Source: a virus
Taxonomy: Duplodnaviria > Caudoviricetes
Virus record (IMG/VR): IMGVR_UViG_3300020365_000001
Length of the DNA stretch: 64,000 bases
Reading direction: 5' to 3' (one strand)
Position 1 is the first letter of the stretch, and the number at the start of each line of letters is the position of its first letter. The notes below the pieces were generated by a model. It made no database searches and was not told the origin of the DNA. It worked only from the letters and a program-made list of their open reading frames with translations. Both the position numbers and the translations under genes were made by a program. Positions 1 to 64,000 of this stretch are shown here, in pieces.

Positions 1-366
1 ATCAGTAGACTCTTCAGACGACAGAACAAGAACAACCTGAGCAATGACACCTGAAGTCTTGCCCTTGATACGGAGACCAACCAGTTTGTCGTAGTAGAGT
101 TCTACCGGAACACCAAAGAACGTAGACTCTACTTTGACATACGTGTAGTCAAAGTCATAGTTGAACTTACCAGGGATTACAACAGATCCCTCTTTGAAAA
201 TATGTTTACCAAACTTCTCAATCTGTCCCTGTAGGATAGATTGCAGAGTTGTTAGTTCTCTCGCTTGGACAGGAGATCCTGGTTTGAACAGAACTTTGTT
301 GAAATTCTTTTCAGAATCAAAGTCGTCAAAATATGGACTGACGTTTAGGTTGGTGTTCTGTGGCAT
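1..366 (-). CDS. VrlC-like/DUF4815 virion structural protein, N-terminal part (runs off window)
   Basis: Not in the ORF track. ATG at 366 gives MPQNTNLNVSPYFDDFDSEKNFNKVLFKPGSPVQARELTTLQSILQGQIEKFG, the typical N-terminus of this cyanomyovirus protein downstream of gp8. Confidence 0.85.
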   Translation of the reverse strand, partial: MPQNTNLNVSPYFDDFDSEKNFNKVLFKPGSPVQARELTTLQSILQGQIEKFGKHIFKEGSVVIPGKFNYDFDYTYVKVESTFFGVPVELYYDKLVGLRIKGKTSGVIAQVVLVLSSEESTD

Positions 367-370
367 CGTA

Positions 371-1900
371 TCAGAATTCTAAGATAATTTTGATATCTTC
401 TCTTTGGTTTGTCGCTCTAGTAACTTCAGGACGATTATCTAAGTAGATAATGTCGCCAGAATACTTTTGGATTTCAGGAGAAGCAATACCAGAATTGAAA
501 GTTTGTCCGAAGTAATAAGTACGGTTGTTCACAGTTGTTGATACTCCCGTGAACCCACTATCGATAGCAAGTGTCTCTGTGCCAGTGGTTGTTTGGACCA
601 CAACGTTCAAAGATCCGCCTGTACCAGGGGTTTTCGTAAACCTATTTAGACGGTATTGATGCATGGACGCTGCATCTCCATTGGCAACACTACGATCTTG
701 CCAATACTGTAGGACCTGAGTTACAGTGTCGTAACCGATAATTTTACCAATAGCAGTAGAACCAACACCTACTGTCTGAGAAACCTCACCGTCAGTCTGG
801 ACCGCCATAGTCGTAGAGGCAGCACCAGTCAAACGGATACCGTAAAGACCTGATGCGGTGGGGGCGTCCAACAGGTTAGTGCTACCACTAACAAGAGGAT
901 TCTTGATAACCCCGATACGAGCAAACTGGTTACCGGTGGGGAAGTCAGGATTGGTAACGTCAGAGTTCTCGATACGTGAATAAACGAGAACTTTGTTAGA
1001 ACCCAACTCACGATAAACGTCAGCACCATGTCCACCTGGAGGAGGAATGATTACTGAGAAGGATGCACCAGAACCATTGACGACGGAATCGAGGTCAAGA
1101 GTTGCAAAAGTGTACCCGGTGCCCCCGTTTGTGACCTGCACATTGGTAGGTTTGCCATTGACGAAAGTGACAGACGCTACGCCGTCTTGACCATCTCCAC
1201 GAATGGGGACGCCATTCTTTGTACCAGAGAATTGGTATGATGCACTAGCAACGTTCTCAATGACAATGACTTCAATCTTTCCGTCAACAGCAGCGTTCCG
1301 AACATCTTGTACATCCGTGCTAGTTCCCCAGTCGCGGGGGACAGGAATGTAGTCAGCACTATCAAACTTGATAATGTCGCTGGGTTTGATTGTATACAGA
1401 TACTTCCAAATATATCCATCACTTTCCAAACGAGGTTGGAGATCAGTGTGCACAGGTTCTTGGAGAGAAATAATCCCCTTACCACTGTTTGATGGTGCAG
1501 CACCATTGTAGATACACTCATAAACCCGGAAGTCCGAGTTGATGATGTAATAGTTGGAATTATAGAGACTAGTAGAACTAGTATTAGGACTCAGGTTGTC
1601 AATACTGTAGTCGTGACGGTACATCTCATAGATGGAACCACTCGTCCAGTTATTCTTACGAATAACTCGAAGGACATCAGACGAATTGATTTTCTTTGCA
1701 GAAATCAACGTATCATAGATCTTATCGTGCTCATCAAAGTTATCGATGGGCGACGGGGTGTTGGTGTTCCAATCAGATGCAACATCAGTGGCGTTCGGCA
1801 AGCCAATAAAAACATAATAACTGTTATCAGTGGTTGAGATTCCGCTGACAAAGTTAGATGCGTTCAACACCCTGATTTGGTCAGTTATAATGGCTGGCAT
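371..1900 (-). CDS. gp8: Baseplate wedge subunit gp8
   Basis: 509 aa; YYVFIGLPN, DGYIWKYLYTI, PPGGHG and REDIKIILEF C-terminus; gp25-gp6-gp7-gp8 order; late promoter upstream. Confidence 0.9.
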   Translation of the reverse strand: MPAIITDQIRVLNASNFVSGISTTDNSYYVFIGLPNATDVASDWNTNTPSPIDNFDEHDKIYDTLISAKKINSSDVLRVIRKNNWTSGSIYEMYRHDYSIDNLSPNTSSTSLYNSNYYIINSDFRVYECIYNGAAPSNSGKGIISLQEPVHTDLQPRLESDGYIWKYLYTIKPSDIIKFDSADYIPVPRDWGTSTDVQDVRNAAVDGKIEVIVIENVASASYQFSGTKNGVPIRGDGQDGVASVTFVNGKPTNVQVTNGGTGYTFATLDLDSVVNGSGASFSVIIPPPGGHGADVYRELGSNKVLVYSRIENSDVTNPDFPTGNQFARIGVIKNPLVSGSTNLLDAPTASGLYGIRLTGAASTTMAVQTDGEVSQTVGVGSTAIGKIIGYDTVTQVLQYWQDRSVANGDAASMHQYRLNRFTKTPGTGGSLNVVVQTTTGTETLAIDSGFTGVSTTVNNRTYYFGQTFNSGIASPEIQKYSGDIIYLDNRPEVTRATNQREDIKIILEF

Positions 1901-1923
1901 TACGCTATTGAACTTTATCGTTT

Positions 1924-1930
1924 TATTTAT
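1924..1930 (-). promoter_or_regulatory. T4-type late promoter ATAAATA
   Basis: Plus-strand tatttat ~24 nt upstream of the gp8 start. Confidence 0.7.
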
Positions 1931-4824
1931 GGGAGATCCAAGAGCAATCTGCTAGTTCTCACCACTTCGGGTGCAGTGGATAGACCCACCAGACCTTCTG
2001 TAGAGTTGACAGCAAATGAGGTTCCTATGTTTCCGCAGGTAACTTTCGCCCAACTAAATGTGCCGTAGTTGTTACCCACATCACTACTCAGACCAACAAA
2101 TCCTGGTGCTAGACCATGATTAGTTTGGATATTGACATGAACTCTCACAACTTGAGAGGCAAGATCTTCGATGTGCGATACTTCGTATACACCATCTAGG
2201 AACTCTGTAGCAATGCCAACTGTTCCAGTTCTGTCTTGAGTAAGTGCGGTTACACCAGTACCAACATTAGATCTAGAGATGACAAAGTAGTCACCTGTAC
2301 CAATACCGGTCTTGGATATACCTCCATATTTATTGACCCGCGCTTGGGCATTCAATGGGATGTGTAAATGTAGTTGCAGTGCTTGAGCACTCACACCCAC
2401 CCCACAGATAGTACCTTGGTCACCTGCAATGTTGGCACTTTCAATACTGACAACAGGCGTCTGATAGGTAGTAAGACCAAATCCAGTGGTAGGTCTGGCA
2501 GTATCTACAATCCTGATCGGGAAGTCTGATGTTGGATTGAAGGTATTTCCCTCACTGAATCGGAATCCAAGAGCACCACCCTGCATGTAAATAACGCTGT
2601 CGCTACTAGCGATGCTTTTGATTGCTCGGGAAGATGGGAAGACATTGCCAGCAAGTTCGGCACGGGACTTACTAACCTTTACACCCTCCACAAAGAGATC
2701 ATCTCTCTGCTTGGTCCACCGCAAAGGACGCAGTGGATCTACCACGTCAGTGATACCGGGACCCTTGTAGTTTGTAGTAAGAAGGGTGTCACGAGTCAGG
2801 ATGTCACGAGCAACTCTGGAATCCTGATCAATAATCTTGACACCATCACCTTTCTTGATAGACTCAAGTGCAGAAGCAGTATCAATGTCAGAGTCGGTTC
2901 CCCGGTAGAATAGAATTTGGCAACTAGAACCTGCTACAGGAGGTTCAGTAAATTCGATCCTAGTTCCACCAGAGAAGTTATATGCAACACCTGGTTTTTG
3001 CAGGACATCATTGATGAAGATTAGTAGAACATCGTCAAGACTAATCGGACTACCTTCCTGCTTTTCAATACTAAGAACGACATTGTTATTCTTCAGTTGG
3101 AACGTAGTCTTACGACCATTGAATTGATCACTAATGTCATCTAGGATTTGCAACTTACCAAACACCCAACCAGCAAACTCATCGTCTGCGGTGTCTTCTA
3201 CAGTAAAGATAGCGTTCTGGAAATTTGCTCCAATGCTGCTAACTGTAGGAATACCAACTACATTCAGGGTCTCGCCAACAGTATATCCATAACCAGGGTT
3301 GGTGATTGTAAACTCACCCAGACTCTTTCCAATACCAATTTCAACAGAGATGCTGGCACCTACACCAGTGTTGGCGCTTTCTAATTTGACATCATCATAC
3401 AATCCGGGTTCATATCCAAAACCTTGACTATTGCCAATAGAAACAATGATACCCTTTCTAGGCAGTTTGTTAGCATTGACATCAACGGTGCTGAGAACAT
3501 CTACTCCACCAGGAGTTTGTGTTCCAGTAAACCTAACAGAAGTAATACCTGTTGTAGAACCACCAATAAAAGTGTAGTCTTCGGAAGGTTTCTGGAAAAT
3601 ATTATTGATCAGAATTGCACCAAAATCACTGGTGATGCCTACAGTATTGCTGCCGCCAGAAGTCAGGGTAAAGGTTTTGCCAATACCAGTAAAGTTCTGG
3701 GCAACATCATCCATGACAACATTGCCGTCGTAGTCACTACGAGTAAATGCTCTGCCTTGGAAAGAACTACCAACAATGTCATCAGCAAAGACCAGGGTAT
3801 GAGTTCCAATACCAGCAGAGGTTAGTGCAATGGGTTGATTGGTTACAGCATCATCTTTAGTATCTGCAAACTTGAATGTGTTTGGTTCAGATTGGATAAT
3901 GTAGTATTCCCTGTTAGAAACAAGTGGAGAAGGTGGTGTCAATGAACGAAGTTTGACGGCACTTCCAGTCTCAAGACTCTCAGTAAGAATAGTAAAATTA
4001 TGATCTGTTCCTAGACCAACAATATTACTTGAATTGATACCAACTTGTCTACGATTGCCACCAAAAGGAACGTCTACAAAAGTAATCTTATCGCCAATAA
4101 TGTTGTAATCACCAAACACCAGCATGGCGGTGTCGCCAGCAGTATGGGTTTGTAATCTAGTTCCCAACCAACTTCTCTTTACCAGAAGGGTGTTAGCATT
4201 GCCACCACTGTTGGTAACTTCAACCACCATGATCTCATCATTGATTTTGATGAGACTACCTGCTTCAAACATACTAGCATCATCTAGAACAAGTGTATTG
4301 TTAGAGATAGAGACCAATGATGCAGTAGTATTCTGACGTGGATAAACCGGTGACTGAACAATATTGTCAATCAGGATAATACACTTGGTGTTTAGTTTCT
4401 TTGCAGTAAAAGCGTGAGTGGCACCCACACCAACAGTTGTGAGACCAATGGGAGAATTCTGTAACGCTAATGCTTTTGTTGCTGCAAGCCGGATCTTATT
4501 CTCGTCAACTTTGATTGCAAATACACTCTTGGGCAAGGTGGTTCCAGCACCAGTGCCGTTCTGCCCATGCTGAATGCCAATAGGAAAAGTAGATCCGGTA
4601 AAATCTACATTGGGATGGGAATCATATACCAGTTCTTCACCAGTCCGATAGAAATGGTTCGGAATGACAATCGAATCATCACCTAAAAGAATATCGGTTG
4701 TACTATCCCCAACAAATTCTTTCTTGAACAGAGGATCTCCCTCATGTCTCAGAGTAAACTGATTGAGGAAGGTCTCTTGCTCAGCGTTGAATTTTTTGTT
4801 GACGGATCCTATTTGAAATCCCAT
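1927..4824 (-). CDS. Baseplate/virion structural protein (gp7-associated)
   Basis: 965 aa, Gly/Thr/Ser-rich beta repeats; ATG overlaps the upstream TAA (TAATG at 4822-4826). Confidence 0.75.
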   Translation of the reverse strand: MGFQIGSVNKKFNAEQETFLNQFTLRHEGDPLFKKEFVGDSTTDILLGDDSIVIPNHFYRTGEELVYDSHPNVDFTGSTFPIGIQHGQNGTGAGTTLPKSVFAIKVDENKIRLAATKALALQNSPIGLTTVGVGATHAFTAKKLNTKCIILIDNIVQSPVYPRQNTTASLVSISNNTLVLDDASMFEAGSLIKINDEIMVVEVTNSGGNANTLLVKRSWLGTRLQTHTAGDTAMLVFGDYNIIGDKITFVDVPFGGNRRQVGINSSNIVGLGTDHNFTILTESLETGSAVKLRSLTPPSPLVSNREYYIIQSEPNTFKFADTKDDAVTNQPIALTSAGIGTHTLVFADDIVGSSFQGRAFTRSDYDGNVVMDDVAQNFTGIGKTFTLTSGGSNTVGITSDFGAILINNIFQKPSEDYTFIGGSTTGITSVRFTGTQTPGGVDVLSTVDVNANKLPRKGIIVSIGNSQGFGYEPGLYDDVKLESANTGVGASISVEIGIGKSLGEFTITNPGYGYTVGETLNVVGIPTVSSIGANFQNAIFTVEDTADDEFAGWVFGKLQILDDISDQFNGRKTTFQLKNNNVVLSIEKQEGSPISLDDVLLIFINDVLQKPGVAYNFSGGTRIEFTEPPVAGSSCQILFYRGTDSDIDTASALESIKKGDGVKIIDQDSRVARDILTRDTLLTTNYKGPGITDVVDPLRPLRWTKQRDDLFVEGVKVSKSRAELAGNVFPSSRAIKSIASSDSVIYMQGGALGFRFSEGNTFNPTSDFPIRIVDTARPTTGFGLTTYQTPVVSIESANIAGDQGTICGVGVSAQALQLHLHIPLNAQARVNKYGGISKTGIGTGDYFVISRSNVGTGVTALTQDRTGTVGIATEFLDGVYEVSHIEDLASQVVRVHVNIQTNHGLAPGFVGLSSDVGNNYGTFSWAKVTCGNIGTSFAVNSTEGLVGLSTAPEVVRTSRLLLDLP

Positions 4825-7800
4825 TAGAGTGTTATGGTTGTGTCGTTTGCGACGTTATCGGGTTTGTCAATTCGGATTTCAGAAACCCGGACAACATAGT
4901 CCTTGTTTGCTAGTGGCGTAAACCTCAAACGCATATTATTGCCACTGATGTTTATATCTATGGCTCGAATATCACGCTTCTGTTGAGTAGCGTTAGACAG
5001 GTTATTGTATACGTTATAATTTGAATATCCAGCAAACGCATTTGCGGATACGTTGAACACGGAGTATTCATCATCAGTGGTGTTATGCACTTGAATCAAA
5101 TACTTCACAGAGGTGTAGTTAGTGTAATCCTTGGAAGAAACAATAACTGCGGAAGGAGATCCAGTAGCAGCAATCTCTGTGCGAGTAGCATTCAACTCAG
5201 CATCACCCACCTCAATTTTAGGAATCTCCGAAACATTCAGTCCAGCAGTGGTGGCAACACCAACAGAGGTTGTCAAAGTTCTAATGGTAACTGCCTGGTT
5301 TGCTGCGGGAGTATATTGGAGTTTGAGAACTCCGCTATTTTGAACAACGTCAAAATCTCCCAAGGTGCTACCAGAATTCATGTTGCCATAATCTGAGAAC
5401 AGGACTCCACCAGTGCCATCTGCCAAGAAGTTATATTCCTCAAGATCAGTTTCTGTATTGCTAGAGTGAACAACCAAAATTGTTCCTGACTTGAAGTCAG
5501 AAGCATCAATATCTTGAATAGTATGTGTTGCGGGAGAACCAGTTGCAGAGAAAGCAGAAGCAATACCAATCTTCTCGATGTTGGAATAAGAAGTGCTTCC
5601 TACACCAAGAGATTTGAGAACTGCTTCTTTATAGAACGTGATGTCGTAAGTGAAAGTGTTGTTGTAGGGTTCAAAAGAAACCTCAACAACATTTCCGTTC
5701 TGTTGTACAACAAACTCGCCCAAATCAAATGCATCTGACAGATCAGAATACTGGTTGATATATGCGTCAGTTCCGTCTGTGAATACAGCGAACTCACAAT
5801 ACTGAGTAGCATTGTAGGAAATTCCCAGAGAAGAATCTAGGACAACCTGAGCATAATACTTGACACAAACAGGACTGTTGGCAGAAGAGGTGTCAAAAGA
5901 GTCAATAGCAACTGTTCGGATGAGGTTAGGATCATCATAGAACTGGGGACTGATGTCATCAATCTCCAAAACGCGGTTAGACTTACAGATCAGAGAAGAA
6001 CCAAAACGTTGTGCATTGAAAATAATCTTGTCACTTACAGTGTTGGTTGCATTTGGTTCTTCATAAACCAAGTCGAAGTTATGGATATTGGACAGGGAAT
6101 CTTCACTGTCAATCAGGACCACAGACTTGGAGATAGTTCCTACGCCAACACCAGTAGTAGAGGTTTTACCAACACCAGTGGGTTGCGACGGAATCAGCAT
6201 GTCTGAATGCTTTTTGAATCCGGCAATATGTGCCAGTGCATCAACTGGTTCACTCCAAGAAGCAATTCCAACGTTACTCTTCAGAGAGTATGCAAACGAT
6301 TGATAGTAATCACTGTCTTGGATGCGCTGATAGAAGTTAGACAGTTGTCCGACATCATTTTCCCATCCAAAACGTTTCTTGAATACAACACCAACATCAA
6401 AGTTTCCTTTGAAAGTTTCTATCCTCTCGATAGTTCCGCCTGAACCGGAGAGTTCAGCAGTAATGCTGTCTCCAACTTGGAATTCGTCAACATTGTTGAC
6501 ACGAATAACATTTCTTACTTTACCTTCGCCCGAGACAATTCTAGATGTCTCAGAATTACGCATATTGATAATTCGCTCACCTTTGAAGAATCTACCTTCA
6601 TCAAGAGTCACATCAAACTTGGCAATGTCCTTATCGTTGCTAACAGTGCCAAAGGTTCCCAGATCATAGACGCCAGGATCAACGGGGACCTCATAAGTAA
6701 TCGTTGCTTTGTTGATAAGACCAACAGCCGGATTGACTGCTGTTAGAGTAAAGGTATCAAATCCAAATGTGGATGAGTTATATCCATGGCCGGATGTCAC
6801 ACCAACGTTCTCAACGAACACTTTATCGCCAACTGCGAATGGCATGTTAGTTGCATCAAATCCAGTCTCTGGGGTCTTCAGAGTTAGAGTGACATTAGGA
6901 GCACTATATGTGACAGTTACAATACCAACTCCATTGCTGTTGTTGATAGCAACCAGTTTATTGTCACCACTGCTCAGGTTGTTACCTCCCTGGACAATGC
7001 GAACATTAGATACACTAGAACCAAGAAGTTCTACTTTGAATTCAGTGCCAGCATTGACTTCATTCTTCTTCGTGTTATAGATTACCAAGTCTGGACCAGT
7101 CAGATATTTCTTGCCAGTGCTGGTAATAGCAACGTTAGAGACGGTGAAGTTGTCCTTCAGGAAGAGAACCTGAGGCATCTCTGCTTCTGGACGCAGAGTC
7201 TTATCTGATGGATAATCATAACCAGACTGGATGATTTCTACAGTATCCAACTTGCCAACGTTTGAACCAGAAGCACGCAGCAATGCAGATGTACCAGTTG
7301 TTGACCCAACAGTTACTTGCGGAAGATCTCTATAACGAGTACCCTTAGAAACCAAGAGCAGATCAGCGATTGGACCTTTCTCAGTAAGAGAAGTCGTGGT
7401 ATAATTGATGTCTGCTGTTACTGAAGTATATCCAACACGTTCTGGGTTCTCAAAAATGTTGAACTTGAATGTGTCGCTAGTAACAGAACTAATAGATGCT
7501 TTGGTCGTAAAATCACTTTGTGTGACTACGATCTTACCGTAATCGTCAATAGAGTCATCGACTTCAATAATCTTAGAAGTATCAAGTGATTCTAACTTGT
7601 AGAATAGAGTTCTAGGAACTTCTGGAGTGAAGTGTACAGATGCCTTAGAACCACTAGAACCAGGGGCACCACTATAACTAACTTCGATAGTAGATTTACC
7701 GGAACCAACAAAAGACTTCTGGTACGTTGAATCTAGATAGAATCCGAGTTTAGTGTTTGACAAAGACGAATCAGACATGTCAAACTCAAGCAGATCACCA

Positions 7801-10800
7801 TCAACAACGGTGACTTTGGGATTTGCTGAGTTACCAATACTCACAAACCTGTTGCCAGGATTGTAGGTAAGAGCGATAGAACTAGTTCCCATGGAAACAA
7901 TGTTCATATCAATCTCATCCCCAGGACGCAGAGTATGGGGATTCTTGGTGGTAGCAGTTACATCAGTGATTTGAATTGTGGCAGTGATTTCTCCTCTAAC
8001 TGTTTTGAAGGAGTGGGTATTGCCAACACCAATGTTGCTGTAGAACAGTGCCCGACTATTAGGAGAATTGATCTGGTTCTGCATGGTGACAACACCAACA
8101 GTGCTGTTGTCAACAACTTGAACGAACAGAGTTTCGGGCAGAGGAGCAGACCAACCAGAAGCAGTGCCAACACCAGCAGTCAAATATTGGATGGCAGTGC
8201 CGTCATCATAGTTGTAAGTAATTTTTTCACCGTTCTTGAACGGATGGTTGGGTAGGAAAATAGTGCCCTTGGGAATGTCACGAGTACCACCAGTGCCTAG
8301 GATTCTTTGGTTGGTGATAGTATGGGTTTCTCCTTGACCAATAGATGCACCAATACCCAACTGGGAAGTGGCATCAAAATAGACACGTTCGTCTAGTGGG
8401 GTGGAGTCGCAACTCGGAAGACCGAAGGTAAACTTACGCTCAAGACGATCAATACGTGAACCGTTAGTATGAGCGACACCAGCAGTGCCATTTTGGGCAC
8501 GCAGCAGGTCAAGTTCATTTCTTGCAGTATCAATTCTGTAAATACGGAACTGCTCACTATTGATGCGGATGATGTCATCAATTTCAAATTTGGATGGATC
8601 ATCACTGATCTTGACACTGGTAGTAATACCACCATTGATGCCTAGGGCATTGATTGTGGTAGACAGACCAGATTTGACAGAACTTACCGTAACAGTATGA
8701 CGACCTTCAAGTTCGTCATGCAGGGTAGAAGAGACATCATCTACCCTAAGCGAAGTTCCAGTAACTAGGTTATGAGGAACAGTGGTAATACCAGTGACAC
8801 TGCCACCGGTATATACAAACGTAGTATCAGGGAAACTGTTTACAGTCGATGTGAAAGAACTAATGATCGGGCCACTAATTTTTGAAACGTGGGCGATTGC
8901 GCCAAATCCGTTGGTTTCACTGTTATCAAATACCACGTTGTCACCAACACCGTACTCATTACCACCATCAATAATGTCCAGTGAAGTAATTCCACCAGTG
9001 TTTGTCGAGACGATTCGGGATTGGACGAATGTATTTTTCTGTGAGTTCGAGACGAAATCATATGAATTGATGTTGTAGTTTCTAGTATTCCTGACCAGAT
9101 TGTACTTCAAGGGATCATGCTGTTGGTCAAATCCGAATCCTAGGTTCAATACCTCTGGTTGAGATCTATAAGAATCTCCCACAACATATGGGAAAATGGG
9201 TTCTCTGCCATTGTTGAAAGGACTTCCAGAGTTAGAAATCTGGTTACTAGTTACCGTAGTAAAGTATGCATACACTCCGTTTGGATAATCTGGAGTGACA
9301 GTAAATCTACCATTATGTTCATCAAGGTCACCAAAACCAGGTCTGTATGTGTAATCCTCAACAAAGAATCCAGCAGGATAGTTTACGATACTAGGACCGT
9401 TAGTACGCTGACCAGACAATTTCACATAACTGGATTGCATATATCCAAGAAGACCGCTACCGTTGGGATTCTTGAATCCTACGGGTCCATAAATGGGGTT
9501 GCCGTCATACGCCCAACCGAGGATGGGTGAGTGGTCACCGCCAGAATCTTGGAGATAATCCCTCAAGTTACGTGGTGCATAGTAATTTACGTAAGGGTTG
9601 CCAAGATTGCTGTCCTTGGCAACTTCGTAATAACCATCATCCGTAGATACATCACCAAAACGTGCATATCGATTCACCTGGTTGATAGTCCACTCATTCA
9701 GATTAGCAGAGTAGATTGCATGACCACCAGGAGTCTTTGCTGCAACAGTAGTTTGGGACTGGGTGTAGTTACCACCCTTTTCAATCATCTCAATGGCAAC
9801 AATCTGACCATTAGAAACAACTGCTTTCGCCTTTGCACCCACACCGTCACCAGTGATGACAATATCTGGGGTGCTGAAGAAATCTTTACCACCAGACTTG
9901 ATGATAATTTGATCTACTCGACCATTGACGATGAACGGTTGCAAGAATGCTTCTTTGCCAATAACCGTGTTGATTTCTGGTCTGAAGTTATCATTGATTA
10001 CGGTAGAACCGAAGTTATCACCAGGAACGGTAACAAAGACGTTCTGAACAGAACCTCGTACAATAGGAGTTGCCGTGGTGTTAGAAGTTGTAATGCCCTG
10101 ACGACCACTAACAAGAACCTGAATCGCAGGATCTTTGAAGGTATGCGTTCCTGACCCAGGACCGTTCAGTGCAATAAGATTTTGATTATTTTTGTCAGTA
10201 GTCAGTTGGAAAATGTCATCAGAGACTTTGGATACAAAGTATTGACTGTCATCAACCAAACCTTGAATGTTTGCAATATCAGAACTATAGACAACAACAT
10301 CTCCACTGTTGAATCCGTGGTTGTTGATTTCAATGCTGTTAGTAAATGTATTGATACCAGCAATAGTGGTGATTTCCCTATTATGGAAAGAACCGGTTCC
10401 TTCAATCAGGATCTCATCAATTCTGCTACGTCTCCTAACAGAGGTGAATCTTTGAATACCTCCACCACTACCAGTGATAGGAATAATAACCTCAACATTT
10501 GTCGCCAAAGAATTTGCTTTGGTCTCAGAAAGACGGAATGAGAAGTCATCAATCTTCCTTACAAAATACGATGCAGAATCAATAAGGGTTCCTGGTGTCG
10601 TGCCAATACCAATATTGCTTGTGCCATTCGTGGTATAGATGATCTCCTCACCATTTGTAAATCCATGAGGTTTGGCAAACAGGAAGGTATCTGTTGAGGT
10701 GTTTACCACACCACCAGTTGTTGTACTGTCAAAATCAATGACTCGGGGTACAGTTTTCATCTTTGCCCGTGCCACAACATCCTTATGGTTGCCGCCAAGG

Positions 10801-13064
10801 ATGGATACTGTAGGAACTTCCTCGTAGTCAAGTCCCACAGTGTCGTCATCGTCCACCAGGACCTCCTGTAAGGTGCCTTTCATCTGTGCAATGCAAGATG
10901 CACCCACTCCGGTGTGTCCTGCCTGTGCAACCGATAGACGGGGAGGATTGATGACATCATATCCATCACCACTATTCAGGACAGTGACAGATTGCAGGGA
11001 ACCATAGAAAATCTTGTCAGTTGCTTTATATGAATAGATCTCAACACCGTTGACAAACAGACCAACGCCACCTTGTACAGTTTTGACTGGACCAGTTGGA
11101 GAAAATTCTGGTTTGTTGAATTTACGCAGCAGTTTCTGAGCACCTAAGTCGGTGTTGTAGAAAATTGTAGGAGTCAGTAACCCAGACTGGGAGGTACCGA
11201 TATCTGCTGCGGTGAATACATCAATATACTGACCACTACGAACGTTCTCGGGAGTAAATGCCAGAGCAATCTGACTATCACTGATCCTCTTGACAAAGTA
11301 AGACTCACCCTCAGTAAGGTTGGTCAGTACAGTGCCAAGAACGTTCTGATAAACAACCTGATCGCCATCATAGAGGTGGTGATCGCTAATGTCGATCAGA
11401 TTAGTGGCACTGTTTGGAGTGAAGAAAGCACGATCCCTCTTGGAAGGATTGATCGCCCAGTGAGGAATGCTATTTGATGCAACAAAGACATTATCGTCTG
11501 GATCAGAATAAGTATTCTGAACGTCAGCAATAACTTGCTGGTTGAGTTTCAGATTACGACGGACTTTATAGCGTTTTTGTGGAGTGAGAGTTGAACAAGC
11601 AACTGTGATGCTATCATCAGAGATAGATGCAGTGATAGTGCCAGGAATTACGACATTATCAACATCAATGATGTCAACTGTGTCACCAGCAATAAAAACA
11701 TGATCGGTGTCAAGTTTGATATTGTAGTTGTTAGAACCGTTTGCGGTAAATTCTAGAATACCATAAGATACAGCGGTATTGTAGATCCAACTAGACCATC
11801 GACGATCATTCTGCTCTATACCCAGAGTCTTGACATTGATGTCACTGCCTTTCTGTTGATTGACTGCCTCGCCATTGAATTTGGAGAGAGACCCAACAAT
11901 CTCCAGTTCAACTGGGCGTTGCAAGTCTCCATTTTCATAAGACTTTGCATTGATTCCTTGAGTTACTGTTGACCCAATAGAAATAGCAACCGGACAAGCA
12001 ACATCAAGATCAAATTTAGTATAACTTTTGTTATTATATCTAAGGACTCTATTATCTACTTTGATATTGCCACTAGTGCTAAAACCAACGGTAGAATCGA
12101 CAAAGATGGAAGTAGCACCAAGGGGTGCTTCAATAGTTGTGAATGACTTGTTTGTTTGTTGGAACTCACCGAAAGTGGTGTTCTCAGAAATAGCAATGCT
12201 GTAATATGTTGTGAGACCAACAATAACAGACTCGACATTGTAGATCGATCCTTCAGTCTTAGTAGGAGAAGTGTCCTGCTCTAAAGATTCTCCAGCAATT
12301 TTCAGGGCATCACCACTAATACCTTTAGCAATGATGACATCATTAGTGACATAATCCGCCGAAGAAGGACGAATCATAAACTTGGCAGGTTGAATCATTT
12401 CAACCGGTTCGCCATACAAAGCACCAAACAGAATCTTGAATGCTTCTTCTGTTCCTTTGGAACGATAAAAATCTTTTGCTTGACGGATAAAGTTGGATTG
12501 ATCAACTCTACCGTGCAACGGACGCTCCGAGAAACCAGGCAGCACCTGCTTTTTCAGTTTCTTCAGGAACTGGGTCAAGAAAACATTACTAAGGTTTTCT
12601 ACCCTTGCACCAACATCATGAGTGCCTACACCACTGGTGCTGAAGGTCAGATACTCAGGTTGGTTGGTTTTGGCGTTATTTTCAATGCCACTGAATCCAC
12701 GGGTGCAACCAGTGAAAGAGTTTGTGGTGATACCAGTATAGGTAATGATCTCATTGTTGATCTTCAGCAGACCATACCTATTAGGCCAACCTTTTGTTGA
12801 CACAACTTCAATGGTTTTTTGTCCACCATCACGATAAGACGTGAGTGATGTAAAACCAATCAGGTTCTCATTGTTGAGAAAGTCGAGACCCTTGTATTCA
12901 ACTAGGTTTTCCGCAATATCAATCGATCCCCCTTGGAATTCCTGGGAGATATAATACTGCTTTAGAAACTCTCCAAAATCAGGATTCTCAGCATCTATAG
13001 ACGCAGGAATTTGACTTTGAACAACCTCGTGTATTTTTACTCGGCTAAGAGAGGTCTCTATCAT
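4824..13064 (-). CDS. gp7: Large baseplate wedge initiator gp7-like protein with internal YHYH-like domain
   Basis: 2746 aa; N-terminal FLKQYYISQE and KDFYRSKGTEEAFKILF; IQDSDYYQSFAYSLKS and HIAGFKKH motifs; lies between gp6 and gp8. Confidence 0.8.
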   Translation of the reverse strand: MIETSLSRVKIHEVVQSQIPASIDAENPDFGEFLKQYYISQEFQGGSIDIAENLVEYKGLDFLNNENLIGFTSLTSYRDGGQKTIEVVSTKGWPNRYGLLKINNEIITYTGITTNSFTGCTRGFSGIENNAKTNQPEYLTFSTSGVGTHDVGARVENLSNVFLTQFLKKLKKQVLPGFSERPLHGRVDQSNFIRQAKDFYRSKGTEEAFKILFGALYGEPVEMIQPAKFMIRPSSADYVTNDVIIAKGISGDALKIAGESLEQDTSPTKTEGSIYNVESVIVGLTTYYSIAISENTTFGEFQQTNKSFTTIEAPLGATSIFVDSTVGFSTSGNIKVDNRVLRYNNKSYTKFDLDVACPVAISIGSTVTQGINAKSYENGDLQRPVELEIVGSLSKFNGEAVNQQKGSDINVKTLGIEQNDRRWSSWIYNTAVSYGILEFTANGSNNYNIKLDTDHVFIAGDTVDIIDVDNVVIPGTITASISDDSITVACSTLTPQKRYKVRRNLKLNQQVIADVQNTYSDPDDNVFVASNSIPHWAINPSKRDRAFFTPNSATNLIDISDHHLYDGDQVVYQNVLGTVLTNLTEGESYFVKRISDSQIALAFTPENVRSGQYIDVFTAADIGTSQSGLLTPTIFYNTDLGAQKLLRKFNKPEFSPTGPVKTVQGGVGLFVNGVEIYSYKATDKIFYGSLQSVTVLNSGDGYDVINPPRLSVAQAGHTGVGASCIAQMKGTLQEVLVDDDDTVGLDYEEVPTVSILGGNHKDVVARAKMKTVPRVIDFDSTTTGGVVNTSTDTFLFAKPHGFTNGEEIIYTTNGTSNIGIGTTPGTLIDSASYFVRKIDDFSFRLSETKANSLATNVEVIIPITGSGGGIQRFTSVRRRSRIDEILIEGTGSFHNREITTIAGINTFTNSIEINNHGFNSGDVVVYSSDIANIQGLVDDSQYFVSKVSDDIFQLTTDKNNQNLIALNGPGSGTHTFKDPAIQVLVSGRQGITTSNTTATPIVRGSVQNVFVTVPGDNFGSTVINDNFRPEINTVIGKEAFLQPFIVNGRVDQIIIKSGGKDFFSTPDIVITGDGVGAKAKAVVSNGQIVAIEMIEKGGNYTQSQTTVAAKTPGGHAIYSANLNEWTINQVNRYARFGDVSTDDGYYEVAKDSNLGNPYVNYYAPRNLRDYLQDSGGDHSPILGWAYDGNPIYGPVGFKNPNGSGLLGYMQSSYVKLSGQRTNGPSIVNYPAGFFVEDYTYRPGFGDLDEHNGRFTVTPDYPNGVYAYFTTVTSNQISNSGSPFNNGREPIFPYVVGDSYRSQPEVLNLGFGFDQQHDPLKYNLVRNTRNYNINSYDFVSNSQKNTFVQSRIVSTNTGGITSLDIIDGGNEYGVGDNVVFDNSETNGFGAIAHVSKISGPIISSFTSTVNSFPDTTFVYTGGSVTGITTVPHNLVTGTSLRVDDVSSTLHDELEGRHTVTVSSVKSGLSTTINALGINGGITTSVKISDDPSKFEIDDIIRINSEQFRIYRIDTARNELDLLRAQNGTAGVAHTNGSRIDRLERKFTFGLPSCDSTPLDERVYFDATSQLGIGASIGQGETHTITNQRILGTGGTRDIPKGTIFLPNHPFKNGEKITYNYDDGTAIQYLTAGVGTASGWSAPLPETLFVQVVDNSTVGVVTMQNQINSPNSRALFYSNIGVGNTHSFKTVRGEITATIQITDVTATTKNPHTLRPGDEIDMNIVSMGTSSIALTYNPGNRFVSIGNSANPKVTVVDGDLLEFDMSDSSLSNTKLGFYLDSTYQKSFVGSGKSTIEVSYSGAPGSSGSKASVHFTPEVPRTLFYKLESLDTSKIIEVDDSIDDYGKIVVTQSDFTTKASISSVTSDTFKFNIFENPERVGYTSVTADINYTTTSLTEKGPIADLLLVSKGTRYRDLPQVTVGSTTGTSALLRASGSNVGKLDTVEIIQSGYDYPSDKTLRPEAEMPQVLFLKDNFTVSNVAITSTGKKYLTGPDLVIYNTKKNEVNAGTEFKVELLGSSVSNVRIVQGGNNLSSGDNKLVAINNSNGVGIVTVTYSAPNVTLTLKTPETGFDATNMPFAVGDKVFVENVGVTSGHGYNSSTFGFDTFTLTAVNPAVGLINKATITYEVPVDPGVYDLGTFGTVSNDKDIAKFDVTLDEGRFFKGERIINMRNSETSRIVSGEGKVRNVIRVNNVDEFQVGDSITAELSGSGGTIERIETFKGNFDVGVVFKKRFGWENDVGQLSNFYQRIQDSDYYQSFAYSLKSNVGIASWSEPVDALAHIAGFKKHSDMLIPSQPTGVGKTSTTGVGVGTISKSVVLIDSEDSLSNIHNFDLVYEEPNATNTVSDKIIFNAQRFGSSLICKSNRVLEIDDISPQFYDDPNLIRTVAIDSFDTSSANSPVCVKYYAQVVLDSSLGISYNATQYCEFAVFTDGTDAYINQYSDLSDAFDLGEFVVQQNGNVVEVSFEPYNNTFTYDITFYKEAVLKSLGVGSTSYSNIEKIGIASAFSATGSPATHTIQDIDASDFKSGTILVVHSSNTETDLEEYNFLADGTGGVLFSDYGNMNSGSTLGDFDVVQNSGVLKLQYTPAANQAVTIRTLTTSVGVATTAGLNVSEIPKIEVGDAELNATRTEIAATGSPSAVIVSSKDYTNYTSVKYLIQVHNTTDDEYSVFNVSANAFAGYSNYNVYNNLSNATQQKRDIRAIDINISGNNMRLRFTPLANKDYVVRVSEIRIDKPDNVANDTTITL

Positions 13065-13081
13065 TTATTCCGATACTATTT

Positions 13082-14992
13082 CTAGTTAGATGCACCAGTG
13101 CTAGTTATAACAGTTCCACGGACCTTCTTGTCAGCAAAGTAACTGGACTGTGGGACGAATTGTGATCCAGAAGTATTGGCACCGGTTGCAATACTATCCT
13201 TCCTCATGTAGAAGTTGCTCTTAGAGACATCAAACTGCAAGTACAGTTCGTTCTTTGCAAGAACATCGTTCGATTGAGGAATTGCCTCAACCTCAATAAT
13301 ATTGTCGCCCACAAGAGTGGATGTGATGTTGATGGTATCAAGAACAATCTCACCTTTAGCATAATCAATTCGACCAAGGTTCTTGGTGATAACTTTGACG
13401 CTATCATCCTGAAGAATCTGGAACATAAAGATCGTACCCTTATCTTCACTCACCTTTTGGTCACTGAAGTAACAAGTTCCAACAACACCAGACGCAGTAA
13501 ATCCGGTAGACCGGATGTTATACTGCTCATCAGGTGCATACATGGTATTGAGGAAACAAATCTCATACTGGGCAAACTGATTGACTTTGGCAATCAAATC
13601 CCTTCTCATTCTCACTAGGGTGATATTTGAAGTGATAGAAGTATCAACATTGTCAATCGTAGATAGAATCTTACTGTACTTGAACCTGCCGCCGAATTTG
13701 TTGAGTTCCTTGCCAGACCCAAAAGTAGAAAGAGCTTTGATAACATTAGTCTTCAAGTTGTCAATATCTCCAACAAAGTTGGAGTTGTAGTAAACATATG
13801 AGTCAATCTCAACATACAGGAACTTGAGATCAATGAACGTAGGAACAATTCCAGCAATAGAATAACTCTTCAAGTCATTCAAAAGATTCTTCTTAGTCAA
13901 GTTTGACAGGAAAGAACCATTCTTGGGTTTGGCAGCAATGTAAACCCGACCAAACTGGGGAGGATCTAACTCCTCACCACCATAGGCACTAACAGACTCA
14001 ATGTTAGGGAAGATTGCCGGGAGGATTGCTTCATAGTCATTTGCCGTCACTGCCCTGTATTGGGACGCATAGAGGCGGGGAGCGTAATACTTGACACTCT
14101 CCAACGGTTCAATGCTATCGCCGTTCTGAGACGCTTCTAGGGCAACTAGAGCAGCACTAAACCCAGACTCAGTAGCACCATCCTGATCTTTTAGGGTGCC
14201 TGAGAAATTGAACTGCTTGACACCATTACCCACCTTACCATTGGTCTTGATGTAACCAATTTCGATGACATTACCGGATGACAACTTTTTACCAAAGATA
14301 TCATCACCAAACAAGACCTCATACTTCTCGTCAGAAGTTTCTTGGAGCAAATAAATGTTGGACGTAGAGGTGACACCAACAATAGTGTCAACTAGATTAT
14401 AATCAACGCTAGTATTGTCAGAAGCACTATTTTTGATCTTGACTTTGATCGTAGAGGTGTCAACATTGTTGTTGGGGATCACAAACCTTTGATTGGGTTG
14501 TGACTGATCTACGGTAAAAGTATTCTTGATATATTGTCCTTGATAAATCTCAATGTTTGCTCCAGCTTCACCACTGTCTGCTGGGAAAGTGATCTCCTCA
14601 GGAATGGAGAACAAGAAACTGGTATCATTAGTAGAACCATTGGCAACAATGCCAGGTTGGATACTTACAGTCTCAGTATCAGATGCTAGATTAGAAAGGT
14701 CAATGGCAACCAGAGCACGCGCTGCTCTTGCTGAACGAGGAACATATCCAATGTTTCGTGCCAGGGATACAACGTTCTCCCTCAGCGTTGCAGAGTCAAT
14801 GAAAGTCTCATTGACCGCCATGTTGGTGTTATAGGCGGTGCTATAAGCATTATACGCTAAAATATTGATTAGGATGCTGAGGTTAGACCCCTCAAAGTCC
14901 ATATCTGTGAAGTTACTGTTCTCCCTCAGATAGTCTTTGATGGACCTCTTGATGTCCTCAAAATTCAGATTGGTAAATTGGGTGAGTGCCAT
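13082..14992 (-). CDS. gp6: Baseplate wedge subunit gp6
   Basis: 636 aa; LNFEDIK, FTDMDFEGSNLS, DSATLRENVVSLARNIGY, QYRAVTANDY motifs. Confidence 0.93.
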   Translation of the reverse strand: MALTQFTNLNFEDIKRSIKDYLRENSNFTDMDFEGSNLSILINILAYNAYSTAYNTNMAVNETFIDSATLRENVVSLARNIGYVPRSARAARALVAIDLSNLASDTETVSIQPGIVANGSTNDTSFLFSIPEEITFPADSGEAGANIEIYQGQYIKNTFTVDQSQPNQRFVIPNNNVDTSTIKVKIKNSASDNTSVDYNLVDTIVGVTSTSNIYLLQETSDEKYEVLFGDDIFGKKLSSGNVIEIGYIKTNGKVGNGVKQFNFSGTLKDQDGATESGFSAALVALEASQNGDSIEPLESVKYYAPRLYASQYRAVTANDYEAILPAIFPNIESVSAYGGEELDPPQFGRVYIAAKPKNGSFLSNLTKKNLLNDLKSYSIAGIVPTFIDLKFLYVEIDSYVYYNSNFVGDIDNLKTNVIKALSTFGSGKELNKFGGRFKYSKILSTIDNVDTSITSNITLVRMRRDLIAKVNQFAQYEICFLNTMYAPDEQYNIRSTGFTASGVVGTCYFSDQKVSEDKGTIFMFQILQDDSVKVITKNLGRIDYAKGEIVLDTINITSTLVGDNIIEVEAIPQSNDVLAKNELYLQFDVSKSNFYMRKDSIATGANTSGSQFVPQSSYFADKKVRGTVITSTGASN

Positions 14993-15396
14993 TATAGCCT
15001 AGTAGGTTCAAGTACGAATGATACCGACTGAGCAGGTCTAGTCAGTCCCACAATGTCGTAACTAATAGTCACCGCAAGTGCATTATCATCGGGTCTGCTA
15101 ATAACCTGGATGTCTGTCAGGTCAACCCTTGGTTCAAAGTTGGTTATTGTAGTCTCAATCTCTCCTCGAATGGGATCAATGTAATCATCGTTCGCTAACT
15201 CAAATAACGAAGCGGTAATTCTTGTTCCCAGAAGTGTATTGAAAAATACTTCGCCTAATCGGATACGGACCAAGTTTTGAACGGAACGCTTGATAGCATC
15301 TTCGTTCTTCAGAGGAATTATGTCTTTAGTAACTGGATGAGTTTTCATGGATAAGGAAATATCCTTGAAACCCTCCGACGTTCTCTGAATCGGCAC
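14992..15396 (-). CDS. gp25: Baseplate wedge subunit gp25
   Basis: 134 aa, GTG start; KNEDAIKRSVQNL, GEVFFN, NFEPRV motifs. Confidence 0.92.
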   Translation of the reverse strand: MPIQRTSEGFKDISLSMKTHPVTKDIIPLKNEDAIKRSVQNLVRIRLGEVFFNTLLGTRITASLFELANDDYIDPIRGEIETTITNFEPRVDLTDIQVISRPDDNALAVTISYDIVGLTRPAQSVSFVLEPTRL

Positions 15397-15416
15397 TGTG
15401 ACCCTAATATCTCGTA

Positions 15417-15430
15417 TATTTATCTATTTA
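15417..15430 (-). promoter_or_regulatory. Tandem late promoter boxes (TAAATA x2)
   Basis: Plus-strand tatttat 15417-15423 and tattta 15425-15430, upstream of gp25. Confidence 0.65.
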
Positions 15431-15437
15431 GAGGCAC

Positions 15438-15464
15438 AAAAAAGGAGGTCCTTTCAGACCCCCT
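15438..15464 (-). terminator. Rho-independent terminator
   Basis: Minus strand AGGGGGUC-UGAAAG-GACCUCCU followed by a U run. Confidence 0.75.
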
Positions 15465-15618
15465 CATGTCCTAAGTAACAAATCTCTACATCATCTGGGT
15501 GTGGATATCCATTTGCATAGTATTCGTCAGCAAGATCTTGAGAATATTCTTCCATTTCCGCTTCTGTGATGGAAGCGTAAACTTTCTTCCCACAAACCCA
15601 AATATCATATAGATCCAT
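15454..15618 (-). CDS. Small hypothetical protein (54 aa)
   Basis: MDLYDIWVCGKKVY...YYANGYPHPDDV; start moved to the ATG at 15618. Confidence 0.7.
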   Translation of the reverse strand: MDLYDIWVCGKKVYASITEAEMEEYSQDLADEYYANGYPHPDDVEICYLGHEGV

Positions 15619-15652
15619 ATATCTATGGCACAGACTCAATTATATAGGCGTA

Positions 15653-16420
15653 TCAGATAATTCGAGTTTTTTCGTGTCCAACTCGACACTTAGGATCACA
15701 CCAAATTTCAAAACCTGCCTTCTGTGCTTCAAGACAGAATGACACATCTTCGCCACACATGTCTTGCACTTCACCAGATTCAAAGACCTGCATCTGTGGA
15801 GCAAACCAAGGATACTTCATCTTCTCGTGCTCGAAGACTCCGTGCTTGATCAGCAACCAACCAAAACCGGTATAGTCCACAGTGAACGGTTTACGACGCT
15901 TCTGGATGCCATCCAGCATCTCATGGTTCATCACACCACCGTTGTTTTTGAAATCTTCTTCTTCCAACCAGTGAGCAACAGAGGTAGTCTGTCCGTCTTC
16001 AGTCACATACCAACCACCAGCAATATCTTTATCCATCCAAAGGAGACGGTAGAACTGCTCTAGACCGAAAACAATATCACTATCAATCCACAACTGATAA
16101 TCATACTTCAGGTTGCCCTGCCAAGGTTTCTGATCTGGACCTTGGAGAACATTAGCGCCCAGACATTTACATCGGGCAAAATTGACCATGGACGAATAGT
16201 CTTGGGAGATCTGCAAAGAACCTCCACGTTGCACAATCTCAAAAGCGAGTTGCACAAAATTCTTCAGGTAGATATATGAAACCGTACGACCGGGAAGACA
16301 GAAAACAAACGTTTTTCCCTTTACCAGTTCGCGGGCAGCTTCAATACTAAACTCATCAGACTTTTTTGCAGCGTCCTCGCTTTCGGGTGGAGTCGTAACC
16401 ACCTTGAATCCTTTTGCCAT
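15653..16420 (-). CDS. Glycosyltransferase (GT-A fold)-like protein
   Basis: 255 aa; YDYQLWIDSD (DxD), TGFGWLLIK, GEDVSFC, RVGHEK motifs. Confidence 0.75.
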   Translation of the reverse strand: MAKGFKVVTTPPESEDAAKKSDEFSIEAARELVKGKTFVFCLPGRTVSYIYLKNFVQLAFEIVQRGGSLQISQDYSSMVNFARCKCLGANVLQGPDQKPWQGNLKYDYQLWIDSDIVFGLEQFYRLLWMDKDIAGGWYVTEDGQTTSVAHWLEEEDFKNNGGVMNHEMLDGIQKRRKPFTVDYTGFGWLLIKHGVFEHEKMKYPWFAPQMQVFESGEVQDMCGEDVSFCLEAQKAGFEIWCDPKCRVGHEKTRII

Positions 16421-16472
16421 GAAATGAAAGGTTTGTCAATTCAATTATACCACCTTATATAGGTTAGCACAA

Positions 16473-17858
16473 TTAGAACACTTTTACGTTATACTTTGCC
16501 TGAAAATCCAGTGCATCACCCCAATCGTTGACCATGGGTTTGCCCCTTATGTTCAATGAAGTGTTGAGTAGTACAGGACAACCTGTGACACGATACCACT
16601 CCTCTAGGATAGGTCTTAGGATGCTGCTAGAGGTCTCAGGTACAGTTTGTACTCGTGCACTATTATCGACGTGTACAGCAGCAGGAATCTCCTCAGGACG
16701 CAAACAATTATAGACATATGACATATACCTAGAATGCGAATGATTCATGTCAAAATAATCCCGACAATGCTCTTCTAGGATTGCAGGAGCAAAAGGCCGG
16801 AATTCCTGGCGTTTTTTGATGCGATTTACTTTTTCCTTGTTCTCGGCTTTCCTAGGATCCGCTAGAAGTGATCTGTTGCCTAAAGCACGGGGACCATACT
16901 CTGCTCTGCCATTTGCAACACCCACAACGCCATTTTCAAGCAAACACTGAACAACATCCTTAGGATCAACCTTACGTTCAATATTATGTCCACAGTAAGG
17001 CGTCCACTGCACTTTCTTGCCAGATACCAACAATGCAGCACCTAACGCCGCTCCAGCATCTCCTGGGTTAGGCATAATCCATAGATTGCACATTTCCCGC
17101 AGTTTGGTGTTAGCAACGCAGTTTAGAGCAACCCCACCACCATAACAAACGTTATTGCTGTACTCAAGTGCTATCTTGAAGATTTTGGTCAGTTCTTCTT
17201 CCAAAACAACTTGAGCACTCTTTGCCAAGTCAAAAGTTGAGTTGGAGAAGTCAATATTGATTCCCCGGTGATTATTTTCTGTTAGGAGTTGTCTGAGTTG
17301 GTTTTCGTGCTTATTTTCACCAAATGCCGCCATACCCATAAAAATATACTCTTCATCCAAAGGACGAAGACCAGCATACTTCGTTAGAGCAGAATACCAA
17401 AGACCAATCGACTTTGGATACTTCTTAGACCAGACTTTCGTATATTTCGCTCTTCCGTCAATCATATTGGCAACCCAGACTGAACTACAGTCAAATTCGC
17501 CAATACTGTCTACAACAACACATGCTGCCTGCTCAAACACCGAAGTTTGGAATGCTGCGGCAGCATGAGACAAATGATGGGTAAAATCTACCGTAGGACG
17601 AAATCTTAGTTCCCTAGGTTTGTTCCAATGCTTCTGTCCAGCAAAAAACTGCCTCATCCGTTTAGGAAAAGGTTTTTCATAGAAAGCATAGACACCATCA
17701 TAGGTATTCAGTGCTTCCGCCATAAATGCAGCTTCATCACAAAGATATTTGTCATGTTTCTTCTTTGAGTACCTTTCGCCGTGTGTGGCAAAGATAATTC
17801 TGTCTTCATGAACTACTGCAACTGCTGAGTCATGAAAACCTTCGGAAAAACCAATCAT
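16473..17858 (-). CDS. Carbamoyltransferase, NodU/CmcH family
   Basis: 461 aa; HDSAVA, HHLSHAA, GGVALNC, GDAG, EYGPRALGNRS, RPFAP, HVDNSARVQTV, LNTSLN motifs. Confidence 0.95.
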   Translation of the reverse strand: MIGFSEGFHDSAVAVVHEDRIIFATHGERYSKKKHDKYLCDEAAFMAEALNTYDGVYAFYEKPFPKRMRQFFAGQKHWNKPRELRFRPTVDFTHHLSHAAAAFQTSVFEQAACVVVDSIGEFDCSSVWVANMIDGRAKYTKVWSKKYPKSIGLWYSALTKYAGLRPLDEEYIFMGMAAFGENKHENQLRQLLTENNHRGINIDFSNSTFDLAKSAQVVLEEELTKIFKIALEYSNNVCYGGGVALNCVANTKLREMCNLWIMPNPGDAGAALGAALLVSGKKVQWTPYCGHNIERKVDPKDVVQCLLENGVVGVANGRAEYGPRALGNRSLLADPRKAENKEKVNRIKKRQEFRPFAPAILEEHCRDYFDMNHSHSRYMSYVYNCLRPEEIPAAVHVDNSARVQTVPETSSSILRPILEEWYRVTGCPVLLNTSLNIRGKPMVNDWGDALDFQAKYNVKVF

Positions 17859-17974
17859 TCTTCAGGATTTGGTTCCTCATCCATATCATCGTCATCTTCG
17901 TAAATGAATGGGTCCATTCGACGAATCTGACGTAACCGCCACTGTAGTATCAACCAAGAGAACGGATTGAACAT
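17855..17974 (-). CDS. 39-aa DPFIYE micro-protein
   Basis: Not in track; MFNPFSWLILQWRLRQIRRMDPFIYEDDDDMDEEPNPEE; ATGA overlap with the carbamoyltransferase start. Confidence 0.7.
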   Translation of the reverse strand: MFNPFSWLILQWRLRQIRRMDPFIYEDDDDMDEEPNPEE

Positions 17975-18001
17975 ATGAATGAGTAGTGCGTTCTATGTAT
18001 A

Positions 18002-18895
18002 TTACTTTATTTCCCATCTTTCGGGGAGATAACCGAAATACATTCTAAAATTGTCATATATTGGTTTACACATTTGTTTTGCATACTCCATAGTTTCTTT
18101 TGGCATATGCATCACGTCAGATTCCCACTGATCGTTCAAATACTGTATATGGGGTGCTGCTGGACCCAAATCCGGCACATATGCGTTTTTGTGGACTTCT
18201 TTGATTTCATATCCGATAAAATCCGACAATGGTTTGGTTTCTCCATTCCAGAAATCCTCCATAATCGTAATATGACAATTTTCCGACCCAAACGCCATTG
18301 CCCACTTCAAAAACATTTCTGCATACCCAAAATCGACGCCAGATTTCATAAAATGGCGAACTGGGTCATTAGGATTTTGTTTTTGACGCACAGACCACAA
18401 TCTGCGAATTGGATCTCGGAAAACGATGCTAATTTTTACATCAAAGTGTTTTTTTAGGTCAGGAGCAATCGACATGATGAAATTTTCATCACAATACCCG
18501 TTTGGGTTGCTAAAATCTGCTACTGCCTTATAATCGTCTTTGATATTGTCCCAATGCCGTTCGTAGTACTCAATATACTTTTGTAGAGTAAACGGAGGAG
18601 ACCAAAAATACTTTATTTCCTCCTCAGTCCACTTTCCTGCAACATAAGGAGACTCATGAGTAAATATCTTTGGTTTTCTCGTTGACGTTGATTGTTTTGA
18701 CGGTCCAAAAAACTCTTTGTAAAATCTGACACGCTCAAAGGTCTTTTTTTCTGCCGCCAGGTTCATCAACCACAAATATCCCTTCTCTTTCCGATGCCCA
18801 GCATGGCAATACTTGTTATACCAACCTAAAGTGTAATATAATGGAGTTGTACCAGACCATCCGGTGCCAACATTCAAAAATAAGGTGGGTTTCAT
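18002..18895 (-). CDS. Sulfotransferase-family protein
   Basis: 297 aa; N-terminal GTGWSGTT loop, KE motif, RDPIRRLWS 3'-phosphate-binding motif. Confidence 0.75.
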   Translation of the reverse strand: MKPTLFLNVGTGWSGTTPLYYTLGWYNKYCHAGHRKEKGYLWLMNLAAEKKTFERVRFYKEFFGPSKQSTSTRKPKIFTHESPYVAGKWTEEEIKYFWSPPFTLQKYIEYYERHWDNIKDDYKAVADFSNPNGYCDENFIMSIAPDLKKHFDVKISIVFRDPIRRLWSVRQKQNPNDPVRHFMKSGVDFGYAEMFLKWAMAFGSENCHITIMEDFWNGETKPLSDFIGYEIKEVHKNAYVPDLGPAAPHIQYLNDQWESDVMHMPKETMEYAKQMCKPIYDNFRMYFGYLPERWEIK

Positions 18896-19050
18896 GATTT
18901 GGACAATTCAACTCTAATTTGTTCGACGGTATAGTCGGTTTTTATACCCGCCATGATCATTCTTTGCATTGTGATCTGAATATCTTCTGCTTGCTCTTTA
19001 GTCAACTCTGTAAAAATAATTTTTTTGTCTAGATAGACATCATAAGGCAT
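18892..19050 (-). CDS. Hypothetical protein (52 aa)
   Basis: MPYDVYLDKKIIF...; GGAGG upstream; ATGA overlap with the next gene. Confidence 0.7.
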   Translation of the reverse strand: MPYDVYLDKKIIFTELTKEQAEDIQITMQRMIMAGIKTDYTVEQIRVELSKS

Positions 19051-19084
19051 AAGTGACCTCCAATTTTGTACAATATATAGGTTT

Positions 19085-20065
19085 ATGAAACCAACGCTAC
19101 TAATAAATCCTGGCACTGGGTGGTCGGCAACCACGCCCATGTTTTACACCCTTGCGTTGGATAATAAGTACGCTCATCAGGGACATTATAAAGAAAATTG
19201 GTTTCTGGTGAAACTACAGAAGAATGATGACTCTTTCAATGAGGTTTTCAAGAAAGCAAACTCTCCTGCATTGAAGGGATCAAAGGGCAAGCGCCCACAT
19301 GACCATCCTTGGGGTAAAATTCTATCATCTCGCAACGAAATTGCCAAGGATACCCCGATGGACATCTTTTTTCGGGAAAAAATCAAAATCGATGACTACA
19401 TTGAGTACTATTTGACGCACTGGGACAATATAAAACACGATTACGCTGCTGTCTGTGACTTTTGCAACGGAAATTGGGGTTTAGATTACGGATTTTTGAA
19501 GATGATCGCTCCAAAACTGCTTGATCACTTTGAAATCAAGGTCATGATGGAATTTCGCGACCCAGTAAGGCGTTTTTATTCGGAAATTGGCAGTCTTTTC
19601 ACCAAAACTCTTGATTTTGGGTCAAAAGATCACCACGATTTCAAAGTCAAGTCGCTAATTCGGCGAAAAAAGCAGACAAAGACGTTTTTTTACCATCTTT
19701 CTCAAGGTTGGTACTCAAATAATTCTAATTTTCGGGAAGGTTATGCCAAATACGTCGATGTTTTTGGTAAAGAGAACGTTTATACTGTTATAATGGAAGA
19801 TTTTTGGGATAAAAAACAAGAAAAAAACCAATTACAACAAATTTCTGACTTCTTGTCATATAAAGTTGAGAAAATTCATGAAAATGCCTACGTTCCCTTC
19901 ATGGGAAAGAACGCTCCACAGTATGAATTCCTCAAAGATCAGTGGTCAAGTGACATTGAAGAGTTGACTGACGAGGAATATCGGAGGGCAGTTCACATTA
20001 TGTCTAGATATTATACCGATTTTGAAAATACCTTCGGGTATATACCAAGTTCATGGAAGAAATAA
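19085..20065 (+). CDS. Sulfotransferase-family protein (paralogue)
   Basis: 326 aa; GTGWSATT, RDPVRRFYS; shares HWDNIKxDYxAVxDF and HxNAYVP...DQWxSD with 18002-18895. Confidence 0.75.
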   Translation: MKPTLLINPGTGWSATTPMFYTLALDNKYAHQGHYKENWFLVKLQKNDDSFNEVFKKANSPALKGSKGKRPHDHPWGKILSSRNEIAKDTPMDIFFREKIKIDDYIEYYLTHWDNIKHDYAAVCDFCNGNWGLDYGFLKMIAPKLLDHFEIKVMMEFRDPVRRFYSEIGSLFTKTLDFGSKDHHDFKVKSLIRRKKQTKTFFYHLSQGWYSNNSNFREGYAKYVDVFGKENVYTVIMEDFWDKKQEKNQLQQISDFLSYKVEKIHENAYVPFMGKNAPQYEFLKDQWSSDIEELTDEEYRRAVHIMSRYYTDFENTFGYIPSSWKK

Positions 20066-20119
20066 TCGCGTACCAAACGACTTTGATGTCATTGCTGATG
20101 TTTAGGAAGCTCGTATCAG

Positions 20120-20126
20120 ATAAATA
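20120..20126 (+). promoter_or_regulatory. Late promoter ATAAATA
   Basis: ~50 nt upstream of the first SGNH gene. Confidence 0.55.
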
Positions 20127-20175
20127 CCAGAGGGCATGGAAAATCATGCTCACAATACCATCGCACGAAGCATAG

Positions 20176-20994
20176 ATGAAACTCCTTACGTTTGGATCTT
20201 CTTGGACCCAAGGAACAGGGGCTAGTTACACTGATGGTATGACCTTGGCAGAGTATAAGTCCGCAATTTGCATTGCAGGCGAAACTACTTACGACAAGGA
20301 TCGAAATAACCCCCTAACCTGGAAGAACCTTCTTGCTGAGAAGAATGGGTGGGAACTGACTACACATGCTCGTGTTGGTAGTAGCAACATGAGAAACTTC
20401 CGTAAGATGACGGAAGTTCTTGATGGTACTGATGCTGCTGAGACCATTGTTTTGGTCGGTATTCCTCATCTTGCCCGTCATGAACTCTTTATGAACGATG
20501 ACTCAGTAGGATTCAATGCCTCTGGCAAAGGATATGTTGGTGTGCTGTATGCCAACGGATATGGTAACAACGCTAATATCTTCAAGACCAAAGATTTTGA
20601 CATGTTCCAGTATGTCAAGAATCACTATAACGAACAGAACGAAACCGAGCAACTGCAATATAACATTGCTCACTGGAATCGTTATCTGAATAACCTTGGA
20701 TACAAGGTCTTCTGGTATGATGAACTCAACCAGATCAAGTATACAACGGTACCCGACAACTATCTGTTCACTGAAAAGGACGATCGTTCTCTGATGACCA
20801 TGCTTGCTGTAGATGCAGGTTGGACTCCTGAAGAAGATAATGATCACTCTGGTCAGTCCATGCATCAAGATTGTAAGCGGGCAAAGTATCTGGTAGAGAA
20901 GAAGGCAGTCAACCCTCACGCTATTCTGCCTACCGCAGCATCTCAAGCAAAGATCGCAGATTGGATGGACGCTGCAATCAAAGCAAAACTCTAA
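20176..20994 (+). CDS. SGNH/GDSL-like protein 1
   Basis: TFGSSWTQG, GSSN; C-terminal block reads ILPT (no His). Confidence 0.7.
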   Translation: MKLLTFGSSWTQGTGASYTDGMTLAEYKSAICIAGETTYDKDRNNPLTWKNLLAEKNGWELTTHARVGSSNMRNFRKMTEVLDGTDAAETIVLVGIPHLARHELFMNDDSVGFNASGKGYVGVLYANGYGNNANIFKTKDFDMFQYVKNHYNEQNETEQLQYNIAHWNRYLNNLGYKVFWYDELNQIKYTTVPDNYLFTEKDDRSLMTMLAVDAGWTPEEDNDHSGQSMHQDCKRAKYLVEKKAVNPHAILPTAASQAKIADWMDAAIKAKL

Positions 20995-21011
20995 ATTGAT
21001 CTGACTTTGTT

Positions 21012-21803
21012 ATGAAAAAATTAGTTACCTTTGGTTGCTCATGGACCTTCGGGACGGGTTCTGCCTTTGAGAACGGCATGACCAAGATGGAGTACAGGAA
21101 CATCTCTGCGGATAAGGAACTATGCCGTCAGAATGCTTTCCGTACAATCCTTGCTGAGCACTACCAATATAAGAACGTCAATTATTCTGTCCAGGGTTCG
21201 TCAAACCAGAGACAGTTTCGTCATGCCAGAAAATATTTTGCTACGAATGAACTAGCAGAAGATAAAGTAATTGTGTTGTGGTTTATCACCTCCACAGCAC
21301 GCCATGAGGTCTATTGTACGAATCGTTGGGGGAAAGAGGGCAACGCAGGGTATAGTAACGTGCTGTACGGCAACGGAGGCACCGCTCATGAGCACATGAT
21401 GAGAAAGTGCAACTTTGATTCAAAGCAATACGTCAAAGATCATTATAACCACGAAGAGCAGGTGAGACGACTGAGATTTGAAATGCTCCATTGGAATCGA
21501 TACTTTGAAGGTCGTGGTATTGAGAACTATTGGATCGATACATTCAATCATCATGACTATGGAGCAGAGATTCCTCGGTTGTTATTCGATAAGGAACCTC
21601 AAAGGGATGTACTCTATCAAATGCTAAATGCTAGGGGAATCTCTATACAAAATGATTCCTATCATATCTCACAATACACTAGAGATTCTAAAAGGATCGA
21701 TACTGCTGTCCGATTAGGTCTTGTCAATCCATATTCTTATCATCCGACCAAAGCGGGTCATTATCTGATTGCAGAACTCATCAATCGGCAAATTGCATTA
21801 TGA
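21012..21803 (+). CDS. SGNH/GDSL-like protein 2
   Basis: TFGCSWTFG, GSSN, SYHPTKAGH. Confidence 0.8.
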   Translation: MKKLVTFGCSWTFGTGSAFENGMTKMEYRNISADKELCRQNAFRTILAEHYQYKNVNYSVQGSSNQRQFRHARKYFATNELAEDKVIVLWFITSTARHEVYCTNRWGKEGNAGYSNVLYGNGGTAHEHMMRKCNFDSKQYVKDHYNHEEQVRRLRFEMLHWNRYFEGRGIENYWIDTFNHHDYGAEIPRLLFDKEPQRDVLYQMLNARGISIQNDSYHISQYTRDSKRIDTAVRLGLVNPYSYHPTKAGHYLIAELINRQIAL

Positions 21804-22516
21804 TTCTAGTTACATTAGGAGATAGTTGGGTACGAGGTCGTTATCCACTCAAACAAAAGAATTGGATGAGAATTCTTGGTGAGCATTATAATTTCAAGTG
21901 TAACGACTTATCAGAAAAGGGTGCGTCAAACTGGAATCAATTTCGTAAGGCAACCCAGTACTTCAATCAGAACATCGATCCAAAAGAAGTCATCGTCCTA
22001 TGGGGTATCAATACTCTATACTCAGATGAGATCTACATGAATGGTAGGAATGCTTACACTCAAATGCGATTCTCTGCTCATACAATGAATCCTAGAGCAG
22101 ATCGTAAGTTCCGGCATAATAACTATGATTATTCAATCACCAGGCACTATGAAGATCATTTTGATATTGATATCATAGAAGAAAGGACTAGAGACAATAT
22201 CCGATTGTGGCAAAAGTATTTTGACATGTCTGGTATCCGTAATCTGTGGTATGATATCCATAACGAAACCAATACCATCACTGCTAATAAAGTTGTATTC
22301 CCCCATCAAGGAATGCAAGACTTAGTATCACAAACCATTGCATCTAGAAAAGTTTATGAGCAAGATCGACATCATTTCGCTACTGGTTACGTCGATTGTG
22401 ACCGTATTGGTGATTTACAGTTAGGTGGTCTAGTTGATGATGCACTCCTCCCAACACAGGATGGTCATAACGAAATCGCTATACTATTTGAAAAAGCACT
22501 GAAAGATATCTTATGA
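21800..22516 (+). CDS. SGNH/GDSL-like protein 3
   Basis: TLGDSWVRG, GASN; C-terminal LLPTQDGH. Confidence 0.72.
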   Translation: MILVTLGDSWVRGRYPLKQKNWMRILGEHYNFKCNDLSEKGASNWNQFRKATQYFNQNIDPKEVIVLWGINTLYSDEIYMNGRNAYTQMRFSAHTMNPRADRKFRHNNYDYSITRHYEDHFDIDIIEERTRDNIRLWQKYFDMSGIRNLWYDIHNETNTITANKVVFPHQGMQDLVSQTIASRKVYEQDRHHFATGYVDCDRIGDLQLGGLVDDALLPTQDGHNEIAILFEKALKDIL

Positions 22517-23295
22517 CAACATTAGTCACGATTGGTTGCTCATGGGTCAAAGGTGTTGGTGCAGCATATTCCTGCAAGAACCCAGATGATAAAGACACCT
22601 ATCAGAGTTATCGAGGCATAACGCCCCATAATGCCCCCTATGCCTGGCGAACACTTTTAGCAAAGAAGTATAACTTAGAACAACATAACCTCGCAAAAGG
22701 TGGTTCTGCTAATAAAACACAGTTCCGTCTTGCAACAGAATACTTCAATACAGTAGAAAATCCAGAAGACATTATCGTCCTATGGGGTATCACATCTATC
22801 CATAGAGACGAACTCTTCTTCAATAATATCGATAAGTATAGAGCATTCATTTTCAATCGCCATACTAAACGTCAAGAACCGTGGGAGAGAAGATCCAGGT
22901 TCAACGTCATCAATCACTTTGAAAGACACTTCAATGAAAAGAATGAATACTACCAACTTGCAGAAAATATCAAACATTGGCAGAAGTACTTTGACCTGAG
23001 GGGCATCCGCCATAAATGGTTCGATACTCTAAACCCCACAAACACCATCCATAAGAACGCCATAGTATTCCCACATGAGGGGATGCCCGACCTGATGTCC
23101 CAAATGACCGCAGAGGTTTCCGGTGAACCATGTCATGGAGATCAAATGCACTTCTCTAATTGGCTCGTAGACTCTTCAAGAATACAAAAACTCCTAGACC
23201 ATAACGTAGTCAACCCACACTCTCTCCACCCCTCTCAAGAAGGTTCTATAGTTATCGCCAACCTCCTTGACCAACATGTAGCATCTATGCTATAA
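22513..23295 (+). CDS. SGNH/GDSL-like protein 4
   Basis: TIGCSWVKG, GSAN, SLHPSQEG. Confidence 0.78.
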   Translation: MTTLVTIGCSWVKGVGAAYSCKNPDDKDTYQSYRGITPHNAPYAWRTLLAKKYNLEQHNLAKGGSANKTQFRLATEYFNTVENPEDIIVLWGITSIHRDELFFNNIDKYRAFIFNRHTKRQEPWERRSRFNVINHFERHFNEKNEYYQLAENIKHWQKYFDLRGIRHKWFDTLNPTNTIHKNAIVFPHEGMPDLMSQMTAEVSGEPCHGDQMHFSNWLVDSSRIQKLLDHNVVNPHSLHPSQEGSIVIANLLDQHVASML

Positions 23296-23317
23296 TCTTA
23301 TCACATCACTGATTGCC

Positions 23318-23548
23318 ATGTCTGAAACCACAGAGAGTAAATATAGTCCTGCACACTATCAACAAGGTAATATTCAAGTATGGGACTTCATCGCTGATCA
23401 GAACTTAGACTTCTTCTGTGGTAATGTCGTAAAGTACATCTGTCGGGCAGGTCATAAACCTCATGAATCCCAAATGGATGACCTCCGTAAAGCACAAGTG
23501 TATATTGAAAAAGCAATATTACTTGCATCTCAGTCCAGAAATCGCTAG
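23318..23548 (+). CDS. DUF3310 family protein (T7 gp1.7 nucleotide kinase-like)
   Basis: PAHY...GNVVKYICRAGHK...DLRKA pattern. Confidence 0.85.
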   Translation: MSETTESKYSPAHYQQGNIQVWDFIADQNLDFFCGNVVKYICRAGHKPHESQMDDLRKAQVYIEKAILLASQSRNR

Positions 23549-23587
23549 ACTAAGATCTAAATACTTTGATCAACTGCTGTTCTCCCC

Positions 23588-23857
23588 ATGAAGAAATGTG
23601 AGAAATGTGGTGCTACCTGGATGGAGGGTCAACTCTATTGGCAAGGTACTGGCAAACCTGGTAAAGATATAGACCTCGCTGGTCTTGTCTGCAATAACAT
23701 CAGACAAGATGACCCTGACTCCGATAAATGTATCAACCCTTCCCGTGGTCAACTCGGAGGAGATACTTGGGATTACCGTCGTGGTTTCGTAGATGGTGCT
23801 CTCTCAACACTCAAAAAAGAAAAAGAAGATCTTCGTGATCGCTTCGGTGACTTATGA
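23588..23857 (+). CDS. Hypothetical protein with CxxC
   Basis: 89 aa; CEKCGATW...DLAGLVCN...CINP; TAAATA at 23558-23563. Confidence 0.75.
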   Translation: MKKCEKCGATWMEGQLYWQGTGKPGKDIDLAGLVCNNIRQDDPDSDKCINPSRGQLGGDTWDYRRGFVDGALSTLKKEKEDLRDRFGDL

Positions 23858-24021
23858 AATATATCATTGAATACCAGGATCAATTCTTCAAGTGGCATCG
23901 CTATGGCGAGTCCCATAACGTGACATCTGCTTCCAATACCGCAAAAATCCGTTCCGTACAGTCCGGTAAGAAGTTCAGAGTCACTCAAAACGCCCAACTC
24001 ATAGAAATCTTCTACCCTTGA
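23854..24021 (+). CDS. Hypothetical protein (55 aa)
   Basis: Not in track; MKYIIEYQDQFFKWHRY...IEIFYP; ATGA overlap. Confidence 0.7.
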   Translation: MKYIIEYQDQFFKWHRYGESHNVTSASNTAKIRSVQSGKKFRVTQNAQLIEIFYP

Positions 24022-24045
24022 TATGACTGGATAGTTGAACACTTC

Positions 24046-24077
24046 TCCCCCCTCGAAAGGTACGGGGGGATTTTTTT
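24046..24077 (+). terminator. Rho-independent terminator
   Basis: TCCCCCC...GGGGGGA stem followed by T7. Confidence 0.8.
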
Positions 24078-24363
24078 ATGGGCAAAATTTTTCTAAGGGC
24101 ACTTTTAGGGGTGGGAAAAAAATTTTGATATTGATATCTTTCGTGCTCTGGGAAACGTTTGTAGGTTAGAAAGAAGGTACTTTTTTGCAACGGGCTCCGC
24201 CCGCCACAACAATAAGGGGCAAATAACTGTCCCTAAGTGTTACTAACTGTTCACGGAGTTTGTGTTAGATAGGGGGCACGATTGTTGGCAGTTGGTGTGA
24301 GGAACTGTGTGCCCCTTATCTATCACTGAGTGCTGTGTGATTCCCCCTGTGTTCGTTACAACG

Positions 24364-24422
24364 AGTATAAGCGATTTTCACGGGGTCTGTGTGACTGTTT
24401 GTGCCACTTTGTAGACCGTCAC
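24364..24422 (-). promoter_or_regulatory. Early-type promoter (palindrome plus TATACT) with no credible downstream ORF
   Basis: gtgcca-N10-cgtcac 24401-24422; agtata 24364-24369; same spacing as the other early promoters. Confidence 0.6.
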
Positions 24423-24459
24423 TAACACTAACTGTTTCGCAAGTGTGTGAACTTTGGGG

Positions 24460-24488
24460 TTGTAATCTGTGTGGAACTGTGATAGAAT
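24460..24488 (+). promoter_or_regulatory. Sigma70-like promoter
   Basis: TTGTAA-N17-TAGAAT with extended TG. Confidence 0.6.
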
Positions 24489-24494
24489 GGGAGA

Positions 24495-24630
24495 AAAAAG
24501 TGTGAGGGTCTGAGTGTTACTTAGTGGGTCTCATAGTGTTTCACGGTGTCTCATAGTGCGACCGCTAAGGTAACAACAACCACGAGGATAATGGACGACT
24601 AAGTAACACTCACGATCCTTATACGAAAAA
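24495..24630 (+). ncRNA. Candidate structured non-coding RNA
   Basis: 24500-24525 pairs with 24598-24624 (15 perfect bp plus 11 bp with 3 G-U pairs), directly downstream of the sigma70-like promoter. Confidence 0.5.
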
Positions 24631-24673
24631 GACATATATTTATTCACACATTTTTATTATCATTCAATTTTAG

Positions 24674-24713
24674 AAATATACCCCATTGAAGTGCATCAAC
24701 GGGGTGCATATTT
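24674..24713 (-). terminator. Hairpin, probable terminator of the early operon
   Basis: Minus strand ACCCCGUUGA-UGCACU-UCAAUGGGGU then AUAUUU. Confidence 0.45.
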
Positions 24714-24807
24714 AGTAGACTTTTATACACCTTCATTGTTAGCAAACTATTAGTTTTACCAATGGTTTTGTGTACCTTAGTTGATGCTAACTGATGGTGT
24801 GCGCGTT

Positions 24808-24990
24808 TCATACATTCTCCAACAATTTGATCACGTTACTATCTAGATTCTCTTGAAGATTATTTTCTTCGAGTACATCTAGGAAATGTGGTTCATGATA
24901 GTTTGACTGATCATATTGGAAGTCATTTTCATACTCATCCCATGCATCGTTGATGTTAGTTTGTGCGTTGAAATCGTTCATGATAATCAA
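24808..24990 (-). CDS. Hypothetical early protein
   Basis: 60-aa acidic ORF in operon context. Confidence 0.6.
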   Translation of the reverse strand: MIIMNDFNAQTNINDAWDEYENDFQYDQSNYHEPHFLDVLEENNLQENLDSNVIKLLENV

Positions 24991-25202
24991 TAGCGAGAGG
25001 GGATACGATTGAGGTCGATAGATGATACACAGAACCCAGCAGATTCTGTGATTTGATCAACTACTTCATCCTCATCTTCTGCGAAATAAACTGTTGCTAA
25101 TGTGGCATTGATTATGCCTTGTTGAAATTGCACTGGCAACTCAAAATCACCATCTACAAAATCAAACTGAATGGAGTCAACAACGTAGCGATTTTGTGTC
25201 AT
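24987..25202 (-). CDS. Hypothetical early protein
   Basis: 71 aa; IQFDF...DQITESAGFCV. Confidence 0.7.
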   Translation of the reverse strand: MTQNRYVVDSIQFDFVDGDFELPVQFQQGIINATLATVYFAEDEDEVVDQITESAGFCVSSIDLNRIPSRY

Positions 25203-25336
25203 GAATCAGAAGAAAGTTGGTTGTCTAGTTTTGTTTGAATAGAGTCAAATAACTCCATTTCATCATCAGTGAAGTCAGAGAACATTTGCTCCATACAATA
25301 ATAGATTAGAGCACGTTCTTCGTTGGTGATATACAT
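25199..25336 (-). CDS. Hypothetical early protein (45 aa)
   Basis: Not in track; MYITNEERALIYYCMEQMF...; ATGA overlap. Confidence 0.6.
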   Translation of the reverse strand: MYITNEERALIYYCMEQMFSDFTDDEMELFDSIQTKLDNQLSSDS

Positions 25337-25344
25337 TTGAATGA

Positions 25345-25692
25345 TCAGGCGAAAGTATAACCAGTGCGGAAAAGATTGTTTTGGAATACATCTTCGCCGT
25401 TGATTGTGCCAACAAACTGTCTCACATACCAGGTGAAATCTTTCTGGAATACACCTTCACCTGCCATGCAGAATTCTTCACAGATAGCATTGAGGCGAGA
25501 TTTTGTGGTGTTAGTTTGCCATCCACCATCGAAGATTTCTACGTCATTATCAGAAACAATGGCGATAAGATTGTCATGCAGATAAACAGTAGTGGTGCCG
25601 TATTCTGCATTGAAGTGAACACTAGTGTTGCCAGATTTCCAAGTTTCGTTGTTCTTGATGGCGGCACACATTTGCTTTTCGATCTTACGCAT
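25345..25692 (-). CDS. Conserved cyanophage early hypothetical protein
   Basis: Start at MRKIEKQM with AGGAG upstream; DGGWQTNTTKSRLNA. Confidence 0.8.
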   Translation of the reverse strand: MRKIEKQMCAAIKNNETWKSGNTSVHFNAEYGTTTVYLHDNLIAIVSDNDVEIFDGGWQTNTTKSRLNAICEEFCMAGEGVFQKDFTWYVRQFVGTINGEDVFQNNLFRTGYTFA

Positions 25693-25697
25693 GGTGG

Positions 25698-25782
25698 TGA
25701 ACTCCTGTGTTTGTTTGTTGTACCAACAATAATCGATTTTGGACCCTAAATCATTTCCATGTGCCACTTTTATAGGTGACCA
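25698..25782 (-). promoter_or_regulatory. Early promoter/leader cassette
   Basis: gtgcca at 25761, TATTGT at 25726-25731; 42 bp nearly identical to 27283-27324. Confidence 0.7.
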
Positions 25783-25894
25783 CTAATTCCTCCAAACGAG
25801 CAATTTTCTGTTCTAGATTCTCTATCGAGCGTTCTAGATTCTTGATGTGATCAACTATAGAAAGTTGATCATATAACGGATCATTTCTGTTCAT
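25751..25894 (-). CDS. Hypothetical coiled-coil protein (47 aa)
   Basis: Not in track; MNRNDPLYDQLSIVDHIKNLERSIENLEQKIARLEE. Confidence 0.55.
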   Translation of the reverse strand: MNRNDPLYDQLSIVDHIKNLERSIENLEQKIARLEELVVTYKSGTWK

Positions 25895-26084
25895 TTTGCT
25901 CCAACAAATGTGGATAGTATTCTTTCACTTCTTCGATCAATTCATCGACCGAATAACTATCATAACTGTTGCTCATGTTGTCATAAAGAATTGCCATCAT
26001 AGTTTTGATGTCCATGTCGTCCAAAATTTGGTTGATCATGTCATCTTGTAGTTGATCCCGATCGATGATATTATCCTTATTCAT
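25881..26084 (-). CDS. Hypothetical early protein
   Basis: 67 aa; ILDDMD...EVKEYYPHLL. Confidence 0.75.
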   Translation of the reverse strand: MNKDNIIDRDQLQDDMINQILDDMDIKTMMAILYDNMSNSYDSYSVDELIEEVKEYYPHLLEQNEQK

Positions 26085-26278
26085 TCTGCTGCCTCGTCAT
26101 AGATTTCATAGAACATATTCCATGCTTTTAGATCACTCACAAAAGAACTAATTTCTGCTTGATCACTAACCCAATCATATGCCATATCAATGTCGGCATT
26201 ATTATCAAGAATGAAAGATTGCAATCCTTCGAGTGCATCCAAGAATTTTGGATTGTTGTAAACAGCAGCAATAGACAT
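26081..26278 (-). CDS. Hypothetical early protein
   Basis: 65 aa; ATGA overlap. Confidence 0.7.
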   Translation of the reverse strand: MSIAAVYNNPKFLDALEGLQSFILDNNADIDMAYDWVSDQAEISSFVSDLKAWNMFYEIYDEAAE

Positions 26279-26311
26279 GATGTTAGATAAGAAAAGAACA
26301 GTTAGTGATAA

Positions 26312-26578
26312 TCAGCAGAAACAAGGCATATACTCAGCGCGAGGCATTTTGTCGGTGTTGAAGTGTGTAACTGTTGCACCCTTAGCAATTCTTGCTTGCC
26401 AATCATATTTTGCTTCAATACCTAAAACAACGCTATAAGATTTCTGACCAGTAGCACGGAAATGAACGCGACGGATGAAACGTTTCACCACAACTTTCAT
26501 ACCTTTGTTCTCATCTGCCTCAGCAATAAATGCTTCGGGAAAGTAATCAACAATGGTGGCAGAATTGGTCACTTGCAT
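26312..26578 (-). CDS. Hypothetical early protein
   Basis: 88 aa; own TTGACA-N17-TAATTT promoter at 26609-26637. Confidence 0.75.
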   Translation of the reverse strand: MQVTNSATIVDYFPEAFIAEADENKGMKVVVKRFIRRVHFRATGQKSYSVVLGIEAKYDWQARIAKGATVTHFNTDKMPRAEYMPCFC

Positions 26579-26652
26579 GAATTGAACTCCGTTGCTTTTG
26601 ACTCTTCTAAATTACAGGAGACGCAGGATGCTGTCAAGTATCAAATGATACA

Positions 26653-26820
26653 TCAAAAGACATTGGTCCATTTGTGATGCTTTGCTTCAGTGATATTTCC
26701 CTCCGCTAACAAGTTATCGCAAACATTGCAGAAAACTTGAAACTTTTCTACTTTGCTCAATGCTTTACCATCAGCACATTCTTTGATGGTTTGGATGATA
26801 ATTGCTTTTGAAGTAATCAT
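26653..26820 (-). CDS. Hypothetical early protein (55 aa)
   Basis: Not in track; MITSKAIII...FCNVCDNLLAEGNIT...WTNVF. Confidence 0.7.
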   Translation of the reverse strand: MITSKAIIIQTIKECADGKALSKVEKFQVFCNVCDNLLAEGNITEAKHHKWTNVF

Positions 26821-26858
26821 GATTTTGTGAAAAGAATTGGGTGGGAGTTAGTGTTAGT

Positions 26859-27074
26859 TTACCAGAAACATCCTTGGTGACGAGCATCAAGCATGTCAAC
26901 ATATTTCTGCCAAAGTATTTCAATTTCACCCACAGTTTCAGACAATTTCAGCAGATATTCGTCATCAGGATTCTCTACTTTCGCATAAGCATCAAGCGCC
27001 TGACCATAATACTTTCGAGCATTGATTAGGTCCGTTGCATAATCATTACCGGTGACACGTTGAAGAGTAAACAT
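26859..27074 (-). CDS. Hypothetical early protein
   Basis: 71 aa in operon context. Confidence 0.65.
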   Translation of the reverse strand: MFTLQRVTGNDYATDLINARKYYGQALDAYAKVENPDDEYLLKLSETVGEIEILWQKYVDMLDARHQGCFW

Positions 27075-27107
27075 GATGAAAAAAGAGTGATGGTTGACTG
27101 TAAAGAA

Positions 27108-27278
27108 TTAGCAGGAAACTTCCATCCATTCAATATCATTACGAGCAACAATCATTGTTTTTCCATGCTCTTCAACACTCCAAGTGTAAGCAACATCTAC
27201 GGCATGATGTTCGCTGGTGAAATACTCAGCATCGAATTGTTCGCCCTTAGGGTACACTGACCAAGAAACAAATGCCAT
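27108..27278 (-). CDS. Hypothetical early protein (56 aa)
   Basis: Start at MAFVSW with AGGAG upstream. Confidence 0.7.
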   Translation of the reverse strand: MAFVSWSVYPKGEQFDAEYFTSEHHAVDVAYTWSVEEHGKTMIVARNDIEWMEVSC

Positions 27279-27282
27279 TGAT

Positions 27283-27367
27283 TGAACTCCTGTGTTTGTT
27301 TGTTGTACCAACAATAACCGATTTCAGATGCTGTGCACGTTTATTATGCCACTAAAACATCTGGCAC
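27283..27367 (-). promoter_or_regulatory. Early promoter/leader cassette
   Basis: atgcca-N10-tggcac 27346-27367; TATTGT 27311-27316. Confidence 0.75.
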
Positions 27368-27571
27368 ATCGGTATCATCGAAATCAGCAACATCTTCGGG
27401 CATAGGCATATCATCAATGCCAGGATCATACCAGTCTGATGCATACATAATCGCATCTTTCATCTGCTCTAATTCATCCTTACGTTGCTGCATTTTGTCG
27501 ATCTGTTTATCAATCAATGCAAGGCGAATCATCACAGTGTCGAGATCCATTCCATCGTAAGTTTCGGTCAT
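27344..27571 (-). CDS. Hypothetical early protein
   Basis: Likely start MTETYDG; coiled coil plus acidic tail. Confidence 0.6.
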   Translation of the reverse strand: MTETYDGMDLDTVMIRLALIDKQIDKMQQRKDELEQMKDAIMYASDWYDPGIDDMPMPEDVADFDDTDVPDVLVA

Positions 27572-27634
27572 AATTGTTTTACCTTTGAGTGCGTGAAAAC
27601 GTGGTTGTTTTTGAATAATAGACATAAACTTTCC

Positions 27635-28078
27635 TCAGAGATAGAGATAACCGCCCGACCAATCTGCACGGGCAAAACATTCTTCACGGGATGCAATGTT
27701 CAGAAGATTGAAACGCACAATCTTTGCAGGTGATTTGAATGATGCTGGTTTGTATACTTCACCAGTCTTTTTATCAACAAAAGCATGAACAGAAAGTTGA
27801 TTGCCAGTGTTCATTACAATTTTGTGATACTTTCGCCCACCTTCTTCAATATAAAAATCATAATCACAAATGCCATTCTTCAGTTCTTCAATGGTATCTT
27901 TATGATAACTGCCGATCTCATTACCTTCAGAAATTGCACGCTTGTGATGCTTTATGCAACGCTCAATATAGTTCATTTTGAGTGTTTCGCAGAGCATCAA
28001 AGTGTACTTACGAACATTCAACTGAATTGTGTTCTTTGCATCCTGTTGTGCAACGAAATCGGCGAAGTCAGTTTTCAT
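27635..28078 (-). CDS. Conserved phage hypothetical protein
   Basis: 147 aa; GRKYHKI, SVHAFVDKKTGEVYKPAS, ADWSGGYLY. Confidence 0.85.
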   Translation of the reverse strand: MKTDFADFVAQQDAKNTIQLNVRKYTLMLCETLKMNYIERCIKHHKRAISEGNEIGSYHKDTIEELKNGICDYDFYIEEGGRKYHKIVMNTGNQLSVHAFVDKKTGEVYKPASFKSPAKIVRFNLLNIASREECFARADWSGGYLYL

Positions 28079-28156
28079 TGAAGTTTCTCAACTGTTGATA
28101 CAATACATGAAATAAGTCTCAGTGCACGTTTATTGTGCCACTAAAACTATTGTCAC
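28077..28156 (-). repeat. 80-bp promoter/leader repeat, copy 1
   Basis: 74/80 identical to 28436-28515. Confidence 0.9.
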
Positions 28157-28434
28157 TTCACATACTCTAATTTCTTGGCATTTGTCACGGAGAAGTTATT
28201 ATAGTCGCTCATACTTACTGACACGTTATTAGGAAGAACGCTAAAATCTTCCCGTAGTTGCCAGAAACCGTCACCCTGTACGATAACAGCGAAACCGAAA
28301 CATCCTGCCATTGGCATCATATAAAGACCATGCTTTTCTGCTTCTTTTAGACTACAAAACCCGCGAGCAGTTATTGTCCATGTAATGCCAAATTGATCAC
28401 CACCAAAATAAGCACAAACGAATTCAGTAGGCAT
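28153..28434 (-). CDS. Hypothetical early protein
   Basis: 93 aa, flanked by the 80-bp direct repeats. Confidence 0.7.
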   Translation of the reverse strand: MPTEFVCAYFGGDQFGITWTITARGFCSLKEAEKHGLYMMPMAGCFGFAVIVQGDGFWQLREDFSVLPNNVSVSMSDYNNFSVTNAKKLEYVK

Positions 28435-28435
28435 G

Positions 28436-28515
28436 ATTGAAGTTTCTCAACTGTTGATACAATACATGAAATAAGTTCTAGTGCACGTTTATTGTGACAC
28501 TAGAACTATTGGCAC
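28436..28515 (-). repeat. 80-bp promoter/leader repeat, copy 2
   Basis: Contains gtgaca-N10-tggcac (28494-28515) and TATTGT (28459-28464). Confidence 0.9.
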
Positions 28516-28521
28516 ACGGTG

Positions 28522-28659
28522 TTAGTTTGTGACGTAGATGTTCCTCGCATTGGTATACTTTGCTTCCATCAATTTGATGGCGTGATGAATACTCACAGCG
28601 GTGAAACTTTCTTCGATTCGGTAACCCTCAACGAGAGCACTTACGATGAATTGTCTCAT
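28522..28659 (-). CDS. Hypothetical protein (45 aa)
   Basis: Not in track; MRQFIVSALVEGYRIEESF. Confidence 0.65.
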   Translation of the reverse strand: MRQFIVSALVEGYRIEESFTAVSIHHAIKLMEAKYTNARNIYVTN

Positions 28660-28811
28660 TCTAGATCTCCTGGTAAAAACTCTTGAAATTCGTGAAAATA
28701 GTAGTCTTCAGTGATACCGAACTTTTCGCAAAGAAACTTCACTGAATCATAACTTTCCTGATCCATTTCAACAACGAAATGTTCAGTTTCAACGGTGATT
28801 ACATCATTCAT
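28656..28811 (-). CDS. Hypothetical protein (51 aa)
   Basis: Not in track; MNDVITVE...CEKFGITEDYYFHEF; ATGA overlap. Confidence 0.65.
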   Translation of the reverse strand: MNDVITVETEHFVVEMDQESYDSVKFLCEKFGITEDYYFHEFQEFLPGDLE

Positions 28812-28847
28812 GGTGAAATTTGAGTACAATGACAATATATCAGAGTC

Positions 28848-29471
28848 TTAGATAAATTGTAAGACTCCTGTGACACTTTGCGAAGCGTCTTTCTTACTAA
28901 CTCGTTGTTTTGCTCGTTGATACAATGCTTGATCACTTTCACATCCCCAGTAATGACGACCGAGACGTTTTGCACTCACAGCAGTATCACCATCTCCCAT
29001 GAATATATCAAGCACAGTATCACCAGGGATAGTATATGCGTTGATTAGTAGTTCATCAAGAGATTGACGAGATGTAGATGAATGGACGCAAGTGTAGTGA
29101 TCACTATCATTTTTGTAAGTGAAATCCTTGCCCTTTGAGTAACACCAAGCATGTTGATGTTTGTGTGCAAAGTTCTTCTTACTACGACGACCAGTTCTAC
29201 ACTCAAACACGATCTCATTCTGCTCTGTTAGTTGTTTGTTACGATTCAGAGCATACTTATACACTAAGAACGATTCATTCTTGAGTGTTCCCCACACAAT
29301 CATCATCCCATTGGGTTTCAATACACGCACACATTCTGTGGTCCATTTCATACACCAACTGAGATACTTTTTACCTCCACCAGGTGGAGGTTCAGTGAGG
29401 ACGAGATCAACAGAATTGTCCTTCAATTTACTGAGAAACTGTAAACAATCCTTGTGCTGTAATTTATTCAT
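28848..29471 (-). CDS. Degenerate beta-class N6A/N4C DNA methyltransferase, probably catalytically dead
   Basis: DCLQFL...SVDLVLT-EPPP (for DPPY), RVLKPNG, GDTVLDIFMGDGDT (for DPFxGSGTT), no HPTxKP; only 207 aa. Confidence 0.8.
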   Translation of the reverse strand: MNKLQHKDCLQFLSKLKDNSVDLVLTEPPPGGGKKYLSWCMKWTTECVRVLKPNGMMIVWGTLKNESFLVYKYALNRNKQLTEQNEIVFECRTGRRSKKNFAHKHQHAWCYSKGKDFTYKNDSDHYTCVHSSTSRQSLDELLINAYTIPGDTVLDIFMGDGDTAVSAKRLGRHYWGCESDQALYQRAKQRVSKKDASQSVTGVLQFI

Positions 29472-29998
29472 AAGTTGGCATACAATGACTTCATGAAGGG
29501 AAAGTCTTGGGGGAATCCATCAAGGAAAAATGTACCTGAGTTCACGGTTTTACCACCATGTTGGTTGTACTTCCAGAACCCATTCTCATCTTGTGCTGAC
29601 ACGAACTCATCAACTTCTTGTTTGGTTGATGAATACATCTCAACACGATCAGGATACATTGCCAGGAAGATAATCACATCATAGTCTTGACTAGTGCGAA
29701 TTTGTTGCCAACGAAACTGATCACCACCACCCCACAACATCGATCCTTTGATTTCACATCGACGACCGTTGATGATACGATCGTATTCACTTTGTTTTGG
29801 ACGAGTAACTGCGAACCCAAGATGTTTGCAGTATTCACTAACAAGTTGCTCAAAGAACTTTCCCTTGCGTTTGCTACTCATTTCTTTGTAGACACGAAAG
29901 GGAGAATCAATGTAGAGATCAGCATCACGATCATTCAATGCATCATCGTGAGTCTGATAACTTTCAATGAACTGAGCAGGAATCGTGGTGTCAATCAT
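29468..29998 (-). CDS. Type II restriction endonuclease-like PD-(D/E)xK nuclease, MseI-like (predicted TTAA)
   Basis: KGKFFE...YDRIING...EIKGS intact; SPF, FRWQQIR..QDYD and QHGG match my recollection of R.MseI; ATGA-coupled to the MTase; TTAA not found in the window. Confidence 0.8.
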   Translation of the reverse strand: MIDTTIPAQFIESYQTHDDALNDRDADLYIDSPFRVYKEMSSKRKGKFFEQLVSEYCKHLGFAVTRPKQSEYDRIINGRRCEIKGSMLWGGGDQFRWQQIRTSQDYDVIIFLAMYPDRVEMYSSTKQEVDEFVSAQDENGFWKYNQHGGKTVNSGTFFLDGFPQDFPFMKSLYANL

Positions 29999-30018
29999 GA
30001 TACTTTACTTAGGAATGT

Positions 30019-30351
30019 TCAGGACAGATCGATAACACCTGTTTTTTCGTCATTTCTAAACGGGAAAGCGACCGTGGCACCCTTACCCGTTTCCTTGGAC
30101 GAAAATTCTTGTTTGTGCAGTGGCACCACCACACTATTCCATGCTTTGATGTGAGAATTTTCCAGTTTTTGTTGCATATACGATGCAACACCTTCAATGC
30201 ACATGGCAGAGTTCAGAATTTCATCTGAATCACACTCATCACACAGTTTTTCGTTCAATTCGTGAAGCATTTGCTCAACGATCTTCAGTTGTGTGATGAC
30301 TTCATCCACGTCATTCATCACGGTCCACACCTGTTCGTAATCTAATGACAT
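30019..30351 (-). CDS. Hypothetical protein (110 aa)
   Basis: Start at MSLDYEQVW; helical. Confidence 0.7.
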   Translation of the reverse strand: MSLDYEQVWTVMNDVDEVITQLKIVEQMLHELNEKLCDECDSDEILNSAMCIEGVASYMQQKLENSHIKAWNSVVVPLHKQEFSSKETGKGATVAFPFRNDEKTGVIDLS

Positions 30352-30370
30352 GATAAAGATAAAATAAGAG

Positions 30371-30399
30371 AAAAAAAATGCCACCGGTGTGGTGGCATT
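30371..30399 (-). terminator. Rho-independent terminator
   Basis: Minus strand AUGCCACC-ACACC-GGUGGCAU then a U run. Confidence 0.85.
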
Positions 30400-30420
30400 A
30401 TGAACCTGATCAGAGAGTGA

Positions 30421-30642
30421 TCAGACAGCAACCTGCTGGAGGTTGCCCTCACGGCGGTACTTAGCAATCAGGCGACCAACCGACTCGCCTTTGGCGATGG
30501 TGGTCTCAAGGTCGGAGCGAAGGACGGAAGCATCCTTAGCAACGAAGTCATAAGCGGTGTCCTTAGAGGTGAACTGGACAGACACAGCGTTGTCGGTACC
30601 GAAGTCGATAGCAGCGATTGCGGAAGAACCAGTGATGTTCAT
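30421..30642 (-). CDS. Small KTSC-like protein
   Basis: 73 aa; SSAIAAIDF...VQF...Y...SVGRLI resembles the KTSC pattern. Confidence 0.55.
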   Translation of the reverse strand: MNITGSSAIAAIDFGTDNAVSVQFTSKDTAYDFVAKDASVLRSDLETTIAKGESVGRLIAKYRREGNLQQVAV

Positions 30643-30716
30643 GATGAAAAAGTGAAATGTAAGTTGGAGCAGTGACGATCTTTTGGTGGGGCGGCGTCTC
30701 TCCCCTTGTTGTCCTA

Positions 30717-30774
30717 ATTATAGCGCCTGATCAACCTGGCGCTCTTGGATGGGTGACAGTTCGTCATCTGGCAC
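30717..30774 (-). promoter_or_regulatory. Early promoter
   Basis: gtgaca-N10-tggcac 30753-30774; TATAAT 30717-30722. Confidence 0.75.
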
Positions 30775-30903
30775 ATCCTCGTTGACTCCAATCATGGATT
30801 CGTAGTAGGTGTCATAGTCGATGCCGATGTAGCGGGCGAGTTCTTCGTAGTCATTGTGACAGCGCAGTTCTCGTTGCAGTGCAAGGTAATCGGAGAGATC
30901 CAT
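30718..30903 (-). CDS. Hypothetical protein (61 aa)
   Basis: Start at MDLSDY; DYEELARYIGIDYD. Confidence 0.65.
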   Translation of the reverse strand: MDLSDYLALQRELRCHNDYEELARYIGIDYDTYYESMIGVNEDVPDDELSPIQERQVDQAL

Positions 30904-30925
30904 GGAAGCAATGAGGCAGACAGTA

Positions 30926-30957
30926 ATCTTAGCACGGGTTGAGACATTTCTCAACCC
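30926..30957 (-). promoter_or_regulatory. Sigma70-like promoter overlapped by a perfect palindrome
   Basis: TTGAGA-N17-TAAGAT; GGGTTGAGA-catt-TCTCAACCC at 30936-30957. Confidence 0.55.
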
Positions 30958-30995
30958 TTATTCTGTTTGCCTCATAACACTGAGGCGTATGTTAT

Positions 30996-32099
30996 TTAGA
31001 TAGACTCATCTTCAACAATGTCCACATGTTCATCCAGTTTAGTATACAACTGCATGAATGACAGTTTGGTATCATCATCGAAACGATTCAAGCACATTTC
31101 GATTGCTTTCATCTTGTCACCAAAGATGCTATATGCTCGCACAATATGCACCAGGCGACGAGTTGAAATAATTTCATCGATGCCACCATCATTGAATGTT
31201 TTGCGTACAATGTCTGCCCAATCTACAAGATGCTTGTAGAAGTCAGTATGATCACCAGTAGCAGGAATGTTGAGAGATTCAGCAACATTAGCGAGAATCT
31301 TCTTCTCTACTGCTGGTGTTGGATACTGTTGCTCGAAGGTGATAGGGAATCGCTCAAGAAATGCTTCATTGAGAACATTTGTGCCAATGAATCGTCCATC
31401 ATCAGAACCCTTACCTTTTGTGTTGGCAGTAGCAACAACATTGAAACCAGGTGCTGGTTTGATATGTTCACCGATCTTCTTCAGGAAGACACCATTACCT
31501 TCGAGAATAGATTGCAGGCACAAAATCTTATTTGATGCCAGGTCAATCTCATCTAGCAGCAACAATGCTCCACGTTCCATTGCATCAACAACAGGACCAT
31601 TATGCCAGACAGTCTCACCATTTACCAGGCGGAAACCACCGATAAGATCATCTTCATCCGTCTCAATAGTGATATTCACACGGATACATTCTCTGCCAAG
31701 TTGTGCACATGCTTGCTCAACACCAAATGTTTTACCATTACCAGACATGCCAGTAATAAACACTGGATAGAACTGGTGAGATTGAACAACTTTCTTCAGG
31801 TCAGTAAATCCACCAAAGGTAACAAAAGTATTATCTTTGGTAGGAATCAGCGACTCTTTAGTTTTAGTCTGAACTGGTGTCTCTTTTACATCATACTGAA
31901 CACTACCATCAGGATTAGCGGTAGATGTTAGAGTCCACTGCCCTCGCTTGGTTTTATACTTGTTCAGATACTTGGTGAGTGTCTGATAACCAACGTCATG
32001 AGATTCGCAGTATTGCCTAACAATCGTGGCATCAATAGCATTGCCATAAGTGTCACGCAGTTGCTGAATGTGGTGGTCACCGTTGATAGTCCGTGGCAT
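30996..32099 (-). CDS. cobS: CobS/MoxR-like AAA+ ATPase
   Basis: GMSGNGKT (Walker A), LLLLDEID (Walker B), TDEDDLIGG, NEAFLERF, ISTRRL. Confidence 0.93.
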   Translation of the reverse strand: MPRTINGDHHIQQLRDTYGNAIDATIVRQYCESHDVGYQTLTKYLNKYKTKRGQWTLTSTANPDGSVQYDVKETPVQTKTKESLIPTKDNTFVTFGGFTDLKKVVQSHQFYPVFITGMSGNGKTFGVEQACAQLGRECIRVNITIETDEDDLIGGFRLVNGETVWHNGPVVDAMERGALLLLDEIDLASNKILCLQSILEGNGVFLKKIGEHIKPAPGFNVVATANTKGKGSDDGRFIGTNVLNEAFLERFPITFEQQYPTPAVEKKILANVAESLNIPATGDHTDFYKHLVDWADIVRKTFNDGGIDEIISTRRLVHIVRAYSIFGDKMKAIEMCLNRFDDDTKLSFMQLYTKLDEHVDIVEDESI

Positions 32100-32120
32100 T
32101 GCTTTGTTTGAACTGAAGTT

Positions 32121-32179
32121 AGTATAAGGGATGAATGGGTGGGGTGAGGTGGCGATTGTGCCACCTCTATAAGTGGTCA
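32121..32179 (-). promoter_or_regulatory. Early promoter
   Basis: gtgcca-N10-tggtca 32158-32179; TATACT 32121-32126. Confidence 0.7.
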
Positions 32180-34288
32180 GGCGACCATTTCTACAAACTG
32201 TTTGGTGATATACTTGTTACTTTTCTTGTTTTTGAACATTTTACGAAATGCTTTACTAACATCTTTCTTCTCACTGCTAGTAACATCTAGTGTGTCATCT
32301 TCGCACAAGTTCCTGTTAGGAATACCAAACCACTTGTCGAAACCATTAGATGTGAAAGATACACTGCCATGCTTCTTCAATTCAGAACGCATTTGATCGT
32401 AGTTCTCATAACTATCTGTTGCATACCAACGATAGAAGTTACTCATCTCAGATCCGTGCAAGATTCTGAATGAAACTATGTTGCAGTTGTTGTTATCACG
32501 CTTTATTGCGCGAACGAGCGCGTCGGTAACGGACGGACCCATGCCATCGATATTGAAAGTCTTGCTTTTGTGGCGAATAACAGTATTATGGCGCACGGGA
32601 ATGTGACACTTACGCTCGCGATCATCGTATCCCATACGAATCACATTGTATCCCAATTCATTACCCTCACCATCAGTCAGGTACACAACATTACATTTCT
32701 GAGTCTTAGTCTGCTGTTGGAACTTCTTCACAATTTGATTCATACACACCAGGGACTCATTGATAGGTGTGCCAGACAATTCCATGCCCAAAGGTGACAA
32801 CATGTTCCTCAAAGTATGCACAACCTTCCATACATTCAGCAGTTGATCTTCAAAGTCTTTTGTCTTCATATTGCTGCTGATAAGATTCATCAACCGGAAG
32901 GTATCTTGAATCTTGATGTCATGCAACTTCCATTCTTTTACTGGTTTGCGTGACTCATAATCTTCCTGCATCTTCCATGCTTCATTAGTGAAAGCATAAA
33001 CTTCAAAGGGAATGTTTACCTTACGGCAGAACCACACCAGTTGAAACAGTTGTTTGATAGTAGGCAACATTTCATCTGCCATAGATCCACTCCAGTCAAG
33101 TACAAACAACAGGGAGTGATTCTTACCATCAGTAGTTGTTGCTACTTTACGGAACACATCTTCATTGTATTTGTATGAATGAAGTTTACCAGTGTCAAGT
33201 ACACCAGTGCGAGAGACTGTGGTCCTTGCATATGCATCAGCAGACTTACGCATTTCAAACTCTTTTACCAACAAATTCACATCACGTTGTGCACTTGTCT
33301 TGAATTGTTTGAACTCAGTGCGCTTCTGCTCATTCCACTGTTGGATAACATCCTCGCGATCACTATACTTTTGTCCGAGAACTCTACCAAAATGGTCCTC
33401 TACATGCGCCTTGATCTTATCAACAGGAACGATAACATTCTCAAGCACAACATCAGGCATCGTCACATAAACAGGACGCTTGGCATGTTGATTGCGAAGA
33501 TCTTCTAGGTTCTTATCATATGCTTTCTGGGTTGCAGATTCATCATCATTCTCCTCAACGTTGCCATCATTACATGCTTCAGTATCATCGTCATCATATT
33601 CTTCAGACTCAACATCACTGAAGGCATCACTATCACCAGGTTCCTGCTCATCTTCAGGAGACTGATCCATAGTTGTTTCACCATCACCAGGTGCACTGTT
33701 CTGTGGTGGTTGTGGCATAGGTGTAGATTCTTGCTGCTGTTCCTTACTCAGCAGATAACATGCTAGGGAGAGATCAAGAACTTCTTCAAATGTTTCAGCG
33801 TTGCTGATACTGGTGACCAGTTCATTCTCACGATCATTGAAATCAATGTCATAGAATGTACCGACCTTGAAGTATAGATTCACACGGTCGATGAATGACA
33901 GTTGATTCACATCTTTCTGTGAAATCTCGAAGAAGTCCTTATCATTCAGATAACGGTATCCTTTGAAGAAATCCCTGTTCATGCCAGGATACCGCTTCTT
34001 CATCAACTTCTCGATGCGAGCATCTTCTACCACGTTGACATAATCACCAGGAACTTTCCTGTATTTGTCTTCACGTTTCCAGTCACGCAATTCTGTAAAC
34101 AATGCATGTCCTACCTCATGAGCAACCAGCATGTCATAAACATATGCTGGAACATTGTCCCAAATAGGTAGAGTCAAGACGCGACCATCAATGTCAAAAG
34201 ATGCTGTTGACACCTGGCGGTGTTCTACGATAAGATTCTCAGTTGCCAGGAGTCTGGCAAGCATCCCTTGAATTTCAGTGGTCGCCAT
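32177..34288 (-). CDS. CobT-like protein: HExxH metallopeptidase-like domain, acidic linker and vWA domain
   Basis: HEVGH, NVVEDARIE; MIDAS LDWSGSM, GTP, LTDGE. Confidence 0.88.
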   Translation of the reverse strand: MATTEIQGMLARLLATENLIVEHRQVSTASFDIDGRVLTLPIWDNVPAYVYDMLVAHEVGHALFTELRDWKREDKYRKVPGDYVNVVEDARIEKLMKKRYPGMNRDFFKGYRYLNDKDFFEISQKDVNQLSFIDRVNLYFKVGTFYDIDFNDRENELVTSISNAETFEEVLDLSLACYLLSKEQQQESTPMPQPPQNSAPGDGETTMDQSPEDEQEPGDSDAFSDVESEEYDDDDTEACNDGNVEENDDESATQKAYDKNLEDLRNQHAKRPVYVTMPDVVLENVIVPVDKIKAHVEDHFGRVLGQKYSDREDVIQQWNEQKRTEFKQFKTSAQRDVNLLVKEFEMRKSADAYARTTVSRTGVLDTGKLHSYKYNEDVFRKVATTTDGKNHSLLFVLDWSGSMADEMLPTIKQLFQLVWFCRKVNIPFEVYAFTNEAWKMQEDYESRKPVKEWKLHDIKIQDTFRLMNLISSNMKTKDFEDQLLNVWKVVHTLRNMLSPLGMELSGTPINESLVCMNQIVKKFQQQTKTQKCNVVYLTDGEGNELGYNVIRMGYDDRERKCHIPVRHNTVIRHKSKTFNIDGMGPSVTDALVRAIKRDNNNCNIVSFRILHGSEMSNFYRWYATDSYENYDQMRSELKKHGSVSFTSNGFDKWFGIPNRNLCEDDTLDVTSSEKKDVSKAFRKMFKNKKSNKYITKQFVEMVA

Positions 34289-34309
34289 GTCTGTGTTTCA
34301 ACTGAAGTC

Positions 34310-34367
34310 AGTATAGTCCTCAGGGTGCCGGATGCTCTCCCGGCGATGACGCTTCTGAAACTGGTAC
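34310..34367 (-). promoter_or_regulatory. Early promoter (degenerate palindrome)
   Basis: TATACT 34310-34315; atgacg-N10-tggtac; leader aactgaagt(c/t)agtata shared with the cobS promoter. Confidence 0.6.
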
Positions 34368-34694
34368 ACGCTTGACGATCTGTTTAGAGATGTTGGTGTA
34401 GGGTGCTGGGGTGAGTTCGATTGATCCGGTTCTAATGGATTCTTTAGATTCTTTCTTGAGTGATGCTGCCAGTTTGGAACCATCATGCGGCAATACCTCC
34501 TGATCTACTCTCACACATATATTTACATCTCTCACAGGTGGCACTGTGCCAGTACCTCTACATACACACACTGTCATGCCATATGTTGAGAAGAATGTAA
34601 CAATGCCATAGTGTCCACCAACCTGCACTACATCACCAACACTCCATTCATTTTCTTCATAGATTTCTTTGATAGAGTTCCACTCAGGCATCAA
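34320..34694 (-). CDS. Hypothetical protein
   Basis: 124 aa; ATGA overlap with the upstream gene. Confidence 0.6.
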   Translation of the reverse strand: MMPEWNSIKEIYEENEWSVGDVVQVGGHYGIVTFFSTYGMTVCVCRGTGTVPPVRDVNICVRVDQEVLPHDGSKLAASLKKESKESIRTGSIELTPAPYTNISKQIVKRVPVSEASSPGEHPAP

Positions 34695-35206
34695 TCTCTT
34701 CTCCGTATTTGATCAAGTTTCTGTGCATGAATTTCCTCTGGATAGGAATAGTATTTGAACTCAATCCAATTATCCCATGGATCTTTTATTGTGGTGCGAT
34801 GACACCTAACATTTTGCCCATGTAAATGTGCCTCACTTGGATCTATCTTTTTAGGTACCAAGAAGTTGTACTTACTATCAATTACATTGATCTCAGGATG
34901 ATCCTTGCAATGATTCACAACCTCAAAGTATTCTTTCTTATCCAAGAAGACAGGACCATTATGTCTTGGCAACCTTGAATGTTGCTGAGGTACAGATGTT
35001 TCTCCTTGCAGTACACTTATGTGGTGACCAGCAAATGAAAAGATGAACCCAGGATTGTGTGACCCATCTTCAACATTGATAGCAAATCTTTGACAGAATC
35101 TACAACCAAGCACATCACAATACCATCTGATTCCTTCCTCAATGTCAGGAATAGTGAACGCCATGTGCCATATCGTTTTGGTATGACTGTCAGCGAGGAT
35201 TGTCAT
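34691..35206 (-). CDS. VOC/glyoxalase-superfamily protein
   Basis: WHMAF...WYCDVLGC, FAGHH, PRHNG, DPWDNWIEFK. Confidence 0.85.
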   Translation of the reverse strand: MTILADSHTKTIWHMAFTIPDIEEGIRWYCDVLGCRFCQRFAINVEDGSHNPGFIFSFAGHHISVLQGETSVPQQHSRLPRHNGPVFLDKKEYFEVVNHCKDHPEINVIDSKYNFLVPKKIDPSEAHLHGQNVRCHRTTIKDPWDNWIEFKYYSYPEEIHAQKLDQIRRRD

Positions 35207-35240
35207 CGACTAACTACATCTGTCACTAATTTATTATATC

Positions 35241-35954
35241 ATGTATAAGGGAAAAAGCACGTTATGTGTCATTCCGGCACGGATGTCGTCAGGTAGATTC
35301 CCTGGCAAACCCATGGCGCTCATCAATGGCACCCAGATGGTCCTGAGAGTGGCAGAAATTGCATCTAGGTCAAAGTATGTTGACAACGTTGTAATCGCCA
35401 CTGAGGACGATTCTATCGTAGATCTGTGCTGGGAGGCAGGTTATGATGCTTTGCTGACAAGTAAGCACTATACATGCACACATCGTGTTGCTGAGGTAGC
35501 AGCACATCAACCATACGATTACATCTTCAATCTACAGGGTGATGAACCACTCACTAAACCTGAGTGGATAGACGAAATGATTGCCTATGGTATTGATAAC
35601 GATGTTGATGTATTGCAGAGTTCACGAAGATTAGAGGATGGAGAGATCGAAGACGAAGATGTTGTCAAAATGATAGAGAATAACGGTAAGGTTATTCATA
35701 TGCAACGCTCACCTGATGTGGTGTGTGATAATATCACGGTGCAATTAGGATTATATTTTTATAGACGAAGTGTTATTGTTGATTTCCCTAATTGTGACAT
35801 GACCTTTGTCAAGTATTGGAAGGGTCTTGATACTATTGGATTTATTGGTAAATATGATGTAATACCATACGATCTAAAGTGTGGTAAAATCAGAGCAGTT
35901 GACCGTGCCTGGCACATCCAAGAGGTAGAATGGTTGTTGAACCTGAAGAACTAA
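35241..35954 (+). CDS. kdsB: CMP-KDO synthetase-like cytidylyltransferase
   Basis: IPARMSSGRFPGKPM, IATED, THRVAE, NLQGDEP, VVK, GLYFY, AVD motifs. Confidence 0.85.
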   Translation: MYKGKSTLCVIPARMSSGRFPGKPMALINGTQMVLRVAEIASRSKYVDNVVIATEDDSIVDLCWEAGYDALLTSKHYTCTHRVAEVAAHQPYDYIFNLQGDEPLTKPEWIDEMIAYGIDNDVDVLQSSRRLEDGEIEDEDVVKMIENNGKVIHMQRSPDVVCDNITVQLGLYFYRRSVIVDFPNCDMTFVKYWKGLDTIGFIGKYDVIPYDLKCGKIRAVDRAWHIQEVEWLLNLKN

Positions 35955-36793
35955 GAGTTGCAGCAGATATGCTCAGCAGTGCTACCAACGTGGCATTGCT
36001 GGGCACTGGTGGTAATCTTGCCATTGCACAACACATGGCAAGTGACATTTACCGTCACATGAATAAGTTCTGCTTTGCACCAGACAGTGTGAATCAGACT
36101 GCACTGGGTGGTGATTATGATTGGAAGATTCCCTGGTTAGATTATGCTGCTAAGTCAGCAGATCTCATCATTCTTATCACTTGCAGGATACAATCACCTG
36201 CTGTATATGCTGTTGAAGCACTAGAAAAAGAATGGCGTAGATCACCACCATTCAGAACTCATGTGCTTATTATTGCACCAGAGAAACACGAATATCTTCC
36301 TACATTGGTGGTTGAATCTAATTTCTATCACGAATTTGAAGTATTTGCAATGATGTCCATCTATAACATGATGGAAGAGTGTGGTGTTGAGTTACCAGCA
36401 CTACCACGTCATGCACCTACAAAAGATATTAGTTCACGATGTGATGTATATTGTGTTGATATTGATGGCACACTGACTGAACCACATGATGGTGATCCAT
36501 GGAACGCAGTACCACGAATGGATCGCATTGATAAGATCAATAAAATGTATGATAACGGTGCTACGATATATCTACAAACTGCACGTGGATTTATCGTTAG
36601 TGCACAGAGATACCCTGATGACCCACAAGCACAGCAACGTAATGCTGACTACCTTTGTCGCAGCAGGACTGAAGCACAGTTGAAAGAATGGGGAGTAAAG
36701 TATCACAAACTATTCTTTGGTAAACCACGAGCATCAGTTTATGTTGACGATCGTGGATCACATGATAGTGAGTTCTTTGCTTTACTAGAGTAA
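35930..36793 (+). CDS. SIS (sugar isomerase)-like domain fused to a HAD phosphatase
   Basis: GTGGNLAIAQHMASD N-terminally; VDIDGTL, TARG, FGKP, YVDDR C-terminally. Confidence 0.8.
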   Translation: MVVEPEELRVAADMLSSATNVALLGTGGNLAIAQHMASDIYRHMNKFCFAPDSVNQTALGGDYDWKIPWLDYAAKSADLIILITCRIQSPAVYAVEALEKEWRRSPPFRTHVLIIAPEKHEYLPTLVVESNFYHEFEVFAMMSIYNMMEECGVELPALPRHAPTKDISSRCDVYCVDIDGTLTEPHDGDPWNAVPRMDRIDKINKMYDNGATIYLQTARGFIVSAQRYPDDPQAQQRNADYLCRSRTEAQLKEWGVKYHKLFFGKPRASVYVDDRGSHDSEFFALLE

Positions 36794-37762
36794 ACTAAAC
36801 TTCTTATAACCCTCTGATGTAGGTGTTGCCTCTAACATCTGATGATCAATCCACTCATATGCATCATAGTATTTCTTGATTGGTGTGAACATCTGCAAAT
36901 GATGTAAGTATCCCTTCTCCAACATATCCTTATGCAATTCATGTGGAGGTTTGAGTGCATCTAAACCTAAGAAGTTATTGACTAACCATGCTCTATCATG
37001 GATGTCAATATCATTCCATCGTTCTGTCCAGTGGAAGAATGTCTTTTGTTTATCTGTGAGGAAATCATATCCCCACTTGAGATGAAATAATACACGCTCA
37101 TAAGTGCGTTCCATCTCATTAGCATTCTTGGTTCTATAGTTTATAATCTTATCGTACAGATGAATCTCTTTACCTAAGAAAGCAGCGTAATATAAATCTG
37201 TTCCAGGCCATGGAATATAAATGTGCTCATGTTGATGTAACAATCGTGCCAGAGTATATTGTCTCATCTCTGGATCTGTTAGTGATACTAACCTTGATCC
37301 TTCCGGTATTCTGAGTTTAGTCCAGTCTTTCCATACATCACACGACCTGAAAGGTACAAGGAAAGTGATAGGTTTAGGTGCAGCATCAATAGCATCCTGC
37401 ACATTACTATATTCAGCGTCTCTAATTGTAACTTGATCATCGCGGGGTAGATAGAATAAAGAACCCTTAGGATCAAACTCCTCTGTAACAGCAATTACAC
37501 CAAGTTCCCACATAAATGGGCATGTTCCATAGTATGGTTTGACAGTAGCAAATTTGTTACGACGAATCTTATCATAATGAAATCTAGACCAGGAATACAT
37601 TAGATCACTGTCAAATGTATCCTTCTTAGTATATAATAAATCTGTTCTTCCTATTGCTTCTCGACACACACCCGGTTGAATTCCAAACATAAAAAAAGTA
37701 TCTGGGCGTTGACCCAGATACCGTGCCATACTATGATGCCACTTATCAGACTGTTGTGCCAT
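36785..37762 (-). CDS. Hypothetical protein, possibly glycosyltransferase-like
   Basis: 325 aa; GTDLYYAAFLGKEI resembles a GT-B-type C-terminal motif (weak). Confidence 0.5.
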   Translation of the reverse strand: MAQQSDKWHHSMARYLGQRPDTFFMFGIQPGVCREAIGRTDLLYTKKDTFDSDLMYSWSRFHYDKIRRNKFATVKPYYGTCPFMWELGVIAVTEEFDPKGSLFYLPRDDQVTIRDAEYSNVQDAIDAAPKPITFLVPFRSCDVWKDWTKLRIPEGSRLVSLTDPEMRQYTLARLLHQHEHIYIPWPGTDLYYAAFLGKEIHLYDKIINYRTKNANEMERTYERVLFHLKWGYDFLTDKQKTFFHWTERWNDIDIHDRAWLVNNFLGLDALKPPHELHKDMLEKGYLHHLQMFTPIKKYYDAYEWIDHQMLEATPTSEGYKKFSLL

Positions 37763-37767
37763 TTAGA

Positions 37768-38172
37768 CTATGCCATTCCACCACCGAACTGTCGGTCAAC
37801 ACCATCTGTAGTAGAACGATAATAACCAACGTGCTCAGTCTTTTCAATCAGGATAGAGTCAACTTCATCATCAGTCAACATACCTTTCTCAAGCAACAAC
37901 TGAACAAGACCTTCAGTTGATACTTCAATGGAGTCACTATAATATGGTGACCACAGTTCATGGTGAGCATATTCTTCAACTACACCAAATTCTCCGGCAA
38001 GTGCACGGTTATAAAGAAGACGTGAGTGCTCTACAACATCAGTAGGAGAGCAAGTATAGGGCAACCATTCTTCATCAAGAGGAGTAAAATCAACCTCAAG
38101 GTTGATCATATTCTTCTCAGGATTTGCCCACTTGGGATTGCGTGCTGCTGCGACTTCGTAATTAGTAGCCAT
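37768..38172 (-). CDS. Tail fibre assembly chaperone-like protein
   Basis: RNPKWAN...INLEVDF...PYTCSPTD...ALAGEFG. Confidence 0.7.
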   Translation of the reverse strand: MATNYEVAAARNPKWANPEKNMINLEVDFTPLDEEWLPYTCSPTDVVEHSRLLYNRALAGEFGVVEEYAHHELWSPYYSDSIEVSTEGLVQLLLEKGMLTDDEVDSILIEKTEHVGYYRSTTDGVDRQFGGGMA

Positions 38173-38197
38173 GTCTTTGTGTATCTCCTATGATTGA

Positions 38198-39007
38198 TCA
38201 GGAATAGCGCAACCATAGAGTTGCAGAGTATGCAACCGTAGTGTTTACGGTCACAGAGTTCACAGTAACGTTGACTGATGCTGTGCCGTTGATAGTCATA
38301 TTATCAGTCGGGATGTTACCAGCAACGCTCAGGTTATCAGTAGGAACGTTACCTGCAACGCCAGTGTTATCTCCACCCACGTTGACAGAACCACCAACAC
38401 TCAAGTTATCAGTAGGAACACCTCGGTTCACGTTATAGGATCCACCTTTACCACCTTGAATGTTACCAGAAACATTCACGTTGGTGTTACCCTGGATGTT
38501 ACCACCTGAAAGGTTACCACTCAAGTTACCCTGGATGTTACCGCCAGACAATGAAGTATTGCCTTGAACATTACCACCAGACAGTGACAGGTTACCACTT
38601 GGGTTTGCCTGGACGTTACCAGAACCACTACCGGAACCAGTACCACTACCAGAGTTGACTAGGGCAGCACCCGAGTCATAACCCATACACCGCCAAGAAC
38701 CAGACGGTGTTGTGTTAGATACTCGACCAGTGGCGTCGGAATAACGTAACGAGGAACCTGCCAGTGTATCACCAGGATCATATTGTGTATTACCTGACGA
38801 CTGCTGCATGAAGGCATATGTGCCAACATCACCAACAGAAGCGTTAGCGTTGATAGCAGCAGTCAGAGTAATTGATGCCGTGTTGATGGCACTAATCCTC
38901 TTATCAGAGTCAACCGTAATAACGGGGACAGCAGATGATCCACCGTATGTACCAGCAGATACGTCTGTTGTTTGGTTTACGTTTGACCCAGTACCGTATA
39001 GAGCCAT
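38198..39007 (-). CDS. Tail fibre tip/adhesin-like protein
   Basis: VGTYAFM, AGSSLRY, GSWRCMG ... ATLWLRYS with a Gly/Asn-rich insert; TAAATA at 39035-39040. Confidence 0.7.
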   Translation of the reverse strand: MALYGTGSNVNQTTDVSAGTYGGSSAVPVITVDSDKRISAINTASITLTAAINANASVGDVGTYAFMQQSSGNTQYDPGDTLAGSSLRYSDATGRVSNTTPSGSWRCMGYDSGAALVNSGSGTGSGSGSGNVQANPSGNLSLSGGNVQGNTSLSGGNIQGNLSGNLSGGNIQGNTNVNVSGNIQGGKGGSYNVNRGVPTDNLSVGGSVNVGGDNTGVAGNVPTDNLSVAGNIPTDNMTINGTASVNVTVNSVTVNTTVAYSATLWLRYS

Positions 39008-39067
39008 TGATTTATCGGTCTCCTATCGTAAAGTTATTTAGGTGAACAGAGGAATGAGCAATAAGAA

Positions 39068-42000
39068 TTAGACTTCTTCCATCAGGAATCGGAATTTCTT
39101 GCCACTGCGACGGTTAGTAATATATAGATGCTCTTCACCTTCTTCAATCAAGTAAGAACCCCAAGTGCCATCAATGCTGTTAGGACCTTTTGCTTCGTTG
39201 CTCAGATCCAAGTCAGAACTGTAGACATTTGCCCAACGGGTGCTGGATGAACCCAGATCCCTAGTGCCATTTGCATTAGGAATAATGTTCCCGGACATTG
39301 TTAGTGTGCCGGAGAATGTGTCAGATGTATTAGACCTCAAGAAATTACCAGAAGTAATACCATCCAAAGTGTCAGCATCCAGACCTGAACCAGCACCATC
39401 AACTGTCTTGAGAAGTGTCAAGATTTCACTAGCAGTCTGATCAGCAGTAGCACCAGACTCAATACCATCTAGTTTAGAACCATCAGATGCAACATCACGA
39501 CCATCAACAGTTCCAGAGACCGCGATATTACCTGATACTGAAACACCACTGGTTGTGGTTTCAAATTTCTTGCTTCCATTTTCATACAATTCTACCGAAC
39601 CACCAGAAATAAACTTAGCAGAGTAAGAGAATGAATGGTTTGATATTGTTGTTGTGTTGTTATTGAGAATTTGAATATCATTACCATTAGAACTATCAAT
39701 CTCAACTTTTAGATTGCCAGTGTCATTATGAAGGATTGAATTTGATCCATCATGGTACACATGGAGATCGCCACCTGAACCAAACCTTGCCTTTACGTCG
39801 TCATTGAATGTGAGATTACCAGAGGTCTTTGTGTCTCCAGTATCACTACGCAAGAATGAACCGCTAGAAACGCCATCAAGCGTATCAGCATCCAGACCTG
39901 AACCAGAACCATCCACGGTCTTGATCAGTGTCAGGATCTCGGCAGCACTTTGATCGGCAGTAGCACCAGACTCAATACCATCTAGTTTAGCACCATCAAC
40001 CGAAACATCACGCCCATCGACAGTCTGAGAACCAGACATGACGATGTTACCAGTCATCGTACCACCAGCAAGAGGCAGTTTGGTAGCAATGCTGCTGGTG
40101 ATAGTGGTAGAGAAATCACTATCATCACCCAGTGCCGCTGCCAACTCATTCAGAGTGTCAAGTGCACCAGGAGCACCGTTGACAAGGTTATTGATAGAAG
40201 TATCAACGTATGCTTTGACCGACTGTTGAGTAGGAACCTTGGTGGAACTGTTACCAGACATATTGTCTTGATCGGTAACAAAACTCATCGAAGCAGTGCT
40301 AGTATCACTGTTCATCACAGCGCCAGCAGCATTCACATTGGTAGCATCGGTTACATCAGCACCAGATTCAATACTATCCAGTTTGGAACCGTCAGATGCA
40401 ACATCGCGACCATCAACTGTACCACTTACGGTGATATTGCCAGTAACATCAAATCCACTCCCAAGGAAGGAAGAAACTATGCTGTTATCAATAGTAACAT
40501 CAACAGTTGAACCACTGCTGCCAGCATCACTTGCGGTAACACTAGTATCACCATCCGCAATCGAAGTAGTATCAATAGAGGTGGTACTTGCACTAGTAAC
40601 AATACCACGGTTGTTTACCGTGATGATGGGAATAGCAGAACTAGAACCATAAGTACCAGCACTTACACCAGAGGTGGCAAGTTTGCTGTTAGCAATACTA
40701 CCTGCCAACTGAGCATTGGTAATCGTACCAGACAGTGAACTAGTAGGATAGTTAGTAGCATCCGACAGATCAAATGCTGGGGTAGCATCAGAAGCACCCA
40801 AAGCAAGACTTACACCACCATAAGATACGGTGCTGTTTGACAGCAAAGAGTTGCCAATACTACCAGCAAGTTTAGAGGCAGCAATACCTCCTGCCAACTG
40901 TGCGTTAGTAATAGTACCAACCAGACTGCTAGTGGGGTAATCAGTAGCATCCGAAAGATCAAATGCCGGAGTAGCGTTAGAACCACCCAAAGAAACAGAA
41001 ACACCGCCAAGGGAGATGCTGCTGTTAGACAGCAAAGAGTTACCAATACTACCAGCAAGTTTACTAGCAGCAATACTGCCTGCCAGTTGAGCATTAGTGA
41101 TGGTACCAACCAGACTGCTGGTGGGGTAGTTAGTGGCATCAGCAAGGTTGAATGCTGGGGTCAGATCAGATGCACCCAGTGCCAGTTCAACACCACCATA
41201 AGATACGCTATTGTTAGCAAGTTTGCTGTTGACAATACTACCTGCCAACATGGCATTGGTGATACCCAGTGATTTGACACTGAGTTCATCACTTGAAAGT
41301 TGGATAGAAGAATCATCAACGTTGATGGCAAGAGATACTGAACCACCCAAAGATGCAGTACCACCACCACTCAAACCATTACCAGCAGTAACACTAACGG
41401 TGCTGTTAGACAGTTTGCTGTTAGCAATACTACCTGCCAACTGGGCATTAGTAATAGTACCAACCAGACTGCTGGTGGGATAATCAGTAGCGTCTGACAG
41501 ATCAAACGCAGGAGTAGCGTTAGAACCACCCAAAGAAATAGAAACACCGCCAAGGGAGATGCTGCTGTTTGCAATGTAAGCATTAGCAATAGCAGTACCC
41601 TGCCACACACCAGAGGCGATCGTGCCAACAGATGTCAGGGAAGAGTTGACAACACCAGAACCAAGTGTGGTAGCACTCAGAACAGAAGCATCAGCAATCT
41701 GGAATGTCTTACCACTTACAAGATTGACGTTCTCGGAGAACTCCCACTGATCGTTATCGTTTTGCCACAGAATAGTGTGGTCAGAGTCTCCCTTCAGGAT
41801 AACACCACCACCATTGGCAGAAGTATCAGAAGGAGAAGAAGTAGCACCCAGTTCAAGGTGCTTGTCATCGACCGAAATTGTGGTCGAATTGATGGTAGTT
41901 GTGGTACCATTGACTACGAGGTTACCACTGACCGTCAGACCAGCACCAACCACAACACCACCACTCAGGGTGATGTCATCCATCGTAGCACGACCAGTTA

Positions 42001-42865
42001 CATCTGGAGTTGCAATGGTAGGACTCGTACCAAAGACCAGAGCACCAGAACCAGTCTCGTCAGTTACGACAGAACGGAAGTTGGAACTAGAAGGAGTTGC
42101 CAGGAAGGTGGCGACGTTGTTAGCAAGACCAGCAACACCGGTGCTGATCGGAAGACCAGTGGCATCAGCAAGGTTGAATGCTGGGGTAGCATCTGAACTA
42201 CCGAGATCAACAGAAACACCACCAAAGGAGACGCTATCGTTGATCAGTTTGCTGTTAGCAATACTACCTGCCAACTGAGCATTGGTAATAGTACCAACCA
42301 GACTGCTAGTGGGGTAATCAGTAGCATCGGAAAGGTTGAATGCTGGTGTTGCATCAGAAGCACCAAGATCAACAGAGACACCACCAAAGGAAACGCTATC
42401 GTTTACCAGTTTGGAGTTGGCAATATTGCCTGCCAACTGGGCATTGGTGATCGTACCAGTCAGGTCACTGGTTGGTAGATTACCACTAAAAGTTGTTGCG
42501 GAAAGTGTGCCGCCACTGAAAGTCAGTGCAGAATCATCTTGAAGTTCACCACCAGTACCAGCAATCACCACACGACCAGAAGTCAGGTCGCCAATCTGTG
42601 CACTAGCAGCAGTAAGACCCGCCGACACATTTACGGTGGTTGCTTTGAGGAAGGTAAGAGTAGAGATCCCAGTGATTCTCTGGTTCGATGCTGTTACCTC
42701 ATCATAAGAAAGATCACCAGTGACTGCAAGATCGCCCAGGACCGAAAGGTCTCCGAACATGCTAACATCAGCGGCGAACGTAGACACGCCAACGTGGGAT
42801 GAAAGACCAGCAATAACCTGCTGATTCTTTCCACCAACCTTAGCTAGTTCCCTGGCTCTTGACAT
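39068..42865 (-). CDS. Long tail fibre protein with internal repeats
   Basis: 1265 aa; repeats of GTITNAQLAGSIANSKL and DGSGSGLDADTLDG; ATAAATA at 42898-42904. Confidence 0.85.
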   Translation of the reverse strand: MSRARELAKVGGKNQQVIAGLSSHVGVSTFAADVSMFGDLSVLGDLAVTGDLSYDEVTASNQRITGISTLTFLKATTVNVSAGLTAASAQIGDLTSGRVVIAGTGGELQDDSALTFSGGTLSATTFSGNLPTSDLTGTITNAQLAGNIANSKLVNDSVSFGGVSVDLGASDATPAFNLSDATDYPTSSLVGTITNAQLAGSIANSKLINDSVSFGGVSVDLGSSDATPAFNLADATGLPISTGVAGLANNVATFLATPSSSNFRSVVTDETGSGALVFGTSPTIATPDVTGRATMDDITLSGGVVVGAGLTVSGNLVVNGTTTTINSTTISVDDKHLELGATSSPSDTSANGGGVILKGDSDHTILWQNDNDQWEFSENVNLVSGKTFQIADASVLSATTLGSGVVNSSLTSVGTIASGVWQGTAIANAYIANSSISLGGVSISLGGSNATPAFDLSDATDYPTSSLVGTITNAQLAGSIANSKLSNSTVSVTAGNGLSGGGTASLGGSVSLAINVDDSSIQLSSDELSVKSLGITNAMLAGSIVNSKLANNSVSYGGVELALGASDLTPAFNLADATNYPTSSLVGTITNAQLAGSIAASKLAGSIGNSLLSNSSISLGGVSVSLGGSNATPAFDLSDATDYPTSSLVGTITNAQLAGGIAASKLAGSIGNSLLSNSTVSYGGVSLALGASDATPAFDLSDATNYPTSSLSGTITNAQLAGSIANSKLATSGVSAGTYGSSSAIPIITVNNRGIVTSASTTSIDTTSIADGDTSVTASDAGSSGSTVDVTIDNSIVSSFLGSGFDVTGNITVSGTVDGRDVASDGSKLDSIESGADVTDATNVNAAGAVMNSDTSTASMSFVTDQDNMSGNSSTKVPTQQSVKAYVDTSINNLVNGAPGALDTLNELAAALGDDSDFSTTITSSIATKLPLAGGTMTGNIVMSGSQTVDGRDVSVDGAKLDGIESGATADQSAAEILTLIKTVDGSGSGLDADTLDGVSSGSFLRSDTGDTKTSGNLTFNDDVKARFGSGGDLHVYHDGSNSILHNDTGNLKVEIDSSNGNDIQILNNNTTTISNHSFSYSAKFISGGSVELYENGSKKFETTTSGVSVSGNIAVSGTVDGRDVASDGSKLDGIESGATADQTASEILTLLKTVDGAGSGLDADTLDGITSGNFLRSNTSDTFSGTLTMSGNIIPNANGTRDLGSSSTRWANVYSSDLDLSNEAKGPNSIDGTWGSYLIEEGEEHLYITNRRSGKKFRFLMEEV
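40680..42470 (-). repeat. ~51-aa coding repeat units
   Basis: About six copies of SVSxGGVSxxLGxSDATPAFxLxDATxYPTSSLVGTITNAQLAGSIA, with high DNA identity. Confidence 0.85.
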
Positions 42866-42907
42866 GGCGTATTATCGTACAAGTAATTCGATAATATTAT
42901 TTATCTT

Positions 42908-43738
42908 CTATTTCATCCTGACTCGGAAAGCGATACGTTGAGTCATTTCACCAGCATCTGCTTTTGGTGGTAATGTCATGTGAGTCTGATGATGTGGGTA
43001 AACAATCACCCTACCAGGTCGATTACCTATGATTTGAGAAGGCCACCCGATGTCATAGTTGTGCTTCCAATGCTTGGCACCAGTTACAGTGTCATCATAA
43101 TATAAGAAATCACCACCCCAATCGGGTCGCCATTGTCTATTACTAACATACAATACTGTATAATATCTATCAGACTTGGGATCAACATCTGCACTGGAGT
43201 CCTTGTGCATTTGTCCAATTCGATTACCAATCGGTTGTGATGAAATTGGTTCAGCACATCTCGCGTTGAGATATACTCTCCAACCTTTCTTCATCTCATC
43301 AGCACTGACATTATATTTGTCAGCAAACTTTGTATTATTCTTGAAGTCTTTGGGATGACCACCCAGACCAGCAATATTTTCTGGCAATCCTTCTACTTCA
43401 GCACCATTATCAAATACTTTATCGTTGATAATAGTCCACAATTCATAGATGTTAGGATATCTGATTTGTAGTGATTGCTCACCCCATGCCATTGGGAACC
43501 TGTACATCGAGAACCTTAGTAGTTCCAATATACCCATAGGTCCCATTGCCTTTGGTATGAAGTGCCGACCAGCATGAACCCCATCTTCTGCTGGAATATA
43601 TTCGGACATTGATTCACCTGCCCTCATTAGAGCAGTACGACCAACCCATTCTTGATACCATGAAAGGGTTTGGCAGTAATTGTAAATGTTATCTGATAAA
43701 GTATGGGGAACTATGTCGTCATAGTACTTAGCGTACAT
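42908..43738 (-). CDS. 2OG-Fe(II) oxygenase (prolyl-hydroxylase-like)
   Basis: HKD, WRPDWGG, PGRVIVY..H, QRIAFR. Confidence 0.85.
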   Translation of the reverse strand: MYAKYYDDIVPHTLSDNIYNYCQTLSWYQEWVGRTALMRAGESMSEYIPAEDGVHAGRHFIPKAMGPMGILELLRFSMYRFPMAWGEQSLQIRYPNIYELWTIINDKVFDNGAEVEGLPENIAGLGGHPKDFKNNTKFADKYNVSADEMKKGWRVYLNARCAEPISSQPIGNRIGQMHKDSSADVDPKSDRYYTVLYVSNRQWRPDWGGDFLYYDDTVTGAKHWKHNYDIGWPSQIIGNRPGRVIVYPHHQTHMTLPPKADAGEMTQRIAFRVRMK

Positions 43739-43818
43739 TATAATCTGTTGCGAGGAACAACAGGGACATTATTCAGTTAGAGCACCACTATTGGGAGTTG
43801 CGCCATGTCCCTTTATTA

Positions 43819-45879
43819 TTAGACCTCAGTCAAAGCAATCTTGTACTTCTTGCCTGTAATATTGTTGATCATATAGATGTTTTCATCACCTTCTTGCAAC
43901 GTCCAGTTGCCTTCAGTTCCATCTACATCATTACCACCTGAACCAACATTACTGAAGTGCATGTCAGAAGTGTAGACATTTGCCCAGCGAGAACCAGTTG
44001 CACCCAGATCACGTGTGCCATTAGCATCTGGCAGCATGTTACCATTCAAGGTAATATCACCAACTGAGATGCTAGGAGTACCAGTCAATCCAGTAGCATC
44101 ACCGGCGAATGTACCAGCAGTCAGAACATTTGTTCCGGGGTTGTATGTAAGGTCAGTATCAGTTCTAAGTGCCTCACTACCAGTTGCAGTATCTACAAAG
44201 GTAAAGTAGTGAACAGCATTTGTAGTATTGGTAGGAACCAACACACTGACAGCAGATGGAAGATTGGTTAGATTGGAACCATCACCATGAAATTCAAAAG
44301 CAGTTACAATACCACTAGTATGGAGGTTCTGTGTGATGGCACCAGCAGTGTCACCAACAATAATGTCACCATCCTTGACAGGGAGGATAGTAGTTACATT
44401 ACCACTATACTCAGAGTGTGGTGCTGCCTGGACTCTAGTATAATGAGCGTTACTAACCTCACAGTAGTAATCAATACGACCAGGAGTGCTATCACTACTA
44501 CGAATCTCAAGCAGATTAGTTACGGTAGAGACACCCGCAGCATTGATAGTACCAGTTACGTTACCAGTCAGAGGACCAATAAACTCGTCCGCAGTAGCAG
44601 TTCCGTCAACATCAATACCATTAGTGGTAGTTTCAAATTTCTTCAGAGAATTATGATACAGTTCTACACCGCCATTCTGCACAAAACTAGCAGAAGATTC
44701 GGTGCCATTTGCCTGAATATAGACCGATTTACCTTTTAGATAGATGTCCTCAGAATTACCACCATCAAGGATATTATCACTTCCATCATGATAGATCTCT
44801 AAATCATCAGTTCCAAAGATAAGTTTATTAGTTCCGCTAACTTCAACATTACCATTGAATGTAGAGATACCACTAATAAGTAAGTTGGTGCTATTCAGAT
44901 ATGTTGCAGTAGAAACACCTGGTGCATTCAGGTTACCATCAAATCCAAATGATCCAGCAGGTGCTACGAAACCTGAGTTTGTGGTAACAATACCAGTGAT
45001 CATCAGGGTTGTTCCCATCAACTGGGAAATCGTAGAGACACCACTAGAATTGAGGTTACCATCAACAGATTTGGTGGCAGTAACAAAACCAGCATTTACA
45101 TCACCAGTTACATCACCGGTGAGGTTACCATCTACATCACCCTCCAGATCACCATAGAAATTGGTGGCAGTTACTGCTGTACCTGCTAAGTTACCCTTGA
45201 ACTGTACACCAGCAGTAACAATACCAGTAGCATTTACATGCTCAAACCGTCCTGTTACACCAATAGAAGCAATACCAACTGTTACCTGACTTACAGTAAG
45301 ACCAGCACCAATGCGGAAGGTAGAAACATTTCCAAATGCTTCGGTACCATCAGCATTCTGCATCGTAGAACGTGCATCTGCTGCTGAGAATATAGTTACA
45401 ACACCCGCTCTACCAGGTTCAGGGTAGAATGACAGACCAGCACCCACCTTGATAGTGGTAATACCAGTTGCACGTACAAATTCGTCAGCGTCTGCAATCG
45501 ATAGAGTTGATTTCTCTACAAATACAGTGGCAACACCAACCTCAACACCACCAAAAGTTTGTTTGGTTTGTTCAACGTTGATACCATTACCAACAAAGTT
45601 GAATCTAGTAACAGATCCAGCATATCCCGTTGGAGTAATACCCTCATCGGATACTGTCAATCCTGAGGCAGTACCAGAAGGAGATCCACTCGGTTCTGCC
45701 CAATATCTTTCGCCAGTAACAGTACCATAAAGGACATGGTTATTGTCCGAAGGCAAACCCAGGTTAGGTTCCGCCTCCTCGATTCCAAGGAAGGATGGAA
45801 ACCCAGGAGTTTGTTGACGTTCTGTGGAAAGTCCCGCGTAGGAAGTAACACCTACACGTCCAGACAATAATCTTGGCAT
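43819..45879 (-). CDS. Tail fibre protein
   Basis: 686 aa; GIVTA repeats, KKFETT, C-terminal RDLG..RWANVYT..NDVDGTEGNWTLQEG. Confidence 0.8.
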   Translation of the reverse strand: MPRLLSGRVGVTSYAGLSTERQQTPGFPSFLGIEEAEPNLGLPSDNNHVLYGTVTGERYWAEPSGSPSGTASGLTVSDEGITPTGYAGSVTRFNFVGNGINVEQTKQTFGGVEVGVATVFVEKSTLSIADADEFVRATGITTIKVGAGLSFYPEPGRAGVVTIFSAADARSTMQNADGTEAFGNVSTFRIGAGLTVSQVTVGIASIGVTGRFEHVNATGIVTAGVQFKGNLAGTAVTATNFYGDLEGDVDGNLTGDVTGDVNAGFVTATKSVDGNLNSSGVSTISQLMGTTLMITGIVTTNSGFVAPAGSFGFDGNLNAPGVSTATYLNSTNLLISGISTFNGNVEVSGTNKLIFGTDDLEIYHDGSDNILDGGNSEDIYLKGKSVYIQANGTESSASFVQNGGVELYHNSLKKFETTTNGIDVDGTATADEFIGPLTGNVTGTINAAGVSTVTNLLEIRSSDSTPGRIDYYCEVSNAHYTRVQAAPHSEYSGNVTTILPVKDGDIIVGDTAGAITQNLHTSGIVTAFEFHGDGSNLTNLPSAVSVLVPTNTTNAVHYFTFVDTATGSEALRTDTDLTYNPGTNVLTAGTFAGDATGLTGTPSISVGDITLNGNMLPDANGTRDLGATGSRWANVYTSDMHFSNVGSGGNDVDGTEGNWTLQEGDENIYMINNITGKKYKIALTEV

Positions 45880-45880
45880 C

Positions 45881-46219
45881 TTACTTAGCGTTTTCTAGAA
45901 TAGAAATAATACACTTCATAGTGTTATTTTGATCTCCCTCAATTTTGAGGATGTCACCCGTCTCCATAACAAGACGACCGTCAATAAATGACATAGCGTC
46001 CTGATGGGGAACACGTGCAGAACGTACCAGTTCAGTATCAACGGAGTCTCTGCTGTGCTTTACAGTAAAAGAAGTAACAGAAGATCCTTGGCCGACGTTA
46101 GCAACGTTGCCATAAATCACCAGAGCAGCAACACCAGGAGGGCAAGTATAAATGCCAACAGCTGCATCAGTGATAGTATGCGTGATCGTTCTAAATTTAT
46201 TGAGTGGGATTGCAGCCAT
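45881..46219 (-). CDS. Small virion structural protein
   Basis: 112 aa; LNKFRT, YTCPPG, GRLVMETGD, ISILE. Confidence 0.75.
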   Translation of the reverse strand: MAAIPLNKFRTITHTITDAAVGIYTCPPGVAALVIYGNVANVGQGSSVTSFTVKHSRDSVDTELVRSARVPHQDAMSFIDGRLVMETGDILKIEGDQNNTMKCIISILENAK

Positions 46220-46220
46220 T

Positions 46221-48878
46221 TTACATCTGTCCTCCTAAGGAAATAATCAGCGGCGTGAGTGTTGCTTGGATACTCTTATTGAAAGCGTCTCCAGTAATGG
46301 TACCTGTTTGTTGATTGATAGTAAAACCATCACCGACTTTCAGGTTACCTCTTTCGTCAGTGGACGTGTAAACAACTCTACCTCCACCCTCAGAAACAGT
46401 TTCGTTTTCCGGAATCGTAACACCACCATTTCTAGGTAGTGCATTGGCGATAGTAAGACCAGCACCAACAAATTCAAAGGTGTACGATGATGCGAGAATC
46501 AATGATTGTCGCTGGAACGGAACTGCTGACCCAAGACCGACCGTTGCCGGTAGATTCTGGTCAATAGTAATCGTCGAAACGCCAGCAGTTACCGGCGTAG
46601 CAGTATTTATGGTAAAATAAGCAGGTCCAATCTCAGAATTAGCAGCAGCAGTCGTTCCTGAGTTAGGAGATGCAATCTGCACAGATGGTGTGCTGCGATA
46701 TTGATTACCTGTTGCAAAGATATTGACAGCAGTAACCTGTCCAAATCCATTGACAACTGCCACACCCTCAGCAGTTGCACCGTTCGGTCCAGTAGGAGGT
46801 GCAATGGTAACTTTTGGAGGATTGGAAGAAGTATAACCACTACCAGCGTTGGTTACATTGATCTTGATAACTTCATTGAACAACTCTCCCAGGTAAAGCA
46901 CCTGACCAGAGTAAGGACGTTCAGTAAGACCAGATACCACAATAGTATTGTCTTCCTCAACCGCATCTTCTGCCAGCGTGCCAGAGTTGGTGACAGTACC
47001 CACACCGGATGCTACGATACCAAAGGTACCGAACGATGCGTTAGAGTTGTTCAGGTCACACTGACCACCACTGACGCAGGAGATAGCATACTCATCACAC
47101 ACGGTGAAGATAGACACCAACTGTGCATAACCATCGTTGGAGATCGTAACACCGATACCACCCTGATTATATTGTGTGTATGAGTCAACCACCATGGACT
47201 TGGTGCCATCAGCATGGTCACCATTGATCCTCATACCAATACTATCAGGAACAAAGTTCGTGCAGTTCCTTACATATGGGGACTGAGTGATGATACCAGC
47301 AATTCTTGCATGACTACCAGCATCACCCACGTTGATCGTGAAGGTGTCAGTGGTAACAGCAGTGATCGCAGTCATGATGCCAGCAACATGATCACTAGCA
47401 CGGGGATACTTGTGGTCAGTTGCAAAATTGTCCGCCTCACACTGGAATGTCAGACTAGATGTGACAATACCTACACTGTCACTGACGCTGAGACCATGAC
47501 CTGCTACTGTAACAGTGCTAACACCACTGATAGGATCATACAAGAACGCAGTAGGTGTCAAGGATGAACCAGTGTGCCAGTTAGGTCCAATCTTGATACT
47601 GTTGACACTCTTGACAACACCGACGCTCAATGTGATAGTATCGGTGGTGACAGAATCAATGTCTACAAAAGTATTATATGCGGGGTCACCTGATCTAGGA
47701 TATGCTACCTGCTTGTTATGGTTGTCAGAGTCGCAAGTAAAGGTCAGTGCACCGTTAGCGATCTTGATCCGATCAGTGTCGGCAACACCGTGACCAGCAC
47801 TGGTAAGGACTAGTGCACCAGAAATAGGATTGTATGTAGCGGCAGTTACAGTTTTCTGAGCACTATTAGACTCTACTGTAAATGCATTAGAAACAGTGCC
47901 ACCAACGTAGGTGTGAGTACCATTGTCTCGGTTGAATCTATGACGGTTTGGTACACCTTCCGGCGGGAAGGTGATCATGGCACCAGTGTTAGCAGCACCC
48001 ACAAATGACATGTTCTGAATCAGAACACCATTGTGAACTTGGAAAAGATCTTGACTGACATTGTTAGGGATAACCTGAGTGTTGCGAAGGTCATCGCCGT
48101 CGATTGAAACATTACGAGGAACAAAGATAGGATTGTCCTCGCGGTATATACCACCAGCGACACGGATCACATCACCAGCACCCACAATCGCAGTGGTTGC
48201 TTTGATGGTACGCTTGGCAGTGCTCAGAGTTTTGCCATCATTAGCATCATCACCATCTTCTGCAACGTAGAATACGTTCAGGGTGGAAGCACCAGCGCCA
48301 ACCCATTGCAGTTTGCCAGAAGAGGTTGCTGCAAGGACAGAAGCAGCAGCACCAACAGTGCTGTTAGAGTCACGCCACACACCACTGGCGCGAGTCTCCA
48401 GAGTGATGTCTAACGCATACTCTGGTTGCGTGCTACCAATACCGACCCGCTGATTATCCTCTCGGTAGGTAAGTTTCGGGGAACCACCAAACTTACCGTT
48501 CGTTTTCTTATACTGTACATCATAAATGTTGCCAGCAGCATCTGTCTCAATCTCAGCGAGATCAGTCCAAGATACAGCAGTTCCCACACTAATCAGTGCT
48601 TGACCGTTATTACCAGCACTTTCATTAGCATCATATAATCGTTTTCGTACGATTACATCTTTATTGAAATCAACATCCTTACCAGGTTGAGTTGAACCGA
48701 TGCCAACTTGACCAGCGGCAACAATGCCATCGAAGTTTGCTGTAGGTTGAACATCTAAACCGTAAGCGGGATTGGTTTTACCAATACCCGTACGGTTATT
48801 ATCAGCATCAACAACTAGTGCGTCGTCTCCAACCTCAAGTCCCTTCTCAATGCCAAATTTCTTGTTTACCGCTGCCAT
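46221..48878 (-). CDS. Virion/tail protein with pectin-lyase-like beta-helix
   Basis: 885 aa; YVAEDGDDANDG...TIKA...GIYRE, QSPYVRNCT, SMVVDSYTQ; ATAAATA at 48904-48910. Confidence 0.75.
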   Translation of the reverse strand: MAAVNKKFGIEKGLEVGDDALVVDADNNRTGIGKTNPAYGLDVQPTANFDGIVAAGQVGIGSTQPGKDVDFNKDVIVRKRLYDANESAGNNGQALISVGTAVSWTDLAEIETDAAGNIYDVQYKKTNGKFGGSPKLTYREDNQRVGIGSTQPEYALDITLETRASGVWRDSNSTVGAAASVLAATSSGKLQWVGAGASTLNVFYVAEDGDDANDGKTLSTAKRTIKATTAIVGAGDVIRVAGGIYREDNPIFVPRNVSIDGDDLRNTQVIPNNVSQDLFQVHNGVLIQNMSFVGAANTGAMITFPPEGVPNRHRFNRDNGTHTYVGGTVSNAFTVESNSAQKTVTAATYNPISGALVLTSAGHGVADTDRIKIANGALTFTCDSDNHNKQVAYPRSGDPAYNTFVDIDSVTTDTITLSVGVVKSVNSIKIGPNWHTGSSLTPTAFLYDPISGVSTVTVAGHGLSVSDSVGIVTSSLTFQCEADNFATDHKYPRASDHVAGIMTAITAVTTDTFTINVGDAGSHARIAGIITQSPYVRNCTNFVPDSIGMRINGDHADGTKSMVVDSYTQYNQGGIGVTISNDGYAQLVSIFTVCDEYAISCVSGGQCDLNNSNASFGTFGIVASGVGTVTNSGTLAEDAVEEDNTIVVSGLTERPYSGQVLYLGELFNEVIKINVTNAGSGYTSSNPPKVTIAPPTGPNGATAEGVAVVNGFGQVTAVNIFATGNQYRSTPSVQIASPNSGTTAAANSEIGPAYFTINTATPVTAGVSTITIDQNLPATVGLGSAVPFQRQSLILASSYTFEFVGAGLTIANALPRNGGVTIPENETVSEGGGRVVYTSTDERGNLKVGDGFTINQQTGTITGDAFNKSIQATLTPLIISLGGQM

Positions 48879-48909
48879 TTACAACAAGACTCCTGTATAA
48901 GGTTATTTA

Positions 48910-51900
48910 TCAAGCAGTACGCATAATGAAAGCGAGAACATAATATGGGGGCATGTTTGCACCAGACCCACTTACACCTTCATTAGCAATCGCAGTAGTC
49001 GTAGCGGTGGCAACTGTGATACCAGTGGTCTCGGTGCTAGATGTCATCGTCCGCGTGTTTGGGTTGTCTGATCTATCATTCAAGGTGTTACCATCATTAT
49101 TATCATCATTATGAGAATCGAAGGTGTGTGCGTGACCGGGATCAGTAACTGTAGATGTAGAGGTCGATGTTGCGGTGTGATCGTGTTGAACAACCACAGC
49201 ATCAGCACTACCACCAGTTGTACCAGCGGTGTATGTGTCACCCGAAGACAACACAAATCGATCCTTCAGGTTAGGAGTATTGTTGTTGCCATCACAGAGT
49301 GCCCATCCAGAAGGAACACTACCTCCACTCCACATGATGATACCACCAATAGGAGTAATACCATTACCAGAGAAGGTGTCAGCAGTACATGTACCACCCA
49401 CAGTAGCATTATTGGTAACAGAAAGAGTATTAGCAGTCAGAGTGTTACCACTGAATGTAAGACCACTATTGTCTTCCAGTTCTCCAGATGCACCAACAAT
49501 AACAACGCGAGATGTCGTCAGATCGCTGACCTTTGCACTACCAACAACAGCAGTATTAGATGTAAAGTCAGCACTAACAGACAGATCACCAGTCAGTGCA
49601 CTGTCACCGGTGACTGCGAGTGCGTTAGAACCAGCAGATGCAGCACCCAGGGCAAGTTTGTCGAAGGCGAAATGATCTGTTTGATCAACAGTGATAGGAC
49701 CAAATCGCTTCCAAGGTTGAGAAGAATCAGTGGTACGAACCCAACCGATGTATCCTCCCTTTTCAAATGTGGTGTTCAGAATGATCTGATCCGTGCTGGA
49801 TGTGGGAGCAGTTTGATTGCTACCATTGATACCAACAAATACGCTGGTGCCAACATCACCACTACGATTACCCTTCAGTTGAATATCAACCAAAGAACTA
49901 TTGCCAAGACTGTAGAAGTTTTGCTTGACAGTCAGGTCATTGAAGTCAACCGCAGGAGGAATCTCCGTTGCCAGAGTGGTATCAAAAGCATTGATAGTGA
50001 ACTTCTCTTCACCAGTCAGAGCATCAATCTTCTTACGACCGATGAAGTATTCGCCCCGGTCATTCATACCAGAGTAAACAACACTACCACCGCGAGAAGA
50101 TACAGACTGGGCAAGCAGTTGCTGCTTATCATCCAGGACACGATCTTGCGTCTGGGGCAAGGCAGTGCTATAGTTACCAGGTCCGTAACCAACATACTCA
50201 AAGGTGTGTCCAGAAGCGCGGATCACACTGTGACGACGCTGCTCAACAGGCAGAACTTTGATCTTGACAGCGGCAGAATACTGGTTGTGTGCTTCTGGGT
50301 TGGTGCCCAAACAACCACGGATGATTCCATTCTTCGCGTTGTTTGAGATACGAACAATCTCATTCTCAATCTGAAGATAATCACCGCGACGGATCTTATT
50401 GTTATCTTGCAGAGTAATACTAGTGGAACTAGTTGTAAGACCAGAACTAATCTCAGTCGTTACACCACCATAGATGGAGATCGTTTGTCCTTTAGAACGG
50501 TTGCTGATACCAGCACTGTGTGCAATACAGTTAGGACCGTTGAAGTTAGGTGATGTCGCTGACGGGATAGAAACTGTCAGAGAAGAACCATAACCGATGC
50601 GATCCAGGACAGCAAACTGACCATTGTAGACACTGTTAGCACCACTGATAACAATCTCATCACCACGACGCAGACCGATGTCACGGTTCATCGTGATCGT
50701 TGCGATTCCGCTAGAAGAATCGTGGACAATGTTGGAGACCGCAGTGGCAATACCCACGTGGTAAACAAAACCACCAGTGGATGCAGCAGACACGGTGCCT
50801 TCATACATCAGGATCTTAGGATCCGTTACATTGGTAATTCTTTGCAGACCATTGTACGCAGTGCTAGTAACACCGACCACCTGAATAACATCACCAACGT
50901 TGTTATCAATCTCAGTGACTGTAACAGTTGCATCAGTTCCAGATGCAGAGAAAGGAACACCTTTGACTGTCAGAACATCGTTGACACTGTATCCAGAACC
51001 AAAGTCAACAACATCGAGCGAGGAGATAACACCGGCAGCAGCAACAGTAACATCAGCAGTTGCACCTTTACCAGTACCACCCTCAAGGTTGACACTGAAG
51101 TAGAACTCAGCGTTACCTGATCCGGTACCCAGGTTGCTACCACCAGTCAGACTTCCTACAGTCTTGATGCTGTTGAAACCGTGCTCAACTGTAAAGTTAG
51201 CACTGATGTCAGTACCAGAGACAGTTGCTTCAGTGACACCAATACCGATACCAGTGTCTTCAATAATTGCTAGAGTTGACTCACGGGTGATGCTGTTAGC
51301 ACGGTCGTTAGACTGCACAAATCCGATGTCATCACGCACAGCATAAGATACTGTAGGTTCTGGATCATCTACAGGGTTGTCAACGTCAACGTCAGGACGC
51401 AAGTCATTGATGTTCTGAGCAAACCTATTTTTACCAATGTCATATGGTGACACCTCAGGGATGTTACCATACTCAAGCATCGTCAGGTTGTAAATGCCAT
51501 CCTGAACACCAGACTTGTACTCTTGTACCGTCTGGTGGTTGAAGACCTGATATGCATTACCATAGTCCTTACGAACAAAGTAAGGTGAGAAAGTACGACC
51601 AGATCCAACAACACTCTCATCATGGCGAGTGTATGGAGTTCCTGTGGTAATCGTGCTAATGCCACCGGGGTTGGTGTTCAGTCCAACTCTAAAGGTTTTC
51701 TTGTCATCAATTTGAAGAACTTCAAACAGACCGTTGAAACCAGAGTTATCTGTTCCGTCAGTATTGTTAGTAGATTGCAGACGGTTGATCTCAATGATCT
51801 GTCCACGACGCAGGTTGTGGGAGAACTTAGAGGTGATAACACCAACATTAGAAGACCAGGAAGCGTCAATGATGCTAGTGCCTTGACGCAGATCAATGTC

Positions 51901-54345
51901 ACTAGTCAGGTCAGTGTTATCATTTTTGAATTTATCATCATCAATAACACTGCTAGTATCTTCTAAGGAGTAACCATTTTGTGGAGGTCCAGCAATAGAA
52001 CTACCATCAGGCAGAACATAGCGCAGTTGATAGATTTTTTGGATGTCCTTACGACCGTCACGCTTTCTCTCAATGTAAGACCTAGTAGTCTCAGGTGTGA
52101 TTGCCGTCTGGTTTGCTACAATAGCAGCATGGAGGTTGTTGCCAGTCTTGACAGTGATATACCAACCATTGCTATCATACTGGATAGGATGTCCAGGTTC
52201 TCCAGGTGTCTTATAGCGAACTTCAGAAGTAACAGTGAGACCACCACCCAGGTTGTTGATACCTGTGATGGGGTTGTTTGCAGCAGCATTCTCAGGAGTT
52301 GTGGCGATCCGGATCTGATCGTTTGCTAGAGAGTCTGTAACAACATAGTAGTTGGTATCATACTCAATACCATCAGGAAGAGAACCAGTATCAGAGAAGA
52401 ATCTTACACTTTCCCCAGGGATGAATGTGTGGTTCTCTTGCAGGGTGATGATATTGCTGCTGATGCTACTGATACCTGCATTGGTACCAACCCGGTGCAC
52501 TTTCTTACCAGAAGGTCCAGCACCAGTCAGCACAGTCATCAACACCTCAGCGGTGCGGACAGTACCGTCGATGTTGACCTTCAACAGTTCACCAACTCTC
52601 TGTCCAACGGTGTATACACCGGTGGTTGCTGGAGGAATGCTGTCCCGCTGATTGTAGTCTCTCAGATATAGTTTGGTATCACCGGCAGCAGCAGTTTTAT
52701 CAACATCCAGTTTCAACCAGTTGCTGCTGGTCTCTTGGGTAAAGTCTCTCTGTGCAGGGAGAATACCAGTAATATAACCTTTGTCGTCCTTATTGAAAGC
52801 GTTCTGTTTGAAACCATCTGCCTTCAGAGCTTGTGCCCCGAAGTTAGAGTTAGAGTTAGTAATTGATGCGTCAGAACCTGAGTCACAAATAAAGTGAACA
52901 CCGCAACCCACCGCAAAGGTAGACACCAACTGAAGTTGTGCGCTGTTAGACGCCTTGATGTGAAAACTTTCGTAGGTTGGTTTATGCCGTGCTAAACCGT
53001 CTGTGTGCAGCAGAGTACTAGAACCCAGTGCTGACTGATCTTGGTATGTGCCAGTTGTGGGATTGTATTTTACAAATGCATTATCATCCTTGTTCAAGGA
53101 AACCCCAGTAAACTGGGCAAGCACCATAGATTTGAATCCAGTTGCCTTGGCACCATCAGCATGGAGACCATTGACACCAAACACCGACCGCACAGAGCAG
53201 TTGAAAATGTATGGGGAGGCACTTGTTACAGTGTCACTCTCAACGGTGACCGTAGGAGACAACCCACTAAGGTTAGGTGTAGCAGTGGTAGCAGGTGCAG
53301 TGGTAACACTGTAGGTAAACAGAGTGTCACTCAGAACCTGAGACACAATATGGACACCATCGTACTCGGTGCCATTGACATTGCTATTGCCAGCAACACC
53401 AACAATACTGATGGGAGTACCTACAGAGAGACCATGACTGTCACTGGTAACCACAGAAACTACAGTGGTTGCAGTCGCAGAAGAAGGATTGACACCAGAA
53501 TAGATGTCAGCAATCTCAATAGCACCAACCTGAGAGATAGCACCAACAATACGAGATTCATCAATGACTTTCTCAAAGTCACTGTTAGTGGGATATGATG
53601 GGATTGCCCGACCACTATTGTTACCATATGCCAGACTCAACTTGGCATAGTACATGTCCAGGTCGGTAAGACCCTTACCATCTACCAGGTTCGCACCATC
53701 AGCATACTCAAAGCAAGTGAGTTTGTGGTGGGAGAAGTTTGGAGTATATACGTTTGTTGTATAATCTTTGAAGATCCTATCTGCCGGGTCACCATCAAAC
53801 AGGGTGAACTCTCGGAAGTAGCAACCACCAGTTACTCGGAACAGAGCAGTAGCAGGGATGCTATTGTTAGCAGGATCTGGTACGTATTTCGGTCTAATCT
53901 TAGTCTTACGCAGGTCTGAACCCACGATAGACGTGCCCCGAGGCATGATGACACCACCATGAATCGAGTTGAACTGATAAAGAACGTTGTCGGAACTCTG
54001 GATATTGAAGTTAGAACCAACGGAAAATTCGTTGATACTAACACTACCGCCACTCACATTGGTGGTGCTACCAGAGGTGTCGATCTGGTAACCAGGACGG
54101 TTATCAATATAGTGTACACCAGGTGATACGACAATAGTTGTCTTATCAAACTTATCGTTATCCTTTCCAAGTTGGAATGAGAACCTAGCAGATTCTAGCA
54201 ATGCTCTTTGGATCGTCCTAAACGGGCGAGTCCGTGAGTTGCCAGTATTACTTACGTCATCTGTTGCATCCAGTTCCTCTGGATTGACGTATATAACATT
54301 ACCCTGAATGTTCTTCAGGAAATTTTCAAGTCTACTTAGGGGCAT
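48910..54345 (-). CDS. Large tail fibre/baseplate protein with C-terminal tail-collar domain
   Basis: 1811 aa; PIGGIIMWSG..PSGWALCDG..TPNLKDRF, NMPPYYVLAFIMR; TAAATA at 54375-54380. Confidence 0.8.
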   Translation of the reverse strand: MPLSRLENFLKNIQGNVIYVNPEELDATDDVSNTGNSRTRPFRTIQRALLESARFSFQLGKDNDKFDKTTIVVSPGVHYIDNRPGYQIDTSGSTTNVSGGSVSINEFSVGSNFNIQSSDNVLYQFNSIHGGVIMPRGTSIVGSDLRKTKIRPKYVPDPANNSIPATALFRVTGGCYFREFTLFDGDPADRIFKDYTTNVYTPNFSHHKLTCFEYADGANLVDGKGLTDLDMYYAKLSLAYGNNSGRAIPSYPTNSDFEKVIDESRIVGAISQVGAIEIADIYSGVNPSSATATTVVSVVTSDSHGLSVGTPISIVGVAGNSNVNGTEYDGVHIVSQVLSDTLFTYSVTTAPATTATPNLSGLSPTVTVESDTVTSASPYIFNCSVRSVFGVNGLHADGAKATGFKSMVLAQFTGVSLNKDDNAFVKYNPTTGTYQDQSALGSSTLLHTDGLARHKPTYESFHIKASNSAQLQLVSTFAVGCGVHFICDSGSDASITNSNSNFGAQALKADGFKQNAFNKDDKGYITGILPAQRDFTQETSSNWLKLDVDKTAAAGDTKLYLRDYNQRDSIPPATTGVYTVGQRVGELLKVNIDGTVRTAEVLMTVLTGAGPSGKKVHRVGTNAGISSISSNIITLQENHTFIPGESVRFFSDTGSLPDGIEYDTNYYVVTDSLANDQIRIATTPENAAANNPITGINNLGGGLTVTSEVRYKTPGEPGHPIQYDSNGWYITVKTGNNLHAAIVANQTAITPETTRSYIERKRDGRKDIQKIYQLRYVLPDGSSIAGPPQNGYSLEDTSSVIDDDKFKNDNTDLTSDIDLRQGTSIIDASWSSNVGVITSKFSHNLRRGQIIEINRLQSTNNTDGTDNSGFNGLFEVLQIDDKKTFRVGLNTNPGGISTITTGTPYTRHDESVVGSGRTFSPYFVRKDYGNAYQVFNHQTVQEYKSGVQDGIYNLTMLEYGNIPEVSPYDIGKNRFAQNINDLRPDVDVDNPVDDPEPTVSYAVRDDIGFVQSNDRANSITRESTLAIIEDTGIGIGVTEATVSGTDISANFTVEHGFNSIKTVGSLTGGSNLGTGSGNAEFYFSVNLEGGTGKGATADVTVAAAGVISSLDVVDFGSGYSVNDVLTVKGVPFSASGTDATVTVTEIDNNVGDVIQVVGVTSTAYNGLQRITNVTDPKILMYEGTVSAASTGGFVYHVGIATAVSNIVHDSSSGIATITMNRDIGLRRGDEIVISGANSVYNGQFAVLDRIGYGSSLTVSIPSATSPNFNGPNCIAHSAGISNRSKGQTISIYGGVTTEISSGLTTSSTSITLQDNNKIRRGDYLQIENEIVRISNNAKNGIIRGCLGTNPEAHNQYSAAVKIKVLPVEQRRHSVIRASGHTFEYVGYGPGNYSTALPQTQDRVLDDKQQLLAQSVSSRGGSVVYSGMNDRGEYFIGRKKIDALTGEEKFTINAFDTTLATEIPPAVDFNDLTVKQNFYSLGNSSLVDIQLKGNRSGDVGTSVFVGINGSNQTAPTSSTDQIILNTTFEKGGYIGWVRTTDSSQPWKRFGPITVDQTDHFAFDKLALGAASAGSNALAVTGDSALTGDLSVSADFTSNTAVVGSAKVSDLTTSRVVIVGASGELEDNSGLTFSGNTLTANTLSVTNNATVGGTCTADTFSGNGITPIGGIIMWSGGSVPSGWALCDGNNNTPNLKDRFVLSSGDTYTAGTTGGSADAVVVQHDHTATSTSTSTVTDPGHAHTFDSHNDDNNDGNTLNDRSDNPNTRTMTSSTETTGITVATATTTAIANEGVSGSGANMPPYYVLAFIMRTA

Positions 54346-54377
54346 TACCTATTCCAGACACCATTCCTTCAGACTAT

Positions 54378-54488
54378 TTAGGGACCGTCATTATTATGTT
54401 TTCGGTAAAGGAGATCCCAAATATCGGTGTCTTCCTCAGGTGGTTCCGGAGGTTTGGGTTCTTCTGCTTTTTTGTCCTCTTCTGGCAT
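54378..54488 (-). CDS. Hypothetical 36-aa protein
   Basis: Not in track; MPEEDKKAEEPKPPEPPEEDTDIWDLLYR; TGATG overlap. Confidence 0.4.
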   Translation of the reverse strand: MPEEDKKAEEPKPPEPPEEDTDIWDLLYRKHNNDGP

Positions 54489-54694
54489 CAGGAATAAACT
54501 AGTTCAATTTCCTCGTCAAGTTGGAGTGCAGTGTTAGTCAGTGTCCAAACGCTCATGAACTGATCTACGGTTTCGCATTCAAGTTCTTGAACTCCTCCGG
54601 CAGAACCATAGATGGTAAAGTATCGTCCGGGGATGTTGATTTCAACTTTGGTGACGTGCTGGTCATCTGTCCAGGTATCAACGTCGAAAGTCAT
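54488..54694 (-). CDS. Hypothetical protein (68 aa)
   Basis: Start at MTFDVD; ECETVDQFMSV. Confidence 0.7.
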   Translation of the reverse strand: MTFDVDTWTDDQHVTKVEINIPGRYFTIYGSAGGVQELECETVDQFMSVWTLTNTALQLDEEIELVYS

Positions 54695-54735
54695 GTGTTG
54701 GATGCGATTGAAACCATTATACCCTACCAGGCGTC

Positions 54736-54966
54736 TCAAAGCAAGTCTGCTGTGACAGTAAAGTAAGCGTTTATGACGCCACCACCGCTATTGCGGATTA
54801 CGACAGACTTACCGTAAGGCATGGCATGCACAAACAGTTCTTGGAAAACAGTTCTGGGGGTGAGTTGAACGTGGATAGTGTCTACGTCAATCTTACCGCT
54901 CCAGTCTTCAGGGAGATCAATAATCCCATCAACGGTCACTGTGCCGCGAAATTCAACGTTGTTCAT
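54736..54966 (-). CDS. Small protein paralogous to the C-terminal domain of 55001-55822
   Basis: FRG..IDLPEDW..IHVQLTP..QELFV. Confidence 0.7.
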   Translation of the reverse strand: MNNVEFRGTVTVDGIIDLPEDWSGKIDVDTIHVQLTPRTVFQELFVHAMPYGKSVVIRNSGGGVINAYFTVTADLL

Positions 54967-55000
54967 AATAAAGACTCCGTGTACTATGTATTATAGCACG

Positions 55001-55822
55001 TTACTTGGTAATAGTGTTACGAGGACCTCGATATCGCTCGTCTAGAATGTTACGTTCTTCATCATCTGGTGCCATGAATACGTTGGGGTCAGGATAGTCT
55101 TCCCAAGTTTTGCCTTCATAGTCAATGATAAGAGGGTTGATGTCCTTCCTCTCACCATACACATGGTAGAAACAGTCGATGTCTGCTCCAGAAGCATTGC
55201 CACCAACATGCTGCAACACAATCTTGGTGTTGTCAAACTCCTTGACAATGATGTCCTGTTGTGCTCCAATAGCAGTAAGAGACACAGTGATACTGTCCTC
55301 ATACACCAGGTTTACCCAGTATTCAGGCAGAGTGATCTCATTGGTGCCAGTCAGTCTGCCACGGTGATACACAGCAACTTCCGGTCCCTCAATACATGCA
55401 TAGCGCAGTCGATGTCCTTCCTTTGTAGGGTGCTGGATATCGAATGACTTACCCAGAGCATCTGCTGTAGCAAATCTACTAGCAAGTCTACCCTTGTTCA
55501 GGCAGTCAACTTTGCCAGTGACATACACATCCCCATCAATATAAACAGCATTTACTGCCTCTTCCCCAATAACCTCAACGTCACCATCAACTTGCAGTGC
55601 CCTGCCTTTGACACCAGACTTGAACTTATCAATGTCCGTGCCAATGTTGACAGTTGCCTTAGCAAATCCACTGTGCTTACCTGCAATGACAGGTCCCGTA
55701 GCAACTAGTGTGCCATTGAAGGGTTTATCACCGTCTAAAGTCTCTTTAGCGGTGTCAAGTTTTGCTGGTTGTTCTCTACCAATATAGACTTTACCAGTCT
55801 CAATGTCCCTAATTCCTGCCAT
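55001..55822 (-). CDS. Tail spike-associated protein with chaperone-like C-terminus
   Basis: KSFDIQHPTK..RLRYACIEGPE..YHRG..LPEYW..VYGERKD. Confidence 0.7.
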   Translation of the reverse strand: MAGIRDIETGKVYIGREQPAKLDTAKETLDGDKPFNGTLVATGPVIAGKHSGFAKATVNIGTDIDKFKSGVKGRALQVDGDVEVIGEEAVNAVYIDGDVYVTGKVDCLNKGRLASRFATADALGKSFDIQHPTKEGHRLRYACIEGPEVAVYHRGRLTGTNEITLPEYWVNLVYEDSITVSLTAIGAQQDIIVKEFDNTKIVLQHVGGNASGADIDCFYHVYGERKDINPLIIDYEGKTWEDYPDPNVFMAPDDEERNILDERYRGPRNTITK

Positions 55823-56352
55823 TATTCTACAAGAGAGTTGATGTAATCGCCCAAGGCGGGCGGGATGAGTTTAGATTGTGGTTCATGGATGCGAACCATG
55901 TCCCCAATAATAATGTTGAATCCTTTTGAGTTAGACAGCAATTTGTCCGCAGCATTGATAGTTACGTTATGTCCTATCAACTTAGTGAAGTTCTTTCCTT
56001 CAAAGTGAACATCATGTTCTGCATGTAAGTAGATGTCACCCGTGCTGGGATCCGTCGCCTTCATGATGATGTCTTTTGCCATCACATTGAAGGTTCCCTT
56101 ACAATCAATATTGATGTCACCCTCAGACTTGATATTGATCGGACCCGCACCTTTTTGGATGAGGTTAGAACCCTTGTCATTTTCAGTGGCACGGAGTTCC
56201 CATCCACCATCTTCAAAGATTCGCAAAGATGCAGCAGATCCAGCAGCGCAAGCGATCTGGGATCGGCGAACTGCTTTTCCTTCCTCTTCCTTGCCGATTC
56301 TAAATGAACCATCCTCAGGATGATTTACAATATATGGTGGGATTTTTGACAT
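55822..56352 (-). CDS. gp5 C-terminal beta-helix-like spike protein
   Basis: 176 aa with short alternating beta repeats, directly after gp5. Confidence 0.55.
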   Translation of the reverse strand: MSKIPPYIVNHPEDGSFRIGKEEEGKAVRRSQIACAAGSAASLRIFEDGGWELRATENDKGSNLIQKGAGPINIKSEGDINIDCKGTFNVMAKDIIMKATDPSTGDIYLHAEHDVHFEGKNFTKLIGHNVTINAADKLLSNSKGFNIIIGDMVRIHEPQSKLIPPALGDYINSLVE

Positions 56353-58538
56353 TAGTACCCTTTAGGACAATCAATAACAGTGATAAGTTTTGCGCTAGGA
56401 ATGATAGGATCTGTATACTCTTTGTAAGGTGTGAACTTGGTGATTGGTTTGATAAATGCACCGAAACCAGTCTTTGTTTTGATTCTCAGTGAAGGAGGTT
56501 CAGACAATCCAAGGTCAGCTTTACCTGTTGCCCCAACAATTCTACCATTTTCAATAACTGGTGTCAATACACCACCATTAGAGGTCTCAATAATATCACC
56601 CTCCTGGTAATTATTTCCAGTATTGAGGACTACAATACCATCAATTTCACCAATAACTTGGTTACCCTCAGATTCATTAGTAATTTCGTCACTTACATCC
56701 AAGGTTCCTCCAGGGAGATAACCATCACCAGGATTAGTAATCACAACATTGACAACCTTGTCGCCATCCATGATAGCGATACCAGTTGCTCCCTTACCAT
56801 TCCTACATTTGTCAACAATACTGACAGCAGGTGTACTATCAAAACCAAGACCAAAGTCTTCCATTGAAGCACCAATAACCTTACCAGTAGAACTGACGAC
56901 TGCTTTAGCAACTGCGCCAAGTCCACCACCACCAAAGAACTCAATGCTTGGCGGTCCACACTCTAGGATGTTAGTCTTACAATTACCAGTAACTTCAGTA
57001 ATACCATCAACAACACTTGACACACCACCAACAATGCTAGCGGTGCTACCACCAAGTGCTGCCAGTTGCTCAGTAGTTCCCTTCAATGTATTGAACTTAG
57101 TCGCCGACTTGCCGAGGTCTCCCAAGAATGGGAACGCATTCTTCAGCAAGTTTGTCGGCGCATCAGCAATATCATCAACACCATCGATACCAATGTTAGA
57201 CAGAAGACCACTGATTGCTTTAGTTCTATCAAAATCAAGAATCTTCTTCGCTTCTGGTCCAATATTGATATTGAAATCAAAGGGTTGAGGTTCACACTCA
57301 GAACCTTCGCAAGACAGCAGTTTCAGAGCAGTTTGTGCTGCACCGGTTGCCTTGTTCATGATGCTGCTAAAATCAGGGATAGAAATCCCACCAATCAGAC
57401 CATTCAGTGCTGCCATCGCAGGACCAATAAGACCCTGAATCTTATTAGTGATACTGCTCATCAATGAACCAATCAACTGCTCAGCAGCACAAAGTGGTAC
57501 GTTGATAATATTACCCAACAATCCTTTCATGAATCCACCAATCATGTCTCTCAGACCGTTGATGACATTCTCCATCAAACAATAGATAATATCTTTCTGC
57601 TTCTTCAGTTCTAACTTCTTGATTAGGTTATCAGGTTCCAAGAAAGTTAGAACATTACCTACCTTCTCATCAATCTCTTTGAATAGGTCTGCACGTGCTC
57701 TACGAACAAGACCGGAGAAGTTGCCCGCCATTCTGAGAGATGTATCATCAATCAGATTCTCAATGTTGAACGGTTTATTCAGGTTCTTATCAATCCACCC
57801 GGTTGCGGTTTGCTCCAACCCACCAACAACATCAACAAAGGTCGCCAATGCCTTTGCGACATCACCCATGGCAGACTTAGGAACGTCGCACTTTACAGGT
57901 CTACGAATTTCAACCGGTTGATCAGCAATATATCGAGAAACACTTTCACCTAGTTGCTCATCCCCTTTTGGATTAGGTTCACCTTTAGGTTCAATAGGAA
58001 CTTTTTCATCATTAGTTGGAATTCCACCTGCCCGCAAAGGTTCAGAATCACCAGTTGGTTTAGATGTTGAACCCAACTCAGACTCTGATCCACCTTTTGT
58101 AAGAGACGGGTCAACTGTAATTGGTGAGAATCCAGAAGTACCTTCGGAAAGAACATCGTCCCAATCCTTCACATCCTTGATAAAAGAGTGCTGATATAAA
58201 GCACCCATAACCACTGGTTGTTGACCATCTTCCCCATCAAGGAAGAAACCAAAAACAGTTTCTCCACCTTGTAAGAAATTACTTACACCAGCATAGTTTA
58301 CACCGGCACCTGAGGTAGGTGGAACAAGGATATGTGCCCATGGAAGTTCTTCATCCTTTACATCATTTGATGCAGGATGCTTCCCAAGAATTCTTACTTT
58401 AGTACGATAACCAAATTTCCTAGATTGTTTATCCGCAGGAAATGAACGCCAGGCAGGATCTGTAGTTACCTGCCCGACAAACCAATGGAAACCATCGCGT
58501 CCAAGTCTTTTGGATTCAATCAGTTTATTCTCAAGCAT
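56352..58538 (-). CDS. gp5: Baseplate hub subunit gp5 (N-terminal OB-fold)
   Basis: FHWFVGQV, RTKVRILGKH, LPWA, VFGFFLDGEDGQQPVVMG. Confidence 0.85.
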   Translation of the reverse strand: MLENKLIESKRLGRDGFHWFVGQVTTDPAWRSFPADKQSRKFGYRTKVRILGKHPASNDVKDEELPWAHILVPPTSGAGVNYAGVSNFLQGGETVFGFFLDGEDGQQPVVMGALYQHSFIKDVKDWDDVLSEGTSGFSPITVDPSLTKGGSESELGSTSKPTGDSEPLRAGGIPTNDEKVPIEPKGEPNPKGDEQLGESVSRYIADQPVEIRRPVKCDVPKSAMGDVAKALATFVDVVGGLEQTATGWIDKNLNKPFNIENLIDDTSLRMAGNFSGLVRRARADLFKEIDEKVGNVLTFLEPDNLIKKLELKKQKDIIYCLMENVINGLRDMIGGFMKGLLGNIINVPLCAAEQLIGSLMSSITNKIQGLIGPAMAALNGLIGGISIPDFSSIMNKATGAAQTALKLLSCEGSECEPQPFDFNINIGPEAKKILDFDRTKAISGLLSNIGIDGVDDIADAPTNLLKNAFPFLGDLGKSATKFNTLKGTTEQLAALGGSTASIVGGVSSVVDGITEVTGNCKTNILECGPPSIEFFGGGGLGAVAKAVVSSTGKVIGASMEDFGLGFDSTPAVSIVDKCRNGKGATGIAIMDGDKVVNVVITNPGDGYLPGGTLDVSDEITNESEGNQVIGEIDGIVVLNTGNNYQEGDIIETSNGGVLTPVIENGRIVGATGKADLGLSEPPSLRIKTKTGFGAFIKPITKFTPYKEYTDPIIPSAKLITVIDCPKGY

Positions 58539-58750
58539 TACTCGTCATACACACGACATTCCAGGGCATCTGGATGATTGTCACAATATTCTTCAAGAAC
58601 TTTGTCTGAATGGCGTTGCTTCCATCCATCATCATCTTCCCCTTCATGCTTGTCCATAAAACCATGCATCTTGAGGTCTTCTTCGGAATATTCCAGCATG
58701 CCATGATTGACGTGCTCTTTACCGTCTTTGTCAATGAATGCGTTACTCAT
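58538..58750 (-). CDS. cp12: CP12 Calvin-cycle inhibitor (auxiliary metabolic gene)
   Basis: 70 aa from MSNAF; C-terminal LEEYCDNHPDALECRVYDE. Confidence 0.9.
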   Translation of the reverse strand: MSNAFIDKDGKEHVNHGMLEYSEEDLKMHGFMDKHEGEDDDGWKQRHSDKVLEEYCDNHPDALECRVYDE

Positions 58751-60023
58751 TAGAATAGAATGCGAATGAATCTCTAACAATGTAAAGTCCAGTAAAAGCA
58801 CCTTGTGGTCCACCCATCTCGTGTGCGAGTGAGAATACCATGTAGTTACCAGAGGACGGGTTTACACCTTCCTTATTCTTCTCAGTATTTAGGTTCGGGA
58901 ATTTGAAGTTCAACATGCTCCCAACTTGAATACTAAGATTCAAAGGTATTGTAACCTTTACAAATTCAGACATCAAAGACTGATACCTAGCAGATGCATG
59001 TGCTTGTCTCCAAGACACAGTTTCTGCTATAGTTTTCAGATCAGGAGTGTCTGACATTGCCCCCACGTCCAGAGCAGTTGTATATATCCTAGAAAACTTC
59101 TCATCAATTTTGTTTGGAACATACTGATCTTCGTTTGCACTAGGCAGTTTACTATCTTTGTAACTGTACTCTACAAAGTGTGGGGTTCGGTCAAGTATAT
59201 TATAGTACCAGTTTGCCGATTTGTATTGTCCCTCCATGAGTTTTTTGATGATATCATGACTTGTTATGAACTCAGGCGAACTAACCAGGGAAAAATTATT
59301 GACTTCAGCAGCAGACTTAGCAGCTGCCTTTATATACGACTCCTCCACCTCTCTCTTGAGTGCTTTGTCAACTGAGAAAAACCTATATCCACTGCGTTCA
59401 GTCTCTGCTAAGAAATAACCAGCACTACCTTTTTCAGGAGAAGTTTTTCCTTCAACATCTCCAACAGTCTTTGCAGATAACCTACTGATACACTCAAGAG
59501 GTCTCATGTAATTACCCATGAAATCATAGGTATTTGAACTTTCATCTACAATATCAATTCGATCGCTCTTTACCTCCAAAACTTCTTTGAAGATTTTTTC
59601 GACACTATCAGAAATCTTACCTTTATATTTCTTGAAGACACGTGTTGTCTGATTACTCAGTGTAGTTTGAGTAACACATTCAAAACCAAATAGTTCTCTT
59701 TTCGCATCAGAGAATGTAGAAATTATATTACTGATTATCAGTTCATTATTTTTACTCTTAGAAAACTCAAATGGTTCATCAATACTGGGGTGTTCAATAA
59801 CAAGCTCTACCTCTTGACCGCTACGGAGGGGTGCTGACGCTCGGAATCCTATCGCATCAGCAAACACAAAAGATACTGTCAGAGTGTTACCTGCACTCTC
59901 CTCATATCTGATTGCTAGAGATTGTCCCACCAAAGACTGAAGAGACCTAGCTCCATCGTCCGTAACAACGTTCAGTTTCTTGATGACAAAATCTTTAGAC
60001 CAACGCTTGTTCCTATTCTTCAT
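58743..60023 (-). CDS. Tail/baseplate hub protein (gp27-like)
   Basis: 426 aa; N-Y-FMGN..P, SAGYF..ET..GYRFFSVD, SGNYMV..LAH. Confidence 0.7.
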   Translation of the reverse strand: MKNRNKRWSKDFVIKKLNVVTDDGARSLQSLVGQSLAIRYEESAGNTLTVSFVFADAIGFRASAPLRSGQEVELVIEHPSIDEPFEFSKSKNNELIISNIISTFSDAKRELFGFECVTQTTLSNQTTRVFKKYKGKISDSVEKIFKEVLEVKSDRIDIVDESSNTYDFMGNYMRPLECISRLSAKTVGDVEGKTSPEKGSAGYFLAETERSGYRFFSVDKALKREVEESYIKAAAKSAAEVNNFSLVSSPEFITSHDIIKKLMEGQYKSANWYYNILDRTPHFVEYSYKDSKLPSANEDQYVPNKIDEKFSRIYTTALDVGAMSDTPDLKTIAETVSWRQAHASARYQSLMSEFVKVTIPLNLSIQVGSMLNFKFPNLNTEKNKEGVNPSSGNYMVFSLAHEMGGPQGAFTGLYIVRDSFAFYSNE

Positions 60024-61987
60024 TAGTTTAGAATATCCAGATAAGAATAGGTGTCTATTCCATATTTATTGGCACCAAAAGCACCAAAGGGAAGAACTGC
60101 TGAATCGTCAGATGATTCAGATGCCTGATTCTGTTCTCCACCTTGATCTACCATCTCTTGGGGTTTGAATAGCAGTTCTGGCAACAAAAATAATGGTGCA
60201 AGTATACTATTCATATCATTACCACCACCAGTTTTAGACTTTGAAAAAGGATTGATGCGGTCTAAGAAGTTTCTCATCAACCCACTTCCAGATTGTTGTG
60301 CTTCTTCTGCCCTACGTTGAGAAAGGGGTCCTTGAATGTCCCTTCTTAGTTGATCCGCAGCTCTTTGAGATCTGATATTATCAACTCCCCGTCCTTTGTC
60401 AAGGAGTGAATCTCTTATTGCATCAAGTCTGCCTCGGAATCTATTGAACATATCTCTCACTGTTTCCCTTTTACCCATCGGTGCATCATCTATCGCTCTG
60501 AAAAGATCATTCACTCCACTAGGTTTCTCAGGAACTTGAGGTTGAGTTGTTTTTGTTGGTTTTCGTGGTTTACCAAAAATTGTGTCCATAGTGCGCTGAG
60601 TTTGGGCAGATGGCACTTGGAATTGTGATGGTTTTATTTTAGGATCAACTATTCTAGTGTTGACAGACGTATTTCCTCTGACATTACCTCCTCGTCGAGT
60701 CATCCCCCGAATCATACTACCAGTAATAGGTAACTGATTGAGTACGTCTTGTGCGACAAGGAAACCACCTATGAATGGATTATCAAGGGTCTTCTGTGTA
60801 TATTCCCTACGAAGTGCAGTTTCTTCATTAGAGATAAATCGAAACCTAGGAAGAGACCTATTGGGATCAAATATTCCCGGACGCCGGGACATAATCAACC
60901 GACCATAAGGAGTATCTACCGTTTGAGTCTCCCCACCACTATCAACAAATGCTTTTCTCATGTCAGGAATAAAATTCCCAACTTCTGCCGGAATTGCTTT
61001 CCTTTGTATTGCTGCTAACTGCTCCTGAAAAGAAGGTGGTGTCTCGGGTGTTGGTTTTGATGCAGTCTGTCCACTAGGATCCGCAGGGGGTTCTCCTTTA
61101 GGTTCTGGTTTATTCAACATCTCGAAGATCAGGGGAAGACCAGTAACATCACCAGTTCTATCATCATCCCCAAACAGAAGATTTTCTAATTTAGTAACTG
61201 CTTCATCATAATCCTTATTTGACCCTTTCATTTTAGTGGGTCCAGATAGTCTAGCTTTTTGAATCTCTAATTGTCTACGTTTATCTGCACTCTGCCCGAC
61301 ACCAGTAAGACTATCTGAAATGTTGGCACCTAGAGATGCTCCAGTAAAACTACCAAGCAGACCACCCAGAACACCACCAATAGCAGCACCAGGAACAGCA
61401 CCAACTCCACCAAAAAGTGCGCCAATAGATCCACCAAGTAAAGCACCACCTTTGGCACCAGCAGCCATACCTGCCAAACCACCTGCTGTTGTGCTAAGTG
61501 CACCACTAACTGCCTGTGTTTGTGTCTGACCCTCTGACAGTCTCATTCCATAATCAACACCCGTCAATGCTGTAGTGGCAACAGCGTTGAATCTGCCCAT
61601 TCGCAGACCACCACGCAAACCACCCCTACCAGGAACTCTGCTCCTAGGTCCAGGAACAATTCTGTTTCCAGGTTTTACTCTACCACCACCAGGACCAGGA
61701 CGACCACCGCGACCAGGACGACCACCAGGACCACCACGACCACCCCTAATTTTACGAAGAAGACCAGCACCCGCAGCACCCAGTCCAAGAGTGCCTAATA
61801 AAGAACCAGGAGAAAATGGATTCTTCTGATCTTCCTGTGCTTTTTTTAGATCTTTCCTAAAACTTTTATAAACTTCTTCTCTTTTTTTAGAAAGTTTTTC
61901 TCTCGCTGCAAGGTTCCTCTGCTCACCTTGGTGAACAACTTGATTGCGGCGAATTATTAGTTGAGATACTGCTACAATATTCTGCAT
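60023..61987 (-). CDS. Tail-associated protein with RGG-rich and glycine-zipper segments
   Basis: 654 aa; GGRGGPGGRPG, GAAIGGVLGGLLG. Confidence 0.6.
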   Translation of the reverse strand: MQNIVAVSQLIIRRNQVVHQGEQRNLAAREKLSKKREEVYKSFRKDLKKAQEDQKNPFSPGSLLGTLGLGAAGAGLLRKIRGGRGGPGGRPGRGGRPGPGGGRVKPGNRIVPGPRSRVPGRGGLRGGLRMGRFNAVATTALTGVDYGMRLSEGQTQTQAVSGALSTTAGGLAGMAAGAKGGALLGGSIGALFGGVGAVPGAAIGGVLGGLLGSFTGASLGANISDSLTGVGQSADKRRQLEIQKARLSGPTKMKGSNKDYDEAVTKLENLLFGDDDRTGDVTGLPLIFEMLNKPEPKGEPPADPSGQTASKPTPETPPSFQEQLAAIQRKAIPAEVGNFIPDMRKAFVDSGGETQTVDTPYGRLIMSRRPGIFDPNRSLPRFRFISNEETALRREYTQKTLDNPFIGGFLVAQDVLNQLPITGSMIRGMTRRGGNVRGNTSVNTRIVDPKIKPSQFQVPSAQTQRTMDTIFGKPRKPTKTTQPQVPEKPSGVNDLFRAIDDAPMGKRETVRDMFNRFRGRLDAIRDSLLDKGRGVDNIRSQRAADQLRRDIQGPLSQRRAEEAQQSGSGLMRNFLDRINPFSKSKTGGGNDMNSILAPLFLLPELLFKPQEMVDQGGEQNQASESSDDSAVLPFGAFGANKYGIDTYSYLDILN

Positions 61988-61988
61988 A

Positions 61989-63740
61989 TTACGTTACCAA
62001 CAAAGATGGGGAATTGTAATTAGACAGAAGACTCAAATTCGCGATAGCATTACCAGTACCAGTAAAAGAAACTGCCTCTACTTTTACATCACCATTACTT
62101 GGTGGAGGAGCAGCACCTTGAATGGGTGTTGGTGGAGGAATTGCCGATGCCACATCCCCACTCGGAAGGATTGGCAATGATGATTGTAAATCCTCTTCTG
62201 TTGGAGCTTGTTCAGTCTCTAATGCTGGGGGGTCAATATTAGCAGGAGAATAATTCTCCGGTCGAACATCATCGACTTGCTGCGAACGAGGTTCTAATGA
62301 TGTAGGAGAAATATCAAAAACAAGACCGCCCAATGGCATGTCGAACTTTCTATCATCACCATGTCCAGTTTTAGTGAGTATCTTACCACTAGCATCTCTA
62401 GTTTGAACAGATGCACCATAACCTGAACTCTCATTATATACTAAGGATCTTCCTCCTAAAGTTGGCACCAATATTTCAGCATTTTCAGCACTGTCACCAA
62501 AACGATCCTCATTCGCTTTATTGATATAGTAATCAATACTATTGAAGTCACTGTGTAAACTATGTGAGTGAGCAGCAAAACTATCGTTTAGCAGTTTTAC
62601 TTTCTCATCATAAGTCATATCACTACTATATCTTCTACCTGCTACTGCCGTATTTGACATCTCCATTGTTCTACCTTGCGCTTCATATCCTGCTGCAAGT
62701 TGATCCATCATTTTGACAACATCTTCCATCGGAAGATCTTTATTGAATTTCGTATCCACATGATATGAATTTCTACCATCAGGGGTAGGTAACATACCAA
62801 TAGATTCCTCAGGTCCAGTAAGTAATCCAGACCTGAACGCTTTGGTTTCACTAGCATTACCATATATTTTGGTTCCATCCGGATCCTGATAAGGATCTCT
62901 TTCTCCTTTCTTGGTAGATTTATCTTCCCCTTTACCGTCTACTAATTCTTCTCCTTTCTTAGAAGATTTATCTTTTTCATCTTCTCCCAGAGTCAATCCA
63001 GCAAGTCTATCTAAAGCTCTACTAAATCTTCTAGATATTGATCCAAATCTTTCAACATCACCTTGATTGATAATATTCTCGCCTGCAATTCCTTCTCTCA
63101 AGAATTGCCCACGTTTTTGATCAGCTGGTTGCTGTCCACCGGACATGGAACCAAGTGCCATTGCTCCTAGAGCAAGTAGTGCCATGATACCACCGGCACG
63201 TCCTCCTCCACCCATTCTACCTCCACGAGGAATTCCCCCTCCGGCTCTTACACCACCTTGTGGTACCCTTCCTCCACCTCTGTTACCACCAGAAACCGCC
63301 CTGATGCCGAGTATAGTGGCAACCCCTCCTGCTATCTCTGGGAGATAAGAAAGTGCGGCAGTGCCAGCATCAACAGCAGCATTACCAAAATCACCCTTGG
63401 TAAGGTTGAGGATTGCAGAAACAAATGATACTTTGCCAATAAAATCCCTGATACCAAAGAAACTAGTCTTCAGTAGTTCTAGGTTTTTTTGATCTTTTTT
63501 GACAATTTTAGCTTCTCTATTCAGTTCTCTTCGTCTTAGTCTAATATCTTTCTGAAGTTCCCTACGGGTAGCTTTCATGCTGGCATCCATTCTCTCCATA
63601 TCCAGGAGAATGCTACCAAGTCTTCTAGTTACCTTAGTCTGATTATCAACAACCGAATCAGCAGTTTCTTGTGCACGACTTACCTCGCTCTGTATAGGAG
63701 CAAGTAAGGGTGTTACTGCTGTGACGGTGTTGCTATCCAT
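61989..63740 (-). CDS. Tail-associated protein with M23 peptidase-like domain
   Basis: 583 aa; N-terminal coiled coil, HSH..NSIDY, SGYG..V..TKTGH. Confidence 0.55.
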   Translation of the reverse strand: MDSNTVTAVTPLLAPIQSEVSRAQETADSVVDNQTKVTRRLGSILLDMERMDASMKATRRELQKDIRLRRRELNREAKIVKKDQKNLELLKTSFFGIRDFIGKVSFVSAILNLTKGDFGNAAVDAGTAALSYLPEIAGGVATILGIRAVSGGNRGGGRVPQGGVRAGGGIPRGGRMGGGGRAGGIMALLALGAMALGSMSGGQQPADQKRGQFLREGIAGENIINQGDVERFGSISRRFSRALDRLAGLTLGEDEKDKSSKKGEELVDGKGEDKSTKKGERDPYQDPDGTKIYGNASETKAFRSGLLTGPEESIGMLPTPDGRNSYHVDTKFNKDLPMEDVVKMMDQLAAGYEAQGRTMEMSNTAVAGRRYSSDMTYDEKVKLLNDSFAAHSHSLHSDFNSIDYYINKANEDRFGDSAENAEILVPTLGGRSLVYNESSGYGASVQTRDASGKILTKTGHGDDRKFDMPLGGLVFDISPTSLEPRSQQVDDVRPENYSPANIDPPALETEQAPTEEDLQSSLPILPSGDVASAIPPPTPIQGAAPPPSNGDVKVEAVSFTGTGNAIANLSLLSNYNSPSLLVT

Positions 63741-63909
63741 TAGCGTTTTGTATCTCTAACTTTTGCTTTTCTAAGAAGTTTGACAGGTATTTTACATATA
63801 CCTCTCGTTCCCATGGTATAAGACTTTCAATATCACTTAGCGACCAATGATGATGCTGCAACAATGCAAAGTTTACTTCCATATGTGCATCAATCGTCGT
63901 ATGGTACAT
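63733..63909 (-). CDS. gp51: Baseplate hub assembly catalyst gp51-like
   Basis: Not in track; NFALLQHHHWSLSDIESLIPWEREVYV. Confidence 0.85.
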   Translation of the reverse strand: MYHTTIDAHMEVNFALLQHHHWSLSDIESLIPWEREVYVKYLSNFLEKQKLEIQNANG

Positions 63910-63911
63910 CA

Positions 63912-64000
63912 TTATCCGAAAAAATTTGCCATACCCTCAATAACAACTTTAGTTTCTACTCCTGTGTTAGGATTTTTGACACTACCCTCATATTTCAAAC
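63912..64000 (-). CDS. gp26: Baseplate hub subunit gp26-like, C-terminal end
   Basis: ...VKNPNTGVETKVVIEGMANFFG* upstream of gp51. Confidence 0.8.
   Translation of the reverse strand, partial: LKYEGSVKNPNTGVETKVVIEGMANFFG

Follow-up and report, generated by a model that had tools for sequence, protein, structure and literature searches.

The Type IIP restriction enzymes R.MseI and Tru9I cut the palindrome T^TAA, and Orlowski & Bujnicki (2008, PMC2441816) place the MseI family in the PD-(D/E)XK superfamily. The protein considered here, orf176, resembles these enzymes in being small and in having the same palindrome as its inferred target, and its relatives are mostly paired with a methylase of the N6/N4 type; unlike them, it is encoded by a phage, and no working methylase is present in the clade of the window (the whole stretch of 64,000 nucleotides that was analysed). 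Site avoidance occurs in virulent phages, as in the staphylococcal phage K, which is without GATC, in Bacillus phages without GGCC, and in Anabaena phages. The feature common to these cases and to the present one is a short palindrome removed wholly, or nearly so, from a large genome by silent changes. There, however, the agent is a host enzyme, whereas here the avoidance tracks a nuclease gene of the phage, and phages of the same hosts that do not carry this gene are not depleted.

Chloroviruses encode restriction-modification (R-M) systems, e.g. R.CviAII/M.CviAII, and their virion-associated nucleases degrade host DNA. The likeness is that a virus carries Type II restriction enzymes with which it apparently attacks host DNA; chloroviruses, however, guard their own DNA by methylation, whereas in the window clade the methylase has been lost or disabled and protection would rely on having no sites. 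Phage T4 breaks down host DNA by means of EndoII and EndoIV and is itself protected by hydroxymethylcytosine. A T4-like phage must likewise tell its own DNA from that of the host for nuclease attack, but where T4 discriminates by base modification, the window clade would do so by sequence content, namely the lack of TTAA. In current views, the nuclease of an R-M system is restrained by its methylase, and site avoidance in phages is an escape from host enzymes. What we describe appears to be a third arrangement, in which the virus retains the nuclease but not the methylase and owes its immunity to a 190-kb genome without any target. Our literature searches returned nothing relevant on TTAA avoidance in cyanophages, on solitary restriction enzymes encoded by phages, or on restriction features of phage S-ShM2.

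TTAA content of the window and its relatives

The window (1..64000, no strand) is a stretch of a T4-like cyanomyovirus, from a marine cyanobacterial virus, and includes the structural genes gp6 and gp8 as well as accessory islands; a megablast search with it yielded no close phage record. An exact search of both strands found no TTAA, where 427 sites are expected from base composition, 291 under a first-order Markov model and 193 under a maximal-order one; dinucleotide-preserving shuffles gave a mean of 291 (sd 15.7). The preliminary description, made from the sequence alone, had proposed that TTAA is absent at a GC content of about 42%, and both statements held (the GC content is 42.8%). It had also described AATT, TATA and ATAT as common in AT-rich regions, and these words are indeed abundant at 18-20 kb and 24-29.5 kb, where TTAA is missing against maximal-order expectations of 7.7 and 21 (17.8 and 46.9 from base composition). 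Across the window the remaining AT-only palindromes are close to normal (observed/expected: AATT 264/345, TATA 221/252, ATAT 314/339). The claim would have been refuted by a near-expected TTAA count or by depletion of all AT-only tetramers, and neither was found.

The same absence extends to related genomes. The IMG/VR contig G002 (112 kb), which is 97-98% identical to the window over its positions 28887-92930, has none of 323 expected sites; the complete 192-kb relative G003 has none of 695, and S-ShM2 (180 kb), a phage in culture, has none of 590. Locus L012, a relative with 74% gp6 identity, has 17 of 56, which counts against the explanation favoured below.

In coding DNA the avoidance is fully synonymous and context-dependent, and non-coding DNA is included, with no site against about 19 expected in 4.6 kb. 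Phenylalanine before lysine or asparagine is written TTC in 100 of 100 cases, as compared with 45% elsewhere, and these two residues are never preceded by ATT or GTT (57% and 50% elsewhere). No TTA codon is followed by a codon starting with A (0/115, about 37 expected), and none of the 26 TAA stops has a T just before it (about 11 expected). When gp6 is aligned with its orthologues, the window encodes the same amino acids through another codon at 29 of the 49 TTAA sites of the relatives. The preliminary description had stated the reach into intergenic DNA and had predicted the constraints on codon pairs such as TTT-AAx and on stop contexts such as T-TAA; the latter were observed exactly as predicted. 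Codon choice shifts only in contexts that would create TTAA, the amino acids being kept, a pattern that points to selection on the tetramer rather than to mutational bias or misreading. If the arrangement proposed here is confirmed, it would show that selection at the DNA level can dictate the codons used for every Phe/Ile/Val/Leu-Lys/Asn pair.

These data bear on the possibility that no nuclease is involved, and that TTAA is missing through mutational bias, avoidance of a mobile element that targets TTAA, some constraint of structure or packaging, or an artefact introduced by sequencing or assembly. Such generic alternatives can be raised for any missing oligomer, and nothing specific supports them here. 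Against them, the same absence is seen in independent assemblies of many metagenomes and in a separately sequenced cultured phage; the neighbouring words TTCAA, TTGAA, TTATA, TATAA and TTACA occur at expectation; and codons switch only where TTAA would arise, without change of amino acid. We consider this explanation very unlikely.

The nuclease gene and its methylase-like partner

The candidate TTAA enzyme is orf176, a predicted restriction-type endonuclease of 176 residues encoded on the minus strand (29468..29998). It matches phrog_6927 at 7.6e-24, and its counterpart in S-ShM2 is the gene SShM2_059. It has no match in Pfam, NCBIfam or PDB sequences; as these offer no MseI entry for comparison, kinship with R.MseI is a conjecture. 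The public names of its homologues are all 'hypothetical'. The residues E50, D73, E82 and K84, forming an E..D..E82-x-K84 motif, are invariant in 26 aligned sequences (alignment A1), and the catalytic E, D and ExK residues are kept also in a distant subfamily (alignment A3). Two further blocks, RWQQIR and NQHGGK..NSGTF, are conserved in the orf176 alignment. The AlphaFold model has a pLDDT of 92.8, and its best Foldseek matches in the PDB are I-Ssp6803I, NhoI, EcoRV and PvuII (E 2e-4 to 1e-2, TM about 0.4-0.5). On the basis of the catalytic motif and of a restriction-endonuclease-like alpha/beta fold, we infer from the sequence and the predicted model that orf176 is a PD-(D/E)XK restriction-type nuclease; there is no biochemical evidence of DNA cleavage. 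The gene is under purifying selection (dN/dS = 0.15). A homodimer is predicted with a score of 0.74, against 0.00 for the best control; 20 of 30 solved homodimers attained this mark, as did 1 of 23 monomers; contacts agree between runs at 89% or more and the partner pLDDT is at least 89. It is likely that orf176 recognises the palindrome TTAA as a homodimer, a reading that rests on correlation and on model prediction, without cleavage data.

Directly adjoining orf176, on the same strand, is an open reading frame for 207 residues (28848..29471, minus strand) whose start overlaps the orf176 stop by 4 nt (ATGA). By its match to PF01555 (E = 4e-27, 96 bits) and by motif comparison, its product is a homologue of beta-class N6/N4 DNA methyltransferases. 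Its motif IV reads TEPPP (TEPPS in loci L101 and L105) in place of the DPPY shared by all intact relatives; in motif I, GDGDT replaces GSGST, and HPTTK has become HSSTS. Relative to these intact proteins, deletions of 14 and about 38 residues leave the central/target-recognition region incomplete. The protein is thus probably no longer a DNA methylase, yet it is conserved: the dN/dS against the L105 copy is 0.18, on which ground a decaying pseudogene was rejected. Since it remains under purifying selection, it must keep some function, which we cannot name.

Nuclease, methylase and TTAA across phages and hosts

We compared about 60 viral loci and 12 genomes. An intact beta-class methylase with DPPY and GSGST motifs lies directly downstream of the nuclease in about 35 related loci, and the overlap between the nuclease stop and the methylase start is conserved across them. 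A nuclease followed by a methylase, as found in nearly all loci, is the layout of an R-M operon; in S-BM3 the methylase sits 80 kb from its nuclease. TTAA content falls into three tiers. Cyanomyoviruses without the nuclease are near baseline, with observed/expected ratios of 0.83-0.95 (S-CAM9, S-SKS1, S-SSM7, S-SRM01 and S-8S55). Phages with the nuclease and an intact DPPY methylase span 0.01-0.88. Where the nuclease is present and the methylase is absent or degenerate, TTAA is lacking altogether, as in the window clade, S-ShM2, G007 (0/95) and G009 (0/38), with the exception of the G008 fragment (2/34). G007, G008 and G009 are fragments estimated as 6-31% complete, and their methylase could lie elsewhere, as in S-BM3. 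Within the second tier, loci L110 (0.73), L133 (0.72) and L117 (0.82) have near-baseline TTAA despite carrying both genes. Full protection by methylation would predict such values, yet they make a simple correlation weaker. The number of independent lineages is also small (about five), since the window clade counts as a single origin of zero TTAA.

Among the 16 four-base palindromes, TTAA alone separates carriers of the nuclease from non-carriers. The median TTAA ratio is 0.20 in carriers, 0.32 in the distant subfamily on unrelated contigs and 0.90 in non-carriers, and the depletion follows nuclease carriage across unrelated phage backgrounds that differ in GC content and in their other avoidances. 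Homologues without the RWQQIR and QHGG blocks are found in DNA with normal TTAA content, as in ACG-2014f (0.84) and the cyanobacterial G355 (26 of 35 expected sites). ACG-2014f was considered as a counter-example and rejected, as its homologue is without these blocks and a full methylase is encoded in its genome.

A second alternative is that the beta-methylase was the active partner, an anti-restriction enzyme protecting TTAA against an outside nuclease, and decayed once TTAA had gone; the PD-(D/E)XK protein would then be merely a linked marker with another specificity or role (e.g. homing or repair). In its favour, no direct data support the specificity of the nuclease, orphan methylases are common in phages, and the S-BM3 pair, 80 kb apart, shows that the two genes do not always form an operon. 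Against it, the gene overlap conserved in about 35 loci has the arrangement of an R-M unit; the genomes with only the nuclease maintain it under purifying selection (dN/dS 0.15) and are exactly those free of TTAA; the association with TTAA disappears among homologues whose putative recognition blocks are altered; and comparisons between phages of the same host show no sign of the outside TTAA nuclease that this scenario requires. We regard it as unlikely.

Under host-driven avoidance, phages of one host should share the avoidance, and they do not. On Synechococcus WH8102, S-ShM2 has none of 590 expected sites whereas S-8S55 has 218 of 262 (0.83); on WH7803, S-BM3 is at 0.14 whereas S-SKS1 is at 0.85; and the WH8109 phage S-SSM7 is at 0.91. 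Four of the five nuclease-free control phages are also without a beta-methylase. In 401 cyanobacterial genomes the nuclease family gave a single, remote match, and a peptide-pattern scan of GTDB genomes detected no cellular homologue. A pattern of back-translated DNA picked up 46 loci (about 10 in Nostoc), none of which proved to be a real homologue by profile search.

These comparisons speak against a third alternative, in which marine Synechococcus possesses an MseI-like restriction system specific for TTAA, and losing the sites let the phage escape it, the phage's own nuclease being irrelevant. The total loss of GATC from staphylococcal phage K is a precedent for such an effect on a 4-bp palindrome, and lineage-specific avoidance of other words resembles host pressure (CAATTG and CTGCAG in the window; AGTACT, TTCGAA, GACGTC and GTCGAC in G003). 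However, the same-strain phages S-8S55, S-SSM7 and S-SKS1 have normal TTAA without a beta-methylase, the depletion tracks the phage nuclease across unrelated backgrounds, and the nuclease family is essentially missing from the 401 cyanobacterial genomes, although other families of TTAA enzymes were outside this search. Host restriction thus appears an improbable cause.

We favour instead a phage-encoded TTAA nuclease as the likely explanation of the TTAA-free genome, with the reservation that TTAA cleavage is inferred from correlation and has no biochemical evidence. The preliminary description had inferred a self-encoded nuclease in preference to an occasional host barrier, and this is likely correct, because the window contains a PD-(D/E)XK nuclease whose family's carriage tracks TTAA depletion. 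The nuclease would descend from a pair of nuclease and methylase genes that is common among marine myoviruses. Where phages keep the methylase intact, TTAA would be tolerated, yet selected against; in the window clade, synonymous and non-coding substitutions would have eliminated every site, the genome then being immune because it offers no target to its own enzyme. The partner methylase would thereby have become dispensable, and may have been deleted in the G003-type sub-lineage and have lost its catalytic motifs in that of the window. The absence would be absolute and long-lasting because the enzyme that the phage itself encodes would cleave each TTAA that newly arose. As an inference only, the nuclease may cut the host chromosome, in which, at 55-60% GC, TTAA is expected roughly every 0.5-1 kb, together with the DNA of co-infecting phages that contain TTAA. 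Host shutdown and a supply of freed nucleotides would result, an outcome similar to the one that base modification makes possible for T4, but this too is inferred.

A bolder reading, which we put forward with only a slight leaning in its favour, is that marine cyanomyoviruses and some unrelated marine phages wield solitary Type II enzymes offensively, purging sites instead of methylating them. The path may be traced in present-day genomes, from an R-M pair with partial site loss to zero sites and then to a methylase deleted or repurposed, and different lineages would use different enzymes and sites. If so, missing tetramers could reveal the specificity of uncharacterised phage nucleases. Confirmation of the favoured explanation would show how T4-like cyanophages, which have no modified bases, can attack host DNA selectively, and would provide a natural series for an R-M pair turning into a solitary nuclease; a cultured test system is available in S-ShM2 on Synechococcus WH8102.

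Other words avoided in the window

Exact counts of other palindromes revealed further avoided words that the preliminary description had missed. RGCY occurs 43 times against about 375 expected, CAATTG is absent against about 15 expected per strand, and CTGCAG is absent against about 13. Loss of RGCY by deamination of 5mC was rejected, as there is no excess of RGTY/RACY and a C5 methylase is lacking. Also rejected was the idea that the leftover RGCY sites reflect unavoidable Trp-Pro pairs: only 3 of 7 GGCC sites encode Trp-Pro, and for most of the leftover sites a silent change would be enough to remove them. The avoidance of RGCY, CAATTG and CTGCAG is independent of the orf176-type nuclease.

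Absence of TTAA from the window and its relatives

An exact search of both strands revealed no TTAA in the 64-kb window (GC content 42.8%). Base composition predicts 427 sites, a first-order Markov model 291 and a maximal-order model 193; dinucleotide-preserving shuffles contained 291 ± 16. The counts of AATT, TATA and ATAT are near expectation and the one-step neighbours of TTAA (TTCAA, TTGAA, TTATA, TATAA, TTACA) match it; the effect is thus specific to TTAA, and AT-only tetramers are not depleted in general. The site is also missing from non-coding DNA (0 versus ~19 expected) and from the two AT-rich islands singled out in the preliminary description (0 versus 8 and 21 with the maximal-order model). 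According to simple gene prediction (55 ORFs; 93% coding), the choice of codons shifts solely in contexts that would create TTAA. Phenylalanine ahead of lysine or asparagine is encoded by TTC in 100 of 100 cases (45% elsewhere), and before these two residues ATT is never used for isoleucine (57% elsewhere), nor GTT for valine (50% elsewhere). The leucine codon TTA is never followed by a codon starting with A (0/115; ~37 expected) and none of the 26 TAA stops is preceded by T (~11 expected). The baseplate protein gp6 provides a direct comparison: at 29 of the 49 TTAA sites of TTAA-containing relatives that could be aligned to the window, both amino acids are kept with a synonymous codon (e.g. 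ATT-AAG in a relative, ATC-AAG in the window). Because the proteins are preserved at the changed sites, selection acts on the DNA word TTAA itself, and neither misreading nor mutational bias explains its absence. The preliminary description, made from the sequence alone, had noted an apparent absence of TTAA from the window, with a GC content of about 42% and an avoidance reaching intergenic DNA and accessory islands, and had predicted constraints on codon pairs (TTT-AAx) and stop contexts (T-TAA) as well as proposing a search of orthologues for synonymous changes removing the site. All of these points held, and similar depletion of all AT-only tetramers, which would have refuted it, was not observed.

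The absence is clade-wide. The window encodes T4-type gp6 and gp8 baseplate proteins; its nearest cultured relatives are Synechococcus myoviruses, with ~50% gp6 identity, and a 112-kb IMG/VR contig (G002) includes a stretch that matches it at 97-98% identity. TTAA is missing from G002 (0 versus 323 expected) and from a complete 192-kb relative (G003; 0 versus 695). In a gp6 search covering 79 IMG/VR loci, all those with at least 73% identity (GC 38-46%) have zero TTAA except one, while relatives further away have TTAA at 0.2-0.6 of expectation. The exception, L012 (IMGVR_UViG_3300012953_002859), is as close in gp6 (74% identity) as TTAA-free loci are, but its 12.5 kb contain 17 TTAA against 56 expected. 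Loss of the nuclease described below or retention of the methylase may account for this, but the contig is too short to tell.

A restriction-type nuclease and its methylase partner

The window contains a gene for a restriction-type nuclease whose catalytic motif is intact. This gene, orf176 (29468-29998, minus strand; 176 aa), is a member of phrog_6927 without a counterpart in Pfam. Across 26 aligned homologues, E50, D73, E82 and K84 are invariant and the RWQQIR and NQHGGK..NSGTF blocks are conserved. AlphaFold models the protein with confidence (pLDDT 92.8), and the solved structures that best match the model are all PD-(D/E)XK DNA endonucleases (I-Ssp6803I, NhoI, EcoRV and PvuII). The protein is predicted to form a homodimer (score 0.74; best control 0.00); 20 of the 30 solved homodimers reach this mark, as does 1 of the 23 monomers, and contact agreement between runs was at least 89% and pLDDT at least 89. 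The MseI family has been assigned to the PD-(D/E)XK superfamily (PMC2441816), which is compatible with orf176 but does not demonstrate homology. The gene is one of several small consecutive minus-strand ORFs, an arrangement typical of early regions.

Next to orf176 lies an ORF (28848-29471, minus strand) for a 207-aa protein homologous to beta-class N6/N4 DNA methylases (PF01555, 4e-27); its start and the orf176 stop codon overlap by 4 nt. A methylase lies directly downstream of the nuclease in almost all IMG/VR loci that carry it, and in TTAA-containing loci with a visible downstream homologue this protein measures ~250 aa and has the canonical motifs DPPY and GSGST. In the TTAA-free clade it is either absent, as in G003-type genomes, or, in the window type, shortened: DPPY is replaced by EPPP or EPPS and the next 14 residues are missing, the central part lacks ~38 more, and HSSTS and GDGDT stand in place of HPTTK and GSGST. 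The nuclease was ancestrally paired with a methylase that is lost or degenerate exactly where TTAA is absent. The 207-aa homologue is nonetheless under purifying selection (dN/dS 0.18; nuclease 0.15) and is thus not a pseudogene. It probably has another role; with the catalytic motifs and ~50 residues gone, it might have been repurposed, for instance as a nuclease partner or regulator.

Nuclease carriage, TTAA depletion and its proposed cause

Profile-guided IMG/VR scans recovered 45 loci with close-family nuclease homologues and 19 with a distant subfamily. Observed/expected TTAA ratios (maximal-order model) fall into three tiers. Phages without the nuclease family are near expectation (S-CAM9 0.90, S-SKS1 0.85, S-SSM7 0.91, S-SRM01 0.95, S-8S55 0.83). 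Those with the nuclease and an intact methylase, namely many IMG/VR loci and S-BM3 (76/552), range from 0.01 to 0.88. Where the nuclease occurs and no intact beta-methylase was seen, TTAA is absent or almost so: G002, G003, the cultured phage S-ShM2 (0/590; no PF01555 methylase anywhere in its genome) and the fragmentary genomes G007 (0/95), G009 (0/38) and G008 (2/34), the last with only a truncated Eco57I-type fragment adjoining its nuclease. G007 and G008 belong to a different phage background, with normal RGCY (AGCC, GGCC, GGCT, AGCT) content, and the association is therefore not the property of one lineage. When 4-mer counts were compared with Markov expectation for all 16 four-base palindromes, as the preliminary description had suggested, TTAA alone separated carriers (median 0.20; distant subfamily 0.32) from non-carriers (0.90). 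The nuclease gene is thus specifically associated with TTAA depletion. In the apparent exception, ACG-2014f (TTAA 0.84), the RWQQIR and QHGG blocks of the nuclease homologue are replaced, and a full methylase is encoded elsewhere in the genome.

The distant subfamily (L145-L163; unrelated viral contigs, GC 38-52%) has FSFLQIRP and KQHGG blocks and in many loci is paired with a ~320-aa methylase with an SPPY motif IV. In 12 of its 19 loci TTAA again ranks first or second among palindromes by depletion, and L147/G009 has none in 19 kb. An odd combination occurs in L136 (2901-6265), where a homologue of S-adenosylmethionine lyase (PF23780) lies between the nuclease and a 460-aa N6/N4 methylase, placing a SAM-destroying enzyme beside a SAM-dependent one.

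Alternatively, avoidance could be driven by a TTAA-cutting enzyme of the host. However, phages isolated on the same Synechococcus strain differ: of two from WH8102, S-ShM2 lacks TTAA and S-8S55 has a ratio of 0.83, and of two from WH7803, S-BM3 has 0.14 and S-SKS1 0.85. Beta-methylase is also missing in four of the five nuclease-free controls, so unprotected TTAA-rich phages propagate on these hosts. Moreover, among 401 cyanobacterial genomes only one gave a match to the nuclease profile; the conserved blocks are missing from this match, no methylase hit adjoins it and the surrounding DNA is TTAA-normal. On the other hand, isolation hosts do not represent the whole host range and the cyanobacterial search covered the orf176 family only. 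A host enzyme thus appears unlikely; these comparisons favour the phage's own nuclease without proving it. On this comparative evidence the self-encoded nuclease inferred in the preliminary description is the likely explanation, its TTAA specificity remaining an inference without cleavage data.

Under the self-nuclease hypothesis, orf176 would cut TTAA as a dimer, and imperfect self-protection would have driven the clade to zero sites, after which the methylase would no longer be needed. Any new TTAA would now be lethal to the phage, holding the count at zero, and the enzyme may serve to fragment host and co-infecting phage DNA early in infection. Site avoidance in phages, and of their own restriction-modification sites in bacteria, is well established (e.g. 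PMC4687349). Chloroviruses also encode restriction enzymes, but they methylate their own DNA, whereas the immunity proposed here would result from total absence of the site; no description of a phage immune to its own restriction enzyme in this manner was found in the literature searched.

Other avoided words and accessory features

RGCY, the CviJI-type site, is ~9-fold depleted in the window (43 sites versus ~375 expected, all four words), and CAATTG and CTGCAG are absent. RGCY depletion is common to many cyanomyoviruses with or without the TTAA-linked nuclease, including G002, G003, S-ShM2 and the TTAA-normal S-SKS1 and S-SRM01; ACG-2014f is mildly depleted (1015/1394) and S-CAM9 is not. A search of five records (G002, G003, S-ShM2, S-BM3, S-CAM9) revealed no C5 methylase. 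The missing hexamers are AGTACT, TTCGAA, GACGTC and GTCGAC in G003 (where CTGCAG is present), AGTACT, GGTACC, GTGCAC and TTCGAA in S-ShM2, and GTGCAC and GACGTC in S-CAM9, a pattern suggestive of lineage-specific restriction pressure. As the hexamers vary by lineage and RGCY is low in TTAA-normal phages, these pressures are regarded as separate from that on TTAA, and they probably come from hosts. CCGG is at expectation in the window (87 versus 85) but missing or almost missing in S-BM3 (0/93), S-ShM2 (1/126) and S-SSM7 (0/24), so that this clade departs from the CCGG-free pattern. Eleven of the 19 remaining AGCT sites of the window are in its last 4.7 kb (59300-63600), where most arise from xxA-GCT at alanine codons of three large ORFs on the minus strand; this segment may have been imported recently and been less purged of RGCY.

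Auxiliary genes (16473-17858, 30996-34288 and 35241-36793) encode a carbamoyltransferase, an AAA_5/CbbQ-type ATPase adjoining a 703-aa phrog_459 protein, a cytidylyltransferase (CTP_transf_3) and a phosphoheptose-isomerase-like ORF. Off-diagonal BLAST matches to G002 reveal internal repeats (~150-330 nt, 81-87% identity) in a 1265-aa ORF (39068-42865, minus strand). This ORF has a weak DUF7346 match and probably encodes a modular fibre or structural protein.

Follow-up and report, generated by a model that had tools for sequence, protein, structure and literature searches.

TTAA-free cyanomyovirus genomes with a Type II restriction-endonuclease-like gene and a degenerate or absent methyltransferase: a candidate case of self-protection by site absence

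A 64,000-nt stretch of DNA from a T4-like marine cyanomyovirus, referred to here as the window, is devoid of the tetranucleotide TTAA over its entire length and carries a gene for a PD-(D/E)xK nuclease of the Type II restriction endonuclease (REase) kind, which is coupled to a homolog of beta-class N6-adenine DNA methyltransferases (MTases) that has lost its catalytic and target-recognition motifs (Table 1). Among related phages, the loss of TTAA is graded by the state of this nuclease-MTase cassette. In the textbook view, a restriction enzyme is a 'poison' that requires a methylase as its 'antidote'. For the phage described here it appears probable, judging from sequence comparison and site counts, that the nuclease is a homodimeric Type II enzyme cutting TTAA, and that self-protection is conferred by a TTAA-free genome, the MTase being no longer needed.

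The assignment of the window to the T4-like cyanomyoviruses is based on the CobS gene and its neighbours, which match those of Synechococcus and Prochlorococcus phages. The corresponding genome was examined in the form of these 64 kb together with G008, an IMG/VR record of 112 kb that is 98% identical to the window over the whole window length. The order of the two cassette genes, nuclease first and MTase second with overlapping or abutting frames, is also found in relatives having intact MTases. An earlier note, made from the letters of the window, had described an intact PD-(D/E)xK nuclease frame, its ATGA coupling to the MTase gene and the lack of a DPPY motif in the latter, and all three descriptions proved accurate.

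Table 1. Positions of the cassette genes and associated features in the window.
Feature	Position	Strand	Remarks
PD-(D/E)xK Type II restriction-endonuclease-like gene	29468..29998	(-)	176 aa; putative TTAA specificity
Degenerate beta-class N6-adenine DNA methyltransferase homolog	28848..29471	(-)	207 aa; catalytic and target-recognition motifs lost, ORF kept
ATGA stop/start overlap, nuclease to MTase homolog	29468..29471	(-)	4 bp, read from sequence
TTAA-free genome segment, putative 'immunity' component	1..64000	.	0 TTAA versus 193-291 expected

Neither strand of the window contains a TTAA site, compared with an expectation of 291 +/- 16 sites from dinucleotide shuffles and of 193 sites from a second-order Markov model. 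The avoidance is evident in coding DNA, where none of the 22 TAA stop codons follows a T, none of the 107 TTA codons precedes an A and no NTT codon is succeeded by AA, as well as in the 8.2 kb of non-coding DNA, which comprise 128 TTA and 126 TAA trinucleotides and no TTAA. Moreover, it extends to G008 (0 observed/321 expected) and to the record G007 (192,351 bp, CheckV 100% complete; 0/693), which holds a further nuclease locus, L005, and in which a search for PF01555 and PF00145 MTases anywhere in the genome yielded none, the only gene of this sort being of the Dam type (PF02086). The lack of TTAA reported in the earlier note is thus genuine, and instead of the normal TTAA counts that the note had named as speaking against its proposal, the window, G008 and G007 all display zero.

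The nuclease belongs to no Pfam or NCBIfam family, and a sequence search of the PDB gave nothing meaningful. It is matched by the Type II REase profile REase_II PDLC03515 of PADLOC (E=1.3e-19) and also by phrog_6927. Its family encompasses 956 clusters at 50% identity (E<=1e-3), the members of which are mostly marine and viral, and the names attached to distant members are all 'hypothetical'. One distant member resides in a bacterial R-M/defence island, beside BglII-like, HindVP-like, C5 and N6/N4 MTase and DndB genes; scans of bacterial genomes using nuclease alignments found nothing. The earlier note had likened some of its sequence blocks to R.MseI, a kinship that is putative. Within the family, little or no variation is seen at E50, D73, E82-x-K84, S86, Q99, R101 and Q146-H147-G149, all of which the window copy possesses; the catalytic residues D73 and E82-I-K84 are invariant over 20-30 homologs.

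In the AF2 model (pLDDT 92.9) the nuclease adopts a PD-(D/E)xK fold, for which Foldseek returned I-Ssp6803I, NhoI, EcoRV and PvuII as nearest structures at TM scores of 0.4-0.5, with no close solved relative and no MseI structure among the matches. A homodimer is predicted with an ipSAE of 0.66 versus 0.37 for the best control; among proteins of solved structure, the mark applied was attained by 20 of 30 pairs and by 1 of 23 single chains. The contacts of the dimer model agree between runs to at least 94%, the partner pLDDT is at least 88, and the predicted interface is symmetric and formed via residues 3-56 and 116-122. Such a homodimer, if formed, would be what a Type IIP enzyme needs for acting on a palindrome. 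In addition, comparison with an 88%-identical relative gave a dN/dS of 0.15, indicating purifying selection. Taken together, the catalytic residues, the dN/dS, the modelled fold and the predicted homodimer make the nuclease look functional. With regard to its genomic setting, the gene is a free-standing, MTase-coupled ORF among small early-type ORFs and is not located in an intron, an intein or an interrupted target gene. An intact DPPY MTase accompanies the nuclease in 27 of 38 nuclease-anchored viral loci and, in the loci with coordinates read, lies directly downstream of the nuclease gene or overlaps it.

In the window, the MTase homolog is still recognised by PF01555 (E=4e-27, 96 bits against a cut-off of 26.7), though several hallmarks of the family are gone. 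Motif IV reads EPPP versus the DPPY that is invariant in intact relatives, and alignment with these relatives of 245-255 aa reveals the loss of 14 residues just past motif IV and of 35 residues of the target-recognition region. Furthermore, the HPTxK block has changed from HPTTKN to HSSTSR, and motif I from GSGST to GDGDT, so that the segment FMGDGDT keeps the F and both G residues while the two conserved S residues are now D; D155 and E178 are kept. The features lost from the window MTase are invariant in 10 intact relatives. The same deletions recur in P0121 and P0122, two homologs that are 86-88% identical to the window MTase and feature EPPS at motif IV. Since DPPY, HPTxK and target-recognition residues are lost, the window MTase lacks, at the sequence level, the catalytic and target-recognition traits by which its family is defined.

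Loss of these motifs is not accompanied by decay of the gene. Compared with L002, the MTase homolog shows a dN/dS of 0.18 at a dS of 0.44, the same as for the nuclease, which indicates purifying selection; its frame is open in every copy, and the AF2 model contains a Rossmann core at a pLDDT of about 90, residues 85-135 being of low confidence. A decaying pseudogene is ruled out by the dN/dS and the open frames. The proposal of the earlier note that the methylase 'became dispensable and decayed' hence requires division: the motif losses and the outright deletion of the gene in other lineages agree with dispensability of the methylase, but a conserved, selected and confidently folded ORF does not agree with decay. 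Because the gene is under purifying selection, the MTase remnant probably has some non-methylating role.

A more far-reaching explanation is that the shortened MTase is not dead at all and constitutes a working part rather than a relic, either because it methylates a different DNA motif, host DNA, RNA or protein, or because it binds SAM and, as a partner of the nuclease, regulates it. This would account for the selective constraint equal to that of the nuclease, the folded core with its motif I glycines, D155 and E178, and the retained ATGA translational coupling. We nevertheless consider it rather unlikely, as the aromatic residue and the D/N/S position of motif IV, both deleted segments and the HPTxK block belong to what all 10 intact relatives preserve, and as sister lineages and the cultured phage S-ShM2 lack the gene altogether, yet keep the nuclease and have zero TTAA. 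Self-methylation, in particular, would have no substrate because the genome contains no TTAA.

The connection between TTAA loss and the cassette was examined in two samples, one of 38 viral loci encoding the nuclease family and one of 80 loci collected via the neighbouring CobS gene and therefore blind to the nuclease. Throughout the 80 CobS loci, the ratio of observed to Markov-expected TTAA is about 0.7-1.0, except for the clade of the window, where L039, L040 and L042 have 0, and for L045, a cassette-bearing locus with 10/90. When all 256 tetramers were scanned, TTAA was the one that best separates nuclease-bearing loci from 49 CobS-anchored controls. Pooled counts amount to 0/510 in loci with a dead or absent MTase (median ratio 0.00), 858/2561 = 0.34 in loci with an intact MTase (median ratio 0.31) and 8762/10039 = 0.87 in the controls (median ratio 0.90). 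Mann-Whitney tests gave p values of 7e-6 for dead or absent MTase versus controls, 7e-10 for intact MTase versus controls and 1e-4 for dead or absent versus intact MTase. The correlation of TTAA depletion with the nuclease and with the state of the MTase across phages, which the earlier note had put forward for examination, is thereby established. The notion that TTAA loss is a general trait of cyanomyoviruses was rejected on account of the controls, with their ratio of about 0.9. RGCY words are depleted in nearly all loci; because the controls show this as well, it represents a separate, general feature. Such site statistics are indirect but strong evidence for TTAA as the putative target of the nuclease.

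This association holds for the clade with the WQQIR block and not for every remote relative. Divergent homologs without the block occur in genomes of near-normal TTAA content, namely ACG-2014f (100/143) and S-SSM4 (82/83), and membership in the family alone therefore does not predict the site. Another arrangement is encountered in G004 (122 kb; TTAA 175/606), which possesses a member of the MTase family and no member of the window's nuclease family, the place of the nuclease being occupied by an unrelated 213-aa ORF. The Atlas neighbours of this ORF include viral clusters in which 15-18% of the members bear ThaI or SmaI REase domains, an observation to be taken as a lead only.

Synteny places the loci in three states, namely nuclease with degenerate MTase (the window, L001, L002 and L006), nuclease with the next conserved ORF directly behind it, the MTase being deleted (L003/L040 and L005), and nuclease with intact MTase (most other loci). 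Along this series from intact via degenerate to deleted MTase, the nuclease is intact throughout. On the nuclease tree, the clade of the window (7 rows, support 99/99) is wholly TTAA-free, and its sister group, L009-L011, combines an intact MTase with TTAA counts of 2/92 to 15/138. Since this sister group is heavily purged with its MTase intact, the purge seems to start while the MTase works, the MTase being lost later. The order suggested by the earlier note, in which the purge comes first and renders the MTase dispensable, fits this topology.

The nuclease tree includes at least four independent lineages without a functional linked MTase, and TTAA is at about zero in all of them. The first is the clade of the window, with a count of 0. 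L037, another MTase-less carrier, has 0/18, and L033, likewise MTase-less, has 2/54, both sites being located within 250 bp of a contig end. The cultured phage S-ShM2 encodes a solitary nuclease homolog that is 32% identical and keeps all conserved blocks; TTAA stands at 0/586 over its whole genome, and no PF01555 gene was found in its 179,563 bp. S-BM3, the sister of S-ShM2, carries the nuclease together with an unlinked MTase and has 76/552 TTAA sites. S-RIM14 and S-SSM2 are further cultured phages with a solitary nuclease.

The selecting enzyme could also have been external to the phage. According to this explanation, a TTAA-specific restriction enzyme of the hosts or of competing mobile elements purged the sites, while the phage nuclease is incidental, having another specificity or role, and the MTase, formerly an orphan serving anti-restriction, lost its use once the sites were purged. 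Several other palindromes are avoided in these phages strongly or completely without a known phage-encoded nuclease: apart from RGCY, CCGG occurs at 0/92 in S-BM3 and at 1/123 in S-ShM2, and GACGTC and GTCGAC are nearly absent everywhere. Such purges show that the loss of a 4-mer can in principle be brought about by an external enzyme, and the argument that a complete purge proves a self-encoded enzyme was discarded in view of CCGG and GACGTC. In addition, TTAA is scarce in L042 (0/24) and L160 (3/30), the syntenic slot of which is devoid of the nuclease in pieces of 7-8.5 kb; the search for contigs extending the L042 lineage yielded only pieces of this size.

The distribution of TTAA speaks against the external enzyme. 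Synechococcus WH8102 is the recorded host of both S-ShM2, with its complete purge, and Sf-CH8, which has neither nuclease nor MTase and retains 36/45 sites; S-SRM01, likewise without both genes, retains 78/90. These results tell against a host TTAA enzyme having driven the purge. The possibility raised in the earlier note that nuclease-less relatives might be equally TTAA-free is mostly not borne out, Sf-CH8 being normal on the same host; L042 and L160, with no nuclease in the syntenic slot, are TTAA-poor in the pieces known. Furthermore, among the 80 sampled relatives TTAA depletion is confined to cassette-bearing phages, its gradation by MTase state runs contrary to the prediction for a protective orphan MTase, and in four lineages the nuclease remains under purifying selection once the MTase is lost. 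An external enzyme as the cause of the purge is hence quite improbable.

Alternatively, the gene product might be a homing or 'selfish' nuclease that stands alone and recognises a long, rare sequence, or in some other way not be a 4-cutter, TTAA loss being coincidental. In favour of this are the PD-(D/E)xK homing enzyme I-Ssp6803I as best structural match (E 1e-4, TM 0.41-0.51) and the differing genomic positions of the cassette in different phages. We regard it as highly improbable, since in dozens of loci the gene is regularly found coupled to that of a Type II MTase, a Type II REase profile recognises it, and a bacterial R-M island harbours a distant member of its family; moreover, no intron, intein or conserved target gene houses it, and TTAA is the single most discriminating tetramer.

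Among known systems, the proposed TTAA nuclease would be closest to the orthodox Type IIP R-M systems of the MseI/Tru9I class, which recognise TTAA, a likeness drawn from architecture and site statistics. The shared features are a small PD-(D/E)xK nuclease, here a predicted homodimer, a nuclease gene that in the relatives overlaps that of a beta-class N6-adenine MTase, and site statistics pointing to TTAA. Unlike in this class, the cyanophage MTase is degenerate or absent, protection would lie in the absence of sites, and the system resides in a lytic T4-like phage rather than in a bacterium.

Viruses that attack host DNA and spare their own are well known. T4 destroys the DNA of its host by means of endonucleases II and IV (denA/denB), for which its own hydroxymethylcytosine-containing genome is intrinsically no substrate. 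Self and non-self are thus discriminated without site-specific methylation, as proposed here; T4, however, relies on global base substitution, whereas the cyanophage would have erased a single tetranucleotide from DNA of ordinary bases. Chlorella viruses encode Type II enzymes that are thought to degrade host DNA, and they resemble the cyanophages in the viral origin of the enzyme but differ in their protection, which relies on extensive methylation by active MTases of matching specificity. A short palindrome is also missing altogether from phages that avoid the sites of host R-M systems, such as the GATC-free Staphylococcus phage K. There, the selecting enzyme is that of the host, whereas TTAA loss in cyanophages tracks a phage-carried nuclease and a nuclease-less phage of the same host keeps its TTAA sites.

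An indirect link may tie the phage MTase family to methylation of TTAA. Among bacterial proteins, the intact phage MTases are most similar (70-72% identity) to orphan MTases from metagenome-assembled genomes of Chloroflexota/Dehalococcoidia, around which TTAA counts are normal; a phylum-wide search of Chloroflexota gave a single match, and a protein search with the Chloroflexota MTase matched no named reference. Two meta-epigenomic studies of this phylum, one or the other covering freshwater and marine members, detected TTAA m6A and attributed it to MTases resembling M.Sth20745I (PMC6329791, PMC8919816), so that the phage family may be connected to this modification via its Chloroflexota homologs.

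Solitary REase genes in phages have been noted before: a survey of 831 phages counted 12 of them, for which only an MTase acting in trans or a lack of expression could be suggested (Oliveira, Touchon & Rocha 2014, PMC4176335). The cyanophage nuclease resembles these cases in being an REase gene without a cognate MTase and differs from them in that a target-free genome is offered as explanation, together with comparative data and a series leading from intact R-M systems. Within the literature covered, which was incomplete, no report of TTAA avoidance or of a TTAA nuclease in cyanophages and no description of a phage REase protected by an absent site was found. Compared with a Type II R-M system or a solitary REase, the proposed basis of self-immunity would be a different one.

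On the assumption of a TTAA-cutting nuclease, the following course of events can be proposed. The ancestor would have carried an R-M cassette of nuclease and beta-class N6-adenine MTase, an arrangement of the kind that many cyanophages keep. Carriage of the nuclease may have selected against TTAA in the phage genome even in the presence of a working methylase, and once the last sites were gone, the methylase would no longer have been required for protection. In the lineage of the window, the MTase would then have lost its catalytic and DNA-recognition parts, while in sister lineages it was presumably deleted. The phage genome would be immune by offering no substrate, and TTAA-containing DNA in the infected cell, such as the host chromosome or the DNA of co-infecting phages, could still be cleaved. 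Activity of the nuclease, cleavage at TTAA, its own activity as the driver of the purge and a role in breakdown of host DNA or exclusion of competitors are all conditional parts of this scheme. The purpose may be nucleotide salvage, host shut-off or competitor exclusion, if T4 endonucleases II and IV and the R-M systems of chlorella viruses are taken as a guide.

As a whole, the earlier note's reading stands with respect to the intact nuclease, the lost MTase motifs and the tracking of the cassette by TTAA, but not with respect to simple decay of the MTase. The broadest version of the proposal, for which the balance of belief is even, is that marine cyanomyoviruses have on several occasions made an offensive nuclease that works without a methylase out of a Type II R-M cassette, with TTAA ratcheted out of the genome, the methylase lost or repurposed and self distinguished from non-self by sequence alone, such that host and competitor DNA would be shredded by a phage of unmodified bases; what is left of the MTase may meanwhile serve a new purpose that does not involve catalysis.

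Solitary phage restriction genes have so far been counted rather than explained (PMC4176335). In the cyanomyoviruses, the antidote would be replaced by editing of the genome's own sequence, as reflected in 0 of the approximately 600-700 sites expected in complete genomes. All stages, with the methylase intact, degenerate or deleted, persist among present-day ocean phages, and the pattern is seen in at least four lineages. The reading can be tested directly in the cultured phages S-ShM2, S-RIM14, S-SSM2, S-BM3 and Sf-CH8. If true, the specificity of uncharacterised nucleases would be predictable from the 'holes' in the k-mer spectra of their carriers, and these phages would constitute a natural experiment on how genome composition is shaped by a self-encoded nuclease. 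Moreover, a new route would be recognised by which viruses with unmodified DNA may degrade the DNA of their host or exclude their competitors.

Depletion of RGCY words by 3-10-fold was observed in the window (1-64000), where observed/expected counts amount to 8/110 for AGCC, 9/71 for GGCT, 7/55 for GGCC and 19/140 for AGCT. The same depletion extends to nearly all sampled marine cyanomyovirus loci, including those devoid of the nuclease, and pooled ratios for the nuclease-free controls (L041-L118) range from 0.30 to 0.34. The pattern is a general avoidance of a set of CviJI-like sites, distinct from that of TTAA.

Virtually no GACGTC or GTCGAC occurs in any of the sampled cyanomyoviruses, among them G007, G008, S-ShM2 and S-BM3 (1/39 and 2/36 in the controls), and TTCGAA is missing from 5 of the 5 nuclease-bearing genomes examined (controls, 85/131), while AGTACT is lacking in the complete 192-kb relative G007 (0/35) and in the cultured phage S-ShM2 (0/46). 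Palindromes were counted in loci L141-L149 for S-ShM2, L150-L158 for S-BM3 and L169-L175 for G004, a record with the methyltransferase family but no member of this nuclease family in 122 kb. CCGG is essentially absent from these three (1/123, 0/92 and 0/35, respectively) but normal in the window (87/85), and G004 is additionally devoid of both CGCG and GCGC; these losses could be further purges, driven either by the host or by phage nucleases. GATC occurs at normal frequency throughout these phages, and G007 still encodes a Dam-type (PF02086) methyltransferase (79732-80454), although this complete relative lacks the PF01555 enzyme.

Two palindromes are avoided in the window lineage only. CAATTG (0/15) and CTGCAG (0/13) do not occur in positions 1-64000 and are rare or absent in G008, a 112-kb record 98% identical to the window (5/26 and 0/25), whereas their counts are normal in G007, S-ShM2, S-BM3 and the controls. 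The avoided sites are MfeI-like and PstI-like, and their avoidance is specific to this lineage.

The cassette itself varies in L045, where an unrelated ORF takes the nuclease position (see table). It matches nothing in Pfam or PADLOC; its Atlas feature neighbours include viral clusters partly annotated as ThaI or SmaI. The ORF may be a nuclease of separate descent that has replaced the usual one in the cassette. In a Dehalococcoidia MAG (G012, contig C34, about 1,144,000-1,164,000), ~16 methyltransferase-like ORFs of 386-483 aa lie in tandem, each aligning to the C-terminal two-thirds of a PF01555-type profile.

Features of the variant cassette and of divergent nuclease homologs
Feature	Locus	Coordinates	Remarks
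213-aa ORF	L045	within 12313-14664	unrelated to nuclease; precedes and overlaps intact methyltransferase
Cassette-family methyltransferase	L045	within 12313-14664	intact, DPPY present
Second methyltransferase, 319 aa	L045	within 12313-14664	SPPY; follows DPPY enzyme
Divergent nuclease homolog	L137	19989-20525	ACG-2014f
Divergent nuclease homolog	L178	6297-6830	S-SSM4

Within the nuclease family, 276-aa homologs (P0022, P0029 and others; 58-63% identity) carry an additional N-terminal domain of ~100 residues, which matches no known family. The divergent sub-branch of ACG-2014f and S-SSM4 retains D...ExK, with IINHVS in the position of WQQIR. TTAA is near-normal in carriers of this sub-branch, which suggests either that site recognition depends in part on the WQQIR block or that the IINHVS branch fulfils a different role.

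What the first reader, a model, noticed from the sequence alone, without database searches (positions are those of the whole stretch)
28848..29471. Methyltransferase degenerate at every key motif but still an open frame
Motif IV reads EPPP instead of DPPY and the following loop is short. The target-recognition region and HPTxKP are missing. Motif I reads DIFMGDGDT. The 207-codon frame nevertheless stays open with the Rossmann scaffold intact. Several in-frame losses without a stop suggest a retained non-catalytic role, such as nuclease inhibitor or timer, SAM sink, or decoy. Alternatively the frame is kept for coupling and for the promoter motif embedded in its 3' end (28870-28891).
Basis: partly seen in the sequence, partly recalled or inferred. 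Interest (0 to 1): 0.7.

Follow-up and report, generated by a model that had tools for sequence, protein, structure and literature searches.

The report
Dead methylase in phage restriction cassette
A marine cyanophage keeps, under clear purifying selection, a methyltransferase gene that has lost its catalytic and DNA-reading parts; it sits behind a restriction-type nuclease, and the phage genome contains no TTAA site at all, so methylation was probably no longer needed for self-protection.

Summary
Window 28848-29471 (-) encodes a 207-aa PF01555 beta-class DNA amino-methyltransferase homologue. Compared with intact 239-295-aa cyanophage relatives:
- DPPY reads EPPP.
- 14 residues after motif IV and the 35-residue target-recognition segment are gone.
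- WHPTTKN reads VHSSTSR, and GSGST reads GDGDT.
- "Every key motif" overstates it: the FxGxG glycines, D8, H130 and E178 survive, and the fold models confidently.

It is not a pseudogene. Five distinct alleles have no stop or indel, and dN/dS is 0.12-0.20, as for the neighbouring gene.

The upstream ORF176 (ATGA overlap) has a PD-(D/E)XK nuclease fold. In relatives it is coupled the same way to an intact methylase; other relatives have no methylase.

TTAA counts track this state:
- 0 of 194 expected in the window, 0 of 322 in 112 kb, and zero wherever the methylase is dead or absent.
- O/E 0.03-0.67 where the methylase is intact.
- O/E 0.75-1.03 in seven cyanophages without the nuclease.

Best reading: this is the disabled M subunit of a phage TTAA restriction-modification cassette, made dispensable by site purging but kept for an unidentified non-catalytic role.

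Two first-reader notes on this same genome proposed site avoidance. I tested it here. The scan has no such note on other DNA.

The parts
28848..29471 (-). 207-aa degenerate beta-class DNA methyltransferase homologue (the finding)
   Evidence: ORF. PF01555 at 96 bits. Alignment A1 with intact relatives. Model pLDDT 88.5. Foldseek matches to M.RsrI, M.BceJIV and M.MboIIA. dN/dS 0.12-0.20.
29382..29393 (-). Eroded motif IV: E27-P-P-P30, where relatives have DPPY (EPPS in the other alleles)
   Evidence: Position 30 varies (P/S) within the degenerate clade.
29103..29108 (-). Junction (residues 122|123) where 35 residues of the target-recognition segment are missing
   Evidence: Single clean gap in A1 against all intact relatives. 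M.MboIIA residues about 135-188 have no counterpart.
29067..29087 (-). VHSSTSR, replacing the conserved WHPTTKN (HPTxKP) motif; only the His is kept
28983..29009 (-). Motif I, DIFMGDGDT: FxGxG glycines kept; S160D in the whole degenerate clade, S162D only in this phage and L007
   Evidence: Equivalents S198 and T200 of M1.HpyAVI contact the AdoMet carboxylate (PMC5173035).
29468..29998 (-). ORF176: PD-(D/E)XK restriction-type nuclease homologue, the upstream partner gene
   Evidence: phrog_6927. Invariant K45, E50, D73 and E82-x-K84 in 39 homologues. Model pLDDT 93.5. VIA Z 11.2 to I-Ssp6803I and 9.8 to NhoI, then Hjc, PvuII, NaeI and EcoRV. dN/dS 0.14.
29468..29471 (-). ATGA overlap: the ORF176 stop and the methylase-like start share 4 bases
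   Evidence: The same 4-base overlap occurs in L015, L016, L022 and L032; L033 has a 1-base and L035 an 8-base overlap.
28834..28876 (-). Early-promoter-like element for the next gene: GTGTCAC half-site (28870-28876, inside codons 199-201) and TATATT (28834-28839, after the stop)
   Evidence: The half-site is identical in all five alleles. Relatives have GTGACAC-N7-GTGTCAC-type dyads right after the stop of the preceding gene.
1..64000 (.). Genome-wide absence of TTAA (context that makes methylation dispensable)
   Evidence: 0 observed against 194 expected in the window. 0 against 322 in the 112-kb near-identical record G001.

Best explanation
The ORF is the disabled M gene of a two-gene restriction-modification-type cassette carried by T4-like cyanophages. 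The cassette is a PD-(D/E)XK nuclease (ORF176) followed by a translationally coupled beta-class adenine methyltransferase. In most carriers the methylase is intact.

In this lineage every TTAA has been purged from the phage genome. The phage therefore offers no target to its own (inferred TTAA-specific) nuclease, and self-methylation became dispensable. It may even have been harmful, since an active methylase would also shield host or competitor DNA. The methylase then lost the catalytic Asp and Tyr, the loop after motif IV, the DNA-contacting hairpin residues, the target-recognition segment and most of HPTxKP.

The remaining Rossmann core is still translated and is kept by purifying selection. 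It must do something non-catalytic, and I cannot say what. My guess is a structural or regulatory accessory of the cassette that helps but is not essential, because relatives in the same clade have deleted it.

Shown: degeneracy, intact fold, purifying selection, cassette conservation, and the link between TTAA counts and methylase state.
Inferred: loss of activity, TTAA specificity of nuclease and methylase, the order of events, and any present function.
For: 1. Degenerate but folded. Motif IV consensus is (D/N/S)PP(Y/F/W); the first residue acts on the amino group and the aromatic stacks on the target base (PMC7544214).

2. Selection. NG86 dN/dS is 0.12-0.20 for all pairs with dS 0.08-0.54 (bootstrap 95% interval 0.12-0.31), equal to ORF176 at 0.14. 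Binomial p = 1.5e-9. Of 99 columns that are at least 90% conserved in 38 intact relatives, 64 are unchanged. These conserved columns vary less within the clade than the other columns (10/99 against 25/108, p = 0.015). The 25 fixed changes cluster at motif IV, residues 91-95, E106Q, 129-135 and S160D.

3. Cassette. An ORF172-178 plus an intact 239-295-aa PF01555 gene with overlapping stop and start occur in L015, L016, L022, L032-L036 and one contig without DNA. The nuclease fold and catalytic residues are supported.

4. TTAA observed/expected:
- Nuclease with dead or no methylase: 0/194, 0/322, 0/52, 0/51, 0/30, 0/13, and S-ShM2 0/173, S-RIM14 0/97, S-SSM2 0/75.
- Nuclease with intact methylase: O/E 0.03-0.67 in seven loci.
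- No homologue: O/E 0.75-1.03 in seven cyanophages. S-PM2 (0.87) and S-BM3 (0.12) were isolated on the same host strain, WH7803.

5. The ORF176 tree places the dead-methylase clade with two methylase-less lineages in one clade (99/97). All other members of the 11-row clade have intact methylases.

6. Relative rate. dN(methylase)/dN(nuclease) is about 1.0-1.15 in the degenerate clade. It is about 0.55-0.92 among intact pairs (one outlier at 2.41). Constraint is relaxed but far from lost.
Against: - No activity was measured, so loss of methylation is inferred from motifs only.
- TTAA specificity of ORF176 rests on correlation across perhaps three independent contrasts. A host TTAA restriction system, countered either by a phage methylase or by site purging, would give the same first two tiers.
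- Two lineages in the same clade and the Ahtivirus phages live without the gene, so whatever it does is dispensable. That fits a slow loss as well as a function.
- I found no partner or ligand.
- Part of the beta-class dimer-interface motif lies in the deleted segment.
- The nearest genome held is only 59% complete, so an intact methylase elsewhere cannot be excluded.
Confidence: 0.55

Rival explanations
1. It is a gene on its way out. Once methylation was no longer needed the gene began to decay. The lineages without it show the end point, and the apparent constraint reflects limited time or weak residual effects such as the cost of a misfolded product.
For: The gene is cleanly absent in L017-L021, in the same clade (ORF176 78-80% identical), with the same flanking genes. 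Former active-site positions 30, 89, 107 and 162 still drift within the clade. The rate relative to the nuclease is 1.5-2 times that of intact methylases.
Against: dS reaches 0.4-0.54 between alleles, yet there is no stop or indel, and dN/dS is 0.12-0.20, like intact relatives (0.11-0.17) and the neighbouring gene. Syn/nonsyn binomial p = 1.5e-9. Structurally conserved columns are still preferentially kept.
Confidence: 0.15
2. It is still an enzyme: a minimal methyltransferase with an unusual motif IV. It would act on a different substrate (non-specific DNA, RNA, protein or a small molecule), or use the nuclease for targeting.
For: FxGxG, D8, H130 and E178 are kept. Purifying selection is as strong as on intact enzymes. 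Small beta-class enzymes with a short disordered TRD exist (M1.HpyAVI, PMC5173035).
Against: There is no aromatic residue in motif IV, and that position varies P/S within the clade. Also D27E, E106Q, loss of the hairpin residues and the whole TRD, and S160D (plus S162D here) at AdoMet-carboxylate contacts. The only well-known EPPx beta-class protein, MettL14 (EPPL), is the inactive subunit (PMC7544214).
Confidence: 0.12
3. The frame is kept for cis reasons only: translational coupling to ORF176 and the promoter element of the next gene inside its 3' end.
For: ATGA overlap. The GTGTCAC half-site inside codons 199-201 is identical in all alleles, with TATATT 30 nt downstream.
Against: Cis constraints do not lower dN relative to dS over 200 codons. 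dS is normal (0.40-0.54 against 0.47-0.53 in the neighbour). In L017 the promoter dyad follows ORF176 directly, and in L020 ORF176 is coupled straight to the next gene, so neither needs this ORF.
Confidence: 0.05
4. TTAA purging is driven by a host TTAA restriction system, not by ORF176. The intact phage methylase is an anti-restriction device, it died here after the sites were purged, and ORF176 is an unrelated nuclease that merely shares the operon.
For: This explains zero TTAA without a methylase and tolerated TTAA with one. S-ShM2 and S-SSM2 were both isolated on WH8102, so host and nuclease are confounded there.
Against: All 15 or more sampled carriers of close ORF176 homologues are TTAA-depleted, and none of seven non-carriers is. 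S-BM3 and S-PM2 share host WH7803 but differ (O/E 0.12 against 0.87). The pairing of a nuclease-fold gene with a methylase, with overlapping stop and start, recurs across different phage backbones as in a classic R-M operon. The WQQIR motif is kept in TTAA-depleted homologues and replaced in ACG-2014f, which has normal TTAA.
Confidence: 0.25

Closest known systems
Intact cyanophage beta-class 'DNA adenine methylase' (Synechococcus phage S-BM3 SBM3_00150 / WDS61229.1, and metagenomic P0003-P0120)
   Same: Same family, with 41-46% identity by BLASTP (49-56% over aligned columns). Same genome neighbourhood (CobT-like peptidase / CobS module). In many metagenomic relatives, the same coupling behind an ORF176 homologue.
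   Different: The relatives have DPPY, a full loop, the TRD, HPTTKN and GSGST, and are 239-295 aa. This protein lacks all of these.
Solved beta-class N6-adenine methyltransferases: M.RsrI (1eg2), M.MboIIA (1g60), M.BceJIV (8urk), M1.HpyAVI (5hfj), CcrM (6pbd)
   Same: Same fold (Foldseek E about 1e-15, TM 0.70-0.77) and same order of motifs.
   Different: No catalytic Asp or aromatic residue, and no TRD (about 52 residues of M.MboIIA have no counterpart). Part of the dimer-interface motif is deleted.
MettL14 (with MettL3) and ciliate MTA9 (with MTA1): inactive beta-class subunits
   Same: Eroded motif IV starting with Glu (EPPL in MettL14; EPPP/EPPS here) on a preserved methyltransferase fold under selection (PMC7544214).
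   Different: Those proteins work as obligate partners of an active paralogue encoded by the same genome. No active PF01555 or PF02086 gene was found in 112 kb of this phage, and no heterodimer could be tested.
Virus-encoded restriction-modification systems of chloroviruses and marseilleviruses
   Same: A virus carries a prokaryote-type nuclease-plus-methylase pair. It is used offensively, against host DNA (chloroviruses) or co-infecting competitors (marseilleviruses) (PMC7253447).
   Different: Those viruses protect themselves by methylation with a functional methylase. Here protection appears to come from complete absence of the site, and the methylase is disabled.

Membership tests
Active beta-class N6A/N4C DNA methyltransferase (PF01555) | Significant match to PF01555 and a Rossmann-type methyltransferase fold | tested here: met
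   96 bits against a cut-off of 26.7. Model pLDDT 88.5. Foldseek matches to M.RsrI, M.BceJIV and M.MboIIA at TM 0.70-0.77.
Active beta-class N6A/N4C DNA methyltransferase (PF01555) | Motif IV (D/N/S)-P-P-(Y/F/W) | tested here: not met
   EPPP here and EPPS in the other alleles. Consensus and residue roles are from PMC7544214.
Active beta-class N6A/N4C DNA methyltransferase (PF01555) | Target-recognition segment between motif VIII and motif X | tested here: not met
   35-residue gap against all intact relatives. M.MboIIA residues about 135-188 are unmatched.
Active beta-class N6A/N4C DNA methyltransferase (PF01555) | AdoMet-binding residues (FxGxG; acidic residue at the end of beta-2; N-terminal Asp; His of HPxxKP; Ser/Thr after the glycine loop) | tested here: inconclusive
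   F157, G159, G161, D8, H130 and E178 are kept. S160D in the whole degenerate clade and S162D in this phage and L007 fall at carboxylate-contact positions. D27E falls at the Asp whose Ala mutant abolishes binding in M1.HpyAVI. Binding was not measured.
Active beta-class N6A/N4C DNA methyltransferase (PF01555) | Methyl transfer to DNA | not testable with these tools
   Needs an enzyme assay or a methylome.
Type II restriction-modification cassette | Adjacent, co-oriented nuclease and methyltransferase genes in one operon | tested here: met
   ATGA overlap here. The same pairing recurs in relatives on several backbones.
Type II restriction-modification cassette | Nuclease with PD-(D/E)XK fold and catalytic D...E-x-K | tested here: met
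   D73 and E82-x-K84 are invariant. VIA Z 11.2 and 9.8 to I-Ssp6803I and NhoI. Foldseek matches to EcoRV and PvuII. Cleavage was not tested.
Type II restriction-modification cassette | Functional cognate methyltransferase protecting the carrier's DNA | tested here: not met
   The methylase motifs are eroded in this phage. No other PF01555 or PF02086 gene was found in G001, 112 kb and 59% complete.
Type II restriction-modification cassette | Nuclease and methylase share one recognition sequence | not testable with these tools
   Only indirect evidence: TTAA O/E is 0 without a live methylase, 0.03-0.67 with one, and 0.75-1.03 without the nuclease.
Inactive partner subunit of a beta-class heterodimer (MettL14 / MTA9 type) | Eroded motif IV on a conserved fold under selection | tested here: met
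   PMC7544214.
Inactive partner subunit of a beta-class heterodimer (MettL14 / MTA9 type) | An active paralogue encoded in the same genome, with heterodimer formation | tested here: inconclusive
   None was found in the window or G001, but the genome is incomplete.
Pseudogene | Frame disruption, or neutral evolution (dN/dS about 1) | tested here: not met
   Five distinct alleles have no stop or indel. dN/dS is 0.12-0.20, p = 1.5e-9.

The most novel reading that the evidence does not exclude
A lytic cyanophage runs a restriction system without modification. A TTAA-cutting nuclease serves as an offensive weapon against host or co-infecting phage DNA, and self-immunity comes from purging every TTAA from a genome of at least 112 kb. 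The former cognate methylase has been converted into a selected, non-catalytic protein. It might act as a partner of the nuclease, or as a subunit that poisons TTAA methylases of hosts or competitors (beta-class enzymes act as dimers).
Probability: 0.3. Interest if true: 0.8.

Novelty: new variant of a known kind. Interest (0 to 1): 0.6.

Why it matters
Restriction-modification systems are taught as inseparable pairs, because the nuclease is lethal without its methylase. These cyanophage relatives show graded states:
- intact methylase with sites tolerated;
- intact methylase with sites nearly gone (L033, 3 of 113 expected);
- dead methylase with zero sites;
- no methylase with zero sites.

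This suggests that a virus can replace modification by complete site avoidance and keep the nuclease. That would explain why some abundant marine phages lack one tetranucleotide entirely. It also gives a direct, cheap prediction: ORF176 cuts TTAA.

The dead methylase itself is a rare prokaryotic-virus candidate for a selected pseudo-methyltransferase, parallel to MettL14. It is a tractable case for asking what such relics do.

Tried and rejected
- The genome search on the window's own assembly: not held. On L001's 150-kb contig: not held.
I counted in fetched stretches instead.
- The search of 1.84 billion representatives found no second, independent short or degenerate clade. The degenerate form is one 50% cluster.
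- P0378 (221 aa) is a small relative with an intact DPPY and HPTQKP, so it is not a parallel case.
- The 276-aa forms of ORF176 carry an N-terminal extension of about 100 aa that is unrelated to the methylase. They are not a fusion with a methylase remnant.
- The gene after the S-ShM2 ORF176 homologue is DUF7717, not a diverged methylase.
- PDB sequence search with ORF176 gave only chance hits.
- Literature searches for cyanophage TTAA or palindrome avoidance found nothing relevant.
- The generic sigma-70 promoter scan was not enriched over shuffles (11 against 8.8).
- The win-L007 pair (dN/dS 0.51) rests on six differences and is uninformative.

Full report
**What is there.** Window 28848-29471 (minus strand) is a 207-codon ORF. 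Its product matches PF01555 N6_N4_Mtase at 96 bits (cut-off 26.7) and phrog_67. The window belongs to a T4-like cyanomyovirus. It carries baseplate wedge, tail and carbamoyltransferase genes and a CobT-like/CobS module. The closest isolate for this gene is Synechococcus phage S-BM3, Kyanoviridae.

**The observation.** I aligned the protein with 12 intact relatives of 242-251 aa. Identity is 41-46% by BLASTP and 49-56% over aligned columns. Compared with them:
- TDPPY reads TEPPP.
- 14 residues after motif IV are missing.
- YNWGG reads CRTGR.
- KHEYAW reads KHQHAW.
- One clean 35-residue gap removes the segment between motifs VIII and X. In beta-class enzymes this is the target-recognition region.
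- WHPTTKN reads VHSSTSR.
- GSGST reads GDGDT.

The FxGxG glycines, D8, H130 and E178 are kept. In M1.HpyAVI the equivalents D8, H168 and E216 bind AdoMet, and D29A or E216A abolishes binding (PMC5173035). Here the D29 equivalent is Glu. The equivalents of S198 and T200, which contact the AdoMet carboxylate, are Asp160 and Asp162 in this phage and L007 (Ser162 in the other relatives).

Motif IV is defined as (D/N/S)PP(Y/F/W): the aromatic stacks on the target base and the first residue acts on the amino group (PMC7544214). The protein should therefore not methylate adenine or cytosine amino groups. This is an inference. The fold is intact, with an AlphaFold model at pLDDT 88.5 and pTM 0.86. Its top structural matches are M.RsrI, M.BceJIV, M.MboIIA, M1.HpyAVI and CcrM, at TM 0.70-0.77.

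**It is not a pseudogene.**
- The same 207-aa form occurs in eight further contigs from independent samples, giving five distinct nucleotide alleles. None has a stop or an indel.
- Nei-Gojobori dN/dS is 0.12-0.20 for every pair with dS between 0.08 and 0.54. The bootstrap interval for window against L001 is 0.12-0.31. The neighbouring ORF176 gives 0.14.
- The excess of synonymous differences has binomial p = 1.5e-9.
- Intact relatives give 0.11-0.17.
- Relative to the partner gene, the degenerate methylase changes about 1.0-1.15 times as fast. Intact methylases change about 0.55-0.92 times as fast, with one outlier. Constraint is somewhat relaxed but far from lost.
- Of 99 columns that are at least 90% conserved in 38 intact relatives, 64 are unchanged in all degenerate alleles, 25 are changed and fixed, and 10 still vary.
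- The fixed changes cluster at motif IV, residues 91-95, E106Q, 129-135 and S160D. The still-varying ones include the old catalytic position 30 (P/S), W89F, Y107H and S162D.
- In short, the scaffold is conserved while the former active site drifts.

**The partner gene and the cassette.** The ORF's ATG overlaps the stop of the upstream ORF176 (29468-29998) in ATGA.
- ORF176 has no Pfam family and belongs to phrog_6927.
- Across 39 homologues, K45, G46, E50, D73 and E82-x-K84 are invariant.
- Its model (pLDDT 93.5) matches PD-(D/E)XK nucleases. VIA Z is 11.2 to I-Ssp6803I and 9.8 to NhoI, followed by Hjc resolvases, PvuII, NaeI and EcoRV. Foldseek agrees.
- In more distant relatives (ORF176 52-60% identical), the same gene is followed, with overlapping stop and start, by an intact PF01555 gene of 239-295 aa. 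This is seen in L015, L016, L022, L035, L036 and one contig without DNA. In L032-L034 two methylases follow.
- Lineages in the same clade (ORF176 78-80% identical; L017-L021) keep ORF176 and the same downstream genes but have no methylase gene. So does S-ShM2, where a 32%-identical homologue sits directly before DUF7717.
- ORF176 stays under purifying selection there (dN/dS 0.07-0.16).
- The ORF176 tree groups the dead-methylase alleles with the two methylase-less lineages (support 99/97). All other members of the 11-row clade have intact methylases.

**The missing tetranucleotide.** Two first-reader notes on this same genome (e1-5750267, e1-5750259) proposed self-protection by site absence, so I tested it. 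With a maximal-order Markov expectation, TTAA observed/expected falls into three tiers:

| Group | TTAA observed/expected |
|---|---|
| ORF176 with dead methylase | window 0/194; G001 (112-kb near-identical record) 0/322; other dead-methylase loci 0/52, 0/51 and smaller |
| ORF176 with no methylase | L017 0/30; L018 0/29; L019 0/15; L020 0/13; S-ShM2 0/173; S-RIM14 0/97; S-SSM2 0/75 |
| ORF176 with intact methylase | L022 25/41; L035 65/98; L016 3/8; L032 29/138; L015 9/59; S-BM3 10/85; L033 3/113 (O/E 0.03-0.67) |
| No ORF176 homologue | S-PM2, Syn9, P-SSM2, S-SM1, S-SM2, Syn19, S-RSM4: O/E 0.75-1.03 |
| Distant or partial homologues | S-SSM4 O/E 0.94; ACG-2014f O/E 0.88 |

- S-PM2 (0.87) and S-BM3 (0.12) were isolated on the same host strain, WH7803, which argues against a purely host-driven cause.
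- ACG-2014f lacks the WQQIR motif shared by all TTAA-depleted homologues.

The simplest reading is that ORF176 is a TTAA-specific restriction-type nuclease and the intact methylase is its cognate protector. On that reading, sites were purged progressively even while the methylase was alive (L033). Once no site was left, methylation was dispensable. This rests on correlation over perhaps three independent contrasts. A host TTAA system countered by a phage methylase or by purging remains a rival (I give it about 0.25).

**What the dead methylase does now.** This is the weak point.
- Selection shows that the protein matters.
- The methylase-less relatives show that it is not essential and that the nuclease does not need it. 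This argues against an antitoxin-like inhibitor.
- Two extra Asp at the AdoMet-carboxylate contacts argue against a SAM sink.
- A cis-only explanation fails. The promoter-like half-site GTGTCAC (28870-28876) and its TATATT (28834-28839) are real and invariant among alleles, but they cover only the C-terminal tail. dS is normal over the whole gene.
- A MettL14-like role needs an active partner. None was found in 112 kb of the phage, and that genome is only 59% complete.
- Part of the beta-class dimer-interface motif lies in the deleted segment.

I therefore commit only to 'selected, non-catalytic accessory of the cassette, conditionally useful'. I note that losing activity could itself be favoured, because an active TTAA methylase would also protect the DNA that the nuclease is meant to destroy.

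**Comparison with what is known.** By sequence and fold the protein belongs to PF01555. It fails two defining features of an active member, motif IV and the TRD.
- The nearest functional parallel is the set of eroded-motif-IV subunits MettL14 (EPPL) and MTA9 (PMC7544214). These have an active paralogue beside them.
- Virus-borne restriction-modification pairs used against host DNA (chloroviruses) or competitors (marseilleviruses) are known (PMC7253447). In both cases the methylase is functional.
- I found no report of TTAA avoidance in cyanophages.
- The 1.84-billion-protein search showed the degenerate form to be one narrow clade.

**Verdict.** The interpretation 'retained non-catalytic role' is supported in general but not in its specifics. 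The more interesting result lies around the finding: a phage restriction cassette whose self-protection seems to have shifted from methylation to total site absence.

I rate the novelty as a new variant of a known kind and the interest as 0.6. Confidence in the composite explanation is 0.55. The parts differ: degenerate and selected is about 0.9, a TTAA cassette about 0.7, and a present non-catalytic function about 0.55.

Noticed in passing
window 1-64000 (and G001): All four RGCY tetramers are depleted. In the window AGCT is 19/141, GGCC 7/57 and AGCC/GGCT 17/179 (about 7-10-fold). In G001 AGCT is 44/258 and GGCC 23/99 (about 4-6-fold). CAATTG (0/15) and CTGCAG (0/13) are absent from the window. 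This suggests pressure from further restriction specificities.
   Followed up: partly
L023-L031, L038, L039 against the window: CCGG is completely absent from sampled stretches of S-ShM2, S-RIM14, S-SSM4, S-BM3, S-PM2, P-SSM2, S-SM1, Syn19 and S-RSM4 (expected 10-28). It is at normal frequency in this phage (87/86; G001 166/163) and in ACG-2014f.
   Followed up: no
L025 (S-SSM4 70000-99999) and L031 (S-SM1 70000-99999): S-SSM4 has no TCGA (0/64) and carries a partial, 37%-identical ORF176-family homologue. S-SM1 has no GTAC (0/90). Other cyanophage lineages may use the same site-absence strategy for other tetranucleotides.
   Followed up: no
L032 10828-12488; L033 and L034 10537-12257: Here the ORF176 homologue is followed by two PF01555 methylases. 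The second (288-318 aa) has an SPPY motif IV, typical of N4-cytosine enzymes, so the cassette can carry a second specificity.
   Followed up: partly
L035 4365-5754 and 11548-12102: The same nuclease-methylase cassette (169 aa plus 295 aa) occurs in a different phage backbone that also encodes a SAM lyase (PF23780), glutamine synthetase and a NUDIX/zeta-toxin-like protein. TTAA is only mildly depleted (65/98) and GGCC is absent (0/33).
   Followed up: no
L017 4532-4600; L015 about 5735-5760; window 28834-28891: Palindromic GTGACAC-N7-GTGTCAC-type dyads sit right after the stop of the preceding gene, about 30 nt upstream of a -10-like box. In intact methylase genes the TGA stop lies inside the first half-site. 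In the degenerate clade only the second half-site survives, inside the coding tail.
   Followed up: partly
L012 2420-2932 (S-BM3): The S-BM3 ORF176 homologue has a stop upstream of the region aligning to residue 28. It is annotated as only 113 aa, starting after the conserved K45/E50 region, so it may be truncated. S-BM3 keeps an intact methylase elsewhere and has TTAA at O/E 0.12.
   Followed up: partly
P0127-P0149; L032 10001-10831: A common 276-aa form of the ORF176 family carries an N-terminal extension of about 100 aa of unknown nature, before an internal Met that matches the usual start. It may be a gene-calling artefact or a real extra domain.
   Followed up: partly
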